The notes under the pieces are model-generated. The model was not told where the DNA came from and ran no database searches. It worked only from the letters and a program-made list of their open reading frames with translations. A stretch of 64,000 nt of DNA, taken from positions 928,001-992,000 of the forward strand of contig CAXXDV010000001.1 of assembly GCA_963674745.2 (NCBI GenBank). Direction: 5' to 3'. Position numbers and translations under genes: made by a program. The DNA is from Desulfosudaceae bacterium (GTDB lineage: Bacteria; Desulfobacterota; Desulfobacteria; Desulfobacterales; Desulfosudaceae). Positions 1 to 64,000 of the stretch are shown one piece after another (position 1 is the first letter of the stretch; every line of letters starts with the position of its first letter).

Positions 1-777
1 TTTTCCATGGATATCCTGGGCCGAAAGAAAACCAGCTACGGCAAGGTCCGGGCCTGGGGCACCGCCAGTTTCGTGGCGGTAGTAATCCTGATGGGACGAT
101 TAACGCACATCTATTCGGTAAATATTATCATCCCGTTGATTCTGGGCGGGCTGGTTCTGCAATCTTTCGGGACACTGCTGATGCCGGTGGTCAAACGTGA
201 CCGGCCGCAGGAAAAGCCGCCCATATCCACCCTGGCCAGAAAAAAACTCGTGGTTTTTCTCGTCTGCGGATTTCTGATGCTGGTCAGTCACGGTACGTAT
301 TACGGTTTTTTTTCCATCCATCTTGAAAACCTGGGCTTTGGAACCATGTTTATCGGATTTGCCTGGGCCCTTGCTTCAATTGCCGAAATAACGGTCATGA
401 TCGGTTCCACCCGGCTGTTTGACCGCTTTTCTTTGGAAAACGTGCTTGTTTTCTCTTTTTTCGTGGCCTGCATCCGCTGGATATTGCTGTTTTTCGCGGT
501 TTCCCCGGCAATGATACTGTTGGCTCAGCTTCTGCATGCCGTCACTTACGGCGCTTTTCACATGGCCAGCATCCTGTACATCGACCGGGTCAGCCCGGAA
601 GGCGCCAAAACCATCGGCCAGGCCTTGAACAACTCGGTATCGTTCGGACTGGGCATGATGATCGGGGTGTTTGTCAACGGCTACTTCTTTGATATGGTGG
701 GGTCTACGCCGTTGTTCATCGGCAGCGCTGTTGTGGCCGCCGTTGGCGGGCTTATCCTGTGGCCGGTACTTAAATAA
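1..777 (+). CDS. MFS transporter (HcaT/MFS_1-like), 5' end probably outside the window
   Basis: Many hydrophobic helices; YGKVRAWGT and AQLLHAVTYG motifs; frame is open from base 1. Confidence 0.85.
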   Translation, partial: FSMDILGRKKTSYGKVRAWGTASFVAVVILMGRLTHIYSVNIIIPLILGGLVLQSFGTLLMPVVKRDRPQEKPPISTLARKKLVVFLVCGFLMLVSHGTYYGFFSIHLENLGFGTMFIGFAWALASIAEITVMIGSTRLFDRFSLENVLVFSFFVACIRWILLFFAVSPAMILLAQLLHAVTYGAFHMASILYIDRVSPEGAKTIGQALNNSVSFGLGMMIGVFVNGYFFDMVGSTPLFIGSAVVAAVGGLILWPVLK

Positions 778-1216
778 TGCCCTGTTCCGCCCTTTTTTTC
801 AGGGCCCGGTTCATATCATCAAACGGCCTGATGACCGCTTTTTGCAATTTTGGTCTTAACAGGGGAATAAGCAGACCATAAAAGATCATGTCGTGATGCA
901 GACGGCATTTGTCTTCCGCTGTCTGCTCCATCAGAAACAGGTGCTGGCTTTCAAACACCAGTGCCAGGCCCGGGCTCCCCAACCATCTAAGCTCTTTATT
1001 TTCATCCACGACCAGCAACCGGGGTCGAAAAGTGTGCCCCCGACGGCCCTCGGGTTCAAATCGTACCGTCAGGCGCTGACCTGTCTTCACGCTGCCGCTT
1101 GCCTGCCTGATCATGGGGTTCCATTCCGGATACGCGTCAAGATCGGTCAGCACACGCCAGACCTGTTCGACGCCGGCCGAAATATCAATCTGTGTATGGA
1201 TGGTTTCCCGAAACAT
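770..1216 (-). CDS. SRPBCC / polyketide cyclase family protein
   Basis: VWRVLTDLDAYPEWNP motif; C-terminal MNRALKKRAE helix. Confidence 0.85.
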   Translation of the reverse strand: MFRETIHTQIDISAGVEQVWRVLTDLDAYPEWNPMIRQASGSVKTGQRLTVRFEPEGRRGHTFRPRLLVVDENKELRWLGSPGLALVFESQHLFLMEQTAEDKCRLHHDMIFYGLLIPLLRPKLQKAVIRPFDDMNRALKKRAEQGII

Positions 1217-1284
1217 TTCAGTTATCTGAATATTTCATAAGTTTTTTCGACATAAATCAATATATCTACAGTGAAATATCCGGA

Positions 1285-1569
1285 TTAAAAGCTTCGACGT
1301 CTGGGAGCCTTCTTGCGGCGTTTTTTTCCGTCCGGATCGGCCTGATTTACCTTGATATCCTGGCCGCCGATATATTTTCTGTTCAGGGCTTTAATGGCTT
1401 TATCCGCCTCCGAGTTGCTGGGCATTTCAACGAACGCAAAACCCTTGGATATTCCGGAATATCGGTCCTTTATCAGCTTGACACTTTCAACTTCCCCGAA
1501 CTCTGAAAACATCTTATTCAGCATATCTTCGGAAATGGATTCCGACAGATTGCCCACGTAAATATTCAT
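1285..1569 (-). CDS. RRM RNA-binding protein
   Basis: RNP2 IYVGNL and RNP1 KGFAFVEM; basic tail. Confidence 0.95.
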   Translation of the reverse strand: MNIYVGNLSESISEDMLNKMFSEFGEVESVKLIKDRYSGISKGFAFVEMPSNSEADKAIKALNRKYIGGQDIKVNQADPDGKKRRKKAPRRRSF

Positions 1570-1639
1570 CTATAATTTCCTTTCTGTTTTTTTGATTTTC
1601 TCAGGCAAACGCTCAAAGCGCAAGTAGATATTGAAAAAT

Positions 1640-1668
1640 TTGACAATTTATTCAATCTCTGGCATATT
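1640..1668 (+). promoter_or_regulatory. candidate sigma70 promoter for the gene at 1759
   Basis: TTGACA-17 nt-CATATT preceded by TGn, in an AT-rich intergenic region. Confidence 0.45.
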
Positions 1669-1758
1669 AATGATTATAGTTATCTGCCTGTTTCACCTGC
1701 GCTGACCTCAATGTTTCGATTTTTTTGACAGGTTAACCGTTGACGAAAGATTATACCG

Positions 1759-2172
1759 ATGAACAGATTTACAACCATTTCAGTTTTTGTTTTTTTCCTG
1801 CTGGGCATCTTTGCCGGCACTGTAATGGCAAAATGGTCGCTTCTTGAAGATTATCAGATGGCGGATCTGGCCGGTGATGAAGGCCTCTGCTTCGCCTCCA
1901 TACAGGACAAATGTGACTTTGAAGGGTTGAATTATGTCAGAACGTACCCGGAAGATGATCTGAATGATGATATGGACGCAGCCCGGGATCAGGGTTATGA
2001 GTTGATTTCTTATGACTTTTCGTTCAAGCACCCCATGGATCCGCCTCCGGCCCCGGTGGTGGAAACGCCCGTGTTAGGCGAAGCGTTTTTCCAGTCCGGC
2101 TGGTACACACCCGGTTATTCGGGGTGGGTCAACCTGTGGGATAAGCTCCTCGAATCCATGCCCGCGCATTAG
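1759..2172 (+). CDS. hypothetical secreted acidic protein
   Basis: Signal-peptide-like N-terminus ending VMA; fills the intergenic gap. Confidence 0.7.
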   Translation: MNRFTTISVFVFFLLGIFAGTVMAKWSLLEDYQMADLAGDEGLCFASIQDKCDFEGLNYVRTYPEDDLNDDMDAARDQGYELISYDFSFKHPMDPPPAPVVETPVLGEAFFQSGWYTPGYSGWVNLWDKLLESMPAH

Positions 2173-2180
2173 CCCCACGG

Positions 2181-2600
2181 CTACTTCTTTTCCATGGCCG
2201 CCCGTTCCTGCTCCAACTCCTTGATCAGGGCCGACAATGTCCAGCTTTCGGAAAACGGTGTCAAGGTTGCCCATAACGGGCGGGGCAATCCGGTTCCCCG
2301 ATAGGCGGACAGTGTCCGATGCAGTTCTTTTTCTTTGATCCCGGCAAGAATAATGGCCCGCACGGGTCCGGCCTCCCCGTTTCGACCGGATTGATCGGAA
2401 CGGGCAAATATATCAGCAAGTTTCTTGTCATTATCAGCCGCTGTGGCAAAAATCACCGACACCGCTTCCAAAGGAACGGCTTCGAGCATTTTTAAAATCG
2501 TGCCCTGCTCAACATCTGAAAATCCGCATACCAGCAAGGCCCTGGGACCATACAAAAGCTGGTCCGTCTCTTCCATTTTCTTAAACGTGCCCTGACTCAT
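2181..2600 (-). CDS. DUF3783-like protein
   Basis: WATLTPFSESWTLSALIKELEQER C-terminal motif; AGGAGG RBS. Confidence 0.75.
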   Translation of the reverse strand: MSQGTFKKMEETDQLLYGPRALLVCGFSDVEQGTILKMLEAVPLEAVSVIFATAADNDKKLADIFARSDQSGRNGEAGPVRAIILAGIKEKELHRTLSAYRGTGLPRPLWATLTPFSESWTLSALIKELEQERAAMEKK

Positions 2601-2780
2601 GGTTTCCTCCTTTGCCTGACCGGGGTTGTGCCATCTGATTTAAACTTTTATCATACCTGGTATCAAAATAAAAATACGGTGACTTGTTCCGGACATCAAT
2701 GATAATAAATAAAAAAGACCACCTTCCCATTAGTTGTAGTATAAGGGCTGCATAACTTTCAGTTCAGTCAAAGGTCTTGG

Positions 2781-2808
2781 AAGGGGCCAAGGGTTCAAGG
2801 GGTCAAGT
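2781..2808 (+). repeat. short 8-bp-period tandem repeat (CAAGGGGT/CAAGGGTT type)
   Basis: aaggggccaagggttcaaggggtcaag; a related copy lies in reverse orientation near 31830-31853. Confidence 0.5.
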
Positions 2809-2936
2809 AAACGACTATAAACAAAAGTCGGACGAACGTCTGGATGTTCGGCTTGTGGGTTGAAATCCGGATATTCTTAACAGAACATGCGATCCGCATT
2901 ATACTTTTTTATATACAAACGACCTCGGGAAACACC

Positions 2937-3530
2937 ATGAGCAAAGACCGCCTCAAGCAACAAATCGACTTTATCCTGGAAATCGACCGGTTGAAAACCA
3001 TTGACCGCCGGACTTACCTGACCGACACCAGCCGTTTTGAAAACTCGGCCGAGCACTCCTGGCATATCGCCGTTATGGCCCTGGTTCTGTCCGAACATGC
3101 CAACAACCCGGACATTGATCTGTTAAAAGTGATCCGCATGCTGCTGCTTCATGACCTGGTGGAGATTGACGCCGGCGACACCTTTGCCTATGACATCCGG
3201 GCCAATGAAGACAAGCAGGTCCGGGAGCAGGCCGCGGCGGAAAGAATTTTTAACCTTTTGCCTCCGGACCAGGCCGCTGTTTTCCGGGAGGCCTGGGAAG
3301 AATTTGAGGCCAGACAGACCCCGGAAGCCGTGTTTGCCGCATCCCTTGACCGGCTTCAGCCCATGCTGCACAACCTGTATACCCGGGGCAAAGCCTGGCA
3401 GGAGCACGGGGTGCGAAAGGACCAGGTCCTTGCCTTCAACCGCCACATGGCCGAGGGCGCTTCCGCCCTGTGGGACTTCGCCGTTGCCGGCATTGAAAAA
3501 GCGGTTGATCGCGGCGATCTCCAGGAATAA
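2937..3530 (+). CDS. HD-domain hydrolase (HD_3/YfbR-like)
   Basis: ENSAEHSW, LLHDLVEIDAGD and DRLQP motifs; start moved to MSKDRL. Confidence 0.9.
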   Translation: MSKDRLKQQIDFILEIDRLKTIDRRTYLTDTSRFENSAEHSWHIAVMALVLSEHANNPDIDLLKVIRMLLLHDLVEIDAGDTFAYDIRANEDKQVREQAAAERIFNLLPPDQAAVFREAWEEFEARQTPEAVFAASLDRLQPMLHNLYTRGKAWQEHGVRKDQVLAFNRHMAEGASALWDFAVAGIEKAVDRGDLQE

Positions 3531-3543
3531 AAGGACATTAAAA

Positions 3544-4575
3544 ATGCCGGGCTGGTTTAAACCCCGATATCCTCGTCTGGACTGGATCCAGGTGGAAATT
3601 ACCTCCCGCTGTAACGCCGACTGTCGTTTTTGCCCCCATCACGCCTGGCGGCAGGACTGGCAAAACCGGGACATGTCGATAGAAACATTTGAATCCCTGT
3701 TACCGGCCTTAAAGAAAACGCGGCTGGTCTATCTTCAGGGCTGGGGCGAACCCTTTCTGCACCCCGATTTTTTTAAATTGCTCAACATCGGCAGGTCAGC
3801 CGGCGCCCGGGTGGGCACCACCACCAACGGGACCCTTCTCGACCGCTCAACAACCGAACGGATGGTGACCGAAAATCTTGATTTCATTGCCTTTTCCATG
3901 GCTGGTATGTCAGAAGAAAATGACCGGATCAGAAAAGGCACCCGCCTGGAATCTGTCCGCAAAGCCATAGAAACGCTCAAACAGGTCAAAGACAATCATG
4001 GCAGCCGCACCCCGGCTGTCCATATCGCTTTTATGCTGCTTCGTTCCCGGTTAAAGGAGATTGACCGCCTGCCGGATTTTTTTGCCGGCCTGGGCGTTGA
4101 CCAGGTCGTGATCAGCTCGTTGAGCCTGGCAACGGCGCCGGAATGGAAAAAGGAGGCCATTCTTGCCGACACGCCGGAAGAATGGGCCGAACTGACGGAA
4201 CAGGTTTTAAAGGCCCGTAAAACCGCCCGCCGCCGTAACCTGGATTTGCACTTCCGGCTGGTATCTCCCCTGGCCAAACCGGAACCGTGCCATGAAAATA
4301 TCCTTCACGCGATGGTGATCGGCGTCAACGGCGATGTTTCGCCGTGTGTGATGACCAACTTTCCCCATCCCCGGCCGCCGGCCCGTCGGGTCTTCGGCAA
4401 CATCAACCATCAGCCCTTAAACAACATTTGGCGAAACCCGGCCTACCGTTCCTTTCGTCGCCAATGGGCCACCGGGAACCTGCCGGAGGACTGCCGAATT
4501 TGTCTTAAAAGCCGGATGGTTGACATCGCGTCGGAGACATCCGGCCCGACCGGAAATCTGGTACCTGATTTTTAA
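3544..4575 (+). CDS. radical SAM / SPASM domain protein
   Basis: CNADCRFC (CxxxCxxC), GWGEP, C-terminal C...GDVSPC...CRIC; real start MPGWFK. Confidence 0.9.
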   Translation: MPGWFKPRYPRLDWIQVEITSRCNADCRFCPHHAWRQDWQNRDMSIETFESLLPALKKTRLVYLQGWGEPFLHPDFFKLLNIGRSAGARVGTTTNGTLLDRSTTERMVTENLDFIAFSMAGMSEENDRIRKGTRLESVRKAIETLKQVKDNHGSRTPAVHIAFMLLRSRLKEIDRLPDFFAGLGVDQVVISSLSLATAPEWKKEAILADTPEEWAELTEQVLKARKTARRRNLDLHFRLVSPLAKPEPCHENILHAMVIGVNGDVSPCVMTNFPHPRPPARRVFGNINHQPLNNIWRNPAYRSFRRQWATGNLPEDCRICLKSRMVDIASETSGPTGNLVPDF

Positions 4576-4733
4576 CGTTTTTGATTTACTTTCAGGCCCG
4601 TCTTTTTCCCGGCCCGGTGTTCGACGACACCCATGATCCAGTCGAACAGCGCTTTGAAAACCCACCTAAAAAATCATGCCTGACTCTTTTATGGACTTTT
4701 TTTAGATTTTTTGTAATTTTTATTCTTTTTTTC

Positions 4734-4760
4734 TTGACAAAAAAGTCCAATCTGACTTTT
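4734..4760 (+). promoter_or_regulatory. -35 box plus palindromic operator upstream of TetR
   Basis: TTGACA at 4734-4739 followed by a perfect inverted repeat AAAAGTC-N6-GACTTTT at 4741-4760. Confidence 0.6.
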
Positions 4761-4803
4761 ATTGTAATTTATCACCTCATAAAAACAAAAAGGAACCCAT
4801 TTT

Positions 4804-5478
4804 ATGGCCGGAAAAAAGCCTTCTCAAGCACCCAAAATGCAGCAACGGGCGATTGCCACGCGCCAGCGCTTTCTGGAAGCCACCCTCCAGTCCCTGGCGG
4901 AAAAAGGCTACGCCGCCACCACCACCCAGGAAATCTGCCGGCGCCTCAATGTGTCCCGGGGAACCCTGCTTCACCACTTTTCCACTCGCGAAGAACTGAT
5001 CATCGAGGCGGTGGAATATGTCCTGGGGGAAAACGTGAGCCACTTCAAACAGACCATGACCAACCTGGCCGGCCGTCAACTGACAATGGTCGACATTGCC
5101 AGAAACCTCTGGGAAGAGCACTGGACCAGTCCGACCTACTATGCCTGGTTGGAACTGGTGCTGGCCTCCCGGACCGATCCGGTGCTGAACAAACAGGTCC
5201 GCTCTCTGTCCGAACGGTGGACGGAAAAATTTCACGCCGCCTTCAGGGATGTCATGGGCCGGGAACCGGACGGGGTATACTGGCTGTTTTTTCTGGTATT
5301 GAACGCTTTATCCATTGAAACCATCCACACCATGCCGGAACGCGTTAACGGCTTTCTGGATGATTTAATGGCTTTTGTGGATATCACCGACCGGTTTTTC
5401 ATTCAGTATCCCGGGCGGGCGGCGGGCCCGACCAATAGACAGGAAGACAAAATCAAAAACGAGAAAGCAGAGCAGTAA
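4804..5478 (+). CDS. TetR/AcrR family regulator
   Basis: KGYAATTTQEICRRLNVSRGTLLHHFSTREEL helix-turn-helix. Confidence 0.95.
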   Translation: MAGKKPSQAPKMQQRAIATRQRFLEATLQSLAEKGYAATTTQEICRRLNVSRGTLLHHFSTREELIIEAVEYVLGENVSHFKQTMTNLAGRQLTMVDIARNLWEEHWTSPTYYAWLELVLASRTDPVLNKQVRSLSERWTEKFHAAFRDVMGREPDGVYWLFFLVLNALSIETIHTMPERVNGFLDDLMAFVDITDRFFIQYPGRAAGPTNRQEDKIKNEKAEQ

Positions 5479-5515
5479 TTGATTGCAGGATAGCGAAACA
5501 AAAAGGAGACAAGCA

Positions 5516-6655
5516 ATGACAATTCAACAACCATTTAAACAGGGCGCGGATTTTGAATACCTGCGCAAAGTGCTGATGCGGGAAGTATCCCAGGGCCCGG
5601 TGCCGATCATCGAGCTCGTAGTTGACGGCGACCCCATGTCCGAGGTGACGGGGCTGCCCACACCCTTCAGCAGCATGCTGGACATGGTTGATTTTGTGGA
5701 AGGTGACGGTTCCATAAATCAGGATTCGATAAGAAAGGCCGTACAGGTCTATGACCTCTCTCTGGGTTTTACCCGGGCGGTGGGCTATGATTATGTCACG
5801 ATCATTCCCGCCGTTCTCATTCCGCGCACCAAAGCGAATATCAGCCGGGAGATTCCCGGTCAGGTCAAGCAGCGGGGCTGGCAGAACGAACATGACGGCT
5901 TGATTCAGGACCGGGCCGCCTTTGAGGCTTTTCCCTGGCCGGACTCGAGCGGGCTTGGCCTTGTGGGTATCGACTATATTGCACCCCAGATGCCCGAAGG
6001 CGCCAAAATCATGGTTTTTTACATGGGTATATTCGAAGACCTGCGGGCGTTGATGGGGTTTGAGCAGATGGCCATCAAGAGTATTCGCGAACCCGAACTT
6101 ATCGGCGACATTCTGGAGAAACTGACGGTCATTGCCGAAACGGAGCTTGATAAAATCGCGGCCCATCCATCGGTCGGCGCGGTATTTTATGCCGAGGACA
6201 TGGGATTCAACACCGGCACCATGCTCTCGCCGGCCTTTTTCAAAGAATGGGTTATTCCCCGCCAGAAGCGCATCGCCGATGTCGTCCACAAGCACAACAA
6301 ACCGTTTCTGCTCCATTCCTGCGGCCAGGTCGACGCCCTGATGGAGGACCTGATCGAAGTAGTGGGTATCGACGGGTATCACAGCTTTGAAGACAACATC
6401 GAACCGGTCGAGGATTTCTATAAACGCTACCACGACCGCATCTCCATCCTCGGCGGCGTGGACGTCAACCTGCTCACCCACGGCAGCGAAGAAGAGGTAC
6501 GGACCCGATGCCGCCGGATTCTCGATGCCTGCGGTCCGGGCGGGGGTTTTGCCATCGGCTCGGGCAATTCCATCACCAATTACTGCAGTATCGAAAATTA
6601 TTACACCATGCTGGATGAGACCCGGCGCTGGAATGAAGAACAGGGCTTTAAATAA
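5516..6655 (+). CDS. uroporphyrinogen decarboxylase family / MtaA-CmuA-like methyltransferase
   Basis: AEDMG...MLSP, LLHSCG and ILGGVD motifs; AGGAG RBS before MTIQQ. Confidence 0.85.
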   Translation: MTIQQPFKQGADFEYLRKVLMREVSQGPVPIIELVVDGDPMSEVTGLPTPFSSMLDMVDFVEGDGSINQDSIRKAVQVYDLSLGFTRAVGYDYVTIIPAVLIPRTKANISREIPGQVKQRGWQNEHDGLIQDRAAFEAFPWPDSSGLGLVGIDYIAPQMPEGAKIMVFYMGIFEDLRALMGFEQMAIKSIREPELIGDILEKLTVIAETELDKIAAHPSVGAVFYAEDMGFNTGTMLSPAFFKEWVIPRQKRIADVVHKHNKPFLLHSCGQVDALMEDLIEVVGIDGYHSFEDNIEPVEDFYKRYHDRISILGGVDVNLLTHGSEEEVRTRCRRILDACGPGGGFAIGSGNSITNYCSIENYYTMLDETRRWNEEQGFK

Positions 6656-6668
6656 GGGAGACAAGCAT

Positions 6669-7289
6669 ATGAAAGAACTCAAAGAAAAAATCATTGCCGG
6701 AGATGAAGCAGGCACCGCAAAGATCGTCCGCAGCCTTTTGGACGACAAGGTCGAGGTCGAGATTATCATGAAACAGGGCCTGATCGCGGCCATGGACGAA
6801 GTGGGCGACCGGTTCCAGGCCGGCAAGATATACCTGCCGGAGATGCTGGTGGCGGCCCAGGCCATGAAAAGCGGCCTGGCCGTTTTAGAACCGTTAATCA
6901 AGGGCAGCGGCGTCAAACCGGCCGGCACGGCCGTCATCGGCACCATGCAGGGTGACCTGCACGACATCGGTAAAAACCTGGTCATCATGTCCCTGGAAGG
7001 CGCCGGTTTTGAAGTCGTTGACCTGGGCATGGACGTGCCACCGGAGAAATTTGTCGACGCCATTACCGCCCATCAACCCCGGGTGGTGGGCATGAGCGCA
7101 CTGCTTAGCACTACCATGTTAGGAATGGAAAAGACGGTTACAGCCATTACGGAAGCTGGTCTCCGGGACCAGGTCAAAATCATGGTCGGCGGCGCGCCCG
7201 TCAACCAGGATTTTGCGGACAGGATCGGGGCCGATTTTTACGGCAAGGATTCGGTTGCCGCCAAGGTTTTCGCGATAGAAGCGCTTTAA
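6669..7289 (+). CDS. corrinoid (B12-binding) methyl-carrier protein
   Basis: Cap domain plus GDLHDIGKNLV (DxHxxG), MSALL and VGGAP. Confidence 0.95.
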   Translation: MKELKEKIIAGDEAGTAKIVRSLLDDKVEVEIIMKQGLIAAMDEVGDRFQAGKIYLPEMLVAAQAMKSGLAVLEPLIKGSGVKPAGTAVIGTMQGDLHDIGKNLVIMSLEGAGFEVVDLGMDVPPEKFVDAITAHQPRVVGMSALLSTTMLGMEKTVTAITEAGLRDQVKIMVGGAPVNQDFADRIGADFYGKDSVAAKVFAIEAL

Positions 7290-7323
7290 CCCCCACAATC
7301 CATACCCATAAAAGAGGGAAAAC

Positions 7324-8454
7324 ATGGCACAGCAAACGTTTCACAGCATCTGCGCCTGGACGTTCAACGCCGGCAAAGGCGGGTTCACCCCTGCCGACAC
7401 CCGGCCGCAATGGACCGAAGACCGCCTGGACACCTGCGGTAAAATAGGCCTGATCAAGGATAAAATAGCCCCCCGGCTGCCCGATCATATTCATCTGGGC
7501 CTGGAGATTCATTACGACTATGAATACAATGAGAGTGATGCCGGGGCCATTGCCGACAAACTGGTCGAGACCGGGATTTCCCTGGCCATGACCACGCCGG
7601 GCGCCCACCGACATTTCCCTTATGGTGGTCCTGCCTCTCCTGACATAAAGGAACGGGACGCGGCCCGGGAATACAGCGCGAAAGCCCTTGACCTGACCTA
7701 CGGTCCCCTGAAGAAGGCCTGGCACCCGGAGGTCCCGCCGGCTTTCGTCATCTGGAACGGTTCCTTCGGCTATGACCTGGCCACGGTCGGCATCCGCAAT
7801 ATGTACCAGAACCTGAAGGAAAGCGTGGCCGGTTTATGCCGGCTGGAAGCGGAACGCGGCGGACATCTGCATATTGCCATCGAGCCCAAGCCCAACGAAG
7901 GCCACCCGGCCATGCTCCTGCCCACGGTTGCCTCGGCCATCGTGTTCTGGCGAAAACTGCACGAGGAGTTCGGCATTGACCTGAAGCAAAAAGGGGTCAA
8001 CAAGGAGTTCGGTCATTCGGAAATGATCGGGCTGGACCATGTCTATGATACCGTGGAAGAGATCGACAACCACATGCTCTGCCACATGCACATCAACAGC
8101 CAGGGTTACAACGACGGCCTGATCCTGGGCGGCCCGGGTAAATACGATATCGACAACGGCGCCCGCATCAACGGCATGAATATCGCCATTGCCGGGCTGA
8201 TTCAACAGGCCGGCTATAACCGCTGGAAAGGCCACGACATGCAGGTCCGCGCCCATGACACCGAAGCGCAGGGCATCGACCGGGTCGTTCGCAGCATCTT
8301 AAGCTGGGACGCCTGCGAACAGGCGGCAGCGGCTCTGGATTATGACACCCTGAACGACCACCTGGCCGACCGCGAAACCGCCAAAGCCGAAGACATCATG
8401 CGCCGGGCCGTCATGCACGCCTGTGACATTTTTTACCAAATGTACGAAAGGTAG
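7324..8454 (+). CDS. xylA: xylose isomerase-like TIM-barrel protein (divergent)
   Basis: IEPKPNE, NKEFGH and KYDID motifs; linked to xylulokinase. Confidence 0.75.
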   Translation: MAQQTFHSICAWTFNAGKGGFTPADTRPQWTEDRLDTCGKIGLIKDKIAPRLPDHIHLGLEIHYDYEYNESDAGAIADKLVETGISLAMTTPGAHRHFPYGGPASPDIKERDAAREYSAKALDLTYGPLKKAWHPEVPPAFVIWNGSFGYDLATVGIRNMYQNLKESVAGLCRLEAERGGHLHIAIEPKPNEGHPAMLLPTVASAIVFWRKLHEEFGIDLKQKGVNKEFGHSEMIGLDHVYDTVEEIDNHMLCHMHINSQGYNDGLILGGPGKYDIDNGARINGMNIAIAGLIQQAGYNRWKGHDMQVRAHDTEAQGIDRVVRSILSWDACEQAAAALDYDTLNDHLADRETAKAEDIMRRAVMHACDIFYQMYER

Positions 8455-8561
8455 GGGCGGCCCCCTGTGGCCGCCCAACTGGTGGGCAACCACGGGGGGA
8501 TTGCCCCTACATGAACACCGATCATGCGCATCGTAGGGGCAGCCACGAGAGGTGCCCCTAC
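8451..8561. repeat. GTAG-family REP / REPIN-like palindromic cluster
   Basis: GTAGGGGC...GCCCCTAC inverted pairs at 8451-8510 and 8533-8561. Confidence 0.8.
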
Positions 8562-8595
8562 ATGAACCGCTGATAAATGAAGGTAAAAACACTTA

Positions 8596-10677
8596 ATGAC
8601 CAAAGACAAAGAAAAACGGTTCCCCCGCCTGGCCAGACAACTCCGTGAATCAGACGATGCGTCCGCGCTGGAAAAAGGGGTTGCCGACCTCCTCTCCGCC
8701 ATGACCCTGGGCGAAAAAATCGCGCAGATGTCCGGTAACGCGACATTATTCGACTTGGGCATTATGCTGGTCCGTTATAACCTGAAGACTTACAATTCAG
8801 GAGAGAACAAACGCCTGGGCATCCCGGCCATAAGGTTTACCGACGGTCCCCGCGGCATCACCGTGGGCAATTCGACCTGTTTTCCCGTATCCATGGCCCG
8901 GGGCGCCACCTGGGACCCGGCCCTTGAAGAAAAGGCCGGCAACGTCATGGGCACCGAAGCCAGGGCCCAGGGCGCCAATTTTTTCGGCGGTGTGTGTATC
9001 AATGTACTGCGACATCCCGGTTGGGGAAGAGCCCAGGAAACGTTCGGGGAAGACCCGCACCTGTTGGGGGAAATGGGCTCGGCCGCCATCCGGGGCGTCC
9101 AACCGCATGCCATGACCTGCGCCAAGCATTTTGCCTGCAACAGCATCGAAGAATCCCGGTTTTACGTGGATGTTCATATCGACGAGCAGGCCCTGCGTGA
9201 AGTCTATCTGCCTCATTTTAAAAAATGCGTTGACGCCGGTGCCGACTGCGTCATGAGCGCCTATAACCGCGTCAACGGCGAGTATTGCGGTCACAATGAA
9301 CACCTCCTGGCCGGCATTTTAAAAAACGAGTGGGACTTTAGCGGCTTTGTCATGTCTGATTTCTGCTACGGTGTTTATGACGCCCGGGACGGGGTCACGG
9401 CCGGCCTGGACATGGAAATGCCGGACACCAAATGTTACGGCAAAAAGCTTCGGAACCTGGTCGAACAAGGACAGATTCCGGAGGCGATCATCGACCGGGC
9501 AGTGACGCGGATTCTTGGCGCAAAGCTCAAATTCGCCCTTCGTGATCAGTCGGCCGCTTACACAAAAGACAAGATCGCCTGCCCCGGGCATACCCGCCTG
9601 GCTTACGAGGTGGCCTGTAAAAGCATGGTCCTGCTGAAAAACGACCACCACGCGCTTCCCCTGGACCGGACAAAAATCAAGCGCATCGCCGTACTGGGCC
9701 GCCTGGCCGACAAAGCCAACCTGGGGGACAAGGGCAGCAGCCTTGTCCGCCCGCCATACGTGGTGACACCGCTCGAAGGCATTAAAAACAAAGCCGGCAA
9801 AGACATCACCGTTCTGTCTTATACCGGTAATGATCCGACCCGGGCCGCGCAGACAGCCGCAAAGGCCGATGCAACGGTGATCGTGACCGGGCTGACCAGC
9901 CGACAGGAAGGGGAGTATTTCCCGCGCATCCGGGGCGGCGACCGCCTTGACCTTGGCCTTGACGAACAGGACATTAAACTGATCCATGCGGCCTGTAAAC
10001 AGGGCGGCCCCTGCATCGTCATACTCCAGGGCGGCTCGGCCATTAGCATGGAGGACTGGAAAGACGACGTCAGCGCCATCCTTATGGCATGGTATCCGGG
10101 CATGGAAGGCGGCCACGCCACGGCGGACATCCTCTTTGGCGATGTCAACCCCGGCGGCCGGTTACCGATCACCTTTTTCAAGTCAGAAGACCAGCTTTTC
10201 CCGTTTGACAAAAAAGCCCGAACCGTGACCTATGATCTCTATCACGGTTATCGTTACGCGGATCGAAACAGAATCGAACCGGCCTTTTATTTCGGGTTCG
10301 GACTGAGCTATACGCAGTTTTCATATTCAGACCTGGACCTTGTCGACGACACCCTTTCCTTGGACGGCACACTCAAGGCCAGGGTGGCTGTCACCAATAC
10401 CGGGCAAAAGGCAGGAGATGAAGTGACCCAGCTGTATATTCAATACCCGGCCGCGGATGTGCCCCGACCGGTCAAGGAGTTAAAAGCCTTTAAGCGGACT
10501 TCACTTTCTCCCGGAGAAACGAAAACCGTGGAGTTGACGATTTCCGTCAGCGATCTGGCTTATTATTCAACCGCCGACAAAAACTGGAAGGTTGCACTGG
10601 GGGAATACACTGTCCGGGTCGGGCCTTCGTCCAATCCGGACGATCTGAGACTGTCACGGACATTTATTGTACACTGA
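8596..10677 (+). CDS. GH3 beta-glucosidase/beta-xylosidase (no signal peptide)
   Basis: DGPRG, GRAQETFGEDP, AKHF, VMSDF nucleophile, FGFGLSYT and an Fn3-like tail. Confidence 0.95.
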   Translation: MTKDKEKRFPRLARQLRESDDASALEKGVADLLSAMTLGEKIAQMSGNATLFDLGIMLVRYNLKTYNSGENKRLGIPAIRFTDGPRGITVGNSTCFPVSMARGATWDPALEEKAGNVMGTEARAQGANFFGGVCINVLRHPGWGRAQETFGEDPHLLGEMGSAAIRGVQPHAMTCAKHFACNSIEESRFYVDVHIDEQALREVYLPHFKKCVDAGADCVMSAYNRVNGEYCGHNEHLLAGILKNEWDFSGFVMSDFCYGVYDARDGVTAGLDMEMPDTKCYGKKLRNLVEQGQIPEAIIDRAVTRILGAKLKFALRDQSAAYTKDKIACPGHTRLAYEVACKSMVLLKNDHHALPLDRTKIKRIAVLGRLADKANLGDKGSSLVRPPYVVTPLEGIKNKAGKDITVLSYTGNDPTRAAQTAAKADATVIVTGLTSRQEGEYFPRIRGGDRLDLGLDEQDIKLIHAACKQGGPCIVILQGGSAISMEDWKDDVSAILMAWYPGMEGGHATADILFGDVNPGGRLPITFFKSEDQLFPFDKKARTVTYDLYHGYRYADRNRIEPAFYFGFGLSYTQFSYSDLDLVDDTLSLDGTLKARVAVTNTGQKAGDEVTQLYIQYPAADVPRPVKELKAFKRTSLSPGETKTVELTISVSDLAYYSTADKNWKVALGEYTVRVGPSSNPDDLRLSRTFIVH

Positions 10678-10796
10678 ATGTGATTAAGTGGTTATGTGGT
10701 TAAGTGATTAAGGAACTGAGAAATCCGCCGGGTGGCACCGGCAACTTGTTGCCGGTGTCCGTGGGACAGGAGAAAAAAAGAAGGGACATACCCATC

Positions 10797-12326
10797 ATGA
10801 CAGCATATTTTTTGGGTATCGACAGCGGCACCCAATCCACCAAAGCCCTGATCGTGGACGAAACCGGTCAGACAGTCGGCCGGGGCCAGAAAGCATATGA
10901 CCTGATCCAGGGTCTCGGCGCCGGTCACAAAGAACAGCACCCGCAGACATGGATTGACGCGCTTGCGGCAGCGGTCCATGAGGCATTAAAAAATTCCGGA
11001 ATCGATGCCGGACAAATAGCAGCCCTGGGCGTGTCCGGTCAGCAGCATGGATTCGTCCCCCTGGATGCCGAAGGCGAGGTTATCCGCCCGGCCAAGCTCT
11101 GGTGCGATACCGCCACCGCACCCCAGGCGGAAAAAATCGTCAACACTGTCGGCGGCCCGGATGAAATGATACGGCTGACCGGCAACGGCCTGCCGGCCGG
11201 GTTCACGGCTTCCAAAATTCTCTATTTAAAAGAACAGGAGCCGGACAATTATCAACACCTGGCCACGATCCTCCTGCCCCATGACTATATCAACTTCCGG
11301 CTGACCGGGGAAAAGCGCATGGAGTGGGGAGACGCCTCGGGCACCGGCCTGATGAATGTCCGCGCCCGAACGTTCTGTGAACCCGTCATCAACGCCATTG
11401 ATCCGGGTATAAAAAATTTCCTGCCGGATCTTTACCCCTCATGGGAAGCCTGCGGCCGGCTTATCCCGACAGCCGCGGAATTGCTCGGCCTCAAGCCGGA
11501 CATCCTGGTCAGCGCCGGCGGGGGCGACAACATGATGGCCGCCATGGGCACGGGCAATGTGCAACCGGGCATTGTCACCGCCAGCGTCGGTACCTCCGGT
11601 ACCATTTACGCTTTCAACCCCGAACCGGTGATTGATCCCGGCGGAGAGATCGCCGCTTTCTGCGACAGCACCGGCCACTGGCTGCCGCTGCTGTGCGTCA
11701 TGAACGCCACCGTGGCCACCGAACTGGTCAAACAGCTCTTTTCCCTGGCCACCGATGAACTCAACCGCCTGGCCGGACAGGTTCCGCCGGGCGCGGACGG
11801 CTTGATGCTGCTGCCCTATTTCGAGGGTGAACGGGTGCCGGATGTCCCGGACGGTTCCGGCGTCTGGTTCGGCCAGAACCAGACCAATGCCACACCCGCC
11901 CATTTATCGCGGGCCGCCATGGAAGGTGTCGCTCTGGGCATGGGATACGGCCTGGCAAGACTGAAGGACCTGGGCATTGCGCCGACGGAAATCAGGTTGA
12001 CCGGCGGCGGCGGCAACAGCCCGGTGTGGCGACAGATCATGGCCGATGTGTTTCAAACCGGAGTGGTCTGCACCCGCCAGACAGAAAGCGCGGCTTTTGG
12101 CGCGGCCATCCAGGCCGCCTGGACCTGGTATTCGCAAACAGACCGACCGGTTGATATCACCGACATCACAGGTGCCTGGGTCGGCCTTGATGAATCAACC
12201 CGCTGTGCGCCGCACCCGGAATACAGGCCCCTTTATGAAGAGATGCAGGGTTGCCACAACGCGCTTTCCCGATCCACGCGGGATGTTTTTGCCCGCCATC
12301 ACCGCCTGTTTTCTTCACAGGAGTAA
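10797..12326 (+). CDS. xylB: xylulokinase (FGGY family)
   Basis: GIDSGTQSTK, SGQQHG, LWCD, GGGDN, GTSGT and GERVP motifs. Confidence 0.92.
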   Translation: MTAYFLGIDSGTQSTKALIVDETGQTVGRGQKAYDLIQGLGAGHKEQHPQTWIDALAAAVHEALKNSGIDAGQIAALGVSGQQHGFVPLDAEGEVIRPAKLWCDTATAPQAEKIVNTVGGPDEMIRLTGNGLPAGFTASKILYLKEQEPDNYQHLATILLPHDYINFRLTGEKRMEWGDASGTGLMNVRARTFCEPVINAIDPGIKNFLPDLYPSWEACGRLIPTAAELLGLKPDILVSAGGGDNMMAAMGTGNVQPGIVTASVGTSGTIYAFNPEPVIDPGGEIAAFCDSTGHWLPLLCVMNATVATELVKQLFSLATDELNRLAGQVPPGADGLMLLPYFEGERVPDVPDGSGVWFGQNQTNATPAHLSRAAMEGVALGMGYGLARLKDLGIAPTEIRLTGGGGNSPVWRQIMADVFQTGVVCTRQTESAAFGAAIQAAWTWYSQTDRPVDITDITGAWVGLDESTRCAPHPEYRPLYEEMQGCHNALSRSTRDVFARHHRLFSSQE

Positions 12327-12333
12327 CAGCGTT

Positions 12334-12495
12334 TTACTTCTTTTTCGCGACCACCCATACGCCGTGAACAATACCGGGGATATAACCGAGTAACGTCAAA
12401 ATAATATTGATCCAGAAATGTTTCCCAATACCAACCTGCAGAAACACGCCCAAAGGCGGCAGAATGATGACGCAGATAATTTTTAATATCTCCAT
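12334..12495 (-). CDS. yqaE: YqaE/Pmp3 family small membrane protein (53 aa; not in the ORF track)
   Basis: Manual translation MEILKIICVIILPPLGVFLQVGIGKHFWINIILTLLGYIPGIVHGVWVVAKKK; GGAG RBS. Confidence 0.9.
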   Translation of the reverse strand: MEILKIICVIILPPLGVFLQVGIGKHFWINIILTLLGYIPGIVHGVWVVAKKK

Positions 12496-12560
12496 AACCC
12501 GCTCCCTTTATTATTGCCGTTGATTTTGAATGTTCCGACACTGCACATGGCAGGGCGTTC

Positions 12561-13025
12561 TTACTTTAGCCTGAAACTCCTTACGCATCTTAGCAATTCA
12601 CCTGAAACATTTTTCCACTGGGATTCACCGGCAGTCGCGGTCACAACAAACATGTTGCCGCCTTTTTTTTGAGCAACGCCGTACCAGTGCAGCAAACGGT
12701 TCTGAATTTTCCCGGTATATTCAAAAACTACCTTATCGGTGACAAAACTTTGTTGAATCTTTTTAAACCCCACCCGGCCAAACTGAGCCTCGGTCATGTC
12801 TGCGAATGACTTCAGGCTGTCCGGATATTCTTTTACGGACACATTGATGTTCGGCGCGAACCCGTCCGATACCGGCAGCAGCATTATCAGCATCCGGCGG
12901 CTTGAGTCGTATTGCACATTGCCGATTGAATTGATCGAGAACTGATCGTTTTCATATGCCCAGGCAGCATAAGAAACACCAAACAGCAACAGAACCATCA
13001 CTGAAATTCTGAAACACCTCTTCAT
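12561..13025 (-). CDS. secreted PsbP/DcrB-like protein
   Basis: Signal peptide ending AWA; FAPNINV and VVTATA patterns; GGAGG RBS before MKRCF. Confidence 0.6.
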   Translation of the reverse strand: MKRCFRISVMVLLLFGVSYAAWAYENDQFSINSIGNVQYDSSRRMLIMLLPVSDGFAPNINVSVKEYPDSLKSFADMTEAQFGRVGFKKIQQSFVTDKVVFEYTGKIQNRLLHWYGVAQKKGGNMFVVTATAGESQWKNVSGELLRCVRSFRLK

Positions 13026-13094
13026 AAATCCTCCCCGCCTGGAAATCGGCATCTGTAAATTTACAAATATTTTCTTTAACAGGCTAAACACCGC

Positions 13095-13511
13095 TTAGTT
13101 TGTATTGGCCTGTCCGGCAGAATGAAAATCAACCTTCACGGACGATTTGATCTGGAGGAGGGACTGCTGGTGAAACTTTTTTGCGTATGCCTGAGCAATG
13201 GCGTTTAATTTATCCTCCGTGCCTTCGGTGTCAGGCGCGACCACGATCATGACCCGGGAAGGCTCACGATATGTTTCCGCACCACTTCGCCAGAAACCAT
13301 TGGCGGGAATCACCGTAAAACCGTCAGGAAACCGTTTTGCGATCTCTTCATCCCGGAACTGGTGCCATTGCCGGTCAGAAACAATTGTTTTACCCGAGTC
13401 CCCGCTGAGCCCGAAACACATCTCGTAACGGGACCATTTGGGCTGAACGGCACAACCAAAAACAAGGCTGGCCGCCAGGAAAAGTACAACTGGTATTATG
13501 GATTGTTTCAT
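13095..13511 (-). CDS. DUF3574-like lipoprotein
   Basis: Lipobox VFG-C; RFPDGFTV and YAKKFHQQS motifs. Confidence 0.8.
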   Translation of the reverse strand: MKQSIIPVVLFLAASLVFGCAVQPKWSRYEMCFGLSGDSGKTIVSDRQWHQFRDEEIAKRFPDGFTVIPANGFWRSGAETYREPSRVMIVVAPDTEGTEDKLNAIAQAYAKKFHQQSLLQIKSSVKVDFHSAGQANTN

Positions 13512-13517
13512 ATCCCT

Positions 13518-13850
13518 TTATTTTCCTGCCGGCAGGTAATCCGCTCTTACAGGGGAAAACACTTCAATCGCCACGGCGTCTTCCAGAATTTCCGCGCCAT
13601 GCTCGACATTTCCGGGAATGCACCAGCTGTCGCCGGGCGTCACCACATGCTCTTCCGCATCGATAAACAGCCGGATACGACCACTGACAAGATAACCCGT
13701 CTGTTCATGGGGATGGGAATGCTGAGGCAACCGACTGCCTTTTTTCAATACAAATTCGGTCATCAGGGTGTTTTCACCATATACCAGCGTTTTCTGTTCG
13801 ATTCCCGGAACAGCCGGCGTATAACCGACTTTAGTGTGTTTCTGGAACAT
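13518..13850 (-). CDS. cupin domain protein
   Basis: [10 protein letters not shown]...PGNVEH...FSPVRADY. Confidence 0.92.
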
Positions 13851-13880
13851 TTACTTTCCCGAATATTTATCGAATGCCCT

Positions 13881-13909
13881 GACTGTCTTTTTGAGCTTCC
13901 TTGTTGACC
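13881..13909 (-). other. truncated terminal attC (R''-L'' half only)
   Basis: Minus strand GGTCAAC just after the vapC stop, nearly complementary to the cassette start GTTGGCC; no second arm. Confidence 0.55.
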
Positions 13910-13911
13910 TA

Positions 13912-14295
13912 TTATTTCTTATAGGCGGGTTTTAAGCCGGCAAACATTGGATAATGATTTACATTAAGGGTTTTTAACTCGGCTTTTTCTGCGTCAGCTG
14001 TTGCAGCCAGGATGGCGTCCGCAAGCCCTATACCATGAGACTTGCCATAATCACGTTTGTAAAGTCCGCCTGTTTTTGCAATTTCAGCAGTCAAAGGCAC
14101 AACACGAAACAAGGAGATAAAATTCTCTAATACAAATAGCTCCGTATCGCCTTTTACACCAGCATACAATTCGGCAACAACAATTGGAGAGAGGATTAAT
14201 CGAGAAGAAAATTTATTTACAAACGCAACGGCCTTTTCTTGACCACGTAAAAAATCAACCAGCACATCAGTGTCAACAAGGATTGATTTTGGCAT
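13912..14295 (-). CDS. vapC: PIN-domain toxin VapC
   Basis: LVDTDV, AELYAG, GLADAILAATA and TLNVNHY PIN motifs. Confidence 0.95.
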   Translation of the reverse strand: MPKSILVDTDVLVDFLRGQEKAVAFVNKFSSRLILSPIVVAELYAGVKGDTELFVLENFISLFRVVPLTAEIAKTGGLYKRDYGKSHGIGLADAILAATADAEKAELKTLNVNHYPMFAGLKPAYKK

Positions 14296-14297
14296 AA

Positions 14298-14531
14298 TTA
14301 TTCTCTATCCCAATCTGACCTTAAGGCCCTGAAGGGAGGAAGATCTTTACGATTTTTCCAGATTCCAGCAGCCTCTTGTAATGCTGTTTTTTTCCGATTT
14401 TGCCCGGCCTGGTCGATAAGTCGATCAATTGCCTCGCGGATGAGCTCACTCTGTTTTTTACCAAGATCCCTTGCAATAACAGATAGTTCAGCCCGCTGTT
14501 TATCTGTCAGGTACACTTGTGTTCGAATCAT
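14298..14531 (-). CDS. vapB: CopG/RHH antitoxin (VapB)
   Basis: RTQVYL...SELIREAID ribbon-helix-helix directly upstream of vapC. Confidence 0.9.
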   Translation of the reverse strand: MIRTQVYLTDKQRAELSVIARDLGKKQSELIREAIDRLIDQAGQNRKKTALQEAAGIWKNRKDLPPFRALRSDWDRE

Positions 14532-14548
14532 ATTGCACCTCCACTGAA

Positions 14549-14588
14549 GTATACATTACACATATACATTAAAATGACATTTTGTCAA
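14549..14588 (-). promoter_or_regulatory. cassette-internal vapBC promoter/operator
   Basis: TTGACA immediately after R'; overlapping palindrome TGACA-AAA-TGTCA; two AATGTATA direct repeats. Confidence 0.55.
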
Positions 14589-14677
14589 GGCCAACGGTTA
14601 AGGTCACTTGCGCCGCCAAAGAACTTGATCGTGAGGCCGCAGACGTGCTCGGAGTCAAGTGGACCGCCTGGTTCGGC
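14589..14677 (-). other. attC site (intact, 89 bp)
   Basis: GCCGAAC-CAGGC-GGTCCACTTGACTCCG...CGGCGCAAGTGACC-TTAACC-GTTGGCC, with the canonical extra C and A on the R'' arm. Confidence 0.9.
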
Positions 14678-14679
14678 TG

Positions 14680-14895
14680 TTATTTATGAACGTCCCTTTG
14701 AGGGAATGGTATAGTTAGTCCGGCGGCTTCAATCTGTTCATTTATCTTTTTGTTTGCATCCCAATAGACGTCCCAGTAATTTTCAACGCTGGCCCACGCC
14801 CTTAACTGCAAATTCACCGAGCTGTCTGCCATAGCCTGTACCATCATTTTGGGTGCTGGTTCAGCCAGAAATCGTGGTTCATTCTGAATAACAGA
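14680..14895 (-). pseudogene. mscS: 3' fragment of an MscS mechanosensitive channel cassette
   Basis: Manual translation ...EPAPKMMVQAMADSSVNLQLRAW...YWD...GLTIPFPQRDVHK*; the 5' part is missing. Confidence 0.85.
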
Positions 14896-15179
14896 AATAG
14901 TAATGATATAGTCGGCCTGTCTTTTGTCCCGTTTTTTGATTTTGTGGAGATTTAAGGTTGTTATTAAATAAAATCACATCATTTCGAAGAAATCAACGAT
15001 ATCTGTTGTTATCAAACCATTATAAGAATTATAAAGATCGTCGCTTCTACCACGAAAACGGCCCGCCTAGCTATGGTTTTTGGGAAAGATTATTGAGACC
15101 CGGCAACCCTTCTTATCATAACCGGATTTTTATAATAAATTAATGTGATATAGCTTAGAAACCTTTGACTTCAACAAGC

Positions 15180-15324
15180 CCGGTTATTTCACGAGTCGAG
15201 TTTGCCGCAGATGCGAGGCGCAGTATGCGAAGCCGTAGTGAACTACTGCGAGCATGCTGCAACAAAGCAGGTGCGGTGAAATCGGCTCGCCCGGAGGGTG
15301 AATTTTTTGATATAAATTGACCGG
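15180..15324. repeat. long imperfect hairpin / MITE-like element
   Basis: Nested inverted repeats across 15192-15289 plus outer CCGGTTATTT / AAATTGACCGG. Confidence 0.55.
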
Positions 15325-15525
15325 ATTCCTTCAAAATAACAATTACAGTTTGCATTTTGTCTAAACGGATAAAATATGACATAACATATTGAAATATAAT
15401 CATAATAAATTCAATATCAAAAAATCTCATGAAATATCGGGCTAGCTGCTCTGACACAAAAATATATACATACCATATAATATATACTATTAATTGTTCA
15501 GGGACTTAATCTGAAGCGGGAAATC

Positions 15526-18500
15526 ATGCAATACCTTCAAAAAACATTTAATTTGCTTCACTATACCTGTCTACGGATTGCTGTAATTATTTGTTTAGTT
15601 GCCTTGATTGGTTTTTATGGGTGTGGTGGCGGGAGTCACAGTTCATCCTCAACTCCCGGGGATGGGGATAATGGCAGCGATGAATCACCAACAGTGCAAG
15701 AAGGCGTGCTCATCGATAGTCCAGTAAAAGGTTTGAATTTTAAAACAAACTCTCAGGCGGGTATTACAGATGATAATGGTACTTTTTTATATTTGAATGG
15801 TGAAACGATCGAGTTTTTACTGGGTAGCCTTTCTTTGGGACAGACGATTGGTAAATTGCAACTATCTCCGATTGATCTCATAAACAGCATTGAAGGCGAC
15901 ACCAACCCTGCTGTAGTGAATATCTGCCGACTTTTACAGTCTCTTGATAGTGATAATAACCTGGATAACGGAATCCAGATTGATCCGCAGGTCATAAATC
16001 AAATTAACGGCCTGCAGACAGCTTTTAATTTTGACGCAGATTTTTTTTATGATGATGAGAATGTTCAAGCACTTTTTGATGCATTGAATGATGCCGGCGT
16101 CTTTGCTAATGGTCCCCGTAAATTAAAATCCAAGGCGCAAGCCATCACTCATTTACGAAAGAGTTTGGGTTTAGACGAATGTTCTCCTTGTGAAGGCAAG
16201 GTCAGCGAGTTGACCTTACAATATAATGGGCGTTCTAACCCCCGGGTTAAAATTGTACAAGAAGACGGAGAAGTGGTTTTTGATGGTGCGGTTTCTCCCA
16301 GTGAACAGTTTACTATTGCCGGCCGGGACGACAAAGGGACATTGAGTCCGTGGGTTATGGTTTATATAAATAATATTGAACAGTCCCAAGTCCATACCAG
16401 TTGTTCTGTCCCGATAGGGCCCGGACTGATTATCGGTGATTTTGAAATTATTTCCGGTTTCAGTCGTAATGGCGGTCCGCTTTGTCCGGTAGCTGAAGAT
16501 GATACCGGGGATAATGGTGATAACGACATTGATGGTGATAACGATCAACCGAACACATATTATCTTGATGCTGATGGAGACGGATACGGTAATCCCGGAA
16601 CTTACACTCAGGCAGTAACCGCGCCGGCCGGGTTTGTAAGTGACAACACGGACTGTAATGATAATGATGCAACCATAAATCCAGGCGCCGATGAGGTCTG
16701 TGGGGATGATATCGACAATAACTGTGACAATACGCTTGATGACGGTTGTGCATATTATTATCAGGATGCAGATCAAGACACTTATGGTGATTCCACAATG
16801 AGTGTTTTTGGATCTTCTGCGCCAGCGGGCTATGTGGACGACGGTACAGACTGCAATGACGAAAATTCCAATATCAATCCGGGCGCGACTGAAATTTGTG
16901 ATGGATTAGACAATGATTGTGATGGATTCATAGATGAGGGATGCCGTTATTATTACCGGGATTCGGATGGCGATGGATACGGTAATCCTGCGATAGTTAC
17001 TTTTGCACGTTTTGCTCCGGCTGGATATGTAATCAACGACACAGACTGCGATGATACTGATATAACGGCTTATCCCGGCGCAGATGAACTCTGTGACGGG
17101 AAAGACAACAACTGTGACGGTATAATTGATGAGCCGGCGGCGGGAACGGCGGATGTGACATTTGCCGGTCTTCTTGAAGAGATGGTCAATCGCGAAGGCT
17201 TCATGCTGAATACAGCGCCGGAATACACGTCGGCCATGTTCAGCAGTTATGACAGGGGCTCAATCCCGGAAGGGCGTGATAATTTGGATTTTTGCCAGTA
17301 CGTTCGCCAGGAGTTGATTGACGGCAGGAACGAGTGGGTCATGTTTGACCATGAGGGACCGGGGGCGGTGGTGCGTATCTGGCTGACCGCGCCATTATAC
17401 CAGGGTACCATCCGGATTTATCTGAATTCTTCAGACACGCCGGTCATTGAAGGCGCACCGGACGATATTGTGGGAAAACAGGCGCTGGTGGGAAGCCCCC
17501 TGTCCGCGGAACGCTCCCTCGGGATGAATCTCTATCTGCCGATTCCGTATGCCTGTCACTGCAAGATCACCTATGACGGCAACAACTGTTTTGAGACCTT
17601 AGACCCGGATGACCTCTTTTATTACCAGATCAACTATCGTACCTATGCAGCGGGTACCACGGTTCAATCGTTCTCCATGGACGATCTTACGACCTATGGC
17701 ACGGAAATTCAGAACGCTCAGGACCATCTGTCCACACCGTCAATGTCTGTTTCCGCACCGGACAGAACCATCAGCGGCACTCCGGGGATTGTGCTGGACC
17801 CCGGCGAAACGTTTGAACAGCCGGTTTCAGGCCCCGGGGCCATCACCCGGTTGCAAATCTCTTTAGACAGTGCCGCAGACGTAGATCAAGCCTTGCGGTC
17901 AACGGTTCTGGCGATCGATTTTGACGGTGTTACCAGGGTCTGGAGCCCTGTCGGCGACTTTTTCGGCTCGGGTCCGGGACGTTATCCTTATGTCACATGG
18001 TGGCAGGAAGTGTCCGGTGATAACACGATGACGTCACGATGGGTCATGCCGTTTCAGGCAACGGCCGTCATCCGGTTCATCAATCTCGGCAGCCAGCAGG
18101 TTACGGTTTCTCTGAAGGATACAGCGGTGATAGACGATGCCTGGCGGGAGGGGTATTCCATGTATTTTCATGCCACATGGCACAGCCAGCGCAATATCCC
18201 GGTTACAGCGTTTACAGGCAGTGATTGGAATTATGTGACCATCAGCGGGAAGGGCCTGTATATGGGGGATACCCTTACGGTATATAACCGTGCTTCTGTA
18301 TGGTGGGGAGAGGGAGATTCCAAGATATGGGTGGATGGCGATACATTCCCGTCATTTTTCGGGACCGGAACCGAGGATTATTACGGATATGCGTTCTGCG
18401 GGGATGGCGGTACTTATGAGGCGCCGTTTCATGCCCAGCCCCGGGGAGAGGGCGATTCGGATAACATCGGCTATACCACAAACACGCGCACACGCAGCCT

Positions 18501-18666
18501 GGACGCGATACCCTTTACCAGCAGGCTGCAGGTCGATATGGAACTCTGGCACTGGGCGACAACAGGGATGGACTACGCGGTGACCTGCTACTGGTACGCC
18601 TTTGACGGGGCGACATCAAACCGGGTTGCCGAGCCGGATGAAGCCGCCGCCCAGCTTGTTGAGTAG
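15526..18666 (+). CDS. large lipoprotein with MopE-like Cys/Asp repeats and a C-terminal GH172 (DUF2961) domain
   Basis: Lipobox FYG-C; repeated DxDGDGYG...DCND...PGAxExC-DxxDNxCD units; WGEGD and GTGTEDYYG motifs. Confidence 0.85.
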   Translation: MQYLQKTFNLLHYTCLRIAVIICLVALIGFYGCGGGSHSSSSTPGDGDNGSDESPTVQEGVLIDSPVKGLNFKTNSQAGITDDNGTFLYLNGETIEFLLGSLSLGQTIGKLQLSPIDLINSIEGDTNPAVVNICRLLQSLDSDNNLDNGIQIDPQVINQINGLQTAFNFDADFFYDDENVQALFDALNDAGVFANGPRKLKSKAQAITHLRKSLGLDECSPCEGKVSELTLQYNGRSNPRVKIVQEDGEVVFDGAVSPSEQFTIAGRDDKGTLSPWVMVYINNIEQSQVHTSCSVPIGPGLIIGDFEIISGFSRNGGPLCPVAEDDTGDNGDNDIDGDNDQPNTYYLDADGDGYGNPGTYTQAVTAPAGFVSDNTDCNDNDATINPGADEVCGDDIDNNCDNTLDDGCAYYYQDADQDTYGDSTMSVFGSSAPAGYVDDGTDCNDENSNINPGATEICDGLDNDCDGFIDEGCRYYYRDSDGDGYGNPAIVTFARFAPAGYVINDTDCDDTDITAYPGADELCDGKDNNCDGIIDEPAAGTADVTFAGLLEEMVNREGFMLNTAPEYTSAMFSSYDRGSIPEGRDNLDFCQYVRQELIDGRNEWVMFDHEGPGAVVRIWLTAPLYQGTIRIYLNSSDTPVIEGAPDDIVGKQALVGSPLSAERSLGMNLYLPIPYACHCKITYDGNNCFETLDPDDLFYYQINYRTYAAGTTVQSFSMDDLTTYGTEIQNAQDHLSTPSMSVSAPDRTISGTPGIVLDPGETFEQPVSGPGAITRLQISLDSAADVDQALRSTVLAIDFDGVTRVWSPVGDFFGSGPGRYPYVTWWQEVSGDNTMTSRWVMPFQATAVIRFINLGSQQVTVSLKDTAVIDDAWREGYSMYFHATWHSQRNIPVTAFTGSDWNYVTISGKGLYMGDTLTVYNRASVWWGEGDSKIWVDGDTFPSFFGTGTEDYYGYAFCGDGGTYEAPFHAQPRGEGDSDNIGYTTNTRTRSLDAIPFTSRLQVDMELWHWATTGMDYAVTCYWYAFDGATSNRVAEPDEAAAQLVE

Positions 18667-18699
18667 TACCCGGCCAGAGTTTTTCGTGACATATCCGGG

Positions 18700-18788
18700 C
18701 TATCCCCGGGCAGCTTTTATGCCGATCCTTACCTTGTCCTTGTCAATCCATTACTTTTATGTTTTCACCTCCTGGTAAGAACCAGCAT
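18700..18788 (-). pseudogene. csrA: degenerate csrA remnant
   Basis: AGGAGG RBS, then MLVLTRR*, then GENIKVM and IDKDKVRIGIKA in shifted frames. Confidence 0.7.
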
Positions 18789-18811
18789 AATTTTACCCTC
18801 CTTGGTTTTGT

Positions 18812-18847
18812 TGTTAACGTCCACGGTCCCTTATCAACGTGTTAGCA
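18812..18847 (-). other. internally deleted attC (36 bp)
   Basis: TGCTAAC-ACGTT-GATAAGGGACCG-TGGAC-GTTAACA; both R boxes present, stem lost. Confidence 0.55.
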
Positions 18848-18883
18848 CGTTTTTTAGGATTGAGCCGTATGAGATGTATGTCC

Positions 18884-19234
18884 TTAGAAATTTTTCTTAA
18901 CCTTTTTCATTTCATTTTTATGATAAAGGTCAAAGAAAATAACACTATTGTCTGGGATGGTCTGACAATCATCGCATTCCTTTTCCAAACGACGGTTCTC
19001 CTTCCGACATAGTTTACACCAATAATAAATGACCCGGTATTCACGTTTGCCGACATATTTCTTAAAGCGCCCATGATAAAGCCCGTGCATTTTCCCATCC
19101 GCATCGTCCGGTTCAGCAATTAGACGATCCACAACCTGTCGGATGCGTTTGTAACCAGAAGGATCAGACTGCTTTACTTTTTCCAGTTTTTGGGAAAAAT
19201 GCTCAGTCGGTCTATACAAATTGTCTCCGTTCAT
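18884..19234 (-). CDS. RelE/ParE-like protein with a CxxC...CxxC insert
   Basis: F.xKL helix, L..EP and VGKREYRVIY RelE-type pattern; CKLC and CDDC. Confidence 0.6.
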   Translation of the reverse strand: MNGDNLYRPTEHFSQKLEKVKQSDPSGYKRIRQVVDRLIAEPDDADGKMHGLYHGRFKKYVGKREYRVIYYWCKLCRKENRRLEKECDDCQTIPDNSVIFFDLYHKNEMKKVKKNF

Positions 19235-19249
19235 TGACTGTCATCCTTA

Positions 19250-19298
19250 ATGCAACAAAGAGAAGGTGCCGGCTGGCCTTTGCGCGGCCTTGTTAGCG
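19250..19298 (-). other. degenerate attC
   Basis: CGCTAAC-AAGGC-CGCGCAAAGGCCAGCC after the GNAT stop; second arm mostly lost. Confidence 0.55.
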
Positions 19299-19303
19299 AT
19301 TTG

Positions 19304-19840
19304 CTACTCTCGCCAGTGTTCCGGTTTATCCAACATATGTGCGCACTTAACTTTACCAGATACGCTACCTATAATTCCTGAACGTAGTTCTTGCACCATC
19401 CATGCATTAGCGTGCTCTTCTGGGATTAGATAAGGCGCTTCAAATCCTTGCACACCAGCCGGTTTAAAACCATAACGGGGATAATAGTCAGGATGCCCAA
19501 GCACGAAGACTAAATCAATACCAGCAGCGGTTAAGAGCTTTATGCCATGTGCTATAAGCTTACCTCCTACACCTTGTTTTTGATAATCAGGGAGCACCGC
19601 TAAAGGGGCTAATAGCGATATGGATGTACCTTTTTGTGTGCCTTCCAGACATGCTGATGTGAACAGAATATGCCCAATTGCTTTATTATTATCAAACGCA
19701 AGGATAGAAAAGAATGGTTGAGCGCTTGGGTCACTCAATAAATCATTTACAAGATTTGCCTCTTTATCGTATCCAAATGCCTCTTTCTCAACTAAAAGTA
19801 CGTCACTAACTTCTGTGTCTTTTGCTTCTCGAATTATCAT
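19304..19840 (-). CDS. GNAT N-acetyltransferase (YhbS-like)
   Basis: LAPLAVLPDYQKQGVGGKLI and VLGHPDYYPRYGF. Confidence 0.92.
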   Translation of the reverse strand: MIIREAKDTEVSDVLLVEKEAFGYDKEANLVNDLLSDPSAQPFFSILAFDNNKAIGHILFTSACLEGTQKGTSISLLAPLAVLPDYQKQGVGGKLIAHGIKLLTAAGIDLVFVLGHPDYYPRYGFKPAGVQGFEAPYLIPEEHANAWMVQELRSGIIGSVSGKVKCAHMLDKPEHWRE

Positions 19841-19862
19841 TGTTTCTCCGATTCCGGTTTAT

Positions 19863-19991
19863 CGCTAACGAAAAGTTCACTTTGCTGCCAAAAGCGCCGT
19901 CTGGTTCTCTCAGGAAACCGAAGAATATTAAGAGAGACAGGCCTGAAAAAGCCGCGCTTTTTGCAGTCAAATGTGGAACAATTTGTAAGTG
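19863..19991 (-). other. attC site (129 bp; R'' variant CACTTAC)
   Basis: GTTCCACATTTGACTGCAAAAAGCG / CGCTTTTGGCAGCAAAGTGAAC stem; R' GTTAGCG. Confidence 0.8.
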
Positions 19992-20057
19992 CTTCCATAG
20001 TTATATTTGATATTTTTATATGAATATGGCTTTAAAAAATACCAAATTAAACAATAT

Positions 20058-20465
20058 TCATTTACCTGTTTCGATTGTGGCTACTAAACGGGAATCTTTT
20101 AAAGCTGCTGATCTATGGATAACTATTTCTTGATAAGACACGCTCTCGATCATTTCAATGAATTTTTCGATAGACGGATAACGGACAAGAAAGATTTGAT
20201 CCCAATGTTCATCCGGAGGACCTATAATTGAAGCCAGGGCTTCTCCATACCACACAAGCTCTGCACCCACCTTTGTTAAATGCGCTAATGCTTTTTCACT
20301 ATATTTAGCGTATGCAGCTTTGCCTGAAATATTCGTGTTTCCATCAGGGTATTTTGCAGTTTCTCTATATCTCAGCATGTTAAGCATTATTACTGGAACG
20401 CCTTTTGGAATTTCTGCAATTGCTTCTTGAATCTGATTTTGTCTTGGATCAATTGTTCCCATCAT
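20058..20465 (-). CDS. DUF1330 family protein
   Basis: MLNMLRYRE, WDQIFLVRYPS and HRSAALKDSRL motifs; start at MMGTIDP because the longer ORF runs through the attC. Confidence 0.85.
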   Translation of the reverse strand: MMGTIDPRQNQIQEAIAEIPKGVPVIMLNMLRYRETAKYPDGNTNISGKAAYAKYSEKALAHLTKVGAELVWYGEALASIIGPPDEHWDQIFLVRYPSIEKFIEMIESVSYQEIVIHRSAALKDSRLVATIETGK

Positions 20466-20513
20466 ATTTATTTCCAAAATTTTGTTAACTATAAGTAGAA
20501 TTATTGAACTTAT

Positions 20514-20599
20514 GCAGTACCGCCCACGATGAGGGGCCGGAAAAGCAAGAGAGGAACGAACGCCGCTTTTTCCGGTCACTCTCAATTGTGAAGTTCGGC
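20514..20599 (-). other. attC site (86 bp; R' variant GTACTGC)
   Basis: GCCGAAC...GAGTGACCGGAAAAAGC / GCTTTTCCGGCCCCTC stem. Confidence 0.75.
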
Positions 20600-21043
20600 A
20601 TTTTCATTTTTAATGTATTCCATAATGATGGCATAAAAAAACCAGTGAATACCACAAGTGTCAATCAAATAGAAAAAAATAGCTATTACACCGTAAATGA
20701 TTGAAGAAGGAACGAATAGAGATCCTAAGAAAATGGGTGTTCCCCCAAACATTGGCAATCCTGATACAAACCGGTATTCATCCAAATTCCCATGCTTCTT
20801 GTTATATAACCACGGCCTGGTAAAAGATAAATGAAAATTAAGTCCCGATACGAAGAAGCCCAAAATGGATAATATGGAACCAAGGATCATAACCCATGAA
20901 ACTTCAATCGGAGTTGATGAGGAAAGAATATGCTTATAGATGATAATCGCCGGGAAGACGACGCCACATAAACCTAAAATTAGGAGAGTAAAAAAATCCC
21001 CTAATTTATTGCTTGTCGTTTTTATTGGTATATGATCTGCCAT
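20582..21043 (-). CDS. hypothetical membrane protein (about 4 TM segments)
   Basis: Hydrophobic segments; stop lies inside the attC; bounded by GTTCGGC/GCCGAAC. Confidence 0.8.
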   Translation of the reverse strand: MADHIPIKTTSNKLGDFFTLLILGLCGVVFPAIIIYKHILSSSTPIEVSWVMILGSILSILGFFVSGLNFHLSFTRPWLYNKKHGNLDEYRFVSGLPMFGGTPIFLGSLFVPSSIIYGVIAIFFYLIDTCGIHWFFYAIIMEYIKNENAELHN

Positions 21044-21052
21044 GATTTGACT

Positions 21053-21105
21053 GCCGAACGCCGCGGATGACAGGTGGGCTTCTGACGATCAAGCTTGGGT
21101 TGCAA
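21053..21105 (-). other. half attC (L'-R' side), remnant of a deleted cassette
   Basis: R' GTTCGGC with a spacer and L-like arm, directly abutting the next attC with no gene between. Confidence 0.5.
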
Positions 21106-21109
21106 AAAA

Positions 21110-21234
21110 TATGAACGTCCGCCACCAATGGCAGCCAGGGCTTCCACTGACTTGTTTAAAGGTTTCGGTTGTTCAGTACCCCCGATTTTTCAAAACCCGA
21201 GTGTCCTGGCTGTCCACTTGAGCTTGATTTCTAC
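21110..21234 (-). other. attC site (125 bp; R'' variant GTAGAAA)
   Basis: CAGCCAGGAC / GCCCTGGCTG stem; related in sequence to the attC at 29683. Confidence 0.75.
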
Positions 21235-21788
21235 GATTTTTTCTTTCCTTTGACTGGTTCTATAAAGCCAATTGATTGATTCTTTCCCTTTGGCTTTGGG
21301 CTATCTATAAGTTTTCTTATTTCATGAACCAATTCAATTAAAATTTCGTCATGGTCGCTTACGCGTTTTTCTAATTCAATGAATTTACGTGATAATTTTT
21401 CGTTTTTCAACGCCATTTCTCGGAGCTTGATAAAAGTCCTGACGATAAATACACTCATTTTGTTCGCTTGGGATGAGTTTAGAACATTTGCCGCCTGTAA
21501 AGCTCCGTGTTCAGTAAAAACTAATGGGAGTTTCCGTCGGCCGCCCCAAGTGGAACTTGATGTCGCAAATTGCGATTTCAAGTTTTCGAATTCTTCCTTG
21601 GTTAATTGGAACATAAAATCGCCCGGAAATTTATCAATGTTGCGACGAACTTGCTCGTTTAGGCGTCTGGTCTCTACGCCATATAGTGTCGCTAAATCGG
21701 AATCAAGTATAACTTTTTCTCCCCGTACGATTATAATAATATTCAATATTTTTTCTTCGGGAATAAGACTTCCAGATTTCCTTGGCAT
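21231..21788 (-). CDS. ORF6N domain DNA-binding protein
   Basis: VILDSDLATLYGVET, FPGDFMFQLT and GGRRKLPLVFTEHGA. Confidence 0.92.
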   Translation of the reverse strand: MPRKSGSLIPEEKILNIIIIVRGEKVILDSDLATLYGVETRRLNEQVRRNIDKFPGDFMFQLTKEEFENLKSQFATSSSTWGGRRKLPLVFTEHGALQAANVLNSSQANKMSVFIVRTFIKLREMALKNEKLSRKFIELEKRVSDHDEILIELVHEIRKLIDSPKPKGKNQSIGFIEPVKGKKKS

Positions 21789-21813
21789 AATTTATGTCCT
21801 CAAATTATTTATC

Positions 21814-21877
21814 GTAGAACGCTATGGATCACAGGCCGCGAGGCACGAACGGTCCTTCGTGAAGCCGTTCGTTAGCC
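21814..21877 (-). other. attC site (64 bp)
   Basis: GGCTAAC...TCACGAAGGACCG / CGGCCTGTGA...GTTCTAC. Confidence 0.8.
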
Positions 21878-21898
21878 GCGCCATTATCTTTATCTGTT

Positions 21899-23760
21899 TT
21901 ACGAAATAATCAGATCAACGCTTTCTTTTACTGATCGATATTGTGGCTCTATGCCTGCTTTGTTTAACACCTCTTGCGCTTCAGGCGGAAGCTGGCGGGT
22001 ATCTTCAAAAAGGTGATTGTCATAAAGCTGATTGCTTTTGTCCCGCCAGAAAAATCGATATCGACCCTGGTCAAAGTCCCGGTACGATAATTGATTCGAC
22101 CAGTTGTTGTAGATTTTGGTATTGGTTGACATCACAAGAGCGACCCATGCTCGGGAGAGTCGATTCCACCAAACCGATGACGGCATATTAATGGATACGT
22201 TGTTGTAAATTTCCGCCTTGTCGACAAAAACATCCAAATATATACCGGCGTTACTTGGATTTATGCCGACGCCGTCAATATAGTTGTGGTGAATTTTAGT
22301 GAAACCCGCATTGGCGCATGAGACATACAGCGCGCCGAAATCCGTCAACCCCGATTGGCCGACTTCACTGGTTTTATTCCATGCGTACTCGATATTCCCG
22401 GCGTGCCCTCTCCAGCCAAGATAACGCCAACTGTTACGGATCGCCTGAATCGGCGTGTGCCTGATTTCATTGTTGATAAAACGGAAATTGCGGGTGAATT
22501 CAGAATAACTGACCCCTGGAGAAGGGGCGTCGATACCGGTCACCCGGATATAATTATTCTTGATTTCAACCCCGTCAAAGAACTTGTCTTGATTTTCCGG
22601 CAAGACACCTTTTTTGCTCTGATTGCTCACCACAAGATTTGTCTGGTTCAAGGAGATGGCCGATCGTGAAATATCCCCGAAACCGTTCCCGATTATTTGA
22701 ATCCCGGTGCCCTGGATATCAAAGTGGACCGCGTCATACCCCATATGAAAGAAAAAGTTGTCTTGAAGGAGAATGTTGCGGCCCGCATTGACTTGAATGG
22801 CGCTTTCCGGTTTGGGCGTAACCGCCCTGGTCGGCTCCGTGGGAAAACCGGCGGTCACCCCCATTTTCGTCCCTTTGCTGTATTGAAAACAAAGCCCCTG
22901 GATAGCGATATTTTGAACGGGCCGGGTCATGGTTCCATCCAAGAGAAAAAAGTTTTCAAATCCGAATAAATGAGGACCGAATTTTGGTTAAAACCGGCTT
23001 CCCTGTCCGGCTTGAAGTAAACCACAGACCCTGCTTTATCGAGATACCATTCCCCTTCCCCGGTAAGCAGTTCATAGGCGTTTTCTATGGCATAATCGGC
23101 TGTCCATATCTCAATTCCATTTAACAGCCCGAATAAGCTAAAGGGCTCCATCACCCCTAGTGCGGTTGTCGGCACCAGATAGGTATCGAGTTCTTCGGGA
23201 TCCAGTTGAATCTCATTAGCGGTGATTTTATGGATCCTGGCAGGAATCTGACGCCACATCATTTTTTTGGTAACGATTATTTCATTCAGATTCTGCCAGT
23301 TTTTGATATCCGGCGCATCCTTTGTCAGCTTCAGCCCCTTGCGGCTGTTTTTAAATCCCGGAGGATTCCAGCCGGACCAGGCTCTTGTCAAGCGCCGGTT
23401 TCCGAACCACAGGTGCTCAAAATCGCTGTTCAGAGGAACGGATGCTTTCCAGATATTTTTGGTCTTGTCGTGGATTTCCCAATTCGTTATATACTTTTCC
23501 CCTGTCAAAACAGGTTTCGCGTTTTCCGCGCTCTGCCAACGCACCCAAAATCCATTCTGACCGGAATCTTCAACCTGAATCCGGATTGGTTCGTTTAAAT
23601 AATAACACCCATCCTCAAAATAAATATTTATATCTGAAGTCATGCTTCTGCCGGCCGTTTTAATAAGATCAGTGACCTTTTCAAGAGAACATGGATTGCC
23701 TCTCTTTCCATCCCCTTCCCCATTGGGCGAAACATAAAAATTATTCATCGTTTTTCTCAT
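21899..23760 (-). pseudogene. right-handed beta-helix (GH141/pectin-lyase-like) gene split by a frameshift into 22927-23760 and 21899-22942
   Basis: FYVSPNG...G.P, ENAYELL..EGEWYLD, then PVQNIAIQGL.FQY and DFGALY...GIYLD; the frame changes at a T6 tract near 22950. Confidence 0.8.
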
Positions 23761-23765
23761 TTGTC

Positions 23766-23825
23766 GGCTAACGGCGCTAATAAGTCGCGCGGCTGTAAAC
23801 GGTACGGTTCAGGGCTTTGTTGGCA
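23766..23825 (-). other. chimeric/non-pairing attC (60 bp)
   Basis: R'' TGCCAAC and R' GTTAGCC are intact but the inner arms are not complementary. Confidence 0.65.
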
Positions 23826-23857
23826 TCTCATGTAAATATTGCGGATGTAGGAGCTCA

Positions 23858-25327
23858 TCACTCTTTCCCTAGCGATACCAGTTCAATCGTCTCGGCATAC
23901 GATCGTTTGAGAATTTCGTCACCTGCCGTGGCTAGCTCGGCCCAACCTTCGTCCGCAATTCTGCCCATGTGTTCAAGCTGCAGTTGGGAACGATCGAAGA
24001 GCCAGTACTTCAGTGATGGCAAGAGGTAGCGAACCAGTGCCAACCATTCCGGGTAATTGATGGCAAGGGGGTTCCCTTGATACAAGGCCACCTTGCCCGC
24101 GTTTCCGGCACAAGCAACGGCGTGTGCGGAAAGAAGCATGGACCTGTACTTCGGGTTCTTGGCCAGAAGGAACGGGACTTCACCGTTCTCAGCGTAGTGC
24201 CGGATCATGAGATAGCCTCTCAGAATGATCTCAATGACCGCTGGCGTGATACCCATCACAAGGAAGTGCCGGAAATCGTAACCGTTCGTGTACATCCATC
24301 TGGCCACCTGCCCTACCGTCCGTCCTCCTTTCCCAAGATTACCTGTGTTGATGCCCTGAAAAAGGGTGAAGAATGGAGGAGGAATGCCCGGAGGCGTCGC
24401 GACATCAGAAATCAGATGGCCCATTTGTTTCAGAATCGCTGTGATCAGACCCACCGGCTCTAGGTTGGTCCAGACTTGGCCCTGTGCGAGTTCATGAACG
24501 CCAGAAAGCTTTTCGTACGAAAACCCCGTAATCGTACCTCTCATGATGTCGAGCACCCCGAAGATGAAGCCAAGGACGGGATCATGTCCCAAAGTCTGGA
24601 ACCTGTGGGTCGTCCCCCCTGCACCCTTCAGCCTTTCCAGTCTTCCAGCCTTTTCGAAGACCGTTCCGTCGTAAGGAACTCTGCATTTCGACTCCAGACT
24701 GCGCGCCCATCTGGCGAACCAATCCTGTCGTCCGCCCTGCTTCCGGGAATCGTACTTCTTCAGCCATTCCGTAATAGGGCTCGCCTGCTGCCCCGAATAC
24801 TGTCCCGTGTTGAAGCTGCGAGGGATCTTCACCAAAAGGAAATCAGTCAGACTCGCCAGCACCCCGGCAGTGCCGACAAACGAGTAGTCCCACTTGTCCC
24901 ACAGGTACTGTGTCCCGTACTCCTCCTGCTTCAGGCGCTCAAGATCGTCATTGCACAAGAACGCTTCCCAAGGCAGGGAACAGTCCAAATCGTGCTCTGC
25001 GCAATATGCTACACTGTCACGGACGAACTGGTCCCAATCGACAAAGGCTAGGACAGAGGTTTCCCGTGCGACAGCCTCGCGCCGTCGCTGATAGATGGTT
25101 TCGATTTCCCCTGGATCCCAATCCGCCATGTCGGCGGCGCAAAGGAGCCCGCTCTCCTGCTCGATGTCGTCCATGAGGCCTGACAACACTTGAAGCTGGT
25201 CAGCCTGTCCGTTCGCTTCTCCGAGCGCCGGAGCCAAAGCGTCCAGTCGTCCGCTCGCCTGATCGAGCACATGCCGCTGACCTTGGAGTACGGCCCGTAA
25301 CGAATGGAGATCCGACGCGGTCGTCAT
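23858..25327 (-). CDS. hypothetical protein with N-terminal coiled coil and hydrophobic segments
   Basis: 489-aa ORF overlapping the upstream gene by ATGA; PYD, HRFQTLGHDP and HLISDVAT motifs. Confidence 0.85.
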   Translation of the reverse strand: MTTASDLHSLRAVLQGQRHVLDQASGRLDALAPALGEANGQADQLQVLSGLMDDIEQESGLLCAADMADWDPGEIETIYQRRREAVARETSVLAFVDWDQFVRDSVAYCAEHDLDCSLPWEAFLCNDDLERLKQEEYGTQYLWDKWDYSFVGTAGVLASLTDFLLVKIPRSFNTGQYSGQQASPITEWLKKYDSRKQGGRQDWFARWARSLESKCRVPYDGTVFEKAGRLERLKGAGGTTHRFQTLGHDPVLGFIFGVLDIMRGTITGFSYEKLSGVHELAQGQVWTNLEPVGLITAILKQMGHLISDVATPPGIPPPFFTLFQGINTGNLGKGGRTVGQVARWMYTNGYDFRHFLVMGITPAVIEIILRGYLMIRHYAENGEVPFLLAKNPKYRSMLLSAHAVACAGNAGKVALYQGNPLAINYPEWLALVRYLLPSLKYWLFDRSQLQLEHMGRIADEGWAELATAGDEILKRSYAETIELVSLGKE

Positions 25328-26196
25328 GCAACAGCCCTCGCTTCCCTTTGACGCAGCACCTGTTTGAGGGAGGTGAGTCGCTCCGTCAGAATTGCGATCG
25401 CCGTTCGGTTGGCTTCGGACTTCGCCGCCTCTGCTTCCAGCGATTCAATTCTGTCGATTATTTGGGCAATGGCTTCCTGAAGGTTCTTGATGACTAGTTG
25501 GGCCTTCCGCTCCTGCGCTGCGCGAAGCTTCTCTTCCTTGACCTTCCTACTGTCCCCGAGAAGCCACGTTGTGCCCAGAAACACAGCTGTTCCGAGCACT
25601 ACCGCGACTCCAATACCAGGCACCATGCCAAACCCCAAACCGAGAGCGGCAAGACCCCCGGTAATGCCCGCTGCGCTCAGACCGATGATGGTACCGCTGA
25701 AGTACACTGCGGCAATGGGCACTCCCACCGCGCCGAGTCCTGCTGCCGCGGCCTTGATGGCCTTCTCCGCGGCATTGTTGTCAAGTCCCTCGCGAGCAAC
25801 GCGGCGAGCCTCCTTCACAAAATTGATGATCGCCTTCCGCTGGTCTTCGGTGACCCGCAGTCGTGTGCACACGGATGAGAGGAAATCCTTCTCCTCTTCT
25901 TCCATAATGTCGTCAGCCAATATGGTCTCCACCACGGCTACGATCACGGCATATCGCAGTTCGTCACGTGCGTTAACCAGTTGGTCCAGACAAGAATCGA
26001 GATTAGGTGGCGTCAGTACAAACCCTTGAACCTGCTTGCGATGGGCTTCGTCCAGCGCCTCGAGGTCGAGCGAGCCGAAAATCGCTACCATCTCTTCCCT
26101 GGAGGCGTTTCCATCGGCGGCCGATGCAGCGAAACTCAAGCCGTAGAAGGCTATCAACTGGTCCTGCGGGATTGTGCTCATGTCGAACTTGGCCAT
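25324..26196 (-). CDS. TerB-like domain protein with Gly-rich TM region and coiled coil
   Basis: AADGNASREE and LADDIMEEEE paired TerB motifs; GLSAAGITGGLAALG; AAGGA RBS. Confidence 0.8.
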   Translation of the reverse strand: MAKFDMSTIPQDQLIAFYGLSFAASAADGNASREEMVAIFGSLDLEALDEAHRKQVQGFVLTPPNLDSCLDQLVNARDELRYAVIVAVVETILADDIMEEEEKDFLSSVCTRLRVTEDQRKAIINFVKEARRVAREGLDNNAAEKAIKAAAAGLGAVGVPIAAVYFSGTIIGLSAAGITGGLAALGLGFGMVPGIGVAVVLGTAVFLGTTWLLGDSRKVKEEKLRAAQERKAQLVIKNLQEAIAQIIDRIESLEAEAAKSEANRTAIAILTERLTSLKQVLRQREARAVA

Positions 26197-26240
26197 TGCG
26201 GTGTTCCTTTCTCATGGGTTGATTCGTCAATCTTGTCTAA

Positions 26241-26345
26241 TGCCAACATCCACGGTGTGGGGCCGCAAGGGGAACGTGCCACCGCAAAAAACTCATTATT
26301 GGAAAAAAGTGGTAAGAGCCAAAGCCGGACGTCCCTTGCGGTCCC
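26241..26345 (-). other. attC lacking its R''-L'' end
   Basis: GGGACCGCAAGGG / CCCTTGCGGCCC stem and R' GTTGGCA, fused directly to a gene fragment. Confidence 0.7.
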
Positions 26346-26572
26346 TGCCAACGCACCAAAAATCCATTCTGACCGGAGTCTTCACCCTGAATCCGGATTG
26401 GTTTATTTAAATAATAACACCCATCCCCAAAATAAATATTTATATCAGAAGTCATGCTTCTGCCGGCCGTTTTAATAAGATCAGTGACCCTCTCAAGAGA
26501 ACAGGGATTGCCTTTCTTTCCATCCCCTTCCCCATTGGGCGAAACATAAAAATTATTCATCGTTTTTCTCAT
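26345..26572 (-). pseudogene. truncated duplicate of the 5' end of the beta-helix gene
   Basis: 26345-26584 aligns without gaps to 23533-23772; both start MRKTMNNFYVSPNGEGDGK. Confidence 0.9.
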
Positions 26573-26577
26573 TTATC

Positions 26578-26638
26578 GGCGAACGGCTCTGGTGTGGGGC
26601 GCGCGGCTGTTTACGCGTCCCACACCAGATGGTTCGGT
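26578..26638 (-). other. attC site (61 bp)
   Basis: ACCGAAC-CATCT-GGTGTGGGACGCG...CGCGCCCCACACC-AGAGCC-GTTCGCC. Confidence 0.85.
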
Positions 26639-26646
26639 GTCTTCCT

Positions 26647-27318
26647 TTAAGGACTCACTCGACTTGCGAATTCCAGAACGCCTTGGCACATCATGCTCAC
26701 CTGATCGGTATTGTAGTCGTTATACTTACCATGAGCCGCGTGATTACGAAGGTCCAACCAAGCAGTAACATTCTTTTGTTCTAATTTCCCATATACACCG
26801 GCTTTTGCAAGGTCTGCGTTCATAGCATCAGCCTTTTTAGGCATCTTCTTCCTCCCTGCTAGCAATTCCGTATCGATTGAATTTGCTTGACATAACTGCC
26901 TAAGATGTTCTTCAAGCACACTTCCCACTATAACGGCACTTGCATCCTTATATCCCTCCGAAAGCAAGTATTCCGCCATTTCAAGAAAATCAGCAAATAT
27001 CTCGGCGGCGGCTATAGTTTTTGTCTGAATTACCCAGCCACCGGCAATTTCATTTCGTGCGGCTGTCATCACACCTATTGCATTTTTTAAATCGGATGAG
27101 TAGCCGACTGTGGCTTTATCTATTATATCTTCATAGTAGGGATGTTCTTTTCCGAAAATGCCAAGAAGAAAAGAAAGTATCGCTGCCCGAATAGATCGGA
27201 AACTACCCTCATCAACATATTTGAGATTGTGCGCTCTGGAAGACTTTTCCGTCTGTAGAAGATCAGTAGCCTGTTTTATTAAATCATCCGCCCTTGCGAC
27301 AATATCTGATAATTTCAA
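26647..27318 (-). CDS. HEPN (DUF4145-like) domain protein
   Basis: ASAVIVGSVLEEHLR and LRNHAAHG (Rx4H); AGGAGG RBS favours the TTG start at 27318. Confidence 0.8.
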   Translation of the reverse strand: MKLSDIVARADDLIKQATDLLQTEKSSRAHNLKYVDEGSFRSIRAAILSFLLGIFGKEHPYYEDIIDKATVGYSSDLKNAIGVMTAARNEIAGGWVIQTKTIAAAEIFADFLEMAEYLLSEGYKDASAVIVGSVLEEHLRQLCQANSIDTELLAGRKKMPKKADAMNADLAKAGVYGKLEQKNVTAWLDLRNHAAHGKYNDYNTDQVSMMCQGVLEFASRVSP

Positions 27319-27333
27319 AAGCACCTCCTATGA

Positions 27334-27463
27334 ACCCAACGGGAAGCTGAGGGGCCGGGCGTCTTGAACTCGGAGCCTCAGATAAATCCTTTATTTTGCT
27401 AAATCATATGTTTCAGGGAAAACCGCGCGTTAAGCCCGGTCCAACTCAAGAGTTTTGTTCGGG
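27334..27463 (-). other. attC site (130 bp)
   Basis: CCCGAAC-AAAAC-TCTTGAGTTGGACCGGGC...GCCCGGCCCCTCAGC-TTCCC-GTTGGGT. Confidence 0.85.
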
Positions 27464-28348
27464 TTTAAGGTCATTCTTTAGTATTTTGAAAGGATTGCTA
27501 TTTAGTTCCCATTGCTCAATTTCTTGATACAAGTTTGTCAAAACAAAATCATTTATTGAGTAGGCTAAACGGAAAAGTCTGTGGATATTGCCATTTTCTG
27601 CAATGGAAGCCTGTAATGTTGCAAACAATTTCCGCAGACTTAATGCAAATAGACCGAGCAAATCATGTCCGCATGAAAGTTCCAATTTATCGAGATCTTC
27701 TTCATTCTCCATAACTTGATTTATAAGAGTTATAATTTCTGCATCTTGAGGCAAGTCCAATTCATAGTTATGTTTTGCAGCATTTTGTTGAGTAATGTCC
27801 TGCACATATCGCACCATTTTGTCTATATCTATTTCAAGGGTACTTTTGTTCGTGAATTTTTGATAATTTAATTCGTGAAACACAAAATGAAAATTGTTTC
27901 TCTGTGATATAAGCCTGAAGATTCCTATCATACTAGATTTCGAATAAAAGAAGTCTTTCAAATTGTCATATCCAATTATTTTTCTTGGCGAACAATACTC
28001 AGAAACTACTCGACTAAATGCATTGCTATTAAAAAGCATACCTTCAACGTCGTGAGTATCGGACACTAAAATATTGTCAGGCAAATCAGGAAGGCCTTCA
28101 ACCCGCCAGAAATCGGCATCAACTATTGCCAATATCCCCTTTCCTGCTGAATCATTCACTATCTCGATTGCAGAAATTGCATTATCTTTACCGTGAGCTA
28201 TAATGATATGCGTAAAATGAGAATCGAAAAAATTTTCAAATAACATAGAATCATTGTTGCCTTCGAGAATAACAATCGTATCAGGAAAAGCAGTTCGAAC
28301 CATTTCCACTTCGGTAGCTATAGATTCTCCTGTAACATTCTCAAGCAT
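27446..28348 (-). CDS. ariB: DUF4435 / TOPRIM-like protein (PARIS AriB-like)
   Basis: ILEGNND, IVDADF, HDVE and CGHDL motifs; overlaps the ATPase gene. Confidence 0.8.
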   Translation of the reverse strand: MLENVTGESIATEVEMVRTAFPDTIVILEGNNDSMLFENFFDSHFTHIIIAHGKDNAISAIEIVNDSAGKGILAIVDADFWRVEGLPDLPDNILVSDTHDVEGMLFNSNAFSRVVSEYCSPRKIIGYDNLKDFFYSKSSMIGIFRLISQRNNFHFVFHELNYQKFTNKSTLEIDIDKMVRYVQDITQQNAAKHNYELDLPQDAEIITLINQVMENEEDLDKLELSCGHDLLGLFALSLRKLFATLQASIAENGNIHRLFRLAYSINDFVLTNLYQEIEQWELNSNPFKILKNDLKPEQNS

Positions 28349-29660
28349 TTCCCCCTCCCTTTGGCAAAGAAACCATTAATGAACGTCGGTCATGAATAAT
28401 AGAAGGAGAATGGGTGGCGATGAGAAAATCAAGATCAGCCAATTTTGATATTCGCTCAATATCATTTAAAAATTTATGTTGCCATGTTACATGAAGAGAC
28501 AACTCAGGCTCATCTATCATAATGAATGATTTCTCTGGCACTTTGAATAAAAGTTCATACGCCAAAACTAATTCATGCTGTTCGCCAGAAGAAAGACATT
28601 TAAGAGGGACATTTTTGCCAGAATCTAATTTAAAGACAAATCCATCAGATTTGCTTAAGGAGAATGATTTATACAGGAAGCGAGAGTTGATAATATCCTT
28701 GAACAATTCAACCTTTTTCATTAATGGATCGAACACCTTAAGTTTTTCATCGATATCATTCAAATAATACCATAGTAATTTTAAATCGTTAGACTCTATA
28801 TTGCTGGTGGGCAGGGAGACTTGTTCTTCTTCATCGATCAATCCAGCTTTCATTAATCGTCCCCTATAAGAACTTTGATTTTGGTATTTTTCTCTAATAT
28901 TCTTTTCGGTAGCTTCCTTTGGGGCGCCAGATTCAAGCAATCTATGGGGGAATGTTCTATCCAATGATGCAGCGACAGAACCTGATTGCCGTAATGTTTC
29001 TTGAAGCTTCTCGGCCATTTCAACCGAGTATTTCTCCACAGTATTTCTTGTTCGTACCTGGCTTCTTGGTGATCTATATGATTCTTCATGGCTCAGAACC
29101 AACAATCGCTGAGTCTGAATAAAATATGTTTTCAAATTTGATAAAATATCAATAATCTCCTTTGGCATTGAATCATGAGAGCCTTTAGTAAAAGGGAGGT
29201 CATTGCCATATCTGTATAAAACCTCTTCTAATGAGATCATTTCTCCTGTACTAGTATCAAACCATCTCCTAGGTCCAGTTCTGTCTAAGTGGGGGATGAC
29301 ATCGTCAATTATATGAATAGGGAAGTCTTTTCCTAATTCCTCTTGCGTTAAGGAAAAATCAATAGAGCCCCTCTGGAGAACGTTTCTTCCTTTTTTTAAC
29401 TTCAGAGACAAGGTCATATTGCCGTTCTTTTTAATTTCCAATTTCTGTTTATTTGTAAAAGTTATCAGAACTTTGGAGAATGGCACTGTTTTAATGACAT
29501 GAAATTTTTTGCTGAAAATATCTTTTATAAGCTGTAATATTGTGGTTTTCCCAACGCCGTTAGGTCCGTGAATAATTGTTATTCTATCAGAGACTTTGAG
29601 CTTGATGTCGTGATCAAACATCCCAAATATTTTCATTATTTCAATTCGTTCAATTCGCAT
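28341..29660 (-). CDS. ariA: ABC-type ATPase AAA_15/AAA_21 (PARIS AriA-like)
   Basis: Walker A GPNGVGKT, signature LSSGEQ, Walker B IDEPE and H-loop ATHS. Confidence 0.85.
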   Translation of the reverse strand: MRIERIEIMKIFGMFDHDIKLKVSDRITIIHGPNGVGKTTILQLIKDIFSKKFHVIKTVPFSKVLITFTNKQKLEIKKNGNMTLSLKLKKGRNVLQRGSIDFSLTQEELGKDFPIHIIDDVIPHLDRTGPRRWFDTSTGEMISLEEVLYRYGNDLPFTKGSHDSMPKEIIDILSNLKTYFIQTQRLLVLSHEESYRSPRSQVRTRNTVEKYSVEMAEKLQETLRQSGSVAASLDRTFPHRLLESGAPKEATEKNIREKYQNQSSYRGRLMKAGLIDEEEQVSLPTSNIESNDLKLLWYYLNDIDEKLKVFDPLMKKVELFKDIINSRFLYKSFSLSKSDGFVFKLDSGKNVPLKCLSSGEQHELVLAYELLFKVPEKSFIMIDEPELSLHVTWQHKFLNDIERISKLADLDFLIATHSPSIIHDRRSLMVSLPKGGGNA

Positions 29661-29682
29661 CTATGTCTCCTTTTCTCTCGCT

Positions 29683-29811
29683 CCCGAACGGCGGCAGCCA
29701 ATGGGAGCCAGGGCTTCCACTGATTTGCCTTAAAGACGGTTAATATTCAATTTTTTCAACTTTTCAAATCCCGAATGCCCTAGCTATCTTTTGGGCTGCC
29801 TTGGGTTAGCC
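29683..29811 (-). other. attC site (129 bp)
   Basis: GGCTAAC...CAGCCCAA..AGCTAGGGC / GCCCTGGCT..TTGGCTG-CCGCC-GTTCGGG. Confidence 0.85.
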
Positions 29812-30153
29812 CTCGCTATCAGGATTATATTCAATAGTTGTAATAACTTCATAAAGATTGTCGTATTTGAAGTTGAAACCCAACCAAGAACTATAAACAG
29901 AACCATTTTTCTGGAATATTTCATCTTCCCGGAATTTTCTTTTAAGCAGCAACAGAAGCTCTTCTTTTGTTGTATTAGGGCCAATGTAAAAACAAATTTC
30001 CTTTAGCTCAGAGAATGATGATTCAGCCTCATATAATTGCTGGTTGCGGGTTTCCAGTGTCAATCCTATATCGATAAATTTCCCAAACCAGAAAAAATTA
30101 TTTACAATAAAGACAGTGATAATTGCGATGGCGATGATAATTTTCTTTTTCAT
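29806..30153 (-). CDS. hypothetical protein with an N-terminal membrane anchor
   Basis: Stop codon is the TAA of R'' GGCTAAC; MKKKIIIAIAII anchor. Confidence 0.8.
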   Translation of the reverse strand: MKKKIIIAIAIITVFIVNNFFWFGKFIDIGLTLETRNQQLYEAESSFSELKEICFYIGPNTTKEELLLLLKRKFREDEIFQKNGSVYSSWLGFNFKYDNLYEVITTIEYNPDSEG

Positions 30154-30166
30154 AATTTTTCTGTAG

Positions 30167-30290
30167 GGCTAACGTCCGCCACCACCGGCGAGCAGGGTTT
30201 GCGGACTTCTTAAATGTTAGTTCAACACCACACTATGCAAAAACTAAGGCAGGGCGCCCCTGCGAGTCTGTGTGAGTGGCGTTGTTATGC
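30167..30290 (-). other. attC site (124 bp)
   Basis: GCATAAC-AAC-GCCACTCAC...GCAGGG / CCCTGC...GTGGTGGC-GGAC-GTTAGCC. Confidence 0.8.
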
Positions 30291-30605
30291 ATATTTTTCA
30301 GGGTTAGTTTGCTCTTTAAGTTCGGCCGATAGATTCTCGACATCTTCGTCTTGAACTAAGCCTTCCCGGCGCAACATCATAAGTTGAATCATCGCTTTCG
30401 AGCGACTGTGATCATTTAACAACAAGGCTATCTGCTTATCATAGTTCTCGATCAATCGGTATAGATATAGATACTTCCCATGATTGGTCGGAATTTCCTT
30501 GTTATTTAGGCCTTCAGATACATCATTGAGCACAGTTCCGCAGAAGCGCTCTAAAGCCGCTTCTTTTATTATCTTAAACTTTTTCCAATCAGATTCTGAG
30601 ATCAT
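30285..30605 (-). CDS. hypothetical protein (first cassette)
   Basis: ESDWKKFK...ALERFC; stop inside R'' GCATAAC, which matches the start box GTTATGC. Confidence 0.85.
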   Translation of the reverse strand: MISESDWKKFKIIKEAALERFCGTVLNDVSEGLNNKEIPTNHGKYLYLYRLIENYDKQIALLLNDHSRSKAMIQLMMLRREGLVQDEDVENLSAELKEQTNPEKYA

Positions 30606-30618
30606 AATTTCTTACTAT

Positions 30619-30670
30619 GCATAACAGTGTAATAATTGGAAAATATTCCGTCTTATTTTCCATGTTTGCT
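30619..30670 (-). other. candidate attI site
   Basis: Core GTTATGC at the head of the first cassette with no attC hairpin upstream; AT-rich flank. Confidence 0.55.
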
Positions 30671-30757
30671 TTTCCCGATATCTTTCCCCCGTGTTTTCCA
30701 TTTATTGCCATATTAAAGCATCAAACATGGAAAGTTGAGCGAAAACGTATTGAGAAC

Positions 30758-30786
30758 ATTTAACGCTTTTATTCATCAGGTGTCAA
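30758..30786 (-). promoter_or_regulatory. candidate Pc promoter reading into the array
   Basis: TTGACA-17 nt-TTAAAT on the minus strand. Confidence 0.5.
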
Positions 30787-30897
30787 CACTCTGGCCGAAA
30801 GCCTATAGCCTGGGTAGGAATTAAGCTGTTCGGTTGAGTCCGCCAACGATACCGCCCTGTTTGTGTATGAGGGGATCAGGGCAAGGTAGGAGTTGAT

Positions 30898-31758
30898 TTA
30901 ATCTTTCTGTATGGCTTTTCCGAAAAAATACATCAACAGATTGTTCATGGTGATCATGGTCATGTGGTAGGCGGGAAAGAACTTTCTTTTGATCCAGTAG
31001 ATCAGTTTTATATCGATTGATGTGATGACCATAAATCTGTTTTTCCGGATTCCGCGCATAATATCCCGCGCGACTTTCTCGGGTGTTACCGCGTGTTTTT
31101 CAAATCGGCCTACGAGATTTTTGGCGGCCTTATGGCTTCTGTCAACGCCGAGAATCTGGACCGTTCCCACCAGCGGGGTTTTGACCGCCCCCGGACAGAC
31201 CACACTAACGCCGATGTTGTAACGGCGCAGGTCGTAACGAAGCACCTCGGACACGCCCCGCAAACCGAATTTACTGGCGCTGTAGGCGGCGTGCCACGGC
31301 ATGGCGATAAGCCCGGCCGCGGAAGCGACATTGACCAGGTGGCCGCCTTTGCCGGCGTCCACCATGGCCGGCAACAGGCATTCGATGACGTTTATCGGCC
31401 CCATCAGATTGATGCTGACCATTTTTTCCCAGTGTTCGTGTTTGAGCCGCGAAACAGAGCCCCAGACCGAGGTGCCGGCAATATTCATGACGATATCCAT
31501 GGGACCGGATTCTTTCTGAATGCTTTCGGCAAACGCGCGAACGGCATCATAGTCGGTTATGTCAAAAGCCTCGTGGGCAACGACGGTACCATCCCCGGCT
31601 TCAATTTGAGAGACAACGGCTTCCAGTTGGGGCTGATTGATATCCGTCAGGAACAGGCTGGCACCTTTTTCAGCCATGGCCATGGCCGTGGCCTTGCCGA
31701 TGCCGCTGGCCGCGCCGGTGATAAAACATTTTTTCCCTGTGAAGCTTTTGATTTTCAT
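30898..31758 (-). CDS. short-chain dehydrogenase/reductase
   Basis: TGAASGIG and YSASK; GGAGG RBS before MKIKSF. Confidence 0.93.
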   Translation of the reverse strand: MKIKSFTGKKCFITGAASGIGKATAMAMAEKGASLFLTDINQPQLEAVVSQIEAGDGTVVAHEAFDITDYDAVRAFAESIQKESGPMDIVMNIAGTSVWGSVSRLKHEHWEKMVSINLMGPINVIECLLPAMVDAGKGGHLVNVASAAGLIAMPWHAAYSASKFGLRGVSEVLRYDLRRYNIGVSVVCPGAVKTPLVGTVQILGVDRSHKAAKNLVGRFEKHAVTPEKVARDIMRGIRKNRFMVITSIDIKLIYWIKRKFFPAYHMTMITMNNLLMYFFGKAIQKD

Positions 31759-31872
31759 TGTTTCCTCCCCCGCAAGGTGAATCAGATTGTTATCAAAGTA
31801 AACCCGCAGCACATGCCCGAACCGGACATTTGAACCCTCGACCCCTTGAATCCTGTATACCCGCTAAAAAGG

Positions 31873-33234
31873 TCACTCCGCGTAAGGGCCGGCATCCAGG
31901 TCCCGCTTTTTAAGGCCGTTTTTGGCCGCCTTTTTCAGCCACCACAAGGCACCGACCCAAATGAACATCCTTCTCCAGAGGCCGAACGGCATCAGGAGCA
32001 GCGGCGTTTTTCCTATCTGTTCCTGAACGCTGAACAGGACCGGCCGATTCCCGGCCAAACTGGCCCCGGCCGCGTCCAGTGCCCGACGGATATGGCCGCG
32101 GGCCAGTCCCATGCGACTTTTCAAGTGCAATTCCGTTTCTGCTCCCTGGGCCTCACCGGCGCCCAGGGCCAGAGCACCGGCCCAGGTGAAACCGCATTGG
32201 TCGGCAAAGGCGCGACAGATCGCCAGGGCCAGGGCGTTCTGTTCGTACTCCGGAAAGCCGTTATTGATAATGACAAACAGACGGCGGGGCGATGCCCCGG
32301 GGCTGTCCGGATCGTTTGCCCTTTGATCAGCCAGCACTTCCAGTGCTTTGGTCACCAGAAAAGGCAGGGCGTCGACATAAAGCGGAAAGGCCAGGATGAT
32401 CAAGTCCGCCCGACCGGCGGCGGCCAGCAGTTTCTGTTGACCGCTGTCTCTATTCAGGTCGGCCTTCAGAGTCAAGGCATCGGTTTCCCAGCCGGCGTCC
32501 GCCATTTTTTCCAGCACATACTCGCCCAGGATGGCCGAAGTCGATCGCTGATTGATTTTCGGGCTACCGACAACCAGCAGGGCACGGCCTTTGGTGTCGG
32601 AACAATCGGTTAAACCGTCGTCCGGCTTCGGAAAAAAATCGAGCAGGTCCTTCGGGGGCCAGGGATCGGACCGGACAATCAACTCCTGCAGTTGCCGCTT
32701 CATGTTGTCCTGATCGGTATTTGTATCCACAACCCCGGCCGCAAAAGACGGTGAGAGCATATTAACGGCATTACGCCCGGCCAGGGTCTGAAAGATTTTG
32801 TCCGCCCCGGGTATTTTTTTCTCCGCAAGGCCGATACCGATCAGCCGTGGATAGCGTTGGTAACGGGGCAAATGATGAATCTCGCCGTGACGCAGAATGA
32901 AAAACGGGGAGACCAGCGGGATGAAGCGATCGACCATCAGCTTCAAGGTGGATGAATAACCGCCGAAGGTCACCGGCGTAAACAGGATCAGCGTGTCGCT
33001 GTTGACGATTGTGCGAACGATTTCCCGGCCCTGATCGGCGGTGACACACTGGCCGGGTGTCTTGACCCAGCACCCGAAACAGCCGGTACAGTGTGCCAAA
33101 TGAATATCCTTTAAATGAAAACACCGTACGTCTGCCTGTTCCTGCTCCAGCATTGATATCAGCAGCGATAACGCTGTTCCAAAACGCTCATCCGTTGAAT
33201 CGGCGCCGTTTAGAATTACGATTCGGTTTGACAT
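31873..33234 (-). CDS. tandem flavodoxin-like / NADPH-FMN reductase domain protein
   Basis: CTGCFGCW...C iron-sulfur flavoprotein motif, then a second VGSPK...PLYVD domain. Confidence 0.8.
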   Translation of the reverse strand: MSNRIVILNGADSTDERFGTALSLLISMLEQEQADVRCFHLKDIHLAHCTGCFGCWVKTPGQCVTADQGREIVRTIVNSDTLILFTPVTFGGYSSTLKLMVDRFIPLVSPFFILRHGEIHHLPRYQRYPRLIGIGLAEKKIPGADKIFQTLAGRNAVNMLSPSFAAGVVDTNTDQDNMKRQLQELIVRSDPWPPKDLLDFFPKPDDGLTDCSDTKGRALLVVGSPKINQRSTSAILGEYVLEKMADAGWETDALTLKADLNRDSGQQKLLAAAGRADLIILAFPLYVDALPFLVTKALEVLADQRANDPDSPGASPRRLFVIINNGFPEYEQNALALAICRAFADQCGFTWAGALALGAGEAQGAETELHLKSRMGLARGHIRRALDAAGASLAGNRPVLFSVQEQIGKTPLLLMPFGLWRRMFIWVGALWWLKKAAKNGLKKRDLDAGPYAE

Positions 33235-33394
33235 ACCGGCCTCCCCTTGTTTGGATTAAGTTATTGATTTTTCTATCGTACCCGTACGATTATGTCAAGA
33301 TCACATCAGGCCTGTCGAAACCGGAATCCATTGAAAGCATTGGCCGGGTGTGATACCTTAACTCTGACGCTGGCAATCAACTCTGTGGAGGACA

Positions 33395-34345
33395 ATGATG
33401 GACCTGGCGGCACTTGAAAAAAAGCACCCCCCCTCTTTCGATCCCTGCTGGCAGGAGTCGTGGTATTTCAACTTTTCCGACCCGGGCAACAATGTCTACG
33501 GCCTGACGCGTATCGGCTATCGGCCGTCAAAGAACAAAGCAGACGGTCTGTTACTGGCCTCCATCAACGGCAAACCGGCCCTGCTGTATCCGGCCCTGGG
33601 TAAACGGCTTGGGTCGGGCAGGGTAACCATCGACCCTCCGGACATGCTTCAAGTTGACAACCTCTGTTTTACCTGCCGCTCGATCATGGACACCTGGCAG
33701 TTGTCGCTGAAAACCCGTCGTGTCGACCTGGACCTGGCCTGGGCAACCATGACAGGTCCGTATCTTTACCCTGAAGTCGCGACCGACACCGGCCGCTCGG
33801 CCGCGGCCGATCACTATGAACAGGCCGGCCGGGTTACCGGCCATATCCGTTTTGGAAACACCGATATCAATGTTAACGGCTGGGGTCAGCGGGACCATAG
33901 CTGGGGGCCCCGTCACTGGTCCGGGGTGGGCGACTGGACCTGGATCAGCGCCCAGTTTGAATCCGGCTGGGCGTTTAACCACTGGCACCTGGGTGCCGGA
34001 CCACCGGCTAAAACCTGCGGTTTTGTCGGTGACGCTGCCGGCAACCGTGACCTGATCAAGGCGGACATTGACTGGCAGGGTGACGCTCAGGGCCGCAAGC
34101 CCTCCGGCGCCCGGCTGGAATTAAGCATGGCGGACGGGGAAAAACGGGACATGTCCTTTACAGCGAAAACCATGTGGCCCCTGTACAAGGACGGTGCCAT
34201 CATCACTGAAACTTTCGGTGTGTTTTCCTGCCGGGGAGAAAACGGTGTCGGCGTGGTAGAGCGTTTATTTGTTCCGCGTCTGGGTCCGTTGTCCTTGATG
34301 CCGTATGTACCCAAAATGGCGGGCATGGCCCTTTACAGCCGATAA
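33395..34345 (+). CDS. lipocalin/tocopherol-cyclase-like beta protein
   Basis: WQESWYF, HYEQ.G and GQRDHSWGPR motifs. Confidence 0.7.
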   Translation: MMDLAALEKKHPPSFDPCWQESWYFNFSDPGNNVYGLTRIGYRPSKNKADGLLLASINGKPALLYPALGKRLGSGRVTIDPPDMLQVDNLCFTCRSIMDTWQLSLKTRRVDLDLAWATMTGPYLYPEVATDTGRSAAADHYEQAGRVTGHIRFGNTDINVNGWGQRDHSWGPRHWSGVGDWTWISAQFESGWAFNHWHLGAGPPAKTCGFVGDAAGNRDLIKADIDWQGDAQGRKPSGARLELSMADGEKRDMSFTAKTMWPLYKDGAIITETFGVFSCRGENGVGVVERLFVPRLGPLSLMPYVPKMAGMALYSR

Positions 34346-34366
34346 ACCGGATACCTTCAAAAACCT

Positions 34367-36877
34367 ATGTTTTCTTTTAAAACCAGAAACACCCCCGACA
34401 CCGAAGTCTGGTGGCTGCCCCTGGGTCCGGAATCTTCGCCTGACCAATCCCTTCTGGGCGGCAAAGGCGCCAACCTGGTCCGGCTTGTTCGGGCGGGCTT
34501 TGAGGTGCCGCCCGGCGCGGTACTGACGACCGAGCTGTTTCGTGATTTTTATTTTCTGGAAGAGGCCGCCATTCAACGGATTATTGACCGGGTCGTAGAG
34601 GACCAGTCCCGGCCGGACAGGTTATGGGCGGTGCGGTCTTCGGCAGCAGACGAAGACGGCCTGCAGGCGTCCTTTGCCGGCCAGTATGACACCTTCCTGA
34701 ACGTGCCCGATTCAAACCTGCTGAATTGCGTGAAAAAATGCCGGGATTCCGTTTTTTCTTCTCACGCGGAAAGATACCGGTCGGAACTGGCGCCCGGCCA
34801 GAGCCCGTCAATGGCCGTGGTCCTGCAGACAATGGTCCCGGCCCGATGCGCGGGCGTTCTGTTTACGCGGCACCCGGTCCGGCCGGACGTGGACCGCATT
34901 GTTGTCGAGGGGGTGCCCGGTCTGGGGGAAGACCTGGTATCCGGACGCCGCAACCCGGATCACCTGGAATTGTCCCGCAACGGTCAGCGCCTTCTGGAAG
35001 CGTCCGTCGACGGAACGAACTGTCTGGACCAGGTGGGGGATGAAGCGTTTGCCAGACTGGCCCGGGAACTGGAAAAAACGTTCGGCAAACCCCAGGACGC
35101 GGAATGGGCTTTTGACGGCGAAACCCTGTGGGTGCTTCAGACCCGACCCATTACCACCCTCAAGCGCCCGGCCAAAGTCTGGACCCGGGCCTGGGGGGAT
35201 GAGTTCTGGGCCGAAGCCACCACCGAACTGCAATATACCCGGTTAGGCCGCTGGATCAGCGAAGATTACATGGCCGACCTGGCCAGGATCAACCGGTGGC
35301 ATTTTGTCAAAGACATAACGCCGTTTGCCAGAATTCACAGCCATGTTTATTTTAACGCCGAATACATGTACCGGCTGATCCCCCTGCTGCCGCCGGCCCT
35401 GCGTATCGAGCGCATGTTCGGATGGCTGCCCCCCTACTGGCGGGCGGAACTGCCAACCATAAAATTCCGCCCTTTTACGCTTTTGGGCAACATGATCCGG
35501 TCGCGCCTGGCAGACAAAAACGCCGACCTGTTTTCTCACTATAAAAAGCTACCTGAATATGGCCGGCAGGTTGAGCAGAAACTGGCCGCAGGGCTGGGGG
35601 ATGACCTAAGCAAATTGGATGACCGGGCCTTGTGGGCCAGGTTGGAAGCAGATGACGAAATGGGGCGGGCGCATTTTCGTTTTATCCGCTGGGGACTGGC
35701 CTCCCATTTGATGCCGACCAAGCTTGTCTGTGCCTGGATCACGGAAAACTGGACCACTTATGATGCTTTTTTTGATCCTGAAGGTCATTTCCTGGAGATG
35801 CTGCTGATCGATCCGGCCGGCAACACCACCCTTCAGGTCAACCGGGAACTCAGGCGGCTCGGCCGGGAGGCGGCCCAAATTCCGGCCCTGATGGATCTGG
35901 CCGAAAAGGGGAACGGCCCGCCCACGCTCGAAGCGATCCGGGACCTGCCCGGGGCGGCTGACTTTGCCCGCAAGTTGAACGCCTTTATCACCACCCACGG
36001 TCATCGCGGCAGTTCCCGGGAACTGCATCTGCCGCGCTGGATGGACGACCCCGGCCTGGTTATCGCGCCGATCCTGGCCTTTGCGACCGCAGGCAAACAG
36101 GCCGGGGAAAGAGAAAAGGGGCCTGACAATGCCTTTGAGCGACGCTGGCTGAAAGAAATCAGTCAGAATGCCGGAGGATGGTGGAAAAAACGGATCGCGA
36201 AAAAAGCCCTCACGCTGGCCCGGGCTTATACCCAGTACCGGGAAAACCAGCGATATGTTCTGGACTACATTTTAACCGATATGCGCCATGTTCTGCTTGA
36301 AATCGGCGCCCGGCTGACCGGCAGGGGGCTTCTGCAGCAGGCCGACGACATCTTTTTTCTGTATGATGCGGAATTAAAAAACATCCAACAGGAAAACGCG
36401 CCGCCGCCGGAGGGACTGCAACGGCGTCGGGCCCGTTTCGAAGCAGATGCCGGAACGCTTCCACCGGAATGGATCATAGACGACCAGCCCTACCCGACAC
36501 CCGGGGACAAGGGTCTCGCCGGAACCGACACCCTTTTGGGAACCGGCGCATCTCCGGGCATCGTTACCGGCCGGGCCCGGGTCATCCTGACCGTGGAAGA
36601 GCTGAAGTCGGTCCGGCCGGGTGATATCCTGGTAGCGCCCAATACGGATTCCGGCTGGACACCGGTATTCGGGCTGATTTCCGGCCTGGTGGTTCAGACC
36701 GGGGGCATGCTTTCCCACGCAGCCATCGTTGCCAGGGAATACGGCATCCCGGCCGTGACCGGCGTGGTTGATGCCTGCGCGCTGATAACGACGGGACAGG
36801 CCACGGAAGTCAACGGTGATAACGGACGGGTGAAGATGCTGGAAGCAGTGAAATCAAGGAACATAGACAGAGATTGA
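34367..36877 (+). CDS. PEP-synthase-like dikinase with rifampin phosphotransferase-type architecture
   Basis: GGKGA, VRSSA..ED...SFAGQY, LQTRPIT, central helical domain, C-terminal GGMLSHAAIVAREYG. Confidence 0.88.
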   Translation: MFSFKTRNTPDTEVWWLPLGPESSPDQSLLGGKGANLVRLVRAGFEVPPGAVLTTELFRDFYFLEEAAIQRIIDRVVEDQSRPDRLWAVRSSAADEDGLQASFAGQYDTFLNVPDSNLLNCVKKCRDSVFSSHAERYRSELAPGQSPSMAVVLQTMVPARCAGVLFTRHPVRPDVDRIVVEGVPGLGEDLVSGRRNPDHLELSRNGQRLLEASVDGTNCLDQVGDEAFARLARELEKTFGKPQDAEWAFDGETLWVLQTRPITTLKRPAKVWTRAWGDEFWAEATTELQYTRLGRWISEDYMADLARINRWHFVKDITPFARIHSHVYFNAEYMYRLIPLLPPALRIERMFGWLPPYWRAELPTIKFRPFTLLGNMIRSRLADKNADLFSHYKKLPEYGRQVEQKLAAGLGDDLSKLDDRALWARLEADDEMGRAHFRFIRWGLASHLMPTKLVCAWITENWTTYDAFFDPEGHFLEMLLIDPAGNTTLQVNRELRRLGREAAQIPALMDLAEKGNGPPTLEAIRDLPGAADFARKLNAFITTHGHRGSSRELHLPRWMDDPGLVIAPILAFATAGKQAGEREKGPDNAFERRWLKEISQNAGGWWKKRIAKKALTLARAYTQYRENQRYVLDYILTDMRHVLLEIGARLTGRGLLQQADDIFFLYDAELKNIQQENAPPPEGLQRRRARFEADAGTLPPEWIIDDQPYPTPGDKGLAGTDTLLGTGASPGIVTGRARVILTVEELKSVRPGDILVAPNTDSGWTPVFGLISGLVVQTGGMLSHAAIVAREYGIPAVTGVVDACALITTGQATEVNGDNGRVKMLEAVKSRNIDRD

Positions 36878-36948
36878 AAGCACCGGCCGGGTGTGATATT
36901 TTAATGTCGGCTCTGGTAATCAATGCTGCGGACGATAATGGGGGGATT

Positions 36949-37779
36949 ATGTTATCAAAAATATTAGCGTCCTTCTCGACCCCTGAAAAAGACACCGACA
37001 ACGACGCCTGGTGGCTGCCGCTTGATCCGGAAACACCTTTGGACACATCTGTTCTGGGTGATAAGGGCGCCGGGCTGGTCCGGCTGATGCAGGCGGGCTT
37101 TAACGTGCCGGCCGGCGTGATCATGACGACCCGGTTTCTCCATGATTTCTTTTTTCTGGAAGAGCCCGAGGTCAGGCGCATGTTCGACGACACCATAACA
37201 ACACCTGCCCGGTCGGATGTATTATGGGCGGTCCGCTGCTCGGTGGCGGATGGGGAAAAAACCCGGGCATCTCTTGTCGACCGGCTGGGAACCGTCCTGA
37301 ACGTCCCTTCCGCGGAACTGTTTGATTGTGTTAAACATTGCTGGGCCTCGGTTTACGCACAACCCGGCCGGATTTATCAGACGGTTCCGGAAAACGGATC
37401 CAGGCCGTTTCTGGCGATAATTCTCCAGCAGATGATAGCGATGCAAAGCGCAGGGGTTTTATGTATGGGCGATCCGTCAAACTCAGACGGCGACAGCATC
37501 CTCATTAAGGGCGTAGCCGGATTAAATAAAGACTTGAGAGGCGGCTTGTGCAAACCGGATTGCCTACGCCTGTCCCGGGAGGGAGACCGGCTTTCAACGG
37601 AAACCGTCGACACGGTTAACTGCCTGGACCGGATCGGTGATGCGGTTTTTGTGCAGTTGGCCCGCGACCTGACGCAGACCTTCGGAGCGCCCCAGGACGT
37701 GGATTGGGTTTATGACGGCCGGACCCTGTGGGTGCTGGAAAGCCGGCCGTCAACCGCATGGCCGGCGCCTACCCCCTGA
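36949..37779 (+). CDS. stand-alone degenerate PEP/pyruvate-binding (ATP-grasp) domain
   Basis: Collinear with the first ~265 aa of the upstream protein but with motif substitutions. Confidence 0.8.
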   Translation: MLSKILASFSTPEKDTDNDAWWLPLDPETPLDTSVLGDKGAGLVRLMQAGFNVPAGVIMTTRFLHDFFFLEEPEVRRMFDDTITTPARSDVLWAVRCSVADGEKTRASLVDRLGTVLNVPSAELFDCVKHCWASVYAQPGRIYQTVPENGSRPFLAIILQQMIAMQSAGVLCMGDPSNSDGDSILIKGVAGLNKDLRGGLCKPDCLRLSREGDRLSTETVDTVNCLDRIGDAVFVQLARDLTQTFGAPQDVDWVYDGRTLWVLESRPSTAWPAPTP

Positions 37780-37797
37780 CAGGAGGACGACACAGAC

Positions 37798-38304
37798 ATG
37801 GCGCCGAAAAAAATCGTGGTCAATGATCTGATGCAGCAAAATTATGTGTATGACCTGACGGAACCGGCCGGACGGAATTTCGCGCCGGCGTTCACTCCGG
37901 ATTTGACACCGCGGCAGATGCTGGAAATGGGGGTGTTCGGCGGTAAATACATGACCGACTGCACAGACGAATTTCCCAAAACCTGGTTTGCCCGGGCCCG
38001 GCTGTGCCCGGAGCGGCATGACCCGGCCATGAACTTTTTCGGTGTCAATGCCTCCCAGCCGTTGTCGGTATGGCGGGAAAAAGGCTGGCTTTATCATGAC
38101 GATCCCCGGGGATGGTTTCAGTGGTACTGCCGTTATTACCGGGGGCGCCGCTGCCCGGATGACGCCCGGCAGATCAAACGCTGGAAAGCCATGGCCCGGC
38201 ATATCGCCCAGATCAAAAAGCACTGCCGGCCCGGCGATATCCGGTGCCGGCCGAAGCAGCGGCAGGCCCTGCTGAACTGGGCCTTTGACAGCCGGCTGAT
38301 GTAG
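37798..38304 (+). CDS. conserved hypothetical protein
   Basis: AGGAGG RBS; GVFGGKY, DPRGWFQWYCRY and RQALLNWA. Confidence 0.85.
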   Translation: MAPKKIVVNDLMQQNYVYDLTEPAGRNFAPAFTPDLTPRQMLEMGVFGGKYMTDCTDEFPKTWFARARLCPERHDPAMNFFGVNASQPLSVWREKGWLYHDDPRGWFQWYCRYYRGRRCPDDARQIKRWKAMARHIAQIKKHCRPGDIRCRPKQRQALLNWAFDSRLM

Positions 38305-38412
38305 ACAATTATAATGGAATCAAACCGGGTAAAATTTTCCGGTTGACCGAAGCCTTTACTTTATCAGAACATATCATTTATTGCGCAATCTCAACCCTTT
38401 AAAGGCAACGCT

Positions 38413-38832
38413 ATGCGGGACGACATTAAAACCCTTATTCAAAACAGGCGGCATTGCGTCCTGGCCACGATTGCCGGTGACGCCCCTTACTGTTCTTTAA
38501 TGGCCTATACGACCAATACGGAATGCAACCTTTTCTTCATGGCAACCCATCGCAACACCAGAAAATTCAGGAACATTACCGACAACCCCCGGGTCAGCCT
38601 GCTGATCGATTCCCGGGAGATACGGACGCCGCAGGCCCTGACGATTGAGGGTACAGGCACGGAGATCAAAGCGGAAAAGGACAGAAAAGCAGCAACCGAT
38701 CTATTGCTGGCCGACCACCCTTCTCTGATCGACTTTATCCGTCATCCGGAAGCGGTGTTGATCTGCGTTACAGCTCAAAGTGCGGTTTTTTTAAACGGCC
38801 TGACCGACGCGTATTACGAAACGCTTGCCTGA
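38413..38832 (+). CDS. pyridoxamine 5'-phosphate oxidase family protein
   Basis: CVLAT...PYCSLM...TRKFRNI..NPRVSLLID. Confidence 0.88.
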   Translation: MRDDIKTLIQNRRHCVLATIAGDAPYCSLMAYTTNTECNLFFMATHRNTRKFRNITDNPRVSLLIDSREIRTPQALTIEGTGTEIKAEKDRKAATDLLLADHPSLIDFIRHPEAVLICVTAQSAVFLNGLTDAYYETLA

Positions 38833-38873
38833 TTTTGGATTCGAATGATTGATTCGCAAATCGGAGAAAAGCC

Positions 38874-39863
38874 ATGCCCTCACAAACGCCTGAAAAAATA
38901 CTGCTGACCGGCGCCTCCGGGTTTATCGGTCAGCGCCTGCTCTACAAGCTGGATGAACGGGGATACAGCGTCCGGTGCCTGACACGTAAACCCGCCGCCA
39001 TGCGCTTTTCCCGGCCGCTGAAACATGAGCCCCAAATCGTTTACGGCGACCTGCTGGATCCCGCCTCACTGGAAAAAGCCCTCGACGGTATTGATACGGC
39101 CTACTACCTGGTTCACTCCATGGGTGGACGCAGTCTCAAAGAAATGCGCAGTTTTGAGGAGCGGGACCGGATGGCGGCCGCCAATTTCGTGCAGGCCGCG
39201 GACCGGGTCGGCCTGCCCCGCCTGATTTATCTCGGGGGGCTGGGAGATGTTTCGACAACTTTATCACCGCATCTGGCCAGCCGGCAGGAAGTGGGCCGGA
39301 TCCTGGCCTCGGGGCGGGTCAGCGCCACCATACTGCGGGCGGCGGTTATTATCGGCGCCGGCGGAGCGGGGTTTGAAATGATCCGCTACCTGGTGGAACG
39401 ACTGCCGGTCATGCTGGGGCCCAAATGGGTCTATACCGAATCCCAGCCCATTGCCATTGAGAACGTGCTTGATTACCTGACCGGCTGCCTGACCAAACCG
39501 GAGACATCCGGGCAGACACTGGATATCGGCGGCCCCGACGTGCTGAGTTACGTCGACCTGATGCGCATGTACGCCCGGGTCCGGGGATTACGACGATATA
39601 TTGTAGGGGTGCCCTTTTTTTATACCCTGCTGTCCGCCTACTGGGTGGCCCTGATCACACCGGTTCCGGCCGGTATCGTGCTGCCCCTGGGTGAAGGTCT
39701 TAAATCACCGGCCCTGTGCCGGGAGGACCGGATCACCCGGATGATTCCCCTGGACCTGATTCCCATGGAACAGGCCATATGTAACGCCCTGGCCGAAGAA
39801 GAAGAGGGCCCCGGCCGGTTGCTGTCCCAGCAGGCCTGTTTTCTTTCTGAAAAAACCGGTTAA
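38874..39863 (+). CDS. atypical SDR / NAD(P)-binding protein (YbjT-like)
   Basis: TGASGFIG, AYYLVHSM, IYLGGL and HLASRQEV. Confidence 0.88.
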   Translation: MPSQTPEKILLTGASGFIGQRLLYKLDERGYSVRCLTRKPAAMRFSRPLKHEPQIVYGDLLDPASLEKALDGIDTAYYLVHSMGGRSLKEMRSFEERDRMAAANFVQAADRVGLPRLIYLGGLGDVSTTLSPHLASRQEVGRILASGRVSATILRAAVIIGAGGAGFEMIRYLVERLPVMLGPKWVYTESQPIAIENVLDYLTGCLTKPETSGQTLDIGGPDVLSYVDLMRMYARVRGLRRYIVGVPFFYTLLSAYWVALITPVPAGIVLPLGEGLKSPALCREDRITRMIPLDLIPMEQAICNALAEEEEGPGRLLSQQACFLSEKTG

Positions 39864-39883
39864 AACAAATAAAGGAGGTTGCC

Positions 39884-40066
39884 ATGTCCGCTGCTCAAAA
39901 CGAAAAGTTCGTCCGCGTTAAAGACCCCCAGGGAAACGAATTTCTTTGTCCGCTTTCAGCACTCAAGGACGTCCGGGAAGCGTCCGATGAAGAACTGGAC
40001 AATTGCGTGGATGACGGCACCGCGGGTCGTTATGCCGGCAACATCGACGTCGTGGACCCTGAATAA
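39884..40066 (+). CDS. small acidic hypothetical protein
   Basis: Strong AAGGAGG RBS; sits in the co-directional gene run. Confidence 0.75.
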   Translation: MSAAQNEKFVRVKDPQGNEFLCPLSALKDVREASDEELDNCVDDGTAGRYAGNIDVVDPE

Positions 40067-40084
40067 CAACATGCGGCCGTCATC

Positions 40085-40534
40085 GTGATTATCCGTGAGG
40101 AAATCTTTATCGCAGCTTCTCCCGAAACCGTCTGGGGGGTGTTTGCCGACATCGACAACTGGTACCGGTGGAATCCGGTCTGCCGCGAATGCCGGCTGGA
40201 ATCCGGGCCGTCCATGGAAACGGGGGCATGCCTTTCGTTTCAGCTCAACCCCGTGTTTTTCCCGGTTCGTATCAGCACGGTCATAAAAGAGTGTCAACCG
40301 GGCCGGAAGGTGGTCTGGATCGGGTCGAAATGGGGATTACACGCGGAACACACGTTTTTGTTCAAGCCGGAAAACGGCGGAACGCGACTGGAAAGCATCG
40401 AACGGTTTTCCGGCTGGGTATTGCCGCCCCTGAGACTGGCCGGTATCCCCCGGCGACTGCACCAACTGACCCGGGAGCTGCTGGCAACCATTAGAACAAG
40501 GACCGAAGATCCATCGACGCCAGAAAACAATTGA
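40085..40534 (+). CDS. SRPBCC family protein
   Basis: IAASPETVW...DIDNWYRWNP and GGTRLESIERFSG. Confidence 0.85.
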   Translation: MIIREEIFIAASPETVWGVFADIDNWYRWNPVCRECRLESGPSMETGACLSFQLNPVFFPVRISTVIKECQPGRKVVWIGSKWGLHAEHTFLFKPENGGTRLESIERFSGWVLPPLRLAGIPRRLHQLTRELLATIRTRTEDPSTPENN

Positions 40535-40597
40535 CTTAAATCACAGGTTTATTAAATTGAACCGTATACCGTAAATATTTTTTAAAGGGGGGCCACC

Positions 40598-41854
40598 ATG
40601 AAAATCGCTGTGGTGGGAGGGGGCATTTCCGGGATCCTGACGGCTTATTTGCTGCAGCAGAAGCACGAGGTCGTTCTTTTTGAAAAAAACGAATACACCG
40701 GGGGACACACCAATACGATTGTGATCCCCTCGGGTCCGGATGAAGGGCTGCCTGTAGACACCGGCTTTATCGTGTTTAACGAAAAGACATACCCGGTGTT
40801 TATCCGTTTTTTAAGCAGACTGGGGGTCGATTTTCACAAGACCGACATGTCCTTCAGCTATTACTGCGAGGGCACCGGCCAGACCTTTGCCAGCCGCAAC
40901 CTCAACACCCTGTTCGCCCGGCGCAGCAATTTGCTGAGACCGGGTTACTGGCTGTTTGTAAAAGGAATGGTCCGTTTTTTAAAAACCATTCGCACGGATT
41001 ACCTGTCAGGCCGGCTTCCGGATATAACTCTCGAGGCCTATTTAAAACAGAACGGCTTTTCCGACAATATCATGAACTGGTTCGTCATTCCCATGGCGGC
41101 CGCCATCTGGTCGGCTTCGGACGCCCAGATCCTGGGTTTTCCGGTCCGGTCGTTCGCCCAGTTCTATGAAAATCACGGCCTGCTGGCGGTTCGCAATCAT
41201 CCCGCCTGGTATTTTGTGGCCGGCGGCAGTCACACATACGTCAAGGCTTTTCTGGAAAGCTTCACGGGCAAGGTAAAAAACCACCGCCCTGTTGAACAGA
41301 TCAAACGGAATGAGCAAGGCGTGACGCTCACGCTGGGTGATGGCGAGAAACTTGATTTTGACAAAGTGGTGGTGGCCACCCATGCGAATGAAGCCCTGGC
41401 CCTTCTGGCGGACCCCACACCCGATGAAACCCGGCTGCTGTCGGCCTGGCGGTATTCACAAAATTATACCGTGCTGCATACGGATGTCTCCCTGATGCCG
41501 CCCAACCGGGTTGCCTGGGCCTCGTGGAACTATCTGCGCGAGACTGAAGAAGGCAGCCACCGCCCCATCACCGTTACGTATCACATGAACCGGCTGCAAA
41601 AGCTGAAAACAAACACCGACTATTTCGTGACCCTCAACCCGGTCCGGCCGATTCCCAAACAATATACCATCACGACCATCGATTATACCCACCCCATCTA
41701 TGATGAGGCCGCCTTTGCCACCCAGGCCGCGCTGGACACCTTAAACGACCGGCGTCACACTTTTTTCTGCGGCAGCTATTTCGGATACGGATTTCATGAA
41801 GACGGTGCCAGGTCTGCTGTGAATGTGGGCCGGTATTTTGATGTGACCTTATGA
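40598..41854 (+). CDS. FAD-dependent oxidoreductase (amine oxidase / UfaD-like)
   Basis: GGGISG, GGHTNT, VDTGFIVFN, WASWNY and GFHEDG. Confidence 0.9.
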   Translation: MKIAVVGGGISGILTAYLLQQKHEVVLFEKNEYTGGHTNTIVIPSGPDEGLPVDTGFIVFNEKTYPVFIRFLSRLGVDFHKTDMSFSYYCEGTGQTFASRNLNTLFARRSNLLRPGYWLFVKGMVRFLKTIRTDYLSGRLPDITLEAYLKQNGFSDNIMNWFVIPMAAAIWSASDAQILGFPVRSFAQFYENHGLLAVRNHPAWYFVAGGSHTYVKAFLESFTGKVKNHRPVEQIKRNEQGVTLTLGDGEKLDFDKVVVATHANEALALLADPTPDETRLLSAWRYSQNYTVLHTDVSLMPPNRVAWASWNYLRETEEGSHRPITVTYHMNRLQKLKTNTDYFVTLNPVRPIPKQYTITTIDYTHPIYDEAAFATQAALDTLNDRRHTFFCGSYFGYGFHEDGARSAVNVGRYFDVTL

Positions 41855-43815
41855 ACTCAAAAATTTTTAAAGGATATATCGAGCATACCCGTTATTCGCC
41901 CCGGCATCACCGGCTGAGATACCCGCTTTATGTTTACGGCCTGGACCTGGATGAATTGCCGGATCTGGACCGGCGCCTGCCCCTGTTCGGATACAACCGC
42001 CTGCGGCCGTCTGCCATTTATGACCGGGATTACGGCTATCCCGGCGACGGCTCCATCAAGCAGAAACTGCAGTCCCTGCTGGAAAAACAAGGTATTGTGG
42101 GAACGCTTGAACGGGTCATGCTGATCACCTCGGCCCGGTATTTCAACTATGTTTTCAATCCCGTCAACTTTTACTATTGTTATGGTACCGGCGGCGAAAC
42201 TGTGGCGATCGTGGCCGAAGTCAACAACACCTTCGGCGAACGTCATCTGTACGTGCTCGATATGCCGCGATCCGAGACAGAGGGGTATCTGCTCAGCTAT
42301 GAGGCCGAAAAAGCCTTTCATGTATCGCCTTTTAACAACCTGGAGGGAACCTACCGCTTTTATTTTTCATCCCTGGAAACCGGGCTGGACATCAAAATCG
42401 ACCTGATTCGCGATGGCGAGCGGGTATTCGACGCCCAGCTGGTGGCCAAAGCCGTTGCCCTGACGCCCTGGTCCCACGCCCGCACCCTGCTGACCCACCC
42501 GGTGGTACCGCACCTGAGCGTTCCCCGGATTTACTGGCAGGCCTTTCGCCTTTCCTTTCAGAAAAAACTGACCTACCACCAGAAGCCCGTGCCCAAAAGC
42601 GCCATGACGATTCCCAGCACCAAACCATTTCTGCTGCAAACCATCTGTCAGCGAATCGTTATGTCGGTGCTGAATAAAATCAGCCAGGGACAACTGCAAA
42701 TGTCCCTGCCCGACGGCCGTAAACGTACTCTCGGTAAGGAAGACGCAAAGCCGAAGGGTTTTCTTGACGTCCGGGATTATCATTTTTTTCCCCGGCTGGT
42801 GTTCCATGGTGATATCGGTTTGGGCGAAGCATACATGGACGGCGACTGGGACAGCCCCGACCTGGTGGACCTGTTTACGGTGCTGATCCAAAACCGCTCG
42901 GCCATCAGCGACGGCAACTGGCTGACCGCCCTGCCCCTGCTGATAAAAGAACGCCTTTCCCATATCGCCCGCAAAAACTCACTTACTGGCAGTCGCAAAA
43001 ACATCTACCAGCACTATGACCTGGGCAACGACTTTTACGCCCTGTTTTTAGACGACAGCATGACCTATTCCTGTGCCCTGTTCCAGTCCCCGGAAGACAG
43101 CCTTGAAACCGCCCAGCAACGCAAATTAGACCGTATCATCGAAAAAGCGGACATCGGCCGCGACGATCATGTGCTGGAAATCGGCTGCGGCTGGGGTGGA
43201 TTTGCCATGGAAGCCGTTCGGCAGACCGGCTGCCGGGTGACCGGCATCACCATCTCACAGGCCCAGCACGACCTGGCCGTCGAACGCGTTCGGCAGGCCG
43301 GGCTGGCGGATCGGATCGATATCCAGCTGAAAGACTATCGCCATCTTACGGGCTCCTTTGACCGGATTGTTTCCATTGAAATGCTCGAGGCGGTGGGGGA
43401 AAAATATATGCCCGGTTTTTTCCAGGCCTGCGACCGCCTGTTAAAAAAAGGGGGGCGGGTGGTCATCCAGACCATCACCATCCCGGACCAGCGTTACCGT
43501 GTTTACAGCCGCCAGCGGGACTGGATTCAAAAGCATATTTTCCCGGGCGGGCACCTGCCGTCGTTAACGCTGATCAGCAACATTCTGACCCGAAAGACCG
43601 GGTTTATCGTCGATCACCTTGAAAACGTCGGCCCCCATTACGCCACCACCCTCAACCACTGGCGAAACCGCTTTACAAAAAACGAAGCCCATGTCCGCGC
43701 CCTGGGGTTTGATACCGTTTTTATCCGTAAATGGATTTACTACCTGGCCGTGTGCGAAGCCGGTTTTGCCAACCGCGCCCTGGGTGATCTGCAGCTGGTG
43801 CTGGTGCGGGAATAA
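41851..43815 (+). CDS. DUF1365 - cyclopropane-fatty-acyl-phospholipid synthase fusion
   Basis: FNPVNFYY, EVNNTFGERH and KAFHVSPF, then HYDLGNDFY, MTYSC and LEIGCGWG in one frame. Confidence 0.9.
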   Translation: MNSKIFKGYIEHTRYSPRHHRLRYPLYVYGLDLDELPDLDRRLPLFGYNRLRPSAIYDRDYGYPGDGSIKQKLQSLLEKQGIVGTLERVMLITSARYFNYVFNPVNFYYCYGTGGETVAIVAEVNNTFGERHLYVLDMPRSETEGYLLSYEAEKAFHVSPFNNLEGTYRFYFSSLETGLDIKIDLIRDGERVFDAQLVAKAVALTPWSHARTLLTHPVVPHLSVPRIYWQAFRLSFQKKLTYHQKPVPKSAMTIPSTKPFLLQTICQRIVMSVLNKISQGQLQMSLPDGRKRTLGKEDAKPKGFLDVRDYHFFPRLVFHGDIGLGEAYMDGDWDSPDLVDLFTVLIQNRSAISDGNWLTALPLLIKERLSHIARKNSLTGSRKNIYQHYDLGNDFYALFLDDSMTYSCALFQSPEDSLETAQQRKLDRIIEKADIGRDDHVLEIGCGWGGFAMEAVRQTGCRVTGITISQAQHDLAVERVRQAGLADRIDIQLKDYRHLTGSFDRIVSIEMLEAVGEKYMPGFFQACDRLLKKGGRVVIQTITIPDQRYRVYSRQRDWIQKHIFPGGHLPSLTLISNILTRKTGFIVDHLENVGPHYATTLNHWRNRFTKNEAHVRALGFDTVFIRKWIYYLAVCEAGFANRALGDLQLVLVRE

Positions 43816-43851
43816 TGGCGTCGTTACGTTTTCTTAATTCAAGGAAAACCC

Positions 43852-44748
43852 TTATTTCGCTTCCAGGTCTTTCTTGAGTTTTAACACCGCCAGCTCTTTG
43901 GCTTTTGCCTCCACCTCGACGGTCAAATCCATGGAAAGCCAGTTTTCAGGCATGTCCTTAACATCGATATAGTCATGATGCTTGCGGATATCAGTCGCCC
44001 GCCAGCCGTTTTTCGGGGAAGAGATATGAAACAGCGGCTCCCGGTCCCATGTTTCAGCCGCCAGCCGGGTCGCTTCTTCCACGCTTAAATCATCCGGCAG
44101 ACAGCGATGGTGGTGGACATCGTAAACCAGGGGGACGGCCAAATCCGCGCATACTGGCAGAAGATCCCGGGGGGAGTAACTGACATCATCATTTTCCAGG
44201 GTCAGTCGCTTTCTGACCCGTGCGGCCAGTTTTCGAATATTTTTTCTGAGGCGGTCCAGGGCGGCGGGTTTATCGCCGTAAACGCCGCCGGCATGGATAT
44301 TAATCACATCAGCGCCGATCCACTGGGCCACTTCGGCCTGGTAATTAAGATCGGCCACCGAGCGTTTGACCACCTCCGGGCCGGGTGACGATAACACAAT
44401 GAATTGATCCGGGTGAAAGGTTGTCCGGATATGGTGATTTTTAGCGAAGGTTTTGCAGGCTTTGAAGGTTTTGATGATCCGGTCCCCGTCGGGCAGGTCG
44501 GAAACGTCGTAGCCCACATCCGGATGCGTCTTTAACGGCAGGATCTGGCTGTTGACCCGGAAATCTCCGATGCCGTTTTCATGACAGAAGGCCAGGGCCT
44601 GGTTCAGGCTTTCCGCATTGGCCAGGCATATTTCCGACAGACGCCGGCGCTGTTCGTCAACCGCAAAACCCGACAAATACCTGGCGGTAGTCCGGCGGAA
44701 CCGGATGGGCTCGGCCTTGAATATGCAGCACAGACCGAGTCGGATCAT
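43852..44748 (-). CDS. uvsE: UV DNA damage endonuclease
   Basis: HPDQF, IHAGG.YGDK, LENDD, DVHHH and VEAKAKE. Confidence 0.95.
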   Translation of the reverse strand: MIRLGLCCIFKAEPIRFRRTTARYLSGFAVDEQRRRLSEICLANAESLNQALAFCHENGIGDFRVNSQILPLKTHPDVGYDVSDLPDGDRIIKTFKACKTFAKNHHIRTTFHPDQFIVLSSPGPEVVKRSVADLNYQAEVAQWIGADVINIHAGGVYGDKPAALDRLRKNIRKLAARVRKRLTLENDDVSYSPRDLLPVCADLAVPLVYDVHHHRCLPDDLSVEEATRLAAETWDREPLFHISSPKNGWRATDIRKHHDYIDVKDMPENWLSMDLTVEVEAKAKELAVLKLKKDLEAK

Positions 44749-46115
44749 GGATTGGCCCCTTTTTTATCCGCCGCCGCGATGGTTTTTCGAATATCGTCAT
44801 GCATGGCCTTGGAAATGGGAAACGGTATCAGCACGACCAGGGCGACCAGGTTGCACAGGCAGGGAACCAGGGCGTAAAGAACCCTGAGCACCAGGACCAC
44901 CGTTTCGTTCTGAGGCTGGTTGGGCAGGTAACCGGCTTTCCCCAGTACCGCCAGGCCGATGCCGATACCAATGGCGGCCGCGATTTTCTTGGCAATGGAC
45001 CAGATACCGATATACTGCCCCTCCCGCCGTTCGCCGGTCACCATTTCATCATAATCGATCACATCGGCCTGAATGGCCGACGGCAGGGCCAAACTGGCGC
45101 CGAAACCAATGCCGGATAATACCACCAGCACACCGTACCAGAACGTATCACCCGGCCCCAGAAAAAATACGCCCAGGAAGGCCCCGGTGTTGACGGCCAT
45201 GGCCGCCAGCCAGGCCCATTTTTTTTCAATCCGCCGGGAAACGGCGATCCAGGGCGGCAGGAATACGACACCGGCAATAAAATACAAGGCCAGAAACAGT
45301 TCCGCGCCGGTGCTCTGCAGGACATATTCCACGTAATAGAGAATCAGGGTGGCCGGCAGATTATTGCCGATGGCGGCAATGGTATAAGAAACCAGCAGGA
45401 TCACAAAAGGCCGGTTTTTAAATATGGACAACCACTGGGTAACCGCTTTTTTTCGATTGACCGGCGGCGGATCCGGGCGCTCCCTGATGGCGGCCACGCA
45501 TATCCAGCAGCAGGCAATCACCAGTGGCGCGTAAACAACGGCTATCCAGAAGAACTTCTGCCGCTGACCGGCAGCATCATCGGCCAGATGAAACAACCAG
45601 GTAATGATGCCCGGCGAGCCGGCCGCGATGAGGGTTCCCAGAATCAAAAACCCGTCCCGCCAACTGAACAAAACGGTTCGTTCATGATAGTCATAGCTGA
45701 CTTCCGGGCCCAGGGATTCATAAGGCACGACCACGATGGTCCAGAACAGAAACAGCAGAAACAGGGTTATTCCGAACCAGGCTGAAGCGACCCCGTGGGA
45801 GGCTTCGGCCGGCGGGGTGAACAGCAAAAACAGCAGCAGGGCCAGGCACAGGGAACCGGCCGCCATGTAAGGCCGCCGACGTCCGAACCGGGTCCGGGTA
45901 TTGTCGGAAACATAGCCGATAAGGGGGTCGGTGACCGCGTCAAAAAGCCGGACGCCGAACAGCAGATACCCCACCAGGATGATATTGACGCCGACCACGT
46001 CGGTATAAAACTTGGGGATAAACACATAGACCGGAATACCGACGATGGCCAGGGACAGGGCCGGCAGGGCATAAGCCAGTTTGCGGGTCAGTGGAAGCCG
46101 GTCATGGTTTACCAT
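44745..46115 (-). CDS. GPH / MFS_2 family transporter
   Basis: DAVTDPLIGYVSD.TRTRFGRRRPY and ADVIDYDE..TGERREG. Confidence 0.92.
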   Translation of the reverse strand: MVNHDRLPLTRKLAYALPALSLAIVGIPVYVFIPKFYTDVVGVNIILVGYLLFGVRLFDAVTDPLIGYVSDNTRTRFGRRRPYMAAGSLCLALLLFLLFTPPAEASHGVASAWFGITLFLLFLFWTIVVVPYESLGPEVSYDYHERTVLFSWRDGFLILGTLIAAGSPGIITWLFHLADDAAGQRQKFFWIAVVYAPLVIACCWICVAAIRERPDPPPVNRKKAVTQWLSIFKNRPFVILLVSYTIAAIGNNLPATLILYYVEYVLQSTGAELFLALYFIAGVVFLPPWIAVSRRIEKKWAWLAAMAVNTGAFLGVFFLGPGDTFWYGVLVVLSGIGFGASLALPSAIQADVIDYDEMVTGERREGQYIGIWSIAKKIAAAIGIGIGLAVLGKAGYLPNQPQNETVVLVLRVLYALVPCLCNLVALVVLIPFPISKAMHDDIRKTIAAADKKGANP

Positions 46116-46690
46116 TAATCATTTATCCCCAGAACCTGGTCACGAAACGTTTTGTCAATGGGCCTGGACCCGATCCAAATGGAAAAAACCGCCCGGGAAA
46201 ATGCGGCGCCGGGAATTACCGTGAGGATTTTATCATTGAGTGCCAGGCGGGTTCCCTGTCCGGGGAAATAGGTCAGGGCGTAACGGTCTCCGGGCGACAC
46301 ATCCCGGTATGCGTCGGCCAGTTTTTCAATGGACGGCTCAAGCCGTTTGAGTTCTTCAGCGGTCAGGTTTTCGGCGATGGTGACCCGGGTGGCTTTGGCA
46401 AATTGTCCGGCCTTGATGGCATGAAAATATTCCAGCACCAGGTGGCGGGGCACATCTTGCAGGGCCTGCCGGTAGCCCATGTTTTCCGGCAGGTAAAAAG
46501 CGCCCACATAACCTTTAAAAACAACCATGTATCTCAGCAGGGCGGTTCCCTGAAGATCAAACCGGGTCTGATCGATTTGTACGACATCATCAAAAACCAC
46601 CCCTTCGATTTCGGCCCCGGCAACTGGCATGACAGCGAACATGATCATCAGCGGCACCAATATGCAACGGCGGATTATTCTATTCGTCAT
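46115..46690 (-). CDS. chalcone isomerase-like exported protein
   Basis: Signal peptide; FKGYVGAFYL, DVSPGDRY and FSIWIG. Confidence 0.85.
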   Translation of the reverse strand: MTNRIIRRCILVPLMIMFAVMPVAGAEIEGVVFDDVVQIDQTRFDLQGTALLRYMVVFKGYVGAFYLPENMGYRQALQDVPRHLVLEYFHAIKAGQFAKATRVTIAENLTAEELKRLEPSIEKLADAYRDVSPGDRYALTYFPGQGTRLALNDKILTVIPGAAFSRAVFSIWIGSRPIDKTFRDQVLGIND

Positions 46691-48092
46691 GATTTTCCAC
46701 TCCTGTCAACCGGCATAGTTCTTCCCACAGCTGTCGTCTCTCGTCCGAAGTCTCCCGGGTATGAGAAAAGACATGGGTGGTGTGGGGGCGGCGATTCAGC
46801 CAGAACAGGCCGGAGACCTGACCGGCTTCCGGGGCGACCGCCAGCCAGACAATGGTGTCGGCGCCCTGTTCAGGCGTCCGCAGTAACCCCCGGGTGCGGG
46901 TATAAAAGCCCGGCAGCGCTTTGGTGATCCCCGGCGTGTTGACCCATCCGGGATGCATGGCATTGACCGTTATGCCCTGGGATTTGAGCCGGTCGGCCCA
47001 GATTTCCGTTAAAATGACCATGCCCCGTTTGGCACGGGCATATGCCTTGGGGCCGTCAAACGATTCGGCTTCATAACCCAGGTCATCGGGCCGGATTTTC
47101 TGGGTATACATACCGCCTGAAGACACGTTGACGATTCGCGACGGTGCCGAAGCCCGCAATTTGGGAATCAACCGGCTGGTCAGCAGAAAAGGGCCGGCCA
47201 GGTCGGTGGCCAGGGTCTGCTCCAGACCTTCACCGGTGGTCAGGCGTTCATTGAACAGGGCGCCGGCATTATTAACGAGTACATGCAAATCCGAAACATT
47301 GTCGGTCAGGTATCGGGCGACCTGTTCATTGTCGGCCATCAGGCTCAGGTCTCCGCGGCAGGTGTCGATCTGCCGGTTGCCGGTGGTTTCGATCAACATG
47401 GCCCGGGTCTGTTCCAGCTTTTCATCAGACCGGCCGACCAGGACCAGGTGTGCCCCCAGGTCGGCAATGCGAATGGCCGCCGCCCGGCCGATACCGGAGG
47501 TGGCGCCGGTGACGGCGACGGTCTTGCCTTCCAGGGATTCAACCACGGGATGCCATTTGCGCTTTTGCCGGGCATGACCCTGGCGGGTAAAACCGAACAT
47601 GCCGCCGACAACGGTCCGGTCGATCAGGTCGTCCAGCGGCCGTTGCCGGGGCACGGGAAACGTATGGTTCAGGGCCGCAGACAACCCGTCAACCGCCTTT
47701 TGTCCGATGCGCGAAAAAATCAGGTTGAGGATTTTCTCCTTGACCGGACCCGGTCGATCCAGCTCGATAACCGCCCGGTAATCAATTCGGGTGCCCTGAC
47801 CGGCCGGGGAGAACGCTATGGTATCGGTGGCGGTGAAGCTTTTACCGGCTCCGGTCAGCACCACCTTTTCATTGGGGACAAACTCGACCATACGGTAGGT
47901 CATACGGATTTTCCCGAATCCGTAGCTCAAGACCAGATCAAAGGCGGCATTCTCTTTGACACCGCCCGGGCTGGTTCGATGTGAACTTACCACACCCGGG
48001 TCCCACTGCTCGATATTGGCAAAATCGCTCACATAGCGAAACACCTGATTGACGGGACGGGCGGTTTCTATTGTTTTTTCAAGGACGATCAT
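46680..48092 (-). CDS. SRPBCC-SDR (DHRS12-like) fusion
   Basis: N-terminal DFANIEQWDPG; TGATSGIG, VSSGGMY, YARAK and MHPGW. Confidence 0.88.
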   Translation of the reverse strand: MIVLEKTIETARPVNQVFRYVSDFANIEQWDPGVVSSHRTSPGGVKENAAFDLVLSYGFGKIRMTYRMVEFVPNEKVVLTGAGKSFTATDTIAFSPAGQGTRIDYRAVIELDRPGPVKEKILNLIFSRIGQKAVDGLSAALNHTFPVPRQRPLDDLIDRTVVGGMFGFTRQGHARQKRKWHPVVESLEGKTVAVTGATSGIGRAAAIRIADLGAHLVLVGRSDEKLEQTRAMLIETTGNRQIDTCRGDLSLMADNEQVARYLTDNVSDLHVLVNNAGALFNERLTTGEGLEQTLATDLAGPFLLTSRLIPKLRASAPSRIVNVSSGGMYTQKIRPDDLGYEAESFDGPKAYARAKRGMVILTEIWADRLKSQGITVNAMHPGWVNTPGITKALPGFYTRTRGLLRTPEQGADTIVWLAVAPEAGQVSGLFWLNRRPHTTHVFSHTRETSDERRQLWEELCRLTGVENHDE

Positions 48093-48697
48093 ATGGTGCC
48101 TCCTTCCGCTACCCTTATACAGACCTCGACAGCCATGGAAAAAATCACGTCCAGCGGAAACCGTCCGGAAAGGGACTGATCATAAAGGACTTTGGCTTCG
48201 GCCGGAAACTCCTCATCACCCGCCCAGTAGACAACGGCCACCGGGATATCGGGGGTGATCTCAAACCGGAAGGCCGCGTCTCCCATGTCGAGGGACGTGC
48301 CCCGCAGCCGCCGGCAGCGTTCACGGAATTCGTCGATATTGTTACCGAACCGGCGTGACATCAGGCGGTCGGGGATTTTGTGGGGCCCTCGAAAAAAGGC
48401 GGCCCCGCCGGGCATATCTTTTTCTGAAATCCACTGTCCGGACACGTCTGTTTGTGTTGCCCGCAGGAGATAATAAATAATAAAAAAATAAAACAAGGCG
48501 TGCGGCTCCGGTGAACCATCACCTGCGCAGGCGATCTCTTGCTCGTTGGGTCGGATGCGGCACGCCTGATTCCAGACCGGCAGGACATAACACCGGTCGG
48601 CCGGTTCGTACCGGCAATCGGGTATCCGCCCACAGACCGCCTGAGGATCCTGATCGACCAATTCCTGAAAATAGGTTTTATCGACGGCGTATGTCAT
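48089..48697 (-). CDS. DUF3786 family protein
   Basis: WISEKDMPGG..FF and WAGDEEFPA; start at MTYAVD. Confidence 0.8.
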   Translation of the reverse strand: MTYAVDKTYFQELVDQDPQAVCGRIPDCRYEPADRCYVLPVWNQACRIRPNEQEIACAGDGSPEPHALFYFFIIYYLLRATQTDVSGQWISEKDMPGGAAFFRGPHKIPDRLMSRRFGNNIDEFRERCRRLRGTSLDMGDAAFRFEITPDIPVAVVYWAGDEEFPAEAKVLYDQSLSGRFPLDVIFSMAVEVCIRVAEGGTI

Positions 48698-48749
48698 ATT
48701 TTCACAACCGATAACCACCCGGATTTTTGATCCGGACACTTTTCCTGAA

Positions 48750-49166
48750 TTATCCACTGTCCTTATTGCAATGTCCGGCCACGACATTAAGAAACCAGGG
48801 CATAAGCATAAACACGATCAAGGCACAGATATAAGCCGTTCCTGATACCGGATCCCGACGCTGCAAATAGTCTGAGAAAGACATACCTTGAACCCATAAT
48901 ACCAGCGTAAATTCGAAAGCCACTAAAATCAAAAGGGCCAGGGCACCGATCAGAAAAAGGCGGAAGGATTCTTGATGCTCAGCCCGTTTGCGGATGTACC
49001 TGGCCGAAAAGAAGACGACTCCGATCATGACCGGCATTTCGATCAGTTCGGCATATCGCTGACCGGTCATGGGAACCAGTAGCAGGGTCCGTATGATTCC
49101 CAAAACAAAACCCGCGAAAAAGACCATGGTAAAATAAATCACCGCGTTGATAATCAGCGCTTTCAT
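48750..49166 (-). CDS. hypothetical membrane protein
   Basis: Four hydrophobic segments; AELIEMP and RDPVSG. Confidence 0.8.
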   Translation of the reverse strand: MKALIINAVIYFTMVFFAGFVLGIIRTLLLVPMTGQRYAELIEMPVMIGVVFFSARYIRKRAEHQESFRLFLIGALALLILVAFEFTLVLWVQGMSFSDYLQRRDPVSGTAYICALIVFMLMPWFLNVVAGHCNKDSG

Positions 49167-49178
49167 TAAATTTTCGAA

Positions 49179-49736
49179 TCAACGGCCGTACATGGCCGTA
49201 AAACTGGCTTTGTCCAGCGTGTTGGCATTGATCATAAAACCGATCATGGCGGCGCTGGCATCAGCAGGGACCTCTATTTTTTCCGTTTTCAGCGCGAACA
49301 CCGTGAAAACATAACGATGGGGCGAATGTCCTTCGGGCGGGCAGGGGCCACCAAAGGCATGGGTGCCGAAATCGGTGCGGCCCTGAACAGCACCGCTTGG
49401 AAGCTGCTTGCCGTCCACGTTACCGGCCCCGGCCGGCAACCCGGTCGCATCCGCCGGGATATTGTAGACCAGCCAGTGCCACCAGCCCGAACCTGTCGGC
49501 GCGTCCGGGTCATACACGGTAACGGCATAGCTTCGGGTTCCTTCCGGTCCGGCCGACCATTGAAGCGCCGGTGACCGGTTCTGCCCGGTGCAGCCAAAGC
49601 CGCTGTAAACCTGTTCATCCCCCATGAAGCCGCCCGGTGCTATTGTCGGGCTGGTCAGTGTAAATTCATCGGCAAACGCCGTGAAGGATACCAGGCAAAA
49701 AACAAGCGCCATTAATACTTGTATTTTATTCAACAT
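49179..49736 (-). CDS. YbhB/YbcL family (PEBP) protein
   Basis: DPDAPTGSGWWHW, GPCPP and HRYVFTV; signal peptide; AAGGAG RBS. Confidence 0.93.
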   Translation of the reverse strand: MLNKIQVLMALVFCLVSFTAFADEFTLTSPTIAPGGFMGDEQVYSGFGCTGQNRSPALQWSAGPEGTRSYAVTVYDPDAPTGSGWWHWLVYNIPADATGLPAGAGNVDGKQLPSGAVQGRTDFGTHAFGGPCPPEGHSPHRYVFTVFALKTEKIEVPADASAAMIGFMINANTLDKASFTAMYGR

Positions 49737-50346
49737 GGTCCTCTCCTTTTTTATGGTCGAACGCCGCCCGACACATTTCTTTTGCTTCTTCAATCCAGGC
49801 GGCCCGTTGTTCCGGGGTACTGGTAACCACCACGGCGAACATTTTACGGTAAAAGGCGTGAACACCGCACAGGTCGAAAATACAGCGCCGCCAGACGGCT
49901 TCAAGCGGATCGCCGAATACCAGCTGCTCCCTGATCAGCTCCGTGTTCGAGGTATTTAAAACAACCGCCGCACGGGCCCGGAGCAACCCCACGGGAACGC
50001 CCTCACCGCTGTCGCCTTCTTCAAACCGATATGCCCGGCCGGGACGGAGGACGCGATCGATCCAGCCCTTGAGAACGGCCGGCGGCTGACCCCACCAGTT
50101 GGGATGCACGATCACGACACCATCGGCCGCGCACAGCTCGTCGCAATGGGCCCGGATCAGCGGCTCGATTTCTCCCTGCTCCGGGATCTCGCCGGCCGGC
50201 AGAATGGGGTCAAATTGTTCCGCATAAAGATCGTGAAAAACGACCTCATGACCGGCCTGTTGCAGGTCGTCCCGCACCGCACCGGCGATGGCATGGTTGA
50301 AACTGCCGGGGTCAGGATGCCCGAGAATTATAAGAATTTTCATCAT
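49726..50346 (-). CDS. NAD(P)H dehydrogenase (flavodoxin_2 family)
   Basis: GHPDPGSFN and HPNWWGQPPAVLKGWIDRV. Confidence 0.92.
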   Translation of the reverse strand: MMKILIILGHPDPGSFNHAIAGAVRDDLQQAGHEVVFHDLYAEQFDPILPAGEIPEQGEIEPLIRAHCDELCAADGVVIVHPNWWGQPPAVLKGWIDRVLRPGRAYRFEEGDSGEGVPVGLLRARAAVVLNTSNTELIREQLVFGDPLEAVWRRCIFDLCGVHAFYRKMFAVVVTSTPEQRAAWIEEAKEMCRAAFDHKKGEDHVE

Positions 50347-50524
50347 TATCCTTTAGCAGACAATTCAAGATCGTTTTTGGGTCTGTAGAGTTTTCGCATA
50401 TTGCTCTGGTCTGATAAGATGATCGGGGTTATATGACTTCTTCTATTTTTACCAAATCAGAATCGAAACACAAGCCTTATTCCGTCAGAGAATCCGCGCG
50501 GGGGAAAAGTCTCCAGAACTGCTT

Positions 50525-51805
50525 TTACGAAAACCAGTTGGCATGTTTCTCCAGCCATCCGGCAACTGTATCTTTGAGGGATTCTCTTACCAGCGGGTTC
50601 ATATAATACCTTGGGAAAAGCAGGTCATCATCCGGCGCAATCATACCTTCGGCCACGGCCTGCCGGGCCAGCCGGGTTCCGGGATAAATGCGGATGCCGC
50701 TGGTGATTTTCATGGCATCCAGATTAAGGTCTTCCGCGAATGCCAGGCTTTCGGCCAGGGTCTTTTCGTTTTCCCCGGGGCCACCCAGAAGTAGAAATCC
50801 CATTTGTTTGATATTATATTTCCGCAGCCGTGCCGCAACCGTCCGGATATCTTCCAGCGTAAACTTCTTGTTAAACATACGGAGCATCTGCAGCGAACCG
50901 CTTTCAAACCCCAGACTGACCTCGACACACCCCGCAGCCGCCATTTTTTCGGCCAGTTCCGCATCCACGTTCCGGGGATAAATAATGCAGCACCAGGCCA
51001 GATCCAGTCTTTTTTTAATGATCCCGTCGCACAAGGCTTTAGCATAGGCGGGCGGCAGGTTAAAGGTGTTATCGACAAAGAAAAACCGCGAATATCCGGC
51101 CCGTTTATAAGTCAACAGGGTATCTAAAACATGGCCGATGTTTCGTTTGCGGGTGATCCTGCCTTCTATGGCCGAGGTGGAACAATAGCTGCAGTCCATG
51201 GGGCAGCCCCGCCGGGTCTGAAAAGGGACCCAGAAATCATCCTGTCCGGATTTTTGCGGTGAAAAAAGCTGATCCTCGGGCAGGGGAATGGGAAAATCAT
51301 TGATATCCGCCGTTGTATCCCGGGGAGAAAAAGGTTCTTTTTCCGGCAGATAAAGTCCGGGGATATCGGCCGGATCCCGTTTTTGGGCAAGACGGTCCAG
51401 CAGGTTGATGAAGGCCTTTTCTCCGGGCCCGCGGATGCCCATATCCGCGCCAAGATAGGCCAGGGCCTGGGCGGGAAAAATGCTGAAACCGGCTCCGCCC
51501 AGCACAACCGTCGCCCGGGTGTGTGCTTTTACGGCCGTCACCAGGTCCTTGACCGGTTCCAGCAGAAACCGGGCCGGTTCCATGACCTGGTCATCGATAT
51601 TGCGAACCGATATACCGATAACATCGGGCGCGAATTCGTCGATGGCCCCGACCACAGCCGGTATCAATTGCTCACGATCCCGGGAATTGACCACCCTGAC
51701 CTCATACCCGGCCGCCCGGGTCGCCCGGGCAATGCAGGAAAGGCCCAGCGGCAGGACCGGCATATTGATGGTTTCGGTATTGGCTGAAACAAGCAGAACT
51801 TTCAT
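50525..51805 (-). CDS. B12-binding radical SAM protein
   Basis: PLGL and SVRNID N-domain; RGCPMDCSYC. Confidence 0.9.
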   Translation of the reverse strand: MKVLLVSANTETINMPVLPLGLSCIARATRAAGYEVRVVNSRDREQLIPAVVGAIDEFAPDVIGISVRNIDDQVMEPARFLLEPVKDLVTAVKAHTRATVVLGGAGFSIFPAQALAYLGADMGIRGPGEKAFINLLDRLAQKRDPADIPGLYLPEKEPFSPRDTTADINDFPIPLPEDQLFSPQKSGQDDFWVPFQTRRGCPMDCSYCSTSAIEGRITRKRNIGHVLDTLLTYKRAGYSRFFFVDNTFNLPPAYAKALCDGIIKKRLDLAWCCIIYPRNVDAELAEKMAAAGCVEVSLGFESGSLQMLRMFNKKFTLEDIRTVAARLRKYNIKQMGFLLLGGPGENEKTLAESLAFAEDLNLDAMKITSGIRIYPGTRLARQAVAEGMIAPDDDLLFPRYYMNPLVRESLKDTVAGWLEKHANWFS

Positions 51806-52000
51806 ATTAAAAAACCAATCTGCTCAGGCCTTCCTGTTTCGATCACGGTTATGCCTCAAAAAACATTGACAGGCATGGCCAGGCCCGTTTAGGTTATTGT
51901 ATATCTTGACATATTTCAAGTTTGCGCCTGAATAAAGATCTTTCAGTGCCTTTATCGACATTTTTGTCGAATGCAAAAACGTTAACCGTATGGGGGGGAT

Positions 52001-53140
52001 ATGCCTGACAGTAAGTACGACGTGGTTTTTACCGGTGAATTATTTGATGGTTTTGACAAGGCCGATGTTAAAGCAAATCTTGCCCGGGTGTTCCGCGTCT
52101 CTGATGAAAAAACCGAAAAGTTTTTCAGTTCGCCGCGCGTGGTATTGAAGGCAAACGTGGATCGCAAAACGGCTGACAAATATAAAGCCATTCTGGCCAA
52201 AACAGGGGCTGTTGTTTCTGTTGAGCCCCGTCAACCTGAAGGCCGGCCGACGACATCTGCCGCGAAAAAAGCCGCGCCGAAAACGCCGCCGGACAAAGCG
52301 CCCCCTGGAGATGGCGCCGTTGCTCAAACGCCGCCTGACCTGCCCCCTGCCGATGCTCAAAATGTCGGGCCGCTCTGGGGAAGAAAGGTTGAAGGCGGTG
52401 AGGCCAACCCGATGACCGCGAAAGGCGGGACGGATGCCGGTCCGTCAGGCGGATACGGCTCGCTGGAGACCGGTATTGCCGGCGACTACCAATTTACGAT
52501 CGGCGAGACCCTTTCAGAAGCCTGGCAGAAAGTCAGCGGCAATAAAATGACGGTCTTTGTTGCCATGCTCATTTACATCGGAATCATGATCGCCTTCGGC
52601 ATCGCGGCCGGCCTGTTTACGACTGTACTGACGTCTGTGGCCGGCGAGTCAGGGGCATCTCTCGGCGCGTTTCTGACGCAGTTCGCCCAGATAATCATCG
52701 CCGCCCCCCTTAACGCCGGTTTGATCATGCTGGGTGCCGGTATGGCTGTCGGCGCAAAGATGCGCGCGGGATCGGTTTTAAGCTATTATGACAGGATCGT
52801 TCCACTGGCAATCACGGTCATTCTGAGCACCATCCTGATCATGATTGGATTTATACTGCTTGTTATTCCTGGAATTTATCTGAGCGTGGCTTATATGATG
52901 GCTTTGCCCCTGGTCGTGGACAAGGGCCTGGGCCCATGGCAGGCCATGGAGGCCTCCCGAAAGGCCGTCACCCGGCGCTGGTTTGCTGCTTTCGGTCTGC
53001 TCCTGATTCTCGTTCTGCTCTACATTGCCGGCGCCATTCCAATGTTGATCGGCTTGATCTGGGTGATACCGCTGGCCTTGATCGCCGTGGGTATTCTTTA
53101 CCGAAACATCTTCGGCGTGAGTTCGATCGCGGCTGCCTGA
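52001..53140 (+). CDS. membrane protein with N-terminal soluble domain and Pro/Ala linker
   Basis: LLVIPGIYL and GPWQAMEASRKAV membrane domain. Confidence 0.8.
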   Translation: MPDSKYDVVFTGELFDGFDKADVKANLARVFRVSDEKTEKFFSSPRVVLKANVDRKTADKYKAILAKTGAVVSVEPRQPEGRPTTSAAKKAAPKTPPDKAPPGDGAVAQTPPDLPPADAQNVGPLWGRKVEGGEANPMTAKGGTDAGPSGGYGSLETGIAGDYQFTIGETLSEAWQKVSGNKMTVFVAMLIYIGIMIAFGIAAGLFTTVLTSVAGESGASLGAFLTQFAQIIIAAPLNAGLIMLGAGMAVGAKMRAGSVLSYYDRIVPLAITVILSTILIMIGFILLVIPGIYLSVAYMMALPLVVDKGLGPWQAMEASRKAVTRRWFAAFGLLLILVLLYIAGAIPMLIGLIWVIPLALIAVGILYRNIFGVSSIAAA

Positions 53141-53143
53141 TTT

Positions 53144-54301
53144 TTACATGCGGATCATCCACTGCAGGCGACCGTTTTTCTTGACAATGGCCGCTTCCGG
53201 GCAGATTTCCATGCAGCAGTAACAGCGGATGCACTTATTGTAATCATAAACAGGTGTCTGTTCATCTGCGGCCGGTTTCTGTATGGCACCGGCCGGGCAG
53301 ATCTTGTGGCATTGAAGACAGAGGGTGCAATGATCGGCCCGGGGCATGGGCCGATCGATAAACCAGTTGCGGAACCGCTTGGAGGTAACCGGCCAGCGCA
53401 CCATGTTGGACATGAAGGTGCCGCGGGAAGCTTCAAACGGTGCAACCGCCAGATCTTCGATCCGGCAGCCGACAATTTCAATTTCCTCCGGCCGGCTTAC
53501 GCCAAAGTCCCGTGAAAAACCCTGGCGCACGGTATAGGCCTTGTCCGCATCCAGACCGGCGGCGGTCACCGCCGTCCAGTCAACCGCCACCGCATCCAGG
53601 CCGGCCATGATTGCACCCATTTTTTTGGGTGTGCCCGATGTACCCGGGCCTTCGCCTTCCTGGCAGACAATGGCATCCATCAGGGTCAGCACGGTTTTGG
53701 GCGGATCAAACCCGTAAATCATGGCGCCATATAAATCGAGCAGAAAAGTAGCGAATTCTTCGGCATTGGGCAGCTTGACGTGCATTTTTGATTTTTGAAG
53801 GCCGGGAATCGAGCCGAACAGGTTTTTGACCGCACCGGTGATATACGTCAGGCCGTGGGTTTTAAACTTGGGCAGGTTGACGATCAGGTCGGCGTCGAAA
53901 AAAGCCGCGGCAATGTTCATGTTTTTAAACGCCTCGCCGTCCTGGTATTGCAGGGTCCGGGTTTTTTGGGGATCGGCCACTTCGACGCCTTCTGCGTCCA
54001 CGATCTCCTGGTATCCGGTTTTGCGGATGGTACGCTCCAGGGAATGAAAGGCAGGCGATTCGACCAGCACCGGTTTGCCCTGGTATTGTTTGATCAGCTG
54101 AATCGCGGCCCGAAAAAACTCCGGGTGGGTAATGATGGCCTTTTCCGGCGCGGACGGCATCAGCAGGTTGGGATTTACGACCACCCTTGCGTTTTTAAAC
54201 AATTCCGTATCAAAACCGATATTGACCAGGCTTTCTTCAAGCGCCTCTTTTATTTTCCGGCTGTCATAATCATTGCATTGTATCAGAGAAACACGTGTCA
54301 T
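53144..54301 (-). CDS. DUF362 protein with 2x[4Fe-4S] domain
   Basis: NLPKFKTH..TGAVKNLFG; CTLCLQC...CP and CIRCYCC...CP. Confidence 0.9.
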   Translation of the reverse strand: MTRVSLIQCNDYDSRKIKEALEESLVNIGFDTELFKNARVVVNPNLLMPSAPEKAIITHPEFFRAAIQLIKQYQGKPVLVESPAFHSLERTIRKTGYQEIVDAEGVEVADPQKTRTLQYQDGEAFKNMNIAAAFFDADLIVNLPKFKTHGLTYITGAVKNLFGSIPGLQKSKMHVKLPNAEEFATFLLDLYGAMIYGFDPPKTVLTLMDAIVCQEGEGPGTSGTPKKMGAIMAGLDAVAVDWTAVTAAGLDADKAYTVRQGFSRDFGVSRPEEIEIVGCRIEDLAVAPFEASRGTFMSNMVRWPVTSKRFRNWFIDRPMPRADHCTLCLQCHKICPAGAIQKPAADEQTPVYDYNKCIRCYCCMEICPEAAIVKKNGRLQWMIRM

Positions 54302-54381
54302 TAGCCCCCTCCTTTTGGACCAAAATTGAAACCATTATAATCATCAGTCCTCCGGACTGAATTTCAACTCAAGCATTTTAT

Positions 54382-54978
54382 TCACTGTTCTTTTTTCCGG
54401 TCACCCGCTTCCTTCAACACGACGCCTTCTCCGGGAAAAACAATCCGGTCTTGCGGCAGTGTTTTTGCAGCAACCGCCGGCCATTTGCCGGGTTGCGGGT
54501 CAGGCCCTTCCAGTGCGGCCGGACAGGGTGACCTGTCTTTCATTTTCGGCTCGCGCCGGACATCGACTTCAGGGACACCGGCACTGAACTCGATGGGAAT
54601 ATTGTTGGGGTCAAAGGTATAGATGGAATGAATAAAACCATGATCGATGACTTCGGACACCCAGAATCCGGCGGCCTCGATTTTATCTTTGAGTTCCCAC
54701 AGATCCTCGTCGCTGTCGACCCCGAAGGAAACATGATCAAACGCCAGCGGCCCGGGAAACGGCACGCCATGATCCTTGACAGGAACCGGTTTTACATCAG
54801 GCCATTCAAAAAAGGCCACCATATCGGTTTCCGACAATGCGAAAAAATAATGCCTGAAGCGCTCATTACCCAGGCCGGCCACCAGGCGCAGGCCCAGCAG
54901 GTCGCGCCAGTAACGGATGGTCATGTCCATATCATGGGTCACCAGGGCCAGGTGATTGACGCCGTTAAATGAAACCAT
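54382..54978 (-). CDS. VOC / glyoxalase family protein
   Basis: NHLAL, DHVSF and SIYTFDPNNIPIEF. Confidence 0.9.
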   Translation of the reverse strand: MVSFNGVNHLALVTHDMDMTIRYWRDLLGLRLVAGLGNERFRHYFFALSETDMVAFFEWPDVKPVPVKDHGVPFPGPLAFDHVSFGVDSDEDLWELKDKIEAAGFWVSEVIDHGFIHSIYTFDPNNIPIEFSAGVPEVDVRREPKMKDRSPCPAALEGPDPQPGKWPAVAAKTLPQDRIVFPGEGVVLKEAGDRKKEQ

Positions 54979-54992
54979 ATCGCTTTCCCCGT

Positions 54993-55643
54993 CTATCTTT
55001 TTTGGGCCATGATTTGAAAAATAACGGCCTGGCTGCCGTTCATGGTCAAAACATCGATGTCTTCTTCATAGACGATATCAAACCGTTTAAGCAACCGATA
55101 AACCCACCCCATATCGTGATGCCTTAAGACAGCACCATCCGGTAGTTGAAACACACCGAATTTTTCAAATTGTCTTTCAAACCGCCTGTAGCGGTCCGTG
55201 TTTTTATCGTCCCGCTGAAGAGGATAGTCACTGAGATACAGAATACCACCGGTACGCAACACCCGGTGAAGTTCGTCCATGAGGGTTTGCTGACCGTTAT
55301 CTGTCGGGATACAGTTCAGGACCGCCAGCAACGTGCAGGCATCAAACGTATTATCATCAAAAGGCAAGGTCTCTCTTTCAAGCTGCCTCAGGTCCAGATC
55401 GATGTCCCGGCGCAGGCCCCGGACGATCATTTCCGATGAGATATCCACCCCGATGACATGCCGAAAGCCGTGTTTTTTCAAAAAAGCACAGGTCCGCCCA
55501 TATCCGCATCCATAGTCGAGTATGACGCCATCACGTGGAACAACTTTTCGAAACCGTTCTATCTGCAGGGGGTGGGTAAAGTTTTTTTTCTGTGCGACTT
55601 TATCCCAGTAGGCGTGCTGGTGATCTAGCACGTTCATGATCAT
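54993..55643 (-). CDS. class I SAM-dependent methyltransferase
   Basis: ILDYGCGYG, GVDIS and LPFDDNTFD. Confidence 0.92.
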   Translation of the reverse strand: MIMNVLDHQHAYWDKVAQKKNFTHPLQIERFRKVVPRDGVILDYGCGYGRTCAFLKKHGFRHVIGVDISSEMIVRGLRRDIDLDLRQLERETLPFDDNTFDACTLLAVLNCIPTDNGQQTLMDELHRVLRTGGILYLSDYPLQRDDKNTDRYRRFERQFEKFGVFQLPDGAVLRHHDMGWVYRLLKRFDIVYEEDIDVLTMNGSQAVIFQIMAQKR

Positions 55644-55784
55644 CCTTCCGGTATTGTTCGAACTTTATTGAAAGGACATTATGGAATATCATGTTAATTT
55701 ATGCAACCGGAACCCATTTCACGGACGCGTTTAAGGTGCGTGCCATCAGAAGCCTGAATTTCCGGCGGCGGCCGGACCGCCCGC

Positions 55785-56810
55785 TTAGTGCCGTCCTTCA
55801 AGCTGGGCTGTCAACACTTCGTAAGGATCCATTTCGCCGTCTCCGCTATGGATGGCCCGGATCAAGCCTTCATTCCGCATCAGGTTTTCAATGATTTCCG
55901 GTGTGGCATTCCTGGTTTCCATTACTTTGCGCACGACATACCGGACCGCCTCCAGTCGGGCGCTTTCGGCTTGCCCGGAATAAAGCAGCATTTCCGACAA
56001 ATGACCGTCTTCACTGGTAATCAGATCGTAAAGCGAAACCTGCTCAGACAACCAGTCGACAAACGGCTTATCCCGGATAAACTCCTCCAGTCGGGCTCGC
56101 ACCACCTCGTCCAGGCGATCGGGGTTTTCGAGAATGGCTTCGCACAAGCGGCGGTCATTGGACGTCCTGCCCATTTCACGGTATCGGGCGGAATTGACTT
56201 TTTCCCGCAGGTTCTTGAGGTTCTCGTACAGAAAGAACTTTGAAATGGAATTCTTTAAAGGACCGGGAAGTGTGCCGGCCAGATCGAGGGAATATTGATA
56301 AATGATCCCGGTCTTGTGACGGGTGACATATTCGACGGTATAGCGGCCCTTGAAAACAGGGACGCGGATGACGCCTTCTTCAAAAACATCATATTGATCG
56401 GCCTGGTTGGTCATGTCGATAAAAGCGCGGCCGTGATCCAGGTCGTACGAAACCCGGGCGTTTAAAAGCACTTCCCGGTCGGTGACCGGCCAGGGCAGAT
56501 CGAGCAGAATCCGGATATCGGCGTCATCCCGGTTACCGCTCAAAACCATCCCGTTGCCGCAGTAGGGCATCCAATTCACATAGCCGGGTATATCCCGGAT
56601 CATTTCGCCGACGTTTTCGATGGGCGCGTCGACCACCATAACCGCCTTAATTTCCAACAGTTTACTCCCATCCGCCCTTCGAGAATATGATTGAATACCG
56701 TCTTTGTCGTTAACCAGTTCCCATTTGTTTTCTCCGGCCAGGGCCCGGCTGAATGCCGGAATAACCAGTATGGTCAAAATAATGGCGATAATCTGTGTTA
56801 TTTTCTGCAT
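55785..56810 (-). CDS. exported START-domain lipid-binding protein
   Basis: Signal peptide; WELVNDKDGI, LPWPVTDRE and DLAGTLP. Confidence 0.8.
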   Translation of the reverse strand: MQKITQIIAIILTILVIPAFSRALAGENKWELVNDKDGIQSYSRRADGSKLLEIKAVMVVDAPIENVGEMIRDIPGYVNWMPYCGNGMVLSGNRDDADIRILLDLPWPVTDREVLLNARVSYDLDHGRAFIDMTNQADQYDVFEEGVIRVPVFKGRYTVEYVTRHKTGIIYQYSLDLAGTLPGPLKNSISKFFLYENLKNLREKVNSARYREMGRTSNDRRLCEAILENPDRLDEVVRARLEEFIRDKPFVDWLSEQVSLYDLITSEDGHLSEMLLYSGQAESARLEAVRYVVRKVMETRNATPEIIENLMRNEGLIRAIHSGDGEMDPYEVLTAQLEGRH

Positions 56811-56886
56811 TACACCTCCGATGCATCACTTTTTTCAGTTACCACGTTTACCCGGTCCCGGAGTGTAAACGCCCGACCGGAAAAAT

Positions 56887-58635
56887 TCAGATACCAGAAA
56901 CCGAAGCGGTTCTCAAGGATTTCTGTTCAACCATTTTCGACCAATTCAGACTATAGCCTTCACCGGTAACAATCTCAGCCGGTGTAAACGGCACTTTGCC
57001 GCCGGCCGGCAGAATGACCCGCATGGGGCAGGCTTCCAGAATATCCTTTTGAATATCGACGCCGGGCATGACTTCAACCAGCATCATGCCCTCTGTTGTC
57101 AGCTGAAAAACGCCGACGGTGGTGACATAGAGCACGGTTTTGCCTTTTTTCAGGGCCTGGTCTCCGCTCATCGTAATTTCGCTGACCTGTTCCACAAATT
57201 TATGCGTACCCGGTTTCGTTATAACCAGTCGGTTGTTCTCGATTTCCATTTGCCCATGGGCCATCCAGCTGCCGACAAAAATAATGGTATCGGCGGCCGC
57301 GCAGAAATCCGGAAACCCGCCCGGCCCGACATAATTTAATGGGCCCTCGCCCCTTTTGGACACGTTGACATTGCCCCGGCCGTCGACTTCAAGCATCCCC
57401 AGAATAGCCGCATCCAGATGCTGATAACAGAGATGGAATATCTGCGCAGAGGAAATAATCTCCCGGGGGTTGATACCGGCCCCGAAAAAAATACCCGGCG
57501 CCGGCAATCCGCCGATGACCCCGGTTTCCGACATAAAGGTCACGTCATTGAACAGGCCGCCCTTGTAAATAAGCCGGGCCACTTCCTCGGGTAGGCCGAC
57601 ACCGACAATAATATTACAACATTTGTGAACGTATCGGGTAAACACGGACGCGGCCAGACGGGCCAGTGCGTCTTCGACCTTACCCCGCCGGGGGGTGATG
57701 CCCAATATCTGATTCAAAAACCGCATCTTTTCCATGGCCTTATCCATGTCTTCCTGCGCCCCCTCGACAATCTCAGGCCAATATTTCAGTTGCGGAACCG
57801 AACCGGTCTGTTCGTTAAACCGGTGCACCACGATGGCATCGACCTGGTCGGCCCGCAAAAATATCGCTTCTTCGTCCTTGTCAATAATTTCAGCCACACT
57901 GACCAGAACTTTGCCACCGTTGGCCCGGGCAGCCAGTGTGGATTCATGGCTTTCGGTAAATAGACAACTGTTTTTCATATAGATATTACCCTCGGTATCC
58001 GCGGCCGGAGCGATAAAAAAAGTCATTTCAATAGGTGGCAGTTGATAGCGAATGCGGTCACCAGCCGGCTCGGCAAGGCTTGTTCCCACACCCGGAACCA
58101 CCACCGTGCCGAGGCCGACCCGGGTATCCAAAAACGTGCCCACTCCGGTCTCGGTTTCAAGGGAAAAGCGGCCTCTGCCCTGCCCCTCCACCAGCAGGGA
58201 TTCAATACCCTGGGGAAGGGTATGCAGTTCGATCTTTTTTTGCTCGGCCAACTTCAACATTGATTTTACGGTTTCCAGGTGCCCGGCAATAAAACGGGTT
58301 ACCAGCCCTTCATGCTTGCCGAGCTCCTCTATCGTTCCCGGCACCCGGCCGCGCCCGCCCTGGGCGCCTACAATAATATGTGTCAGGTTACGGGGATGGC
58401 CGGTTTCCCGAAACAATCGCTCGATGGCCCAAAACCAGACCGACGGTCGGGCATTGGCGGCCATGCCGCAGGAAAAAACCACGGCATTATCTGGTATCAT
58501 CCGCACCGCCTCCATGGCGGACATGAATTTGGAACTGTCAACGTTCTTCGGCTTATAGTCAAGGTCCTTACGATTCCAGGTCAGGCGCCATTTGAGGACA
58601 TGGGCCAGCAAACGGGTTTTGGTCAGAAAATTCAT
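56887..58635 (-). CDS. acyl-CoA:acetate CoA-transferase (Pct/YdiF-type)
   Basis: LPQG, VGTFLD, GVGLPE, SETG, GNVNVSK and GPGGF; AGGAG RBS before MNFLTK. Confidence 0.88.
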   Translation of the reverse strand: MNFLTKTRLLAHVLKWRLTWNRKDLDYKPKNVDSSKFMSAMEAVRMIPDNAVVFSCGMAANARPSVWFWAIERLFRETGHPRNLTHIIVGAQGGRGRVPGTIEELGKHEGLVTRFIAGHLETVKSMLKLAEQKKIELHTLPQGIESLLVEGQGRGRFSLETETGVGTFLDTRVGLGTVVVPGVGTSLAEPAGDRIRYQLPPIEMTFFIAPAADTEGNIYMKNSCLFTESHESTLAARANGGKVLVSVAEIIDKDEEAIFLRADQVDAIVVHRFNEQTGSVPQLKYWPEIVEGAQEDMDKAMEKMRFLNQILGITPRRGKVEDALARLAASVFTRYVHKCCNIIVGVGLPEEVARLIYKGGLFNDVTFMSETGVIGGLPAPGIFFGAGINPREIISSAQIFHLCYQHLDAAILGMLEVDGRGNVNVSKRGEGPLNYVGPGGFPDFCAAADTIIFVGSWMAHGQMEIENNRLVITKPGTHKFVEQVSEITMSGDQALKKGKTVLYVTTVGVFQLTTEGMMLVEVMPGVDIQKDILEACPMRVILPAGGKVPFTPAEIVTGEGYSLNWSKMVEQKSLRTASVSGI

Positions 58636-58943
58636 GATCTTCTCCTGTTGGATGGTTAAAACGTGTATTATCAATCTGAAAAGCAAGGCTCATGCCATTT
58701 CAACGAAAACCCGCGCATAACTTCAAATGCTTATTATTACTAATGAAAACGACTTTATGGCGCGGGCTTCTGTTTAAAAAAACACAAAAGGTGTCAACAG
58801 GTATGACAGGTTGTAAAAAATCTGGGCCGGTCGAACCGGCCGGGGGGCAGGGCAACATGACCCGAGAATTGATATGCTGAATTGTTGAATGATTGAGATA
58901 GGAGCGTTGATGAAGAGAAAGATCTGCATCACCAGGACCGTAT

Positions 58944-60869
58944 TCAGGCCTTTCTCATAACGCAATCGACTTCTTTCTTCAGTGCCGTCATGTCAAAGGG
59001 CTTGACCAGGCATCCGCAGAACCCGTAATCTTTATAATTGGCCAGAACAGGGTCAGAGGAATATCCGCTGGAGACAATCACCCGGACATTTTTATCCATG
59101 GCCAGCAGTTCCCTGACAGCCTCTTTTCCGCCCATGCCACCGGGGACGGTCAGGTCCAGGATAACCAGATCAAAAGGGGTTCCGCTTTTCCGGGCTGCGG
59201 AAAATTTTTCAACCGCTTCCTCACCGTCGATGGCAATGTCGACGATATAGCCGAAACTTTCCAGCATGGTGGTGCCCAGCAGCTGAATCGCCTCGTTGTC
59301 ATCCATGAAAAGCACCCGCCAGGTATTTCTCCCGGCATCTGATGCCGTGGTGTTTGGCTCTTCAGGCTTTTCAACAACTCCGGAAGAATCAGCCGGTAGC
59401 AAAACGGTAAACGTGGTGCCGACATCGGGCGTGGATTCAACGCTTATCTGCCCGCCGTGCCTGGCGATAATGCTGTGAACGATAGCCAGGCCCAAACCGT
59501 TACCGCTCTGTTTGGTGGTAAAATAAGGATCAAAGATACGGTCAATGATCTTTGAAGGTATGCCGGTGCCTTCATCTTTTATGGTCAACTGGACATACTT
59601 TTCGCCGCCACCTTCCGGATTTGCGGATTCCGGCCCTTCCAGGTTAACACCGGCCAGATAAAGACTGCCGCCGGCCGGCATGGCCTGCTTGGCATTAATG
59701 ACCAGATTGGAAAGCACCTGGCTAATCTGCCCTTTGTCAACCCGCACCGGCCAGAGATCCCGTTTCAACTCAAAACGCGGCCTGATATTACTGCCGCTTA
59801 AGTTGAACCTGACGGCCTCCCTGATCATATCTTTCGTGTCCACTGTTTCAATCACGGGATCCCCGCCCCGGGCAAAGGTCAGAAGCTGACCCGTCAGTCG
59901 CCTGGCCTTATCCAGGGCGCCATAGGCCTCCTTGAGATATCTGACGGCTCCATGATCATCGGACAGCATCATCTTGGCCAACTCGATATTACCGAACACA
60001 CCGGTCAGCATGTTATTAAAATCGTGAGCGATACCACCGGCTATCGTCCCCAGACTTTCCAGCTTCTGCATGCGCTGTCTTTCTTTTTCCACATTTCGCC
60101 GGGCGGTGATGTCTGAAAACAAACCGATATTATACTCCCTGCCGCCGAGCTCCACCATGGCGGTATTGATATCGGCATAAACGATACATCCGTCCTTGCG
60201 CAAACAGGCGACTTCCGAGGCCAGCTTCTTTTCGCCGCGCGCCTGGGCCTCAAATTCGCTCAGGGCATGTGCCAACGCTTCAGGCGGATGAATATCGAAA
60301 ACACCCAGGCTGGTAAGCTCGTACACCGAATACCCCAGCATTTCACAGATCGCCGGGTTGGCAAAAACAAACTGCTTTGTCTCAAGGTCCGCCACCAGGA
60401 TCCCCTCGGCGGCATTGTTAAACAATGCCCTGAACCGGGCTTCGCTTTCCCTCAAACGCCTTTCCGCCTGCTTCCGCTCGGTAATGTCCTGGACAATGCC
60501 CAGCATGATCGACTCGTCCTGGTATTGAATGCGACCGATCGAGGCTTCGGCTGTAAAGACATGGCCGTTTTTCTGCCGCAGGTCCGCTTCCAGGACAAAC
60601 CGTCGGCCTTCTTCCCACAGGTGCCATTGTTTAAGGATTTCGTCTTTACCCTTATTGTCCGGGAAAAGATCAAACACGTTCATATCCAGCAGTTCGTCTC
60701 TGGCATAACCGGTCTGGGAGCAGGCGACGCGATTGACATCCAGAATACGACCGTCGAAATCAAACAGATAGAACCCTTTGACGAACTGATCAAACAGAGC
60801 CCGGTATTTCTCTTCGAGATCCGAAGCGTAAGGTTTGATATCAGATATATTTTGTTGTTTTTTCTTCAA
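58944..60869 (-). CDS. PAS-PAS hybrid sensor histidine kinase / receiver
   Basis: AHDFNN, NLVINA, FDPYFTTK..GNGLGL and receiver MDD...DLTVP...KPF. Confidence 0.95.
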   Translation of the reverse strand: MKKKQQNISDIKPYASDLEEKYRALFDQFVKGFYLFDFDGRILDVNRVACSQTGYARDELLDMNVFDLFPDNKGKDEILKQWHLWEEGRRFVLEADLRQKNGHVFTAEASIGRIQYQDESIMLGIVQDITERKQAERRLRESEARFRALFNNAAEGILVADLETKQFVFANPAICEMLGYSVYELTSLGVFDIHPPEALAHALSEFEAQARGEKKLASEVACLRKDGCIVYADINTAMVELGGREYNIGLFSDITARRNVEKERQRMQKLESLGTIAGGIAHDFNNMLTGVFGNIELAKMMLSDDHGAVRYLKEAYGALDKARRLTGQLLTFARGGDPVIETVDTKDMIREAVRFNLSGSNIRPRFELKRDLWPVRVDKGQISQVLSNLVINAKQAMPAGGSLYLAGVNLEGPESANPEGGGEKYVQLTIKDEGTGIPSKIIDRIFDPYFTTKQSGNGLGLAIVHSIIARHGGQISVESTPDVGTTFTVLLPADSSGVVEKPEEPNTTASDAGRNTWRVLFMDDNEAIQLLGTTMLESFGYIVDIAIDGEEAVEKFSAARKSGTPFDLVILDLTVPGGMGGKEAVRELLAMDKNVRVIVSSGYSSDPVLANYKDYGFCGCLVKPFDMTALKKEVDCVMRKA

Positions 60870-60951
60870 GACGACCCGCGTGCGACATGATGATTGTCAA
60901 GCTTTAACAGTTAATCACATTAACAAAAACCCATAATATCAAAAGCTTCCG

Positions 60952-62133
60952 TCACACCTGCAACATAGCATCGATGGCCAGATCTTCGCTGATGCCATCT
61001 TCAACCAGTCCCAGGCGGGCGTCGCGGAAAAATTTTTCCAGGGGAAACTCCCTGGCCAGACCATAACCGCCGAATATTTGAATGGCCTCACTGGTGACGT
61101 GAGAGGCGGTTTCCGCGGCCAGGCTTCTGGCAGCCACCGTATGCAGCCAAGTCTGGGACATGCCCTGTTGATCATGACCGGCAGCCAGCCGCTGCACAGC
61201 GGCACGGGCGGCCTCGGCCATCTTGAACATATTGAACAGCTGCAGCCGGATGTTGCGATGCTCAAAAATCGGAACACCACCCTGAACCCGTTTTTTGGCA
61301 TATGCCAGGGCTTCGTCCAGGGCGGCCCCGGCAAGGCCGGCATAAACCGCCGCCAGAAAACGGTTCAACCCGATCACAAAAGAAATATTGATGTCGTTCA
61401 GAGGGACGTCCTTTTCCGAAACAACACACTCACGGGGGACCCGGACATCGGCAAAGCGCAATGTGCCCCGGGGAAAAGACCGCTGACTGCTTACGGTCTC
61501 CGGGATTTCCCGGCTGATATTCGGGTCATCCAGGGGAATGACGGCCAGCCCCCGACTTTTAGATTGATCCCGGGACGCAAGGCTGACGTCAAAGGCCCCG
61601 TGAGTTGCAATAGCGGCATTCACGACCCCGGGCAATTGCCCGGAAATCAGATAGCCGTCGCCGTCTTCATGTGCCAAAAGCATATTGTCCAGGTTTTTTT
61701 GCCACGGGAAAATCGCCCGGCAGCCGATCATCGCCCCCTGCCGGTCCTCACAGAACTGACGGGCAAGGTCACCCATGGCCGGGGTATTAAGCTGAGCGGC
61801 CAGGCGGAAAGGCGCGGAAGCAGCCGTCAACCCGATGGCCAGGCCGGCATCGGCGTAGCCCAGGCGCTCGGCCGCCAGAACACCGGTAACCCCGTCCATT
61901 TGTCCAAAACCGCCGAGATCTTCTGAAATATCCACCAGATGCAGATCCAGTGCGCGAAAAGCGGCAAAAACACCCCACATGGGAGAGGTGTCGGCGAAAA
62001 CATCGGCCGGCGCGGAACAGGCATCCAGCTCGATGCCGGCAGGCCGCATAACCCCGGTGGTAAACTTTTCAAGCTCTTTTAATATGGCCCGGGAGGTTTC
62101 ATCAACCGGAATATCGATATTACGAAAAGACAT
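60952..62133 (-). CDS. acyl-CoA dehydrogenase-like subunit (N-terminal FAD motifs degenerate)
   Basis: RVQGGVPI and AIQIFGGYG retained; TEP..GSD and K.W..N absent. Confidence 0.85.
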   Translation of the reverse strand: MSFRNIDIPVDETSRAILKELEKFTTGVMRPAGIELDACSAPADVFADTSPMWGVFAAFRALDLHLVDISEDLGGFGQMDGVTGVLAAERLGYADAGLAIGLTAASAPFRLAAQLNTPAMGDLARQFCEDRQGAMIGCRAIFPWQKNLDNMLLAHEDGDGYLISGQLPGVVNAAIATHGAFDVSLASRDQSKSRGLAVIPLDDPNISREIPETVSSQRSFPRGTLRFADVRVPRECVVSEKDVPLNDINISFVIGLNRFLAAVYAGLAGAALDEALAYAKKRVQGGVPIFEHRNIRLQLFNMFKMAEAARAAVQRLAAGHDQQGMSQTWLHTVAARSLAAETASHVTSEAIQIFGGYGLAREFPLEKFFRDARLGLVEDGISEDLAIDAMLQV

Positions 62134-62176
62134 GGAGGCCTCCTTTTTCTAAACAGGCTGACGCCGTCTGCTGTGG

Positions 62177-63565
62177 TTATATGCTTTCGTATGTGGCCAG
62201 CGCCAGCCCGTCATTAACACCATCCTCGATCATTGAGGCGCGGGCATCGCGCAGCATTTTTTCAATCGGCCGTTGGGGAGAAAAGGCCTCGTCCCCGAAA
62301 ATCCTGACCGCTTCACCGGCCACATCATAAGCCGTTTCCGTGGCCGTGATCTTCGAGGCCACCCCGTATTTGCCCCACTCGGTGAGCTTGTGCGGTTTTT
62401 CGGGATTATCGAAACGCTCGGCCAGGTTCCTGACAAAAGCGTATTTTTCATATGCATTAAGATAAGCATGCAGGGATTTTCCAACCGTCCAGTAAGTGGC
62501 CTTAAAACGGTTCATGACAGATGAGACGGGCCCGGCGGACATGGCCAGAAAATGATCAGCCGCCTGGCGGGCCAGCAGACGGGACGCTTCCACCCGGGCG
62601 AACATGCGAAACATCCGGATCTTGATATCTTCCCGATCGGCCAGAAGAACGCCCTCGCGGCTGGTCGTACGGACAAAGTCCAATGACTCGTCCAGCACGG
62701 CCCAGGCCAAACCGGCAAAGGTGGCCCCCATGGTGCTGTTGGCCGCCCCGAGAAAGGCGTGTCCAAAGGGGTTGGCCCCGAACACGCCCGGAATATGAAT
62801 GAGCATATATTTTTCCGGCAGCTTGACCTCGTCGAAAATAATCTCTCCCTGGTTAAGCGCCCGCTGCCCAACCTTGTTCAACGGTTTTCCGCGGGAAATC
62901 CCGGGCAGATCCAGCGGACAGAGGGCGATGCCGGAACCGTGGACTCCCAGTGAATCATCCAGACCGACGTGCAGCACGGCATGGGTGGCAATGGTGCCAT
63001 TGCTGACCCAGGCGGCTTTCCAGCCGTTGACAATATATTCACTGCCTTTTTTAACAGCGGTCAGCCCCGGCGCCAGACGGGGATCCGAACCCGCCTTGCT
63101 GACCCCCATGATCCAGTCGGTGCCGTGGTCCGGCTCGGTAATGGCCCAGCAGCCGATCATTTCACCTCTGGTGTCTTCGGCGTAGTCCCGGGCCCAGTTT
63201 CGGATTTCAGCATGAGAGGACATCATCGCAAATGAAAACGGCATGCCCGATACCATCAGGCTGATGGCCAGTCCGCCATCGGCATAACCCAGTTGCTCGG
63301 CCAGCAGCGCCGTCGCCATGGACGGCAATTTACCCATGGTACCGCCAAAGGCAGCCGGCAGCATCAAGCGGTGCAAGCCGCGTTCACGAAACCCCCGGAA
63401 AACATCCCAGAGAACGGATTTCTCTTCGATCACATCGGCCGGATCATTCAGACGATCCAGTGCAATGCCCGCCGGGCGGGCGACCTCACGACCGAATTCC
63501 CGTGCCGTTTCCTGCAGGGCGGTCAGTTTCCGTCCCATTTTCACACCAAGATCAAGATACCCCAT
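62177..63565 (-). CDS. acyl-CoA dehydrogenase subunit (C-terminal FAD motifs degenerate)
   Basis: AITEPDHGTD and NGWKAWVSNG retained; RIFGDEA in place of QxxGGxG. Confidence 0.88.
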   Translation of the reverse strand: MGYLDLGVKMGRKLTALQETAREFGREVARPAGIALDRLNDPADVIEEKSVLWDVFRGFRERGLHRLMLPAAFGGTMGKLPSMATALLAEQLGYADGGLAISLMVSGMPFSFAMMSSHAEIRNWARDYAEDTRGEMIGCWAITEPDHGTDWIMGVSKAGSDPRLAPGLTAVKKGSEYIVNGWKAAWVSNGTIATHAVLHVGLDDSLGVHGSGIALCPLDLPGISRGKPLNKVGQRALNQGEIIFDEVKLPEKYMLIHIPGVFGANPFGHAFLGAANSTMGATFAGLAWAVLDESLDFVRTTSREGVLLADREDIKIRMFRMFARVEASRLLARQAADHFLAMSAGPVSSVMNRFKATYWTVGKSLHAYLNAYEKYAFVRNLAERFDNPEKPHKLTEWGKYGVASKITATETAYDVAGEAVRIFGDEAFSPQRPIEKMLRDARASMIEDGVNDGLALATYESI

Positions 63566-63688
63566 TAAAGCCCCCTTTCAAGCTCAAATCCGCCCAAAGC
63601 AACACTTTGGTAAAATTTTTCAGACGGATATCCGCAGCTTAACTTCACTTATCACCTCTTTAACCGGAAAAAACAGATAAATCCGGCA

Positions 63689-64000
63689 TTAATCTATCAG
63701 CACCAGGCCGCACAAATTGGCTGTCTTGTTTTCTCCGGTGCCGGCCAGCAGCAGCGTCCAGCCGGCGGTTTCAAAAAGCGCGGCTACGTCTATTCCGAAA
63801 CCCGACATGGACGGCCGGGCATGGTCCGGGAAGCGGCAGCGGCCATTTTCAGAAAGCGCCCGGCAGTTGTCATGGTCGTGGCAGAACAGCTCCCGACAGG
63901 AGCCGCCGGCATACCCCCTGGCCGATGAAAACCCGGCTTCAACCGCAGCCTGTTCAACGCCGGCGGCGATTTTATGAAGGCCTTGAAACGCCTGTCGTCG
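63689..64000 (-). CDS. DUF2284 metal-binding protein, 3' part (not in the ORF track)
   Basis: Manual translation AGGSCRELFC...CRFPDHARPSMSGFGIDV...GLVLID*. Confidence 0.8.
   Translation of the reverse strand, partial: RRQAFQGLHKIAAGVEQAAVEAGFSSARGYAGGSCRELFCHDHDNCRALSENGRCRFPDHARPSMSGFGIDVAALFETAGWTLLLAGTGENKTANLCGLVLID

Follow-up and report, generated by a model that had tools for sequence, protein, structure and literature searches.

In the 64-kb stretch of DNA analyzed here (the window), from a bacterium of sulfate-reducer type, six genes lie in one direction on the + strand between 4804 and 12326, encoding a TetR regulator, a UroD/MtaA-fold protein, a corrinoid protein, a xylose-isomerase-like (XI-like) protein, a GH3 enzyme and a xylulokinase (Table 1). 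We tentatively propose that this operon links xylose catabolism to the corrinoid-dependent demethylation of an O-methylated sugar or glycoside, a second methyltransferase (MT II) and a reactivase being supplied in trans; about this reading our doubt still slightly outweighs our confidence. An original prediction had described six tightly spaced co-directional genes with no transporter, corrinoid reactivase or second methyltransferase among them. All six were found, separated by 37, 13, 34, 141 and 119 nt in operon order, and profile annotation of the cluster detected none of these three functions. No terminator-like site was called between the operon genes on the + strand, a result of little weight since the scan found 9 sites against 11.6 expected in shuffles. 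The six genes may be co-transcribed.

Table 1. Genes and DNA elements of the operon region, in window coordinates.
Feature	Position	Strand	Basis or remark
Degenerate second operator box, 2 mismatches to AAAGTC-N6-GACTTT	4670..4687	.	72 bp upstream of main palindrome
TTGACA, -35-like hexamer adjoining palindrome	4734..4739	+	read from sequence
Candidate palindromic operator, AAAAGTC + 6-nt spacer + GACTTTT	4741..4760	.	sequence
TetR-family regulator, 224 aa	4804..5478	+	PF00440 (TetR_N) 56.5 bits
UroD/MtaA-fold protein, candidate substrate:corrinoid methyltransferase (MT I)	5516..6655	+	PF01208 79.3 bits
Corrinoid (B12-binding) methyl-carrier protein, 206 aa	6669..7289	+	PF02607 (B12-binding_2) 73.7 bits, PF02310 (B12-binding) 98.4 bits
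XI-like TIM barrel, 376 aa, distinct highly conserved clade	7324..8454	+	TIGR02631 64.1 vs cut-off 447
Two REP-like GC-rich hairpin elements, GTAGGGGC...GCCCCTAC then CATGAAC	8451..8567	.	in 141-nt XI-GH3 spacer
Three-domain GH3 exo-glycosidase	8596..10677	+	PF00933, PF01915, PF14310
Perfect 10-bp inverted repeat in GH3-XylB spacer, without T run after	10736..10757	.	sequence
Xylulokinase XylB, 509 aa, ATG at 10797	10797..12326	+	TIGR01312 500.9 vs cut-off 380.25

Within the palindrome, AAAGTCCAATCTGACTTT (4742-4759) is the sole exact AAAGTC-N6-GACTTT match in the window, which holds 6 matches with up to two mismatches versus 2.4 expected. The palindrome had been noted near the TetR gene from the start, and we found that it recurs upstream of TetR orthologues (64-78% identity) that adjoin UroD orthologues in the congener G002, in G001 and in L032, with an exact match in G002 and L032 and one mismatch in G001. 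By eye, a box matching the degenerate second copy is kept upstream of TetR in the same three. The hexamer position reads TTGCAA in G001 and TTGCTA in G002, and a consensus scan called no sigma-70 promoter at the TTGACA of the window. The regulator itself meets no NCBIfam equivalog cut-off.

The UroD gene likely starts at the ATG at 5516, which has AGGAG 7 nt upstream; the alternative TTG at 5483 would give 390 aa, and homologues have 378 aa. Its earlier description as UroD/MtaA-like held for the fold, MtaA (4ay7) being the best PDB match of the AF2 model (pLDDT 84, TM 0.68/0.76), but not for the family: the protein scores 54.6 bits with TIGR01463 (cut-off 235.4) and 39-59 bits with MtaA/MtbA family models (cut-offs 235-600), failing the MtaA/CmuA family cut-off, and it falls in a large uncharacterised clade. 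In alignments, His267-x-Cys269 is present as in MtaA, with Asn351 where the third zinc Cys is expected. Among 233 clade sequences, His267 is conserved in 232, position 269 is Cys in 211 and Asp in 22 (22 of the 116 distant representatives carry this Asp), and the third position is Asn in 228 and Cys in none. As described in the accessible part of one preprint (PMC10418091), UroD-superfamily S-methyltransferases use His-Cys-Cys, and O-methyltransferases have one or both Cys replaced; by that single preprint's rule, the metal-site pattern leans toward O- over S-methyl chemistry.

The corrinoid gene begins 13 nt past the UroD stop, and its product carries DxHxxG as D96/H98/G101 (read from sequence), with 1y80 (1.3e-57) and the MttC chain 7xcn_M as nearest PDB entries. 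At loci whose UroD protein has at least 47% identity, a corrinoid gene adjoins or lies near UroD in 7/24 genome and 8/17 metagenome cases. RACo and a PF02574 methyltransferase accompany UroD in L050 and L160, and RACo alone does so in L157; we count these recurrent corrinoid, RACo and PF02574 neighbours as support for an MT I role.

Among the sugar enzymes, the XI-like profile matched xylose isomerases alone in the PDB (36/36, best 1.1e-16), and the model (pLDDT 80) has a TM of about 0.70 to class I XI. The label xylose isomerase is consistent with this fold and these matches, but the protein's clade stands apart and its scores fall short of the XylA cut-offs. Eight of the ten XI-like loci in the phylum have an FGGY kinase gene next to the XI-like gene. 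The REP-like hairpins in the XI-GH3 spacer are of a type with 16 sites genome-wide versus 0 in a reversed-pattern control, and no T run comes after them. The GH3 protein meets no NCBIfam equivalog cut-off and has no hydrophobic stretch at its N-terminus by eye; its closest structures are beta-glucosidases, led by BglB (7ms2, 6.9e-115), and candidate specificities are of the beta-glucosidase, beta-xylosidase or alpha-L-arabinopyranosidase type. The XylB orthologue of G002 is 77% identical and aligns from residue 1. Judged by family assignments, these enzymes are consistent with the route from GH3 through isomerase to xylulokinase that had been proposed.

Elsewhere in the genome we found candidate partners, namely three RACo genes, four pterin-binding genes and acetyl-CoA synthase. 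In the mechanism that we propose, TetR would repress the operon until a methylated sugar or glycoside, entering via a transporter encoded elsewhere, relieves it at the AAAGTC-N6-GACTTT operator. The UroD-fold enzyme would act as MT I: its His-Cys(-Asn/His) metal site would polarise the oxygen of the ether, and Co(I) of the adjoining corrinoid protein would accept the methyl group. From there a pterin-binding methyltransferase, its gene also lying elsewhere in the genome, would hand the methyl group to tetrahydrofolate and the Wood-Ljungdahl enzymes; oxidised corrinoid would be rescued by one of the three RACo-type activases. The putative cytoplasmic GH3 would split a small glycoside, yielding xylose, and the pentose would be isomerised by the XI-like enzyme and converted by XylB to xylulose 5-phosphate. 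Of this picture, the gene identities, the folds, the candidate operator, the recurrent linkage and the in-trans candidates were observed, and we infer the O-methylated sugar as donor, the direction of methyl flow, the order of steps and co-transcription.

The same pathway, with the released aglycone as an alternative donor, was at the heart of the original prediction, and our results support it in part: the gene calls, the sugar route and the recurrent linkage described below speak for it, whereas the sugar-free state of most UroD-clade loci, a GH3 closest in structure to beta-glucosidases and the lack of a transporter in the operon speak against it. The leaving group is also less favourable in an alkyl than in an aryl methyl ether, which counts against an O-methyl sugar, and a literature search found no corrinoid-dependent sugar demethylase. 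The pairing is also found in several other anaerobic phyla and, if the proposal is right, would remove methyl groups from sugars without oxygen.

The full layout, HD-TetR-UroD-Corr-XI-GH3-XylB, is kept in G002 at 74-88% identity, and partial layouts were found in another family of the phylum (f79) as well as in Dehalococcoidia, a Spirochaetota MAG and metagenome contigs. G306 has the order GH38-?-UroD(55%)-Corr(57%)-FGGY-XI-like; in G084, G121 and G334, GH3 and GH4 are divergent from UroD-Corr, and TetR, GH1, GH51, epimerase, FGGY, XI-like and GH31 genes then follow within 13-15 kb. Dehalococcoidia loci L015, L021 and L024 combine a UroD orthologue (51-60%) with GH3 and an above-cut-off XylB (528-568 bits), together with GH1 in the first two, and Spirochaetota L016 carries on one strand a corrinoid fusion, two UroD, PfkB, nucleoside hydrolase, FGGY-like, XI-like, GH3 and GH1 genes. 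The metagenome contigs show GH3-GH4-GH13 divergent from UroD-Corr (L124), GH3-UroD-RACo (L157 and L160, the latter followed by the PF02574 gene), and GH3, GH3, a sugar ABC transporter and UroD (L174).

These neighbourhoods can also be read in terms of an aglycone, which we consider unlikely. GH3 would cut a methoxylated aromatic glycoside, such as one of plant phenolic or lignin origin, into xylose or glucose and a phenolic aglycone, which the UroD-corrinoid pair would O-demethylate, and the sugar would enter the pentose route; acetogen and Desulfitobacterium O-demethylases likewise cleave a phenolic methyl ether. GH1 and GH3 beta-glycosidases are indeed common neighbours, the structures nearest to the GH3 are those of aryl or cello beta-glucosidases, and the UroD metal site departs from the thiol type. 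A Peripla_BP_6 binding protein, from a family that includes binders of aromatic acids, is encoded between GH1 and GH3 in L015 and L021. Aryl methyl ether MT I enzymes of the UroD superfamily are known, as the accessible parts of the sources describe for OdmB and VdmB (PMC10418091) and MtoB (PMC8630106). However, no annotated neighbourhood contains an aromatic-ring-handling gene, and the neighbours include GH38, GH51, GH4, GH31, GH172-type and GH94-type enzymes, ribokinase and nucleoside hydrolase, which point to glycan or nucleoside sugars and not to aryl glycosides.

It is rather unlikely that one promoter or island merely brings together two unrelated modules, with TetR-UroD-Corr as a self-contained system for a non-carbohydrate methyl donor and an ordinary XI-GH3-XylB xyloside module having landed beside it. 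Such an origin would fit L032, where sugar genes are absent and TetR-UroD-Corr (64-72% identity) is accompanied by a glycyl-radical enzyme, and an operator that travels with these three genes. It would also fit the hairpin-bearing XI-GH3 spacer, which reaches about 650 nt in G002, and the XI-like plus FGGY pairs lacking a UroD gene in 7/10 phylum loci. Sugar genes are missing at the majority of UroD-clade loci: tblastn found a GH3 similar to that of the operon at 4/78 genome and 4/79 metagenome loci, many contigs being short, an XI-like gene of the operon's family occurs at 1/41 UroD loci of at least 47% identity, and in three or four Dehalococcoidia loci the UroD gene lies between prfA-prmC and ETF genes. 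The GH association could partly be background in CAZyme-rich phyla. Against two modules, the gap between the corrinoid and XI-like genes measures 34 nt and contains no terminator-like site, and co-location occurs in at least four lineages with differing gene orders. Among 400 other genomes of the phylum (UroD orthologue threshold E <= 1e-170), 9 have the UroD orthologue, 10 the XI-like gene and 6 both (6/9 vs 10/400), with about 0.2 expected if independent; all six belong to one family and thus represent few independent events. In the genome itself, three UroD-family genes each adjoin a corrinoid gene, the only GH3/XI-like/XylB set abuts one of them, the one multi-domain GH3 is that of the operon, and no class II xylA was found. 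Whether the pair might be unlinked to xyl genes elsewhere had been raised with the original prediction; synteny revealed instead that the linkage recurs in several lineages, and on these comparisons the link between methyl-transfer pair and sugar genes is not chance.

Highly improbable is a thio- or seleno-methyl system, in which an MtaA/MtsA-like S- or Se-methyltransferase would act on a methylthio sugar (e.g. 5-methylthioribose) or a thiol acceptor: MtaA is the closest solved fold with His-x-Cys retained, nucleoside hydrolase and ribokinase genes lie near UroD or XI-like in L016, L042, L105, L106 and L111, and L050 and L160 have the homocysteine-type PF02574 gene, but the third zinc Cys, typical of S-methyltransferases in the accessible part of PMC10418091, is never found, Cys269 itself gives way to Asp in distant representatives, the MtaA/MtbA scores are far below cut-off, and the operon kinase is a true XylB.

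Returning to the corrinoid-dependent sugar demethylase that we favor, its UroD protein resembles the coenzyme M methyltransferases MtaA/MtbA/MtsA in fold and in a His-x-Cys aligned with their zinc motif, but differs in having about 16% identity, a low TIGR01463 score and the near-invariant Asn. Corrinoid O-demethylase systems consist of MT I, a corrinoid protein, MT II and an activating enzyme, as in Odm/Vdm of Acetobacterium dehalogenans and Mto of Methermicoccus shengliensis. As in these, a UroD-superfamily methyltransferase with a non-thiol metal site adjoins a small B12-binding_2/B12-binding corrinoid protein in an anaerobe with Wood-Ljungdahl genes; unlike them, the cluster has two of the four components, with MT II and activase elsewhere in the genome, its partners are sugar enzymes with no aromatic-compound genes, and its UroD clade is separate, OdmB, VdmB and MtoB being compared by description only. 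Class I xylAB operons (Streptomyces/Arthrobacter type) likewise join isomerase and xylulokinase with a beta-glycosidase, and the XI fold with its EPKPNE and E..H motifs is kept, whereas the isomerase here has about 20% identity to solved XIs and 64 bits against 447 for TIGR02631, the regulator is TetR and not XylR, and no xylose transporter is present. In the XI-like clade an invariant His aligns with the position where the 'HIDLN' stretch of solved xylose isomerases has its Asp, which we take to be metal ligand D245. Type 1 mlp clusters, as far as the accessible part of Kountz and Balskus (PMC10418091) describes them, similarly pair UroD-superfamily and corrinoid proteins in organisms other than methanogens and include no THF methyltransferase, but have at least two Mlps (Mlp2, Mlp3), a Ram/RACE activase, His-Cys-Cys and surrounding sulfur/selenium genes, where the operon combines one UroD gene with sugar genes, has no activase and encodes Asn as the third metal-site residue. 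Finally, the cytochrome P450 demethylase for 6-O-methyl-D-galactose of porphyran, in the accessible portions of PMC6292453 and PMC10033563, is oxygen-dependent and yields formaldehyde; its gene also lies among polysaccharide-degradation genes and it too removes a sugar methyl ether so that ordinary catabolism can proceed, whereas the operon, with unrelated protein families, would achieve this by oxygen-free methyl transfer to cobalt.

The six-gene cluster may well be a TetR-controlled operon, in which a new enzyme of the UroD/MtaA fold (UroD) and its corrinoid protein would take the methyl group off a methylated sugar or glycoside, and the products of the GH3, xylose-isomerase-like (XI-like) and XylB genes would carry the pentose to xylulose 5-phosphate; we hold this reading tentatively, at somewhat less than an even chance. 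The original prediction, a B12-dependent operon for methylated sugars, named six co-directional genes between 4734 and 12326, and all six are present there. We consider ATG the likely start codon of the UroD gene, since an AGGAG lies 7 nt upstream and the resulting length matches that of 378-aa homologues.

Genes of the candidate operon, with window coordinates and profile matches
Gene	Position	Strand	Profile matches
TetR	4804-5478	+	TetR_N (PF00440) 56.5 bits
UroD family	likely ATG 5516	+	PF01208 79.3 bits
Corrinoid protein	6669-7289	+	B12-binding_2 PF02607 73.7 bits, B12-binding PF02310 98.4 bits
XI-like TIM barrel	7324-8454	+	TIGR02631 64.1 bits (cut-off 447)
GH3	8596-10677	+	PF00933 147.5 bits, PF01915 193 bits, PF14310 90 bits
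Xylulokinase XylB	10797-12326	+	TIGR01312 500.9 bits (above cut-off 380.25)

The spacers measure, in order, 37, 13, 34, 141 and 119 nt. Two REP-like hairpins occupy the 141-nt XI-GH3 spacer (8451-8567), with no T run after them, and the same spacer is ~650 nt long in the congener (G002). They are two variants of a GC-rich form, GTAGGGGC...GCCCCTAC, which with a 12-nt loop occurs at 16 sites of the host genome (G000), every one on contig C3; the reversed control gave 0. In the 119-nt GH3-XylB spacer lies a perfect inverted repeat of 10 bp, again with no T run after it. An Rfam scan of window positions 1-20 kb returned no riboswitch or other RNA family at gathering score, and the promoter and terminator scans were both at or below shuffle expectation and so are given no weight. 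GC content was considered as a sign of transfer and dropped: the cluster lies at 55-58%, and the same values occur elsewhere in the window.

The first gene is predicted to encode a TetR_N HTH regulator, and its promoter region carries a conserved inverted repeat. The repeat, AAAGTCCAATCTGACTTT at 4742-4759, is the sole exact AAAGTC-N6-GACTTT in the 64 kb, and this pattern was also found upstream of TetR orthologues in the congener G002, in the Pseudomonadota-labelled MAG contig L032 (exact) and in the compared genome G001 (one mismatch). A degenerate second box, ~70 bp upstream of the main palindrome, is likewise conserved. What had been read as a palindromic operator is thus a predicted operator backed by phylogenetic footprinting in three orthologues. 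Directly upstream of the operon (window 2844-4575, + strand) are an HD_3 (YfbR-like) phosphohydrolase gene, kept upstream of TetR in the congener, and a radical-SAM/SPASM gene, which has no match at the congener locus. On the other side, 3.2 kb downstream, a gene (15526-18666, + strand) encodes a 1046-aa protein with a C-terminal DUF2961, which we take to be the GH172 glycosidase family, together with MopE-type copper-binding motifs and DUF7467; DUF2961 genes also occur near UroD paralogues and corrinoid genes in loci L017, L018 and L020. Farther on, a low-GC stretch contains adjacent DUF4435 and AAA_15 ATPase genes (27446-29660, - strand), a pairing that resembles the PARIS (AriA/AriB) anti-phage system; an ORF6N-domain gene and several others that lack a Pfam match share the stretch.

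The XI-like protein stays below the class I xylose isomerase cut-off, and class II xylA (TIGR02630) has no match anywhere in the host genome. All matches of its family profile in the PDB (36/36) are xylose isomerases, and its model aligns with class I xylose isomerase at a TM of ~0.70. The IEPKPNE and NxExGHxxM (E..H) motifs are retained; the region of the N-terminal catalytic His lies outside the HMMER alignment, and an invariant His256 is aligned with the Asp of the xylose isomerase 'HIDLN' stretch. Homologues with ~70% identity, which carry the source name 'xylose isomerase', occur in Desulfobacterota, Spirochaetota, Goldbacteria, Firmicutes and Actinomycetota, and we regard the clade as an uncharacterised isomerase family. 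The GH3 protein possesses the N-terminal, C-terminal and Fn3-like domains of its family, shows no signal peptide evident by eye and is the only multi-domain GH3 of the host genome. Its best NCBIfam models (arabinopyranosidase, Xyl3A, beta-xylosidase and BglX) all score far below cut-off; among solved structures, beta-glucosidases are nearest, closely followed by xylosidases.

In the phylum sample, the XI-like gene is present in 10 of 400 other genomes. It is adjoined by an FGGY kinase gene at eight of these ten loci and has glycoside hydrolases nearby at six, a nucleoside hydrolase at three and a UroD-family gene at three; the glycoside hydrolases comprise GH3, GH67, GH51, GH4, GH1, GH31, GH38 and a GH2 sugar-binding domain. 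The host genome has three UroD genes, each adjoining a corrinoid gene, and its only GH3/XI-like/XylB set lies directly beside one of the three. The synteny check proposed for the UroD-corrinoid-XI-GH3-XylB layout found it kept whole in the congener. Elsewhere the arrangement varies: genome G306 has the order GH38-?-UroD-Corr-FGGY-XI-like, and in G084, G121 and G334 GH3 and GH4 are divergent from UroD-Corr, with TetR, GH1, GH51, epimerase, FGGY, XI-like and GH31 genes 13-15 kb on along the same contig. Three Dehalococcoidia loci (L015, L021 and L024) combine a UroD orthologue with GH3 and a true XylB (528-568 bits), the first two with GH1 in addition. The Spirochaetota locus L016 carries, all on one strand, a corrinoid fusion, two UroD genes (one canonical MtaA-like, the other the orthologue), PfkB, a nucleoside hydrolase, an FGGY-like gene, an XI-like gene with a frameshift, GH3 and GH1. 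Among the metagenome loci, GH3-GH4-GH13 run divergently from UroD-Corr in L124; the order GH3-UroD-RACo (RACo, corrinoid activase) occurs in L157 and L160, followed in L160 by a PF02574 gene; and in L174 UroD is accompanied by two GH3 genes and a sugar ABC transporter.

Several of these loci contain proteins of separate interest. A ~370-aa family, absent from the window, is encoded directly beside UroD orthologues at L109:5213-6346, L020:11898-13028 and L017:12699-15895, the last as three tandem paralogues; no Pfam family matches it above threshold, and a weak CrtC-type lipocalin hit (E 3e-4) is the strongest. The corrinoid fusion of L016 (L016:5628-7634), which the canonical MtaA-like gene follows next, is a protein of 668 aa that ends in a corrinoid module and whose N-terminal ~460 aa have no Pfam match.

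As gene context rather than chemistry, the neighbours across loci favour a carbohydrate as the predicted methyl donor, since they include GH38, GH51, GH4, GH31, GH172-type and GH94-type enzymes, ribokinase and nucleoside hydrolase. Demethylation of a methoxylated aromatic aglycone instead of the sugar is the first alternative to weigh. We think it unlikely, though worth keeping in view; against it, no ring-handling gene was seen among the neighbours across loci.

A second alternative takes the methyl-transfer pair and the sugar genes as two unrelated modules that are neighbours by chance, which we judge improbable. The 400 genomes include nine with a UroD orthologue (E <= 1e-170); six of the nine hold the XI-like gene, where independence of the two would predict ~0.2. 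As all six come from a single family, they represent few independent events. Counting against the link, a GH3 like that of the window was found at only 4 of 78 genome loci and 4 of 79 metagenome loci, many of whose contigs are short. At the 41 loci with >= 47% identity, a corrinoid gene is present in 15, FGGY in seven, GH3 in five and this XI-like family in one; some glycoside hydrolase occurs, as a raw count, in 9 of the 22 Pfam-annotated loci (of 24 genome loci). The Pfam annotation skipped spurious antisense ORFs over UroD genes, several of which were seen, and both ORFs of L028, and the gene content of L028 and L029 was judged mainly by tblastn. Also against the link, TetR-UroD-Corr of L032 is accompanied by a glycyl-radical enzyme and by no sugar genes, and at several Dehalococcoidia loci the UroD gene sits between prfA-prmC and ETF genes.

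The UroD protein belongs to a large unnamed clade. It scores below the MtaA/CmuA cut-offs (TIGR01463, 54.6 vs 235.4; NF004889, 59.3 vs 244), with the match confined to residues ~186-383, and no close solved relative was found by sequence. More than 100 homologues at 55-97% identity were found in Thermodesulfobacteriota, Chloroflexota, 'Solincola' and others; at E <= 1e-30 the clade spans no fewer than 355 clusters (50% identity), and the ESM Atlas matches fall only in 'URO-D family' clusters. The AF2 model (pLDDT 84.2) has a predicted UroD-type TIM-barrel fold, and its top PDB match is MtaA (4ay7; E 4.4e-13, TM 0.68/0.76). Aligned to MtaA and to the canonical MtaA-like protein of the host genome, His267-x-Cys269 corresponds to the zinc HxC of MtaA, and the third zinc Cys, in the APGC stretch of MtaA, appears to be replaced by Asn351, so the His-x-Cys...Cys zinc site of the MtaA/CmuA family is incomplete here. 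Over 233 clade sequences (117 close homologues and 116 representatives), His267 is conserved in 232 and His289 in 224; position 269 has Cys in 211 sequences and Asp in the other 22, and position 351 has Asn in 228 and Cys in none (0/233). A thiol-type His-Cys-Cys site (H267/C269/C339), first drawn from invariant residues, was rejected because C339, by the alignments, lies in a helix and pairs with a Leu, and the ligand position is taken by Asn351. In their preprint, Kountz and Balskus assign His-Cys-Cys sites to the S-methyltransferases of the UroD superfamily and replacement of one or both Cys to the O-methyltransferases (PMC10418091). By the metal-site rule of this one preprint the clade looks like an O-type enzyme. 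A thio- or seleno-methyl system we consider very improbable.

The corrinoid protein has a cap and a Rossmann domain, with D96-x-H98-x-x-G101 read from the translation, and its closest structures are 1y80 (1.3e-57) and MttC. It scores below the subfamily cut-offs (TIGR02370, 186.5 vs 215.3; MtgC NF047996, 193.9 vs 370) and is, on profile scores, a carrier of no named specificity. As originally noted, the cluster has no transporter, no methyl-corrinoid:THF methyltransferase (MT II) and no activase; we found neither of the two enzymes between 4.5 and 12.6 kb of the window. Elsewhere, the host genome has three RACo genes and four Pterin_bind genes, one of them beside RACo and another ~2.3 kb from the acetyl-CoA synthase gene, and a PF02574 domain is absent from the genome. 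Given these RACo and pterin-binding genes, it is plausible that the system would be completed in trans, with the methyl group oxidised via Wood-Ljungdahl enzymes. For uptake, a possible unlinked candidate is an MFS_1_like / nucleoside:H+ symporter-like transporter, whose partial gene (window 1-777, + strand, its 5' end outside the window) shares the strand of the operon and precedes it by ~4 kb, with five genes between. A second TetR-corrinoid-UroD cluster of the host genome (L113, G000:C1:336500-342500) is followed by a Met_synt_B12 activation-like domain protein, and the Corr-UroD-Met_synt_B12 trio is shared with L032. Its UroD frame has one in-frame TGA, which could be a selenocysteine or a break.

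Sugar methyl ethers block ordinary glycosidases and sugar pathways. They occur as 4-O-methyl-glucuronate in xylan, 2-O-methyl-xylose and 2-O-methyl-fucose in pectin, 6-O-methyl-galactose in red algae and 2'-O-methyl-ribose in RNA. To our knowledge, sulfate reducers and Dehalococcoidia are not known as sugar users. The only sugar demethylase that came up in the literature is an oxygen-dependent P450 (PMC6292453). In the literature searched, which left most subscription journals outside its coverage, we found no corrinoid-dependent sugar demethylase and nothing that joins corrinoid with 6-O-methyl-galactose. Such an enzyme would fill a gap for anoxic sediments, guts and digesters. It is possible but rather doubtful that the UroD clade, with members in Desulfobacterota, Chloroflexota, Spirochaetota, Planctomycetota, Armatimonadota and others, represents the first carbohydrate O-demethylase to work without oxygen, acting on sugar methyl ethers with zinc and corrinoid. 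If so, it would take, in the absence of oxygen, the role of the P450 sugar demethylase, with candidate substrates such as O-methyl-pentoses and 4-O-methyl-glucuronate. Anaerobes would then use methylated glycans and gain the methyl group for energy or carbon, carbohydrates would join the substrate range of B12 methyltransferase systems, and sulfate reducers and Dehalococcoidia would have a link between glycan breakdown and C1 metabolism. With 3 contigs and 99.96% completeness, the host genome is almost closed and so may come from a culture, which would permit direct tests.

In comparison with known systems, four-component corrinoid O-demethylases encode MT II and the activase with the substrate:corrinoid methyltransferase (MT I), whereas here they are not encoded together. 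The operon likewise departs from the type 1 mlp cluster, as defined in PMC10418091, in its one UroD gene, its lack of an activase and the Asn at the position of the third ligand. The parts are of known kinds, namely corrinoid methyltransferase systems and xyl genes; what is uncharacterised is their combination, along with the UroD and XI-like clades.

Follow-up and report, generated by a model that had tools for sequence, protein, structure and literature searches.

Two tandem integron arrays without integrase genes, each headed by an attI-like sequence, carry defense cassettes in a Desulfosudaceae bacterium

A run of minus-strand genes separated by hairpin-forming repeats occupies 13.87-30.74 kb of the 64,000-nucleotide window analyzed here (the whole stretch of DNA, C1:928001-992000), and it raises the question of whether a gene cluster without a recombinase can be recognized as an integron and, if so, how it came to lack its integrase. 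An earlier note on this DNA had read it as a single integrase-less integron array of about 15 cassettes. Covariance matches, box complementarity and the absence of a recombinase in the window uphold the integrase-less reading (a CALIN in the sense of IntegronFinder), and the tally of 14 cassette units and a single attC remnant fits the proposed number. The idea of a single array, however, does not stand: there are two, split by non-cassette DNA at 15035-18811, and each is headed by a sequence that resembles attI, a feature newly described here.

In a canonical attC site, one or more extrahelical bases lie on the '' arm, the R''...AAC and GTT...R' boxes pair with each other, and L'' and L' form a stem. 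In the genome analyzed here, the repeats beside the three intI genes lie on the strand that leads away from intI, with AAC/GTT boxes and covarying stems. From 49 of these intI-linked attC sites we built a covariance model, R1, the strand of each site being set by its intI gene and the training set containing zero window sequences. Its consensus has 18 pairs, of which 11 show compensatory changes, and combines the paired AAC/GTT with two stems, one of 9 bp in which a single column of the 5' arm is unpaired and an inner one of 6 bp. Since this single unpaired column is on the 5' (R''-L'') arm, the top strand is the minus strand, as for the genes, in line with the orientation deduced earlier from the hairpins; the strand scores concur (attC1, minus 104.8 bits versus plus 11.9; attC2, minus 88.8 versus plus 8.7).

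Scanning both strands of the window with filters off gave 18 R1 matches at E <= 10, nine of which are minus-strand cassette boundaries and two plus-strand shadows of attC1 and attC2. The five matches with E <= 0.011 are all on the minus strand within 20.5-30.3 kb: three strong ones at 30167-30290, 29683-29811 and 21110-21232 (E 1.6e-27 to 4.7e-20) and two further ones at 26249-26355 (E 1e-5) and 20515-20599 (E 0.011). R1 detects nine of the 14 boundary sites, these five and four weak ones that score no better than chance matches elsewhere in the window (for example 60380-60423, 13.9 bits); the other five were missed at E <= 10 in the window scan by this model, which is specific to three attC families. 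The attC reading came through this comparison, and the window sites fall into the three sequence families found beside the intact intI genes, with attC1, attC2 and attC8 aligning end to end to the consensus. A generic descriptor found 77-81 sites per strand versus 38-56 in shuffles, attC sites were not separable from background by folding energy (z about 0 for attC1 and attC2), and a search of the whole window against Rfam returned no match. In their orientation, boxes and consensus pairing, the window repeats fit attC.

The complementarity of the boxes at the two ends of a cassette, reported earlier for seven pairs, is exact in every one: GTTATGC (30625..30619) with GCATAAC (30290..30284), GTTAGCC (30173..30167) with GGCTAAC (29811..29805), GTTCGGG (29689..29683) with CCCGAAC (27463..27457), GTTGGCA (26247..26241) with TGCCAAC (23825..23819), GTTAGCC (23772..23766) with GGCTAAC (21877..21871), GTTCGGC (21059..21053) with GCCGAAC (20599..20593), and GTTAGCG (19869..19863) with CGCTAAC (19298..19292). 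Among the 12 cassettes with both boxes, cognate start/R'' complementarity is perfect in seven, shows one mismatch in three and is non-matching in two, compared with 3 perfect pairings out of 132 non-cognate combinations (Fisher p 4e-7), the boxes of the weak sites having been chosen by eye. The statement that several stop codons lie inside R'' applies to three open reading frames, those of 106 aa, 115 aa and the ORF6N protein, and two more, encoding AriB and the 153 aa membrane protein, stop inside attC but past R''.

Array 1 starts at a type A attI-like head (30626..30738, minus strand), the crossover core of which ends in ATTACACT and continues as GTTATGC, reaching 30619. The head shares about 82% identity with the stretch from the intI gene at C3:2348261 to the first cassette of that integron, and the core TTATTACACTGTT is common to this head and the attI of that integron; the homology ends about 12 nt before the expected position of the intI ATG. 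Array 2 starts at a type B head (14886..15034, minus strand), with the core ATTACTATTTCT followed by GTTATTC. Over 131-137 nt, this head shares 92-93% identity with C1:1736934-1737070 and with the interval that separates intI at C3:27977 from its first cassette. As judged by alignment, both heads are, as far as the crossover GTT, homologs of the attI regions of two complete integrons, and the sequence outward of them bears no relation to intI. Their function as attI is putative, proposed from homology and position. Neither array has the adjacent, divergent intI gene of a complete integron.

All cassettes lie on the minus strand. Array 1 opens with cassette 1 (30167..30625), encoding a 106 aa protein of no family (30285-30605) and ending in attC1 (30167-30290), which has perfect boxes, scores 104.8 bits (E 1.6e-27) and matches C3:33000-33118, in an intI-linked array, with 100% identity over 119 nt. 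Cassette 2 (29683..30166) likewise has a 115 aa product of no family (29806-30153) and a site with perfect boxes, attC2 (29683-29811; 88.8 bits, E 5.8e-23). Cassette 3 (27334..29682) contains the genes of a PARIS-like pair (AriA-like 28341-29660, AriB-like 27446-28348) and attC3 (27334-27463), whose boxes are perfect although R1 gives it just 12.8 bits (E 0.22). In cassette 4 (26578..27333), a 225 aa HEPN-like protein (26647-27324) precedes the 61-nt attC4 (26578-26638), with a hairpin of -23.4 kcal/mol (z -6.25) and 11.6 bits with R1. In cassette 5 (26241..26577), a second copy of the 277 aa gene is represented by a 5' fragment that shares 94.6% identity with 23533-23775 over 243 nt; it is joined to the 5'-truncated attC5 (26241-26353), which covers model positions 10-119 only (28.1 bits, E 1e-5) and is without the R'' present in full-length members of its family. 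The Bunzi-like pair of cassette 6 (23766..26240; BnzA-like 25324-26196, BnzB 23858-25327) is followed by attC6 (23766-23825), with perfect boxes, a poor fold and no R1 match. Cassette 7 (21814..23765) encodes proteins of 277 aa (22927-23760) and 347 aa (21899-22942), with weak GH141_M and Beta_helix matches only, and ends in attC7 (21814-21877; perfect boxes, 10.3 bits, E 1.2).

Cassette 8 (21110..21813) encodes the ORF6N protein (21231-21788), and its attC8 (21110-21234) has GTAGAAA as R'' and scores 78.5 bits (E 4.7e-20). It is followed by the attC remnant (21053..21109, minus strand), which, as read from the sequence, is a 3' piece without R'' or open reading frame that ends in the R' GTTCGGC. 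Cassette 10 (20515..21052) encodes the 153 aa membrane protein (20582-21043); its start and end boxes are perfect, and its attC9 (20515-20599; 17.5 bits, E 0.011) has GTA as R'. The DUF1330 protein (20058-20465) of cassette 11 (19863..20514) is followed by attC10 (19863-19991), with CACTTAC as R'', a hairpin z of -2.96 and bulged T, T and G on the plus-strand 3' arm, unseen by R1. Two further sites unseen by R1 end the array: attC11 (19250-19298; perfect boxes, poor fold) in cassette 12 (19250..19862), which encodes a GNAT acetyltransferase (19304-19840), and attC12 (18812-18847) in cassette 13 (18812..19249), which encodes a 116 aa protein (18884-19234). attC12 is a copy from the attC5 family that matches both consensus ends and has an internal deletion.

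The DNA between the arrays carries a plus-strand gene for a 1046 aa lipoprotein (15526..18666; Pfam DUF7467, MopE repeats, DUF2961), which is not a cassette; it has a terminator-like hairpin at 18694-18710 and a paralog at C1:120348-121631 (49% identity). Next to it is a MITE-like dispersed repeat (15173..15451) of about 272 bp with terminal inverted repeats and a fold z of -2.39; four full-length copies (89-94% identity) and partial ones lie elsewhere in the genome, and the ends are shared in the alignment. Array 2 holds two cassettes. Cassette 14 (14589..14885) contains an MscS 3' fragment (ORF 14680-14847; Pfam MS_channel_3rd profile positions 43-87 of 88, E 6.5e-7; NCBIfam MscS 226-276 of 286), cut at the attI junction, and attC13 (14589-14677), with an arm duplex of about -11 to -12 kcal/mol and no R1 match. 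Cassette 15 (13871..14588) encodes VapB (14298-14531) and VapC (13912-14295) and ends in the truncated attC14 (13871-13909), of which only the left arm is present; by eye it resembles the attC2 family, and R1 gives a partial match (8.2 bits, E 4.4). The GC content is 0.37-0.48 in the arrays, 0.55-0.59 in the Bunzi cassette and about 0.55 in the flanks. No promoter was convincing, with 37 promoter-like sites versus 31.5 +/- 5.3 in shuffles.

The window contains none of the 31 TIGR02249 matches and none of the 21 PF00589 matches of the genome, and tblastn with one IntI (the C3:2348k copy) found neither a match nor a remnant in it, in accordance with the claim that no tyrosine recombinase ORF is present. 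Genome-wide, the integrase cut-off is passed by three of the TIGR02249 matches, all full-length intI genes, and the closest on this contig is more than 1.1 Mb away. By BLAST, the genome has at least 210 distinct attC-family sites at 13 loci; the 150 R1 candidates scored all have E <= 4.1e-18 and range from 78 to 127 bits. Every multi-site array is headed by an attI-type sequence, making 11 platforms, three with intI, seven without and one with a broken intI. There are three attI types, each present in one platform with intI and in two to three that lack it. The type C orphan heads retain about 75-90 nt of a diverged intI 5' end, and this stump points to deletion of intI; the ends of the two type A orphans (C1:2265k and the one in the window) are no more than about 5 nt apart, beside the intI start.

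The alternative that the earlier note had allowed for, a gene order conserved in relatives as ordinary chromosome, was not borne out by comparison with a genome of the same genus (G002). Judged by sequence comparison, G002 is without the arrays at this locus: the interval flanked by the FGGY kinase and the SDR gives no R1 match at E <= 1, and of 23 window proteins the SDR itself is the only one with a counterpart there. Of 12 other genomes from the taxonomic family, 8 contain these attC families, and intI passes the cut-off in 14 of 31 genomes, this one included. No cassette is common to the window arrays and the other arrays. As to cassette movement, none was seen in the assembled contigs of public runs, the only material, in which attC repeats account for the joints.

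We consider it very likely that the region represents two chromosomal integron platforms in tandem whose integrase genes have been lost. In each, an attI-like docking site would lead a series of promoter-poor minus-strand cassettes, every one ending in an attC. Acting in trans from genes more than 1 Mb distant, the three IntI proteins may excise cassettes through attC x attC recombination, with the bottom (plus) strand folded, and insertion would be possible at the two orphan attI sites. Only attC1 to attC4, the attI-proximal sites of array 1, and attC13 still look competent; the others are probably decaying, their R boxes mutated or their length reduced by truncation or internal deletion, changes that in effect would weld the cassettes into a fixed island. 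The two-gene defense cassettes and VapBC probably use their own promoters, and VapBC may in addition stabilize the array. Most likely, the platforms derive from complete integrons by intI deletion.

How much of this system is still alive can be questioned. Nine of the 14 sites show defects of box, arm or length (roughly half of all attC sites are mutated, truncated or internally deleted), and much of the array may therefore be immobile. Taken further, this would make the locus a dead relic, a fixed genomic island in which cassette exchange is over and the defense and toxin genes are expressed like ordinary chromosomal ones, as suggested by the mutated R boxes of attC8, attC9 and attC10, the truncation or internal deletion of attC5, attC12 and attC14, the poor pairing of attC6, attC7 and attC11, the leftover attC piece at 21053-21109, the MscS fragment and the fragmentary second copy of the 277 aa gene, and the distance to any intI on the contig. 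We regard so complete a death as rather unlikely, since attC1 and attC2 score as high as intI-linked sites, attC1 has an identical counterpart in an intI-linked array, both attI cores are intact to the crossover GTT and the same cell has three full-length intI genes. The least probable reading by far is that the repeats are some other extragenic palindrome within an ordinary defense island; the Rfam result and the unexceptional folding energies would suit it, but it is contradicted by the start/end complementarity of the cassettes, by the attI homologies, and by the same families filling arrays beside three genes above the integron-integrase equivalog cut-off.

A further question is whether intI was lost in place or whether segments of attI plus array were copied or moved from complete integrons by rearrangement or duplication. 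The latter is a possibility that we hold with some doubt. It agrees with the recurrence of each attI type with and without intI, the nearly coincident ends of the type A orphans, the MITE-like repeat adjoining the type B head and the lack of an array at the G002 locus. On the other hand, the orphan heads are only 82-93% identical to the intI-linked copies, so that any copying must be old; the diverged intI 5' piece on the type C orphans is what decay in place would leave, and the window arrays have their own cassette content. Along with the favored loss of integrase genes from two platforms, we tentatively suggest that the eleven platforms, three attI types and three integrases form one distributed integron, in which the eight orphans are retained as attI sites that accept cassettes in trans and one IntI serves several arrays. 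If so, the ends of the type A orphans would mark the limit of a functional attI under selection, and the cassettes encoding 106, 115, 153 and 116 aa proteins would include new defense or counter-defense genes.

The arrays are of a known kind, that of CALINs or decayed chromosomal integrons with defense cassettes, and they leave the principles of integrons unchanged. CALINs have been described as at least two attC sites with no intI nearby, with intI loss (PMC4889954, PMC12444791) and rearrangement (PMC4889954) as possible origins, and their cassettes may be mobilized in trans (PMC4889954, PMC12444791). The window matches this description in its same-strand attC sites, mostly unknown cassettes and complete integrons in the same genome, but differs in that both arrays keep an attI-type head, a feature that IntegronFinder seeks only for classes 1-3, and in the eight attI-headed platforms without an intact intI beside three complete integrons. 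With these heads retained, the arrays would be integrons missing only intI rather than bare attC clusters. In the case of Xanthomonas, where intI was inactivated or lost and CALINs without intI persist in X. citri (PMC12444791), arrays likewise outlast the loss of the integrase, although there a single ancestral platform is described for the genus, compared with many platforms, three attI types and three intact integrases here.

Sedentary chromosomal integrons have been reported to store anti-phage systems, 783 of which were counted, CALINs included (Darracq et al., 10.1101/2024.07.02.601686; the word Bunzi does not occur in its main text). Chromosomal arrays, lineage-specific attC families and complete defense systems in single cassettes are shared with our case, which belongs to a different lineage and has PARIS-like and Bunzi-like pairs of ordinary size, not streamlined. 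Bacteriophage resistance integron cassettes (BRiCs) also package defense genes in this form, but of plasmid-borne class 1-type mobile integrons in clinical bacteria (Kieffer et al., 10.1101/2024.07.02.601719), whereas the present arrays are chromosomal, integrase-less and partly decayed. The locus offers a checkable case in which the origin of a CALIN may be traced through attI heads and the intI stumps of sister arrays, features suggesting former or satellite integrons rather than random secondary-site insertions. With its three integrases, three attI types and at least 210 attC sites of shared families, the genome lends itself to studying how arrays decay and whether several of them can be fed by a single integrase.

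The claimed richness in defense and toxin genes is borne out by PARIS-like, Bunzi-like, PDC-S05/ORF6N, VapBC and HEPN candidates. Cassette 3 encodes, by profile matches to both partners, a PARIS-like AriA/AriB pair. The AriA-like ATPase (Pfam AAA_15) aligns over residues 1-422 to positions 1-373 of 373 of PADLOC AriA PDLC02979 (E 3.5e-21), with partial PtuA profile matches as well; in the PDB, the sequences closest to it are AriA chains 8ux9/8v45 (E 5e-17, residues 324-432 only). The AriB-like gene, directly downstream with an 8-nt overlap, encodes a DUF4435/TOPRIM protein (Pfam DUF4435, E 9.7e-8) that matches AriB as its sole PADLOC family (E 5.5e-16) and gave no match in a PDB sequence search at E <= 0.1. 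Cassette 6 encodes a Bunzi-like BnzA/BnzB pair, of which the BnzB homolog aligns over residues 7-465 to positions 9-500 of 504 of PDLC03834 (E 1.1e-74). Its BnzA-like partner, of 290 aa, matches PADLOC BnzA (E 3.3e-34) over profile positions 255-446 of 544 only. BnzA is described in the Millman et al. preprint as a TerB-domain protein with transmembrane helices; here the TerB match is weak (E 0.0018; 19 bits, under the 24.4 cut-off), and the sequence shows a hydrophobic Gly-rich stretch.

The ORF6N protein (Pfam ORF6N, E 6e-34) matches the PADLOC candidate PDC-S05 (E 1.3e-52) and a PHROG anti-repressor. The PIN toxin (E 2.1e-16) with its adjacent upstream RHH_1 antitoxin gene (E 1.1e-6; 2-nt gap) identifies VapBC as a predicted type II toxin-antitoxin pair. 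The DUF1330 protein (E 2.4e-8) and the GNAT protein (Pfam Acetyltransf_9/7/1) have family matches, and the remaining cargo has no functional assignment. That the unannotated cassettes encode new defense functions, as the earlier note proposed, we offer as a lead only. The cassettes are short, self-contained candidates for phage-defense screens, two with homologs of validated systems and one with a HEPN protein of a very large uncharacterized family. This last protein, of 225 aa and previously unannotated, has an R193-N-H-A-A-H198 motif (Rx4-6H) in its translation, Pfam DUF4145 and HEPN_RiboL-PSP matches at E 0.05, below cut-off, a top Atlas cluster named 'putative HEPN' (0.97), and 2868 homologs, some with PF18735.

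The region is, by definition, a CALIN, a cluster of attC sites without integrase, and it has the character of a sedentary chromosomal integron that has decayed. From 13.87 to 30.74 kb of the window nearly all ORFs lie on the minus strand (window ORF map), the GC content of the arrays is 0.37-0.48 against ~0.55 in the flanks, with one cassette deviating at 0.55-0.59, and the short intergenic gaps contain imperfect inverted repeats with ...AAC and GTT... boxes at their edges. Integrase profile and sequence searches agree with the earlier note in finding no tyrosine recombinase gene in the window, nor any remnant of one, and none of the 31 matches of TIGR02249, the integron-integrase equivalog, in this genome falls inside its span, C1:928001-992000. 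Of the single integrase-less array described in that note, the lack of an integrase stands and the singleness does not: there are two arrays with non-cassette DNA between them, and an attI-type head opens each. The head of array 1 (30626-30738, minus strand) is ~82% identical to the stretch separating the intI at C3:2348261 from its first cassette, and both share the core ...TTATTACACT|GTT, where the first cassette of that integron begins. The homology stops ~12 nt before the expected intI start codon and is followed by unrelated sequence and then by a co-directional SDR gene at 30898-31812. The head of array 2 (14898-15034) is 92-93% identical to the stretch from the intI at C3:27977 up to the first cassette there, and is oriented as its downstream minus-strand cassettes; after it come an MscS 3' fragment cut at the junction, attC13, VapBC and a half attC (13871-13909), the last adjoining an ordinary cupin gene. 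The arrays are separated by a plus-strand gene for a 1046 aa lipoprotein (DUF2961, MopE repeats) and a MITE-like repeat of ~272 bp (15173-15451), which has four full-length copies elsewhere in the genome, 89-94% identical, together with partial ones. This element has inverted repeats at its ends, CCGGTTATTTCA...TGAAATATTCGG, and contains a strong hairpin; it is placed just upstream of the lipoprotein gene, the position expected for an intI.

The attC sites were recognized with a model built outside the window. Three of the TIGR02249 matches exceed the cut-off (C3:2348261, C1:2117407 and C3:27977), and BLAST of four window repeats against the genome returned 75, 128, 108 and 11 matches, grouped in arrays, three of which directly adjoin these intI genes. 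From the three intI-linked arrays, 49 sites were oriented away from intI and aligned, and the alignment was folded, giving a covariance model, R1, which contains no window sequence and is specific to three attC families. In its consensus AAC is paired with GTT; next comes a 9-bp stem, whose 5' arm has a single unpaired column, and then a 6-bp inner stem. Compensatory changes affect 11 of the 18 consensus pairs, across three sequence families. Scanning both strands of the window with filters off produced 18 matches at E <= 10. On the minus strand, attC1 (30167-30290; 104.8 bits, E 1.6e-27), attC2 (29683-29811; 88.8 bits) and attC8 (21110-21232; 78.5 bits) match strongly, attC5 matches without its R'' end (26249-26355; 28.1 bits, E 1e-5), and attC9 (20515-20599) reaches 17.5 bits, E 0.011. 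Since the plus-strand shadows of attC1 and attC2 score only 11.9 and 8.7 bits, the strand of the array is clear. Weak matches of 8-13 bits at other cassette boundaries on the minus strand (27334-27463, 26578-26638, 21814-21877 and 13757-13890) score no better than six chance-level matches elsewhere in the window, and attC6, attC10, attC11, attC12 and attC13 have no match at E <= 10 on either strand of the window with this model, limited as it is to three families.

All seven complementary pairs of start and end boxes listed in the earlier note were recovered at their exact positions, and its stop codons within R'' are present in three cassettes. Where a cassette has both boxes (n=12), the pair is perfect in seven, has one mismatch in three and fails in two, against 3 perfect among 132 non-cognate controls; the boxes of cassettes 1-3 were set independently by R1 and the attI alignment, and those of the weak sites were picked by eye. 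Rfam at gathering thresholds gave no match in the window, which says nothing for or against attC, and a naive MFE scan for AAC...GTT hairpins recovered only attC4, amid many unrelated matches. A duplex-energy or generic arm-pairing descriptor was dropped as a detector (77-81 sites per strand versus 38-56 in mononucleotide shuffles), as were folding z-scores as an attC marker, even the certain attC sites lying at z ~0.

The sites themselves are in unequal condition. Intact in appearance are attC1-4 and attC13; attC8, attC9 and attC10 carry an R-box base change, attC12 has an internal deletion, attC14 is a half-site only, attC6, attC7 and attC11 fold poorly, and what remains at 21053-21109 is an attC stump. 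Truncated on its 5' side, attC5 is joined there to the 5' part of a second 277 aa gene copy (94.6% identical). Decay is therefore under way in the distal parts of array 1 and at the end of array 2. Together with the preceding R' box, the first 228 nt of this gene (22927-23760, cassette 7) are present at both 26241-26587 and 23533-23775, and the second copy is broken at a 9-nt microhomology (CGTTGGCAG) to the L'' of the next attC, whose R'' is deleted. The usual identity within an attC family is 83-97% (BLAST in this genome); between attC1 and C3:33000-33118, in the intI-linked array at C3:28k, it is 100% over 119 nt, and the cassette bodies differ.

The same heads recur through the genome, where BLAST finds 210 distinct attC-family sites at 13 loci and the 150 candidates scored by R1 all have E <= 4.1e-18. 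In every multi-site array the head is homologous to one of the three attI regions that are linked to intI. Type A heads are found with intI at C3:2348k and without an intact intI in the window, at C1:2265k and at C3:367k; type B heads with intI at C3:28k and without it in the window and at C1:1737k; and type C heads with intI at C1:2117k and without it at C1:1532k, C3:1820.7k and C1:906.6k. As the type C orphans keep ~75-90 nt of diverged intI 5' sequence, they point, on sequence grounds, to the loss of intI from formerly complete integrons; such loss is one of the CALIN origins proposed in the available text of PMC4889954. Arrays outside the window also hold four near-identical copies of a tyrosine-recombinase-like gene (C1:1739700-1740487, C1:2102784-2103571, C1:2282465-2283252 and C3:2332314-2333101), each matched in two pieces, of 255 aa and 70 aa, with an internal TAA stop in three of the four; the gene is either broken or split. 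A cassette body of ~288 nt, likewise outside the window, has ~30 copies, 87-96% identical, in at least six arrays (e.g., C3:29520-29806 and C1:1500468-1500751).

To call the cargo rich in defence and toxin genes was fair, as four to six of 14 units qualify. Cassette 3 encodes an AAA_15 ATPase that matches PADLOC AriA across the whole profile, as well as AriA chains in the PDB, and a DUF4435/TOPRIM partner matching AriB, for which the PDB holds no sequence match; to judge by these similarities, the two are a PARIS-like pair. In cassette 6, a BnzB homologue (E 1.1e-74) accompanies a short protein that is BnzA-like, weakly similar to TerB and hydrophobic along one stretch, and the pair appears in line with the published description of Bunzi, as far as the available text goes. 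The ORF6N protein of cassette 8 matches phage anti-repressor families as well as PDC-S05, a PADLOC candidate, the 225 aa protein of cassette 4 has an RNxxxH motif and 2868 detected homologues, some annotated HEPN_RiboL-PSP, and cassette 15 carries VapBC. The other cargo comprises a GNAT, a DUF1330 protein, a 153 aa membrane protein, three small proteins without family, and a 277+347 aa pair whose only signals, beta-helix/GH141, are faint. The cassettes of unknown function may, as the earlier note suggests, include new defence genes. A 116 aa protein taken by eye as RelE-like was without support in Pfam, PDB and PHROGs.

Contigs from three sequencing runs of one study tile the region with 100% identity everywhere but at repeats. 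The sides of every joint in them measure 21-34 nt and fall at attC or duplicate sequences; the joints are explained as repeats and are thus uninformative on cassette excision. Besides the 100% form of the GNAT cassette (19302-19853), contigs from runs X2 and X3 include variants of it that are ~90-95% identical, so the same samples also contain relatives of the cassette. Promoter and terminator scans of the window did not rise above shuffles, and therefore no Pc is claimed. In the working that we propose, the three IntI proteins would act in trans on competent sites, cassettes could still be inserted at the orphan attI heads, VapBC and the two-gene defence cassettes would be driven by their own promoters, and the remaining cassettes would be in the course of fixation by decay.

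Defence cassettes in integrons and CALINs are already documented, and the region is another case. A preprint by Darracq et al. (10.1101/2024.07.02.601686) counts 783 defence systems in integron cassettes, including CALINs, BRiCs have been described in a preprint by Kieffer et al. (10.1101/2024.07.02.601719), and arrays outliving the loss of intI are reported in Xanthomonas (PMC12444791). Compared with these cases, as far as the available text of the sources goes, what is slightly extra here is that attI heads are recognizable on every orphan array, together with the number of platforms in one genome.

An array order conserved in relatives, which the earlier note had set against its own reading, is not what we find: in G002, of the same genus, the FGGY and SDR flank genes lie on one contig, 10.5 kb apart, and the interval holds neither an R1 match nor any array gene. 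Of 12 other genomes in the taxonomic family, 8 carry sites of these attC families, and intI exceeds the cut-off in 14 of the 31 genomes searched (the present one counted); with both so widespread and no array at the G002 locus, the system is typical of the lineage and the locus variable. A search with the FGGY kinase for related loci returned only relatives <= 60% identical from other phyla, useless for synteny, and for the 453 aa protein of the right flank, 30 relatives gave no match at E <= 1e-20. Another G002 contig starts with three R1 attC matches (C16:933-3071), directly followed by a 76% homologue of window 37806-38292; an array may thus lie, differently arranged, near the region corresponding to that segment. 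In G007, of the same family (one contig, 99% complete), there are 11 R1 attC matches at E <= 1e-8 and no TIGR02249 match at E <= 1e-60, and the genome may carry arrays alone. The window has, on the upstream side of the FGGY kinase gene, an octamer-repeat run, GTGATTAAG TGGTTATG TGGTTAAG TGATTAAGG (10679-10713), and near-identical 33-nt runs, often in tandem, are found in many places in G002 and in G001, a further genome of the genus.

Follow-up and report, generated by a model that had tools for sequence, protein, structure and literature searches.

A probable Bunzi anti-phage gene pair beside PARIS in an integron-like gene row of a Desulfosudaceae bacterium

Introduction

Bunzi belongs to the anti-phage systems that involve a TerB domain. 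In the accessible text of the preprint by Millman et al. 2022 (10.1101/2022.05.11.491447) it is described as a validated defence system composed of a protein with a TerB domain and transmembrane helices plus a second gene, and a lipid-interacting domain in BnzA is mentioned. A statement in this text on protection from two jumbo phages (AR9 and PBS1), which was considered for Bunzi, concerns the dynamin system instead. Later texts, in their available parts, either speak of “membrane surveillance” or call the mechanism of Bunzi unknown. TerB-like proteins are also described for Shango (the TerB protein SngA with a helicase and an ATPase) and for Dionysus (DinA, the TerB-like DinB and the pore-former DinC; 10.1101/2025.09.30.679545); for the latter, membrane surveillance is proposed in the available description.

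Here, we present the analysis of a two-gene locus in a Desulfosudaceae bacterium. The window, i.e. the whole stretch of DNA analyzed, comprises 64,000 nucleotides of contig CAXXDV010000001.1. An initial annotation had regarded the locus as a cassette with a membrane-acting defence module, either a relative of Bunzi or a new system. Profile searches, structure modeling, comparison of related loci and statistical tests of the putative cassette boundaries were applied to this locus.

Results

Two overlapping genes match the Bunzi models

Both genes, their domains and motifs, the boundary sites and the two repeat copies described below are located on the minus strand. The gene bnzA (25324..26196) encodes a protein of 290 aa with a TerB-like head, a glycine-zipper hydrophobic region and a predicted coiled coil, and bnzB (23858..25327) encodes a protein of 489 aa, the presumed effector. 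The translational coupling noted initially can be read directly in the sequence, as the stop codon of bnzA and the start codon of bnzB share an ATGA (GCATGACG). An AAGGA motif lies 8-9 nt ahead of the bnzA ATG. A promoter and terminator scan yielded background level only.

The 489-aa protein matched the Bunzi BnzB profile (PADLOC PDLC03834) with an E-value of 1.1e-74 (residues 7-465 against positions 9-500 of 504), and the 290-aa protein matched the BnzA profile (PADLOC PDLC03833) with an E-value of 3.3e-34 (residues 97-283 against positions 255-446 of 544). Since both models are matched and the order and orientation of the genes are as expected, the pair is classified as a Bunzi relative. These PADLOC matches, together with the recurrence of the pair in related loci, decide between the two options of the initial annotation. 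By this measure, the two overlapping genes add a member to the Bunzi anti-phage system, which had been described before. The coverage of the BnzA profile is partial, with positions 1-254 and 447-544 having no match in the BnzA of the window. In two orthologues of the same length (L001 and L015) the match spans residues 9-283, and even close orthologues leave ~150 positions at the start and ~90 at the end of the 544-position model unmatched.

The pair had also been described as GC-richer than its surroundings. Its GC content of 0.53-0.60 is indeed higher than that of both flanks (0.44-0.49 in the left neighbour and 0.33-0.46 in the right neighbours), but it equals the level of the backbone. Because the backbone beyond the island at 12.4-30.9 kb has a GC content of 0.52-0.59, it is the neighbours and not the Bunzi pair which are atypical.

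BnzA combines a TerB-like head with a predicted membrane hairpin

The Pfam TerB model scored 19.0 bits (E 0.0018) on residues 16-122 of the BnzA of the window (25831..26151), which is below the cut-off of 24.4 bits. Three orthologues of the same length (L015, L033 and L001) pass this cut-off with 46.2, 27.7 and 26.3 bits, respectively, and the best PDB match of the BnzA family profile is the TerB structure 2ou3 (E 1.6e-4). The TerB domain named at the outset is therefore supported for the family but marginal for the sequence of the window taken by itself. This sequence aligns end to end with 26 orthologues encoded upstream of bnzB relatives, and D28 and E35 are invariant across 27 BnzA sequences.

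The 72 residues from 145 to 216 (25549..25764) constitute a glycine-rich hydrophobic region with Kyte-Doolittle windows of 1.6-2.12 and a recurrent small-xxx-small spacing, in agreement with the Gly-zipper initially proposed. It is the best-conserved part of the family alignment and, judged by hydropathy, probably forms a membrane hairpin. The C-terminal helical region (residues 217-287, 25336..25548) is spanned by the BnzA and LeoBC PADLOC matches. The coiled coil expected here is suggested by composition and by coiled-coil-type (keratin-type) PDB profile matches, and to this extent the earlier prediction stands. With regard to the lipid-interacting domain mentioned in the preprint, some BnzA relatives are extended at the N-terminus by amphipathic repeats or show a weak match to apolipoprotein; in the family alignment, this extension is absent from the BnzA of the window.

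Invariant Asp and His residues in the large, unannotated BnzB family

The BnzB family comprises 838 representative clusters at E<=1e-3, the two closest relatives of the window's protein being P0002 (84%) and P0003 (83%). No Pfam family was found in this protein and none recurred among 97 members scanned. An AF2 model based on an alignment of 120 sequences reached a pLDDT of 92.7 and a pTM of 0.83; it replaced an unusable model from 20 close sequences (pLDDT 49). In the Foldseek comparison suggested in the initial annotation, no fold relative of this confident model was detected in the PDB (best E 0.49) or in BFVD (best E 0.058). A sequence search of the PDB with the BnzB profile returned only coiled-coil noise (haemagglutinin HA2, E of at least 0.013), and a look-up in the ESM Atlas led to unnamed clusters only.

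Long helices extend over residues 4-57 and 425-476 of BnzB. Residues 145-166 (24830..24895) are conserved, helical in the model and hydrophobic, with a family-average hydropathy of 2.11 over 120 sequences, and represent a candidate membrane anchor, in line with the hydrophobic helices predicted earlier. Seven columns are invariant in 120 diverse relatives (D220, H241, H248, D249, H304, D308 and P318). Five of these residues are located in the two His/Asp motifs already recognized in the initial annotation, namely H241, H248 and D249 in HRFQTLGHDP (residues 241-250, 24578..24607) as well as H304 and D308 in HLISD (residues 304-308, 24404..24418). In addition, R242 is near-invariant in the 120 relatives and invariant in the set of 97 sequences, and S307 is near-invariant. 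Overall, the BnzB family is large and without annotation, its model is confident but of unknown fold, and a set of Asp, His and Pro residues is invariant.

Defence genes in the neighbourhood

The PARIS system reported as a neighbour adjoins the Bunzi pair, as PADLOC models matched both AriB (E 5.5e-16) and AriA (E 2.6e-24, or 3.5e-21 with the full-length AriA model). The HEPN neighbour is less certain, with HEPN-type matches at sub-threshold level only (E 0.05-0.15), and is referred to here as a possible HEPN protein. From 40 related loci with long flanks, 19 were examined for defence-type neighbours (PADLOC E<=1e-10). Such neighbours were present in ten, a raw count with no background control, and included DISARM, BrxA, PDC-S03, PDC-S37/Hhe and RT-associated SLATT. 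The remaining nine had no PADLOC neighbour at this threshold.

These nine loci would fit a membrane stress or housekeeping module which repairs or remodels the membrane in response to chemical or ionic stress and has no role in phage defence. The TerB head points the same way, as TerB proteins stem from the world of tellurite and stress resistance, and so does the weak similarity of the C-terminal half of BnzA to the dynamin-like proteins LeoBC (E 2.1e-6) and LeoB (E 6e-4). We nevertheless regard such a function as unlikely, since both genes match models derived from a system whose experimental validation is stated in the accessible source, PARIS is immediately adjacent, and DISARM, BrxA, PDC-S03 and PDC-S37/Hhe adjoin relatives elsewhere. 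Furthermore, the patchy, cross-phylum distribution on small variable loci suits an accessory defence gene.

The pair is conserved and the head of BnzA is variable

The initial annotation had made its reading dependent on the conservation of the two genes as a pair. BnzA was detectable by phmmer directly upstream of the BnzB relative in 61 of 78 genome loci. All 59 pairs for which both ORFs were called are co-oriented with A upstream of B, and in 55 of them the distance from the A stop codon to the B start codon is between -120 and +150 nt. Consequently, bnzA-bnzB is kept as an operon with this gene order across phyla.

The upstream proteins cover the TerB part in 51 cases. Eleven further matches in ten loci are confined to the C-terminal part, seven of them being proteins of 175-191 aa. 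In eight related loci, a PDC-M09A-like protein precedes the BnzB-family protein. This protein shares a homologous glycine zipper and coiled coil with BnzA (hhalign probability 95.4%, E 1.7e-8, 195 columns), and its N-terminal head is not TerB and matches no Pfam family. In four cyanobacterial and Chloroflexi loci, BnzB is extended at its N-terminus and is not preceded by BnzA. By homology, the constant partner of BnzB is the predicted glycine-zipper and coiled-coil module of BnzA, and the N-terminal head varies between TerB, another domain and none.

Toxin-antitoxin pairs are common in cassette arrays, and the tight operon with its translational overlap, the strictly conserved pairing and a PIN-domain gene in the same island would be in accordance with an addiction pair that stabilizes the array, with BnzB as a membrane toxin and BnzA as its inhibitor, the pair being kept because losing it is lethal and not because of an effect on phages. 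This explanation is compatible with abortive-infection defence and does not exclude it. With their sizes of 290 and 489 aa and a variable, sensor-like head, the proteins do not resemble small type II pairs, and the four loci with an extended BnzB and no BnzA upstream are ill-suited to an obligate antitoxin, so we consider an addiction pair as improbable as a stress module.

Cassette boundaries within the island

The 5′ boundary core TGTTGGCAT (26240..26248) is R'-like, contains GTTGGCA and has an exact inverted partner at the 3′ end. The 3′ boundary is a site of ~60 nt (23766..23826), reaching from the R''-like ATGCCAAC to the R'-like GTTAGCC, which opens the next cassette. The inverted repeat of GTTGGCA (26247-26241) and TGCCAAC (23825-23819) was correctly recognized at first inspection; it is exact and extends to 9 nt (TGTTGGCAT/ATGCCAACA). 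The motif GTTGGCA differs from GTTRRRY at two positions. Exact inverted cores were found in three of the ten consecutive junction pairs of the island, a number reached in none of 5000 shuffles (mean 0.13). This junction-pair test was used instead of an ORF-anchored core-site scan, which found single-gene cassettes only (GNAT and 12561-13091) and two AT-rich matches likely due to chance.

Folding of the 60-nt site at 23766-23825 in the manner of attC was no better than that of shuffles (z +1.07 on the minus and -0.26 on the plus strand), and it is therefore considered a degenerate or atypical attC. The site of the neighbouring gene (26575-26640) does fold, with z values of -5.05 and -6.36. When attC sites were scanned for strictly, with at least six of seven positions in R'' and R' and a filter on energy density, the island contained no candidate and only five were obtained elsewhere. 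No integrase family was present among 59 Pfam-scanned ORFs of the window, chosen from those of at least 110 aa. The array may represent an attC cluster without integrase, or the integrase may be located far off on the 2.69-Mb contig. Accordingly, the initial notion of a cassette holds for the boundary cores, which are statistically real, but integron-cassette mobility is only putative because the 3′ site is unstructured and no integrase was found in the window.

The Bunzi module is flanked by a direct repeat of 268 nt with 91% identity. The upstream copy (26336..26603) contains a junction together with the start of a GH141-like gene, ~79 codons in length (truncated ORF 26237-26572). The downstream copy (23524..23791) heads a longer GH141-like gene (22927-23760) with a weak match to Pfam GH141_M. 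The neighbouring GH141-like gene is divided into two overlapping ORFs, and the PIN-domain gene lies within the same island. That the pair is a decaying, non-functional remnant of rearrangements in a scrambled region, as the repeat with its truncated upstream copy, the unfolded 3′ site and the split GH141-like gene might indicate, is very improbable given two intact ORFs of full length relative to their orthologues, the retention of all family-invariant residues and the intact ribosome-binding site and ATGA coupling.

Discussion

Among the explanations considered, we regard it as probable that the locus is a Bunzi bnzA-bnzB pair, carried as a single unit among the co-oriented cassettes of an integron-like row, with PARIS directly adjacent. 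For such a Bunzi pair, BnzA would be held in the cytoplasmic membrane by its glycine-zipper hairpin and would, probably by means of the helical tails, restrain BnzB. The TerB head might sense a membrane- or ion-linked disturbance arising from phage entry or late infection, and BnzB, activated by release or rearrangement, would then damage the membrane and thereby abort the infection. This membrane action is inferred here, as it is in the literature. BnzB may possibly act as a metal-dependent hydrolase by means of its His/Asp site; an ion-conducting assembly is conceivable with still less confidence.

More speculatively, and rather doubtfully as a whole, Bunzi could be understood as a three-part platform. 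Its effector would be BnzB, the first member of a membrane-associated fold not described so far, with an invariant Asp/His site and possibly the activity of a membrane-acting metal-dependent enzyme. A conserved glycine-zipper/coiled-coil adaptor would couple BnzB to its partner, and the heads would be interchangeable, consisting of TerB, of that of PDC-M09A or of an amphipathic-repeat extension fused to BnzB, or being absent altogether. The unit would be able to travel as an integron-type cassette.

The annotation as such is routine, since standard defence-system models name the Bunzi pair at once. The value of the analysis lies in additions to a validated system of open mechanism. These are a confident BnzB model for which no fold relative is known, a small set of invariant BnzB Asp and His residues as mutation targets, and evidence for an optional TerB head next to a constant glycine-zipper and coiled-coil adaptor. 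The minimal BnzA of 290 aa would offer a handy construct. Moreover, the integron-like array of this environmental anaerobe provides a further case of stacked defence cassettes (Bunzi, a possible HEPN protein and PARIS).

Compared with known systems, the locus shares with Shango, as far as the available text describes it, a TerB domain in a defence context, but the partners in Shango are nucleic-acid enzymes with no BnzB-like protein among them, and the PADLOC Shango models gave no match at the Bunzi locus. Dionysus, likened here by its available description, likewise combines a TerB-like protein with membrane proteins, but has three genes, a separate TerB protein and, as effector, a recognized pore-forming toxin with four transmembrane segments. 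Similarity to the dynamin-like Eleos/LeoBC is restricted to the hydrophobic and helical C-terminal half of BnzA, which aligns with positions 372-567 of the 601 in the LeoBC model (E 2.1e-6); BnzA has no GTPase domain, and this weak match may reflect a shared composition of membrane paddle and stalk. The PADLOC candidate PDC-M09, matched here by the model of its protein A only, has a homologous glycine zipper and coiled coil and a BnzB-family partner in eight loci, but its head is not TerB and the BnzA of the window has no PDC-M09A match. From Bunzi as described, the pair differs in its minimal 290-aa BnzA, which is without the amphipathic-repeat extension of some relatives, in its host lineage, probably Thermodesulfobacteriota, and in its position within an integron-like cassette row. 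It agrees with Bunzi, as the system is described in the accessible sources, in having a TerB and transmembrane protein followed by a protein of ~500 aa of unknown function, in the same order and on the same strand.

Identification of a Bunzi gene pair

The gene pair is a further member of the already known Bunzi system. A PADLOC-DB search assigns the 489-aa protein to BnzB, with a match over nearly its whole length (E 1.1e-74), and the 290-aa protein to BnzA (E 3.3e-34); the latter also matches, more weakly, LeoBC and LeoB, models of dynamin-like proteins. The proposal of a Bunzi relative in the initial annotation was thus correct and well observed. The BnzA alignment spans only residues 97-283, corresponding to profile positions 255-446 of 544. 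Since the match extends over residues 9-283 in BnzA orthologues of equal length found elsewhere, the unmatched profile ends are a property of longer family members. The NCBIfam search gave nothing further on the identity of the pair.

Both genes lie on the minus strand, bnzA at 25324-26196 and bnzB at 23858-25327, and the four bases ATGA are common to the bnzA stop and the bnzB start, which confirms the translational overlap noted earlier. A ribosome-binding site (AAGGA) precedes the bnzA ATG by 8-9 nt. As had been remarked, the pair (GC content 0.53-0.60) is richer in GC than the gene to its left (0.44-0.49) and the genes to its right (0.33-0.46), but the backbone beyond the variable island (approximately 12.4-30.9 kb) has the same level (0.52-0.59), so it is the neighbours that are atypical and the pair that is backbone-like. 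A xylulokinase encoded in the flank shows 74-77% identity to proteins whose names place them in genome bins of Thermodesulfobacteriota; the contig measures 2.69 Mb.

Anatomy of BnzA and BnzB

BnzA consists of three parts. Its TerB-like head (residues 16-122) scores 19.0 bits against the Pfam TerB model, below the cut-off of 24.4, so the TerB domain claimed for this protein holds at the family level and is sub-threshold in the protein itself: scores above the cut-off are reached by three orthologues (46.2, 27.7 and 26.3 bits), and the best PDB match of a 27-member family profile is a solved TerB structure (2ou3, E 1.6e-4). D28 and E35 of the head are invariant in the 27 sequences. The best-conserved part of the family is a continuous hydrophobic, Gly/Ala-rich stretch with small-xxx-small spacing (residues 145-216), in agreement with the glycine zipper described before, and it is followed by a charged helical tail (residues 217-287) whose coiled-coil-type matches are in keeping with the predicted coiled coil.

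BnzB belongs to a large family. Of 7999 candidates scored in the word-indexed search, 442 matched at E<=1e-5, every one of them annotated as “hypothetical”, and the exhaustive search of representative clusters found 838 at E<=1e-3, 433 at E<=1e-10 and 172 at E<=1e-30. Pfam gave no family match for the BnzB of the window and no recurrent family among 97 diverse members (three families with one member each, E 0.0035-0.01). In an alignment of 120 sequences with identities down to approximately 25%, D220, H241, H248, D249, H304, D308 and P318 are invariant and R242, D260, S307, T311, Y350, H354, N409, K412, N419 and N424 nearly so; the two His/Asp motifs that had been noticed in this protein thus mark the family signature. 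With this alignment as input the structure model reached a pLDDT of 92.7 and a pTM of 0.83, compared with a pLDDT of 49 from 20 close sequences. It shows long helices at 4-57 and 425-476 and, between them, a conserved core in which helices are combined with two beta-hairpins. The hydrophobic helices reported earlier were found again: that at 145-166 is strongly hydrophobic family-wide (mean hydropathy 2.11), and the others are weaker, with conserved polar residues within. Foldseek searches with the model revealed no relative in the PDB (best E 0.49, TM <=0.16) or in BFVD (best E 0.058).

Conservation and modularity of the pair

A scan of representative genomes for BnzB relatives returned 78 loci from cyanobacteria, Chloroflexota, Actinomycetota, Planctomycetota, Cloacimonadota, Myxococcota, a Planococcus and others. 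A BnzA detectable by phmmer lies immediately upstream on the same strand in 61 of them; both open reading frames were called in 59 of these and are co-oriented in all 59, BnzA upstream, so that the two genes are conserved as a pair. The BnzA stop lies between -120 and +150 nt from the BnzB start in 55 of the 59, the remaining four being frameshifted or artefacts of ORF calling. Two further loci have a short upstream protein matching the PADLOC BnzA model only, eight a PDC-M09A-like upstream partner, in four BnzA is missing and BnzB has a long N-terminal extension (an amphipathic-looking repeat is present in three), and three are fragments or lie at contig edges.

The upstream partners differ in their heads. 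The TerB part is included in 51 of the phmmer-matched BnzA proteins, and 11 phmmer rows (10 loci) cover the C-terminal part only, seven of them complete proteins of 175-191 aa. The PDC-M09A-like partners match no Pfam family, and the B proteins adjoining them still match BnzB only in PADLOC. By profile alignment, the glycine-rich region and coiled coil of the PDC-M09A-like partners are homologous to those of BnzA (hhalign probability 95.4%, E 1.7e-8, 195 columns). It is thus the module of glycine zipper and coiled coil that is the constant partner of BnzB, and heads can be exchanged. We did not find this arrangement stated in the searchable literature.

In three cyanobacterial loci (L020, L021 and L023), BnzB relatives of 511-624 aa without an upstream BnzA show at their N-termini tandem repeats of the pattern VVETKEAVTNTT.QATQTVVDK, which may be a fused lipid-binding head. 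The extended BnzB of L021 also shows weak matches to ZorA models.

Defence context

To the right of the Bunzi unit, PADLOC and Pfam confirm the PARIS system recognised before: AriB (27446-28348, minus strand, 300 aa, DUF4435) and AriA (28341-29660, minus strand, 439 aa, AAA_15) overlap by 8 nt and have a GC content of 0.33-0.38. The HEPN neighbour is less certain. A 225-aa protein is present (26647-27324, minus strand), but its matches to DUF4145 and two HEPN families, all C-terminal, are sub-threshold (E 0.05-0.15), and PADLOC and the PDB gave no match. Its C-terminal part contains RNHAAH, in agreement with an R-x4-H motif.

Co-occurrence with defence genes was surveyed in 19 of 40 related loci with long flanks, picked for taxonomic spread (107 ORFs of at least 200 aa). 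At least one neighbour matched PADLOC at E<=1e-10 in 10 of the 19 and none in nine. Six of these ten loci have specific matches, namely PDC-S03 (twice), BrxA, PDC-S37/Hhe, DISARM and one Planococcus island with AbiO/Nhi, an RT-associated SLATT and PDC-S68. The survey had no background control and is therefore supportive of a defence role rather than decisive. PDC-S03 adjoins Bunzi in two unrelated loci, one from a Phormidium (L004:7414-8061, E 1.2e-99) and one from a Chloroflexaceae genome (L011:3053-3784, E 1e-26).

Elsewhere in the island, a PIN-domain gene (13912-14295, minus strand, Pfam E 2.1e-16) and a short ORF just upstream (approximately 14300-14530), which reads like a putative ribbon-helix-helix antitoxin, probably form a VapBC-type pair. 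The sole large plus-strand gene of the island (15526-18666, 1046 aa) has internal repeats spaced 198 nt and encodes DUF2961, three MopE-type metal-binding motifs and DUF7467.

Cassette boundaries and repeats

Both heptamers said to bound the pair were located (GTTGGCA, 26247-26241; TGCCAAC, 23825-23819; minus-strand reading), and with adjoining bases they make up an inverted repeat of 9 nt without mismatch. Every gene between approximately 18.9 and 30.2 kb lies on the minus strand. Intergenic junctions were screened for a GTTNNNN that recurs as its exact reverse complement one junction further downstream. Such cores are present in three of the ten pairs of consecutive junctions (Bunzi unit, GH141-like gene, GNAT gene); 5000 junction shuffles gave a mean of 0.13 and never reached three. 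If one mismatch is tolerated, the count no longer stands out (four observed, mean 1.58). The cassette reading is thus favoured by the boundary cores, but the 60-nt site 3′ of bnzB shows no hairpin-type folding (z +1.07 and -0.26), and integrase families are absent from the 59 ORFs scanned, a selection among the window ORFs of 110 aa or more. A strong attC-like hairpin closed by CGAAC/GTTCG lies 3′ of the 225-aa gene (26575-26640; -20.9 and -24.8 kcal/mol, z -5.05 and -6.36), and a strict attC-like scan gave no candidate within the island. The region is best described as an integron-like array or attC-site cluster without its integrase, and the Bunzi unit as having cassette-type boundaries with a degenerate 3′ site.

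A direct repeat of 268 nt (91% identity; 23524-23791 and 26336-26603) brackets the Bunzi unit and contains a junction together with approximately the first 79 codons of a GH141-like gene. GTTGGCA occurs inside both copies (26352-26346 and 23540-23534, minus strand), precisely where the similarity stops, and a third time as the 5′ boundary of the unit (26247-26241). The 98 nt separating the upstream internal heptamer from this boundary hold an inverted repeat and finish like the right half of the hairpin site nearby (CCCCACACC, six bases, GTT). These positions suggest secondary-site recombination; the upstream copy, a truncated ORF (26237-26572) broken at its internal GTTGGCA, points to such recombination with partial duplication.

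The GH141-like/beta-helix gene itself is split into two ORFs of 277 and 347 aa (21899-22942 and 22927-23760, minus strand) overlapping by 16 nt, which may reflect a frameshift or a pseudogene, and shows weak Pfam matches only (GH141_M, E 7e-4; Beta_helix, E 0.49). Copies of a 42-nt repeat (21113-21154, 29686-29727 and 30170-30211; 62-86% identity to the reference copy) sit immediately 3′ to three genes of the minus strand, with a GTT core close to the end of each copy, and a second shared element follows two stop codons (13871-13891 and 29772-29792). Both are probably junction or recombination sites of the array.

Proposed mechanism and relation to the known Bunzi system

Identity as Bunzi, conservation of the operon, the domain layout, the invariant residues and the modularity of the partner are established; beyond them, a mechanism may be sketched from the anatomy and from literature on TerB and glycine zippers. 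BnzA would be anchored in the membrane, its helical tails holding BnzB in check, and its head would sense a membrane or ion change linked to infection, after which BnzB would damage the membrane. BnzB might act as a metal-dependent hydrolase, an idea raised by the invariant Asp/His set, or as an ion-conducting assembly, in view of the conserved polar residues within its hydrophobic helices.

The locus is of modest interest in itself and supplies useful leads on how Bunzi works. A search of the available literature found no mechanistic study of Bunzi, and two later texts still call the mechanism unclear. In the preprint by Millman et al. (10.1101/2022.05.11.491447), it is given as unknown, with “membrane surveillance” named; there, two systems contain TerB proteins, Bunzi being one of them, and its TerB protein is described as having predicted transmembrane helices as well as a lipid-interacting domain.
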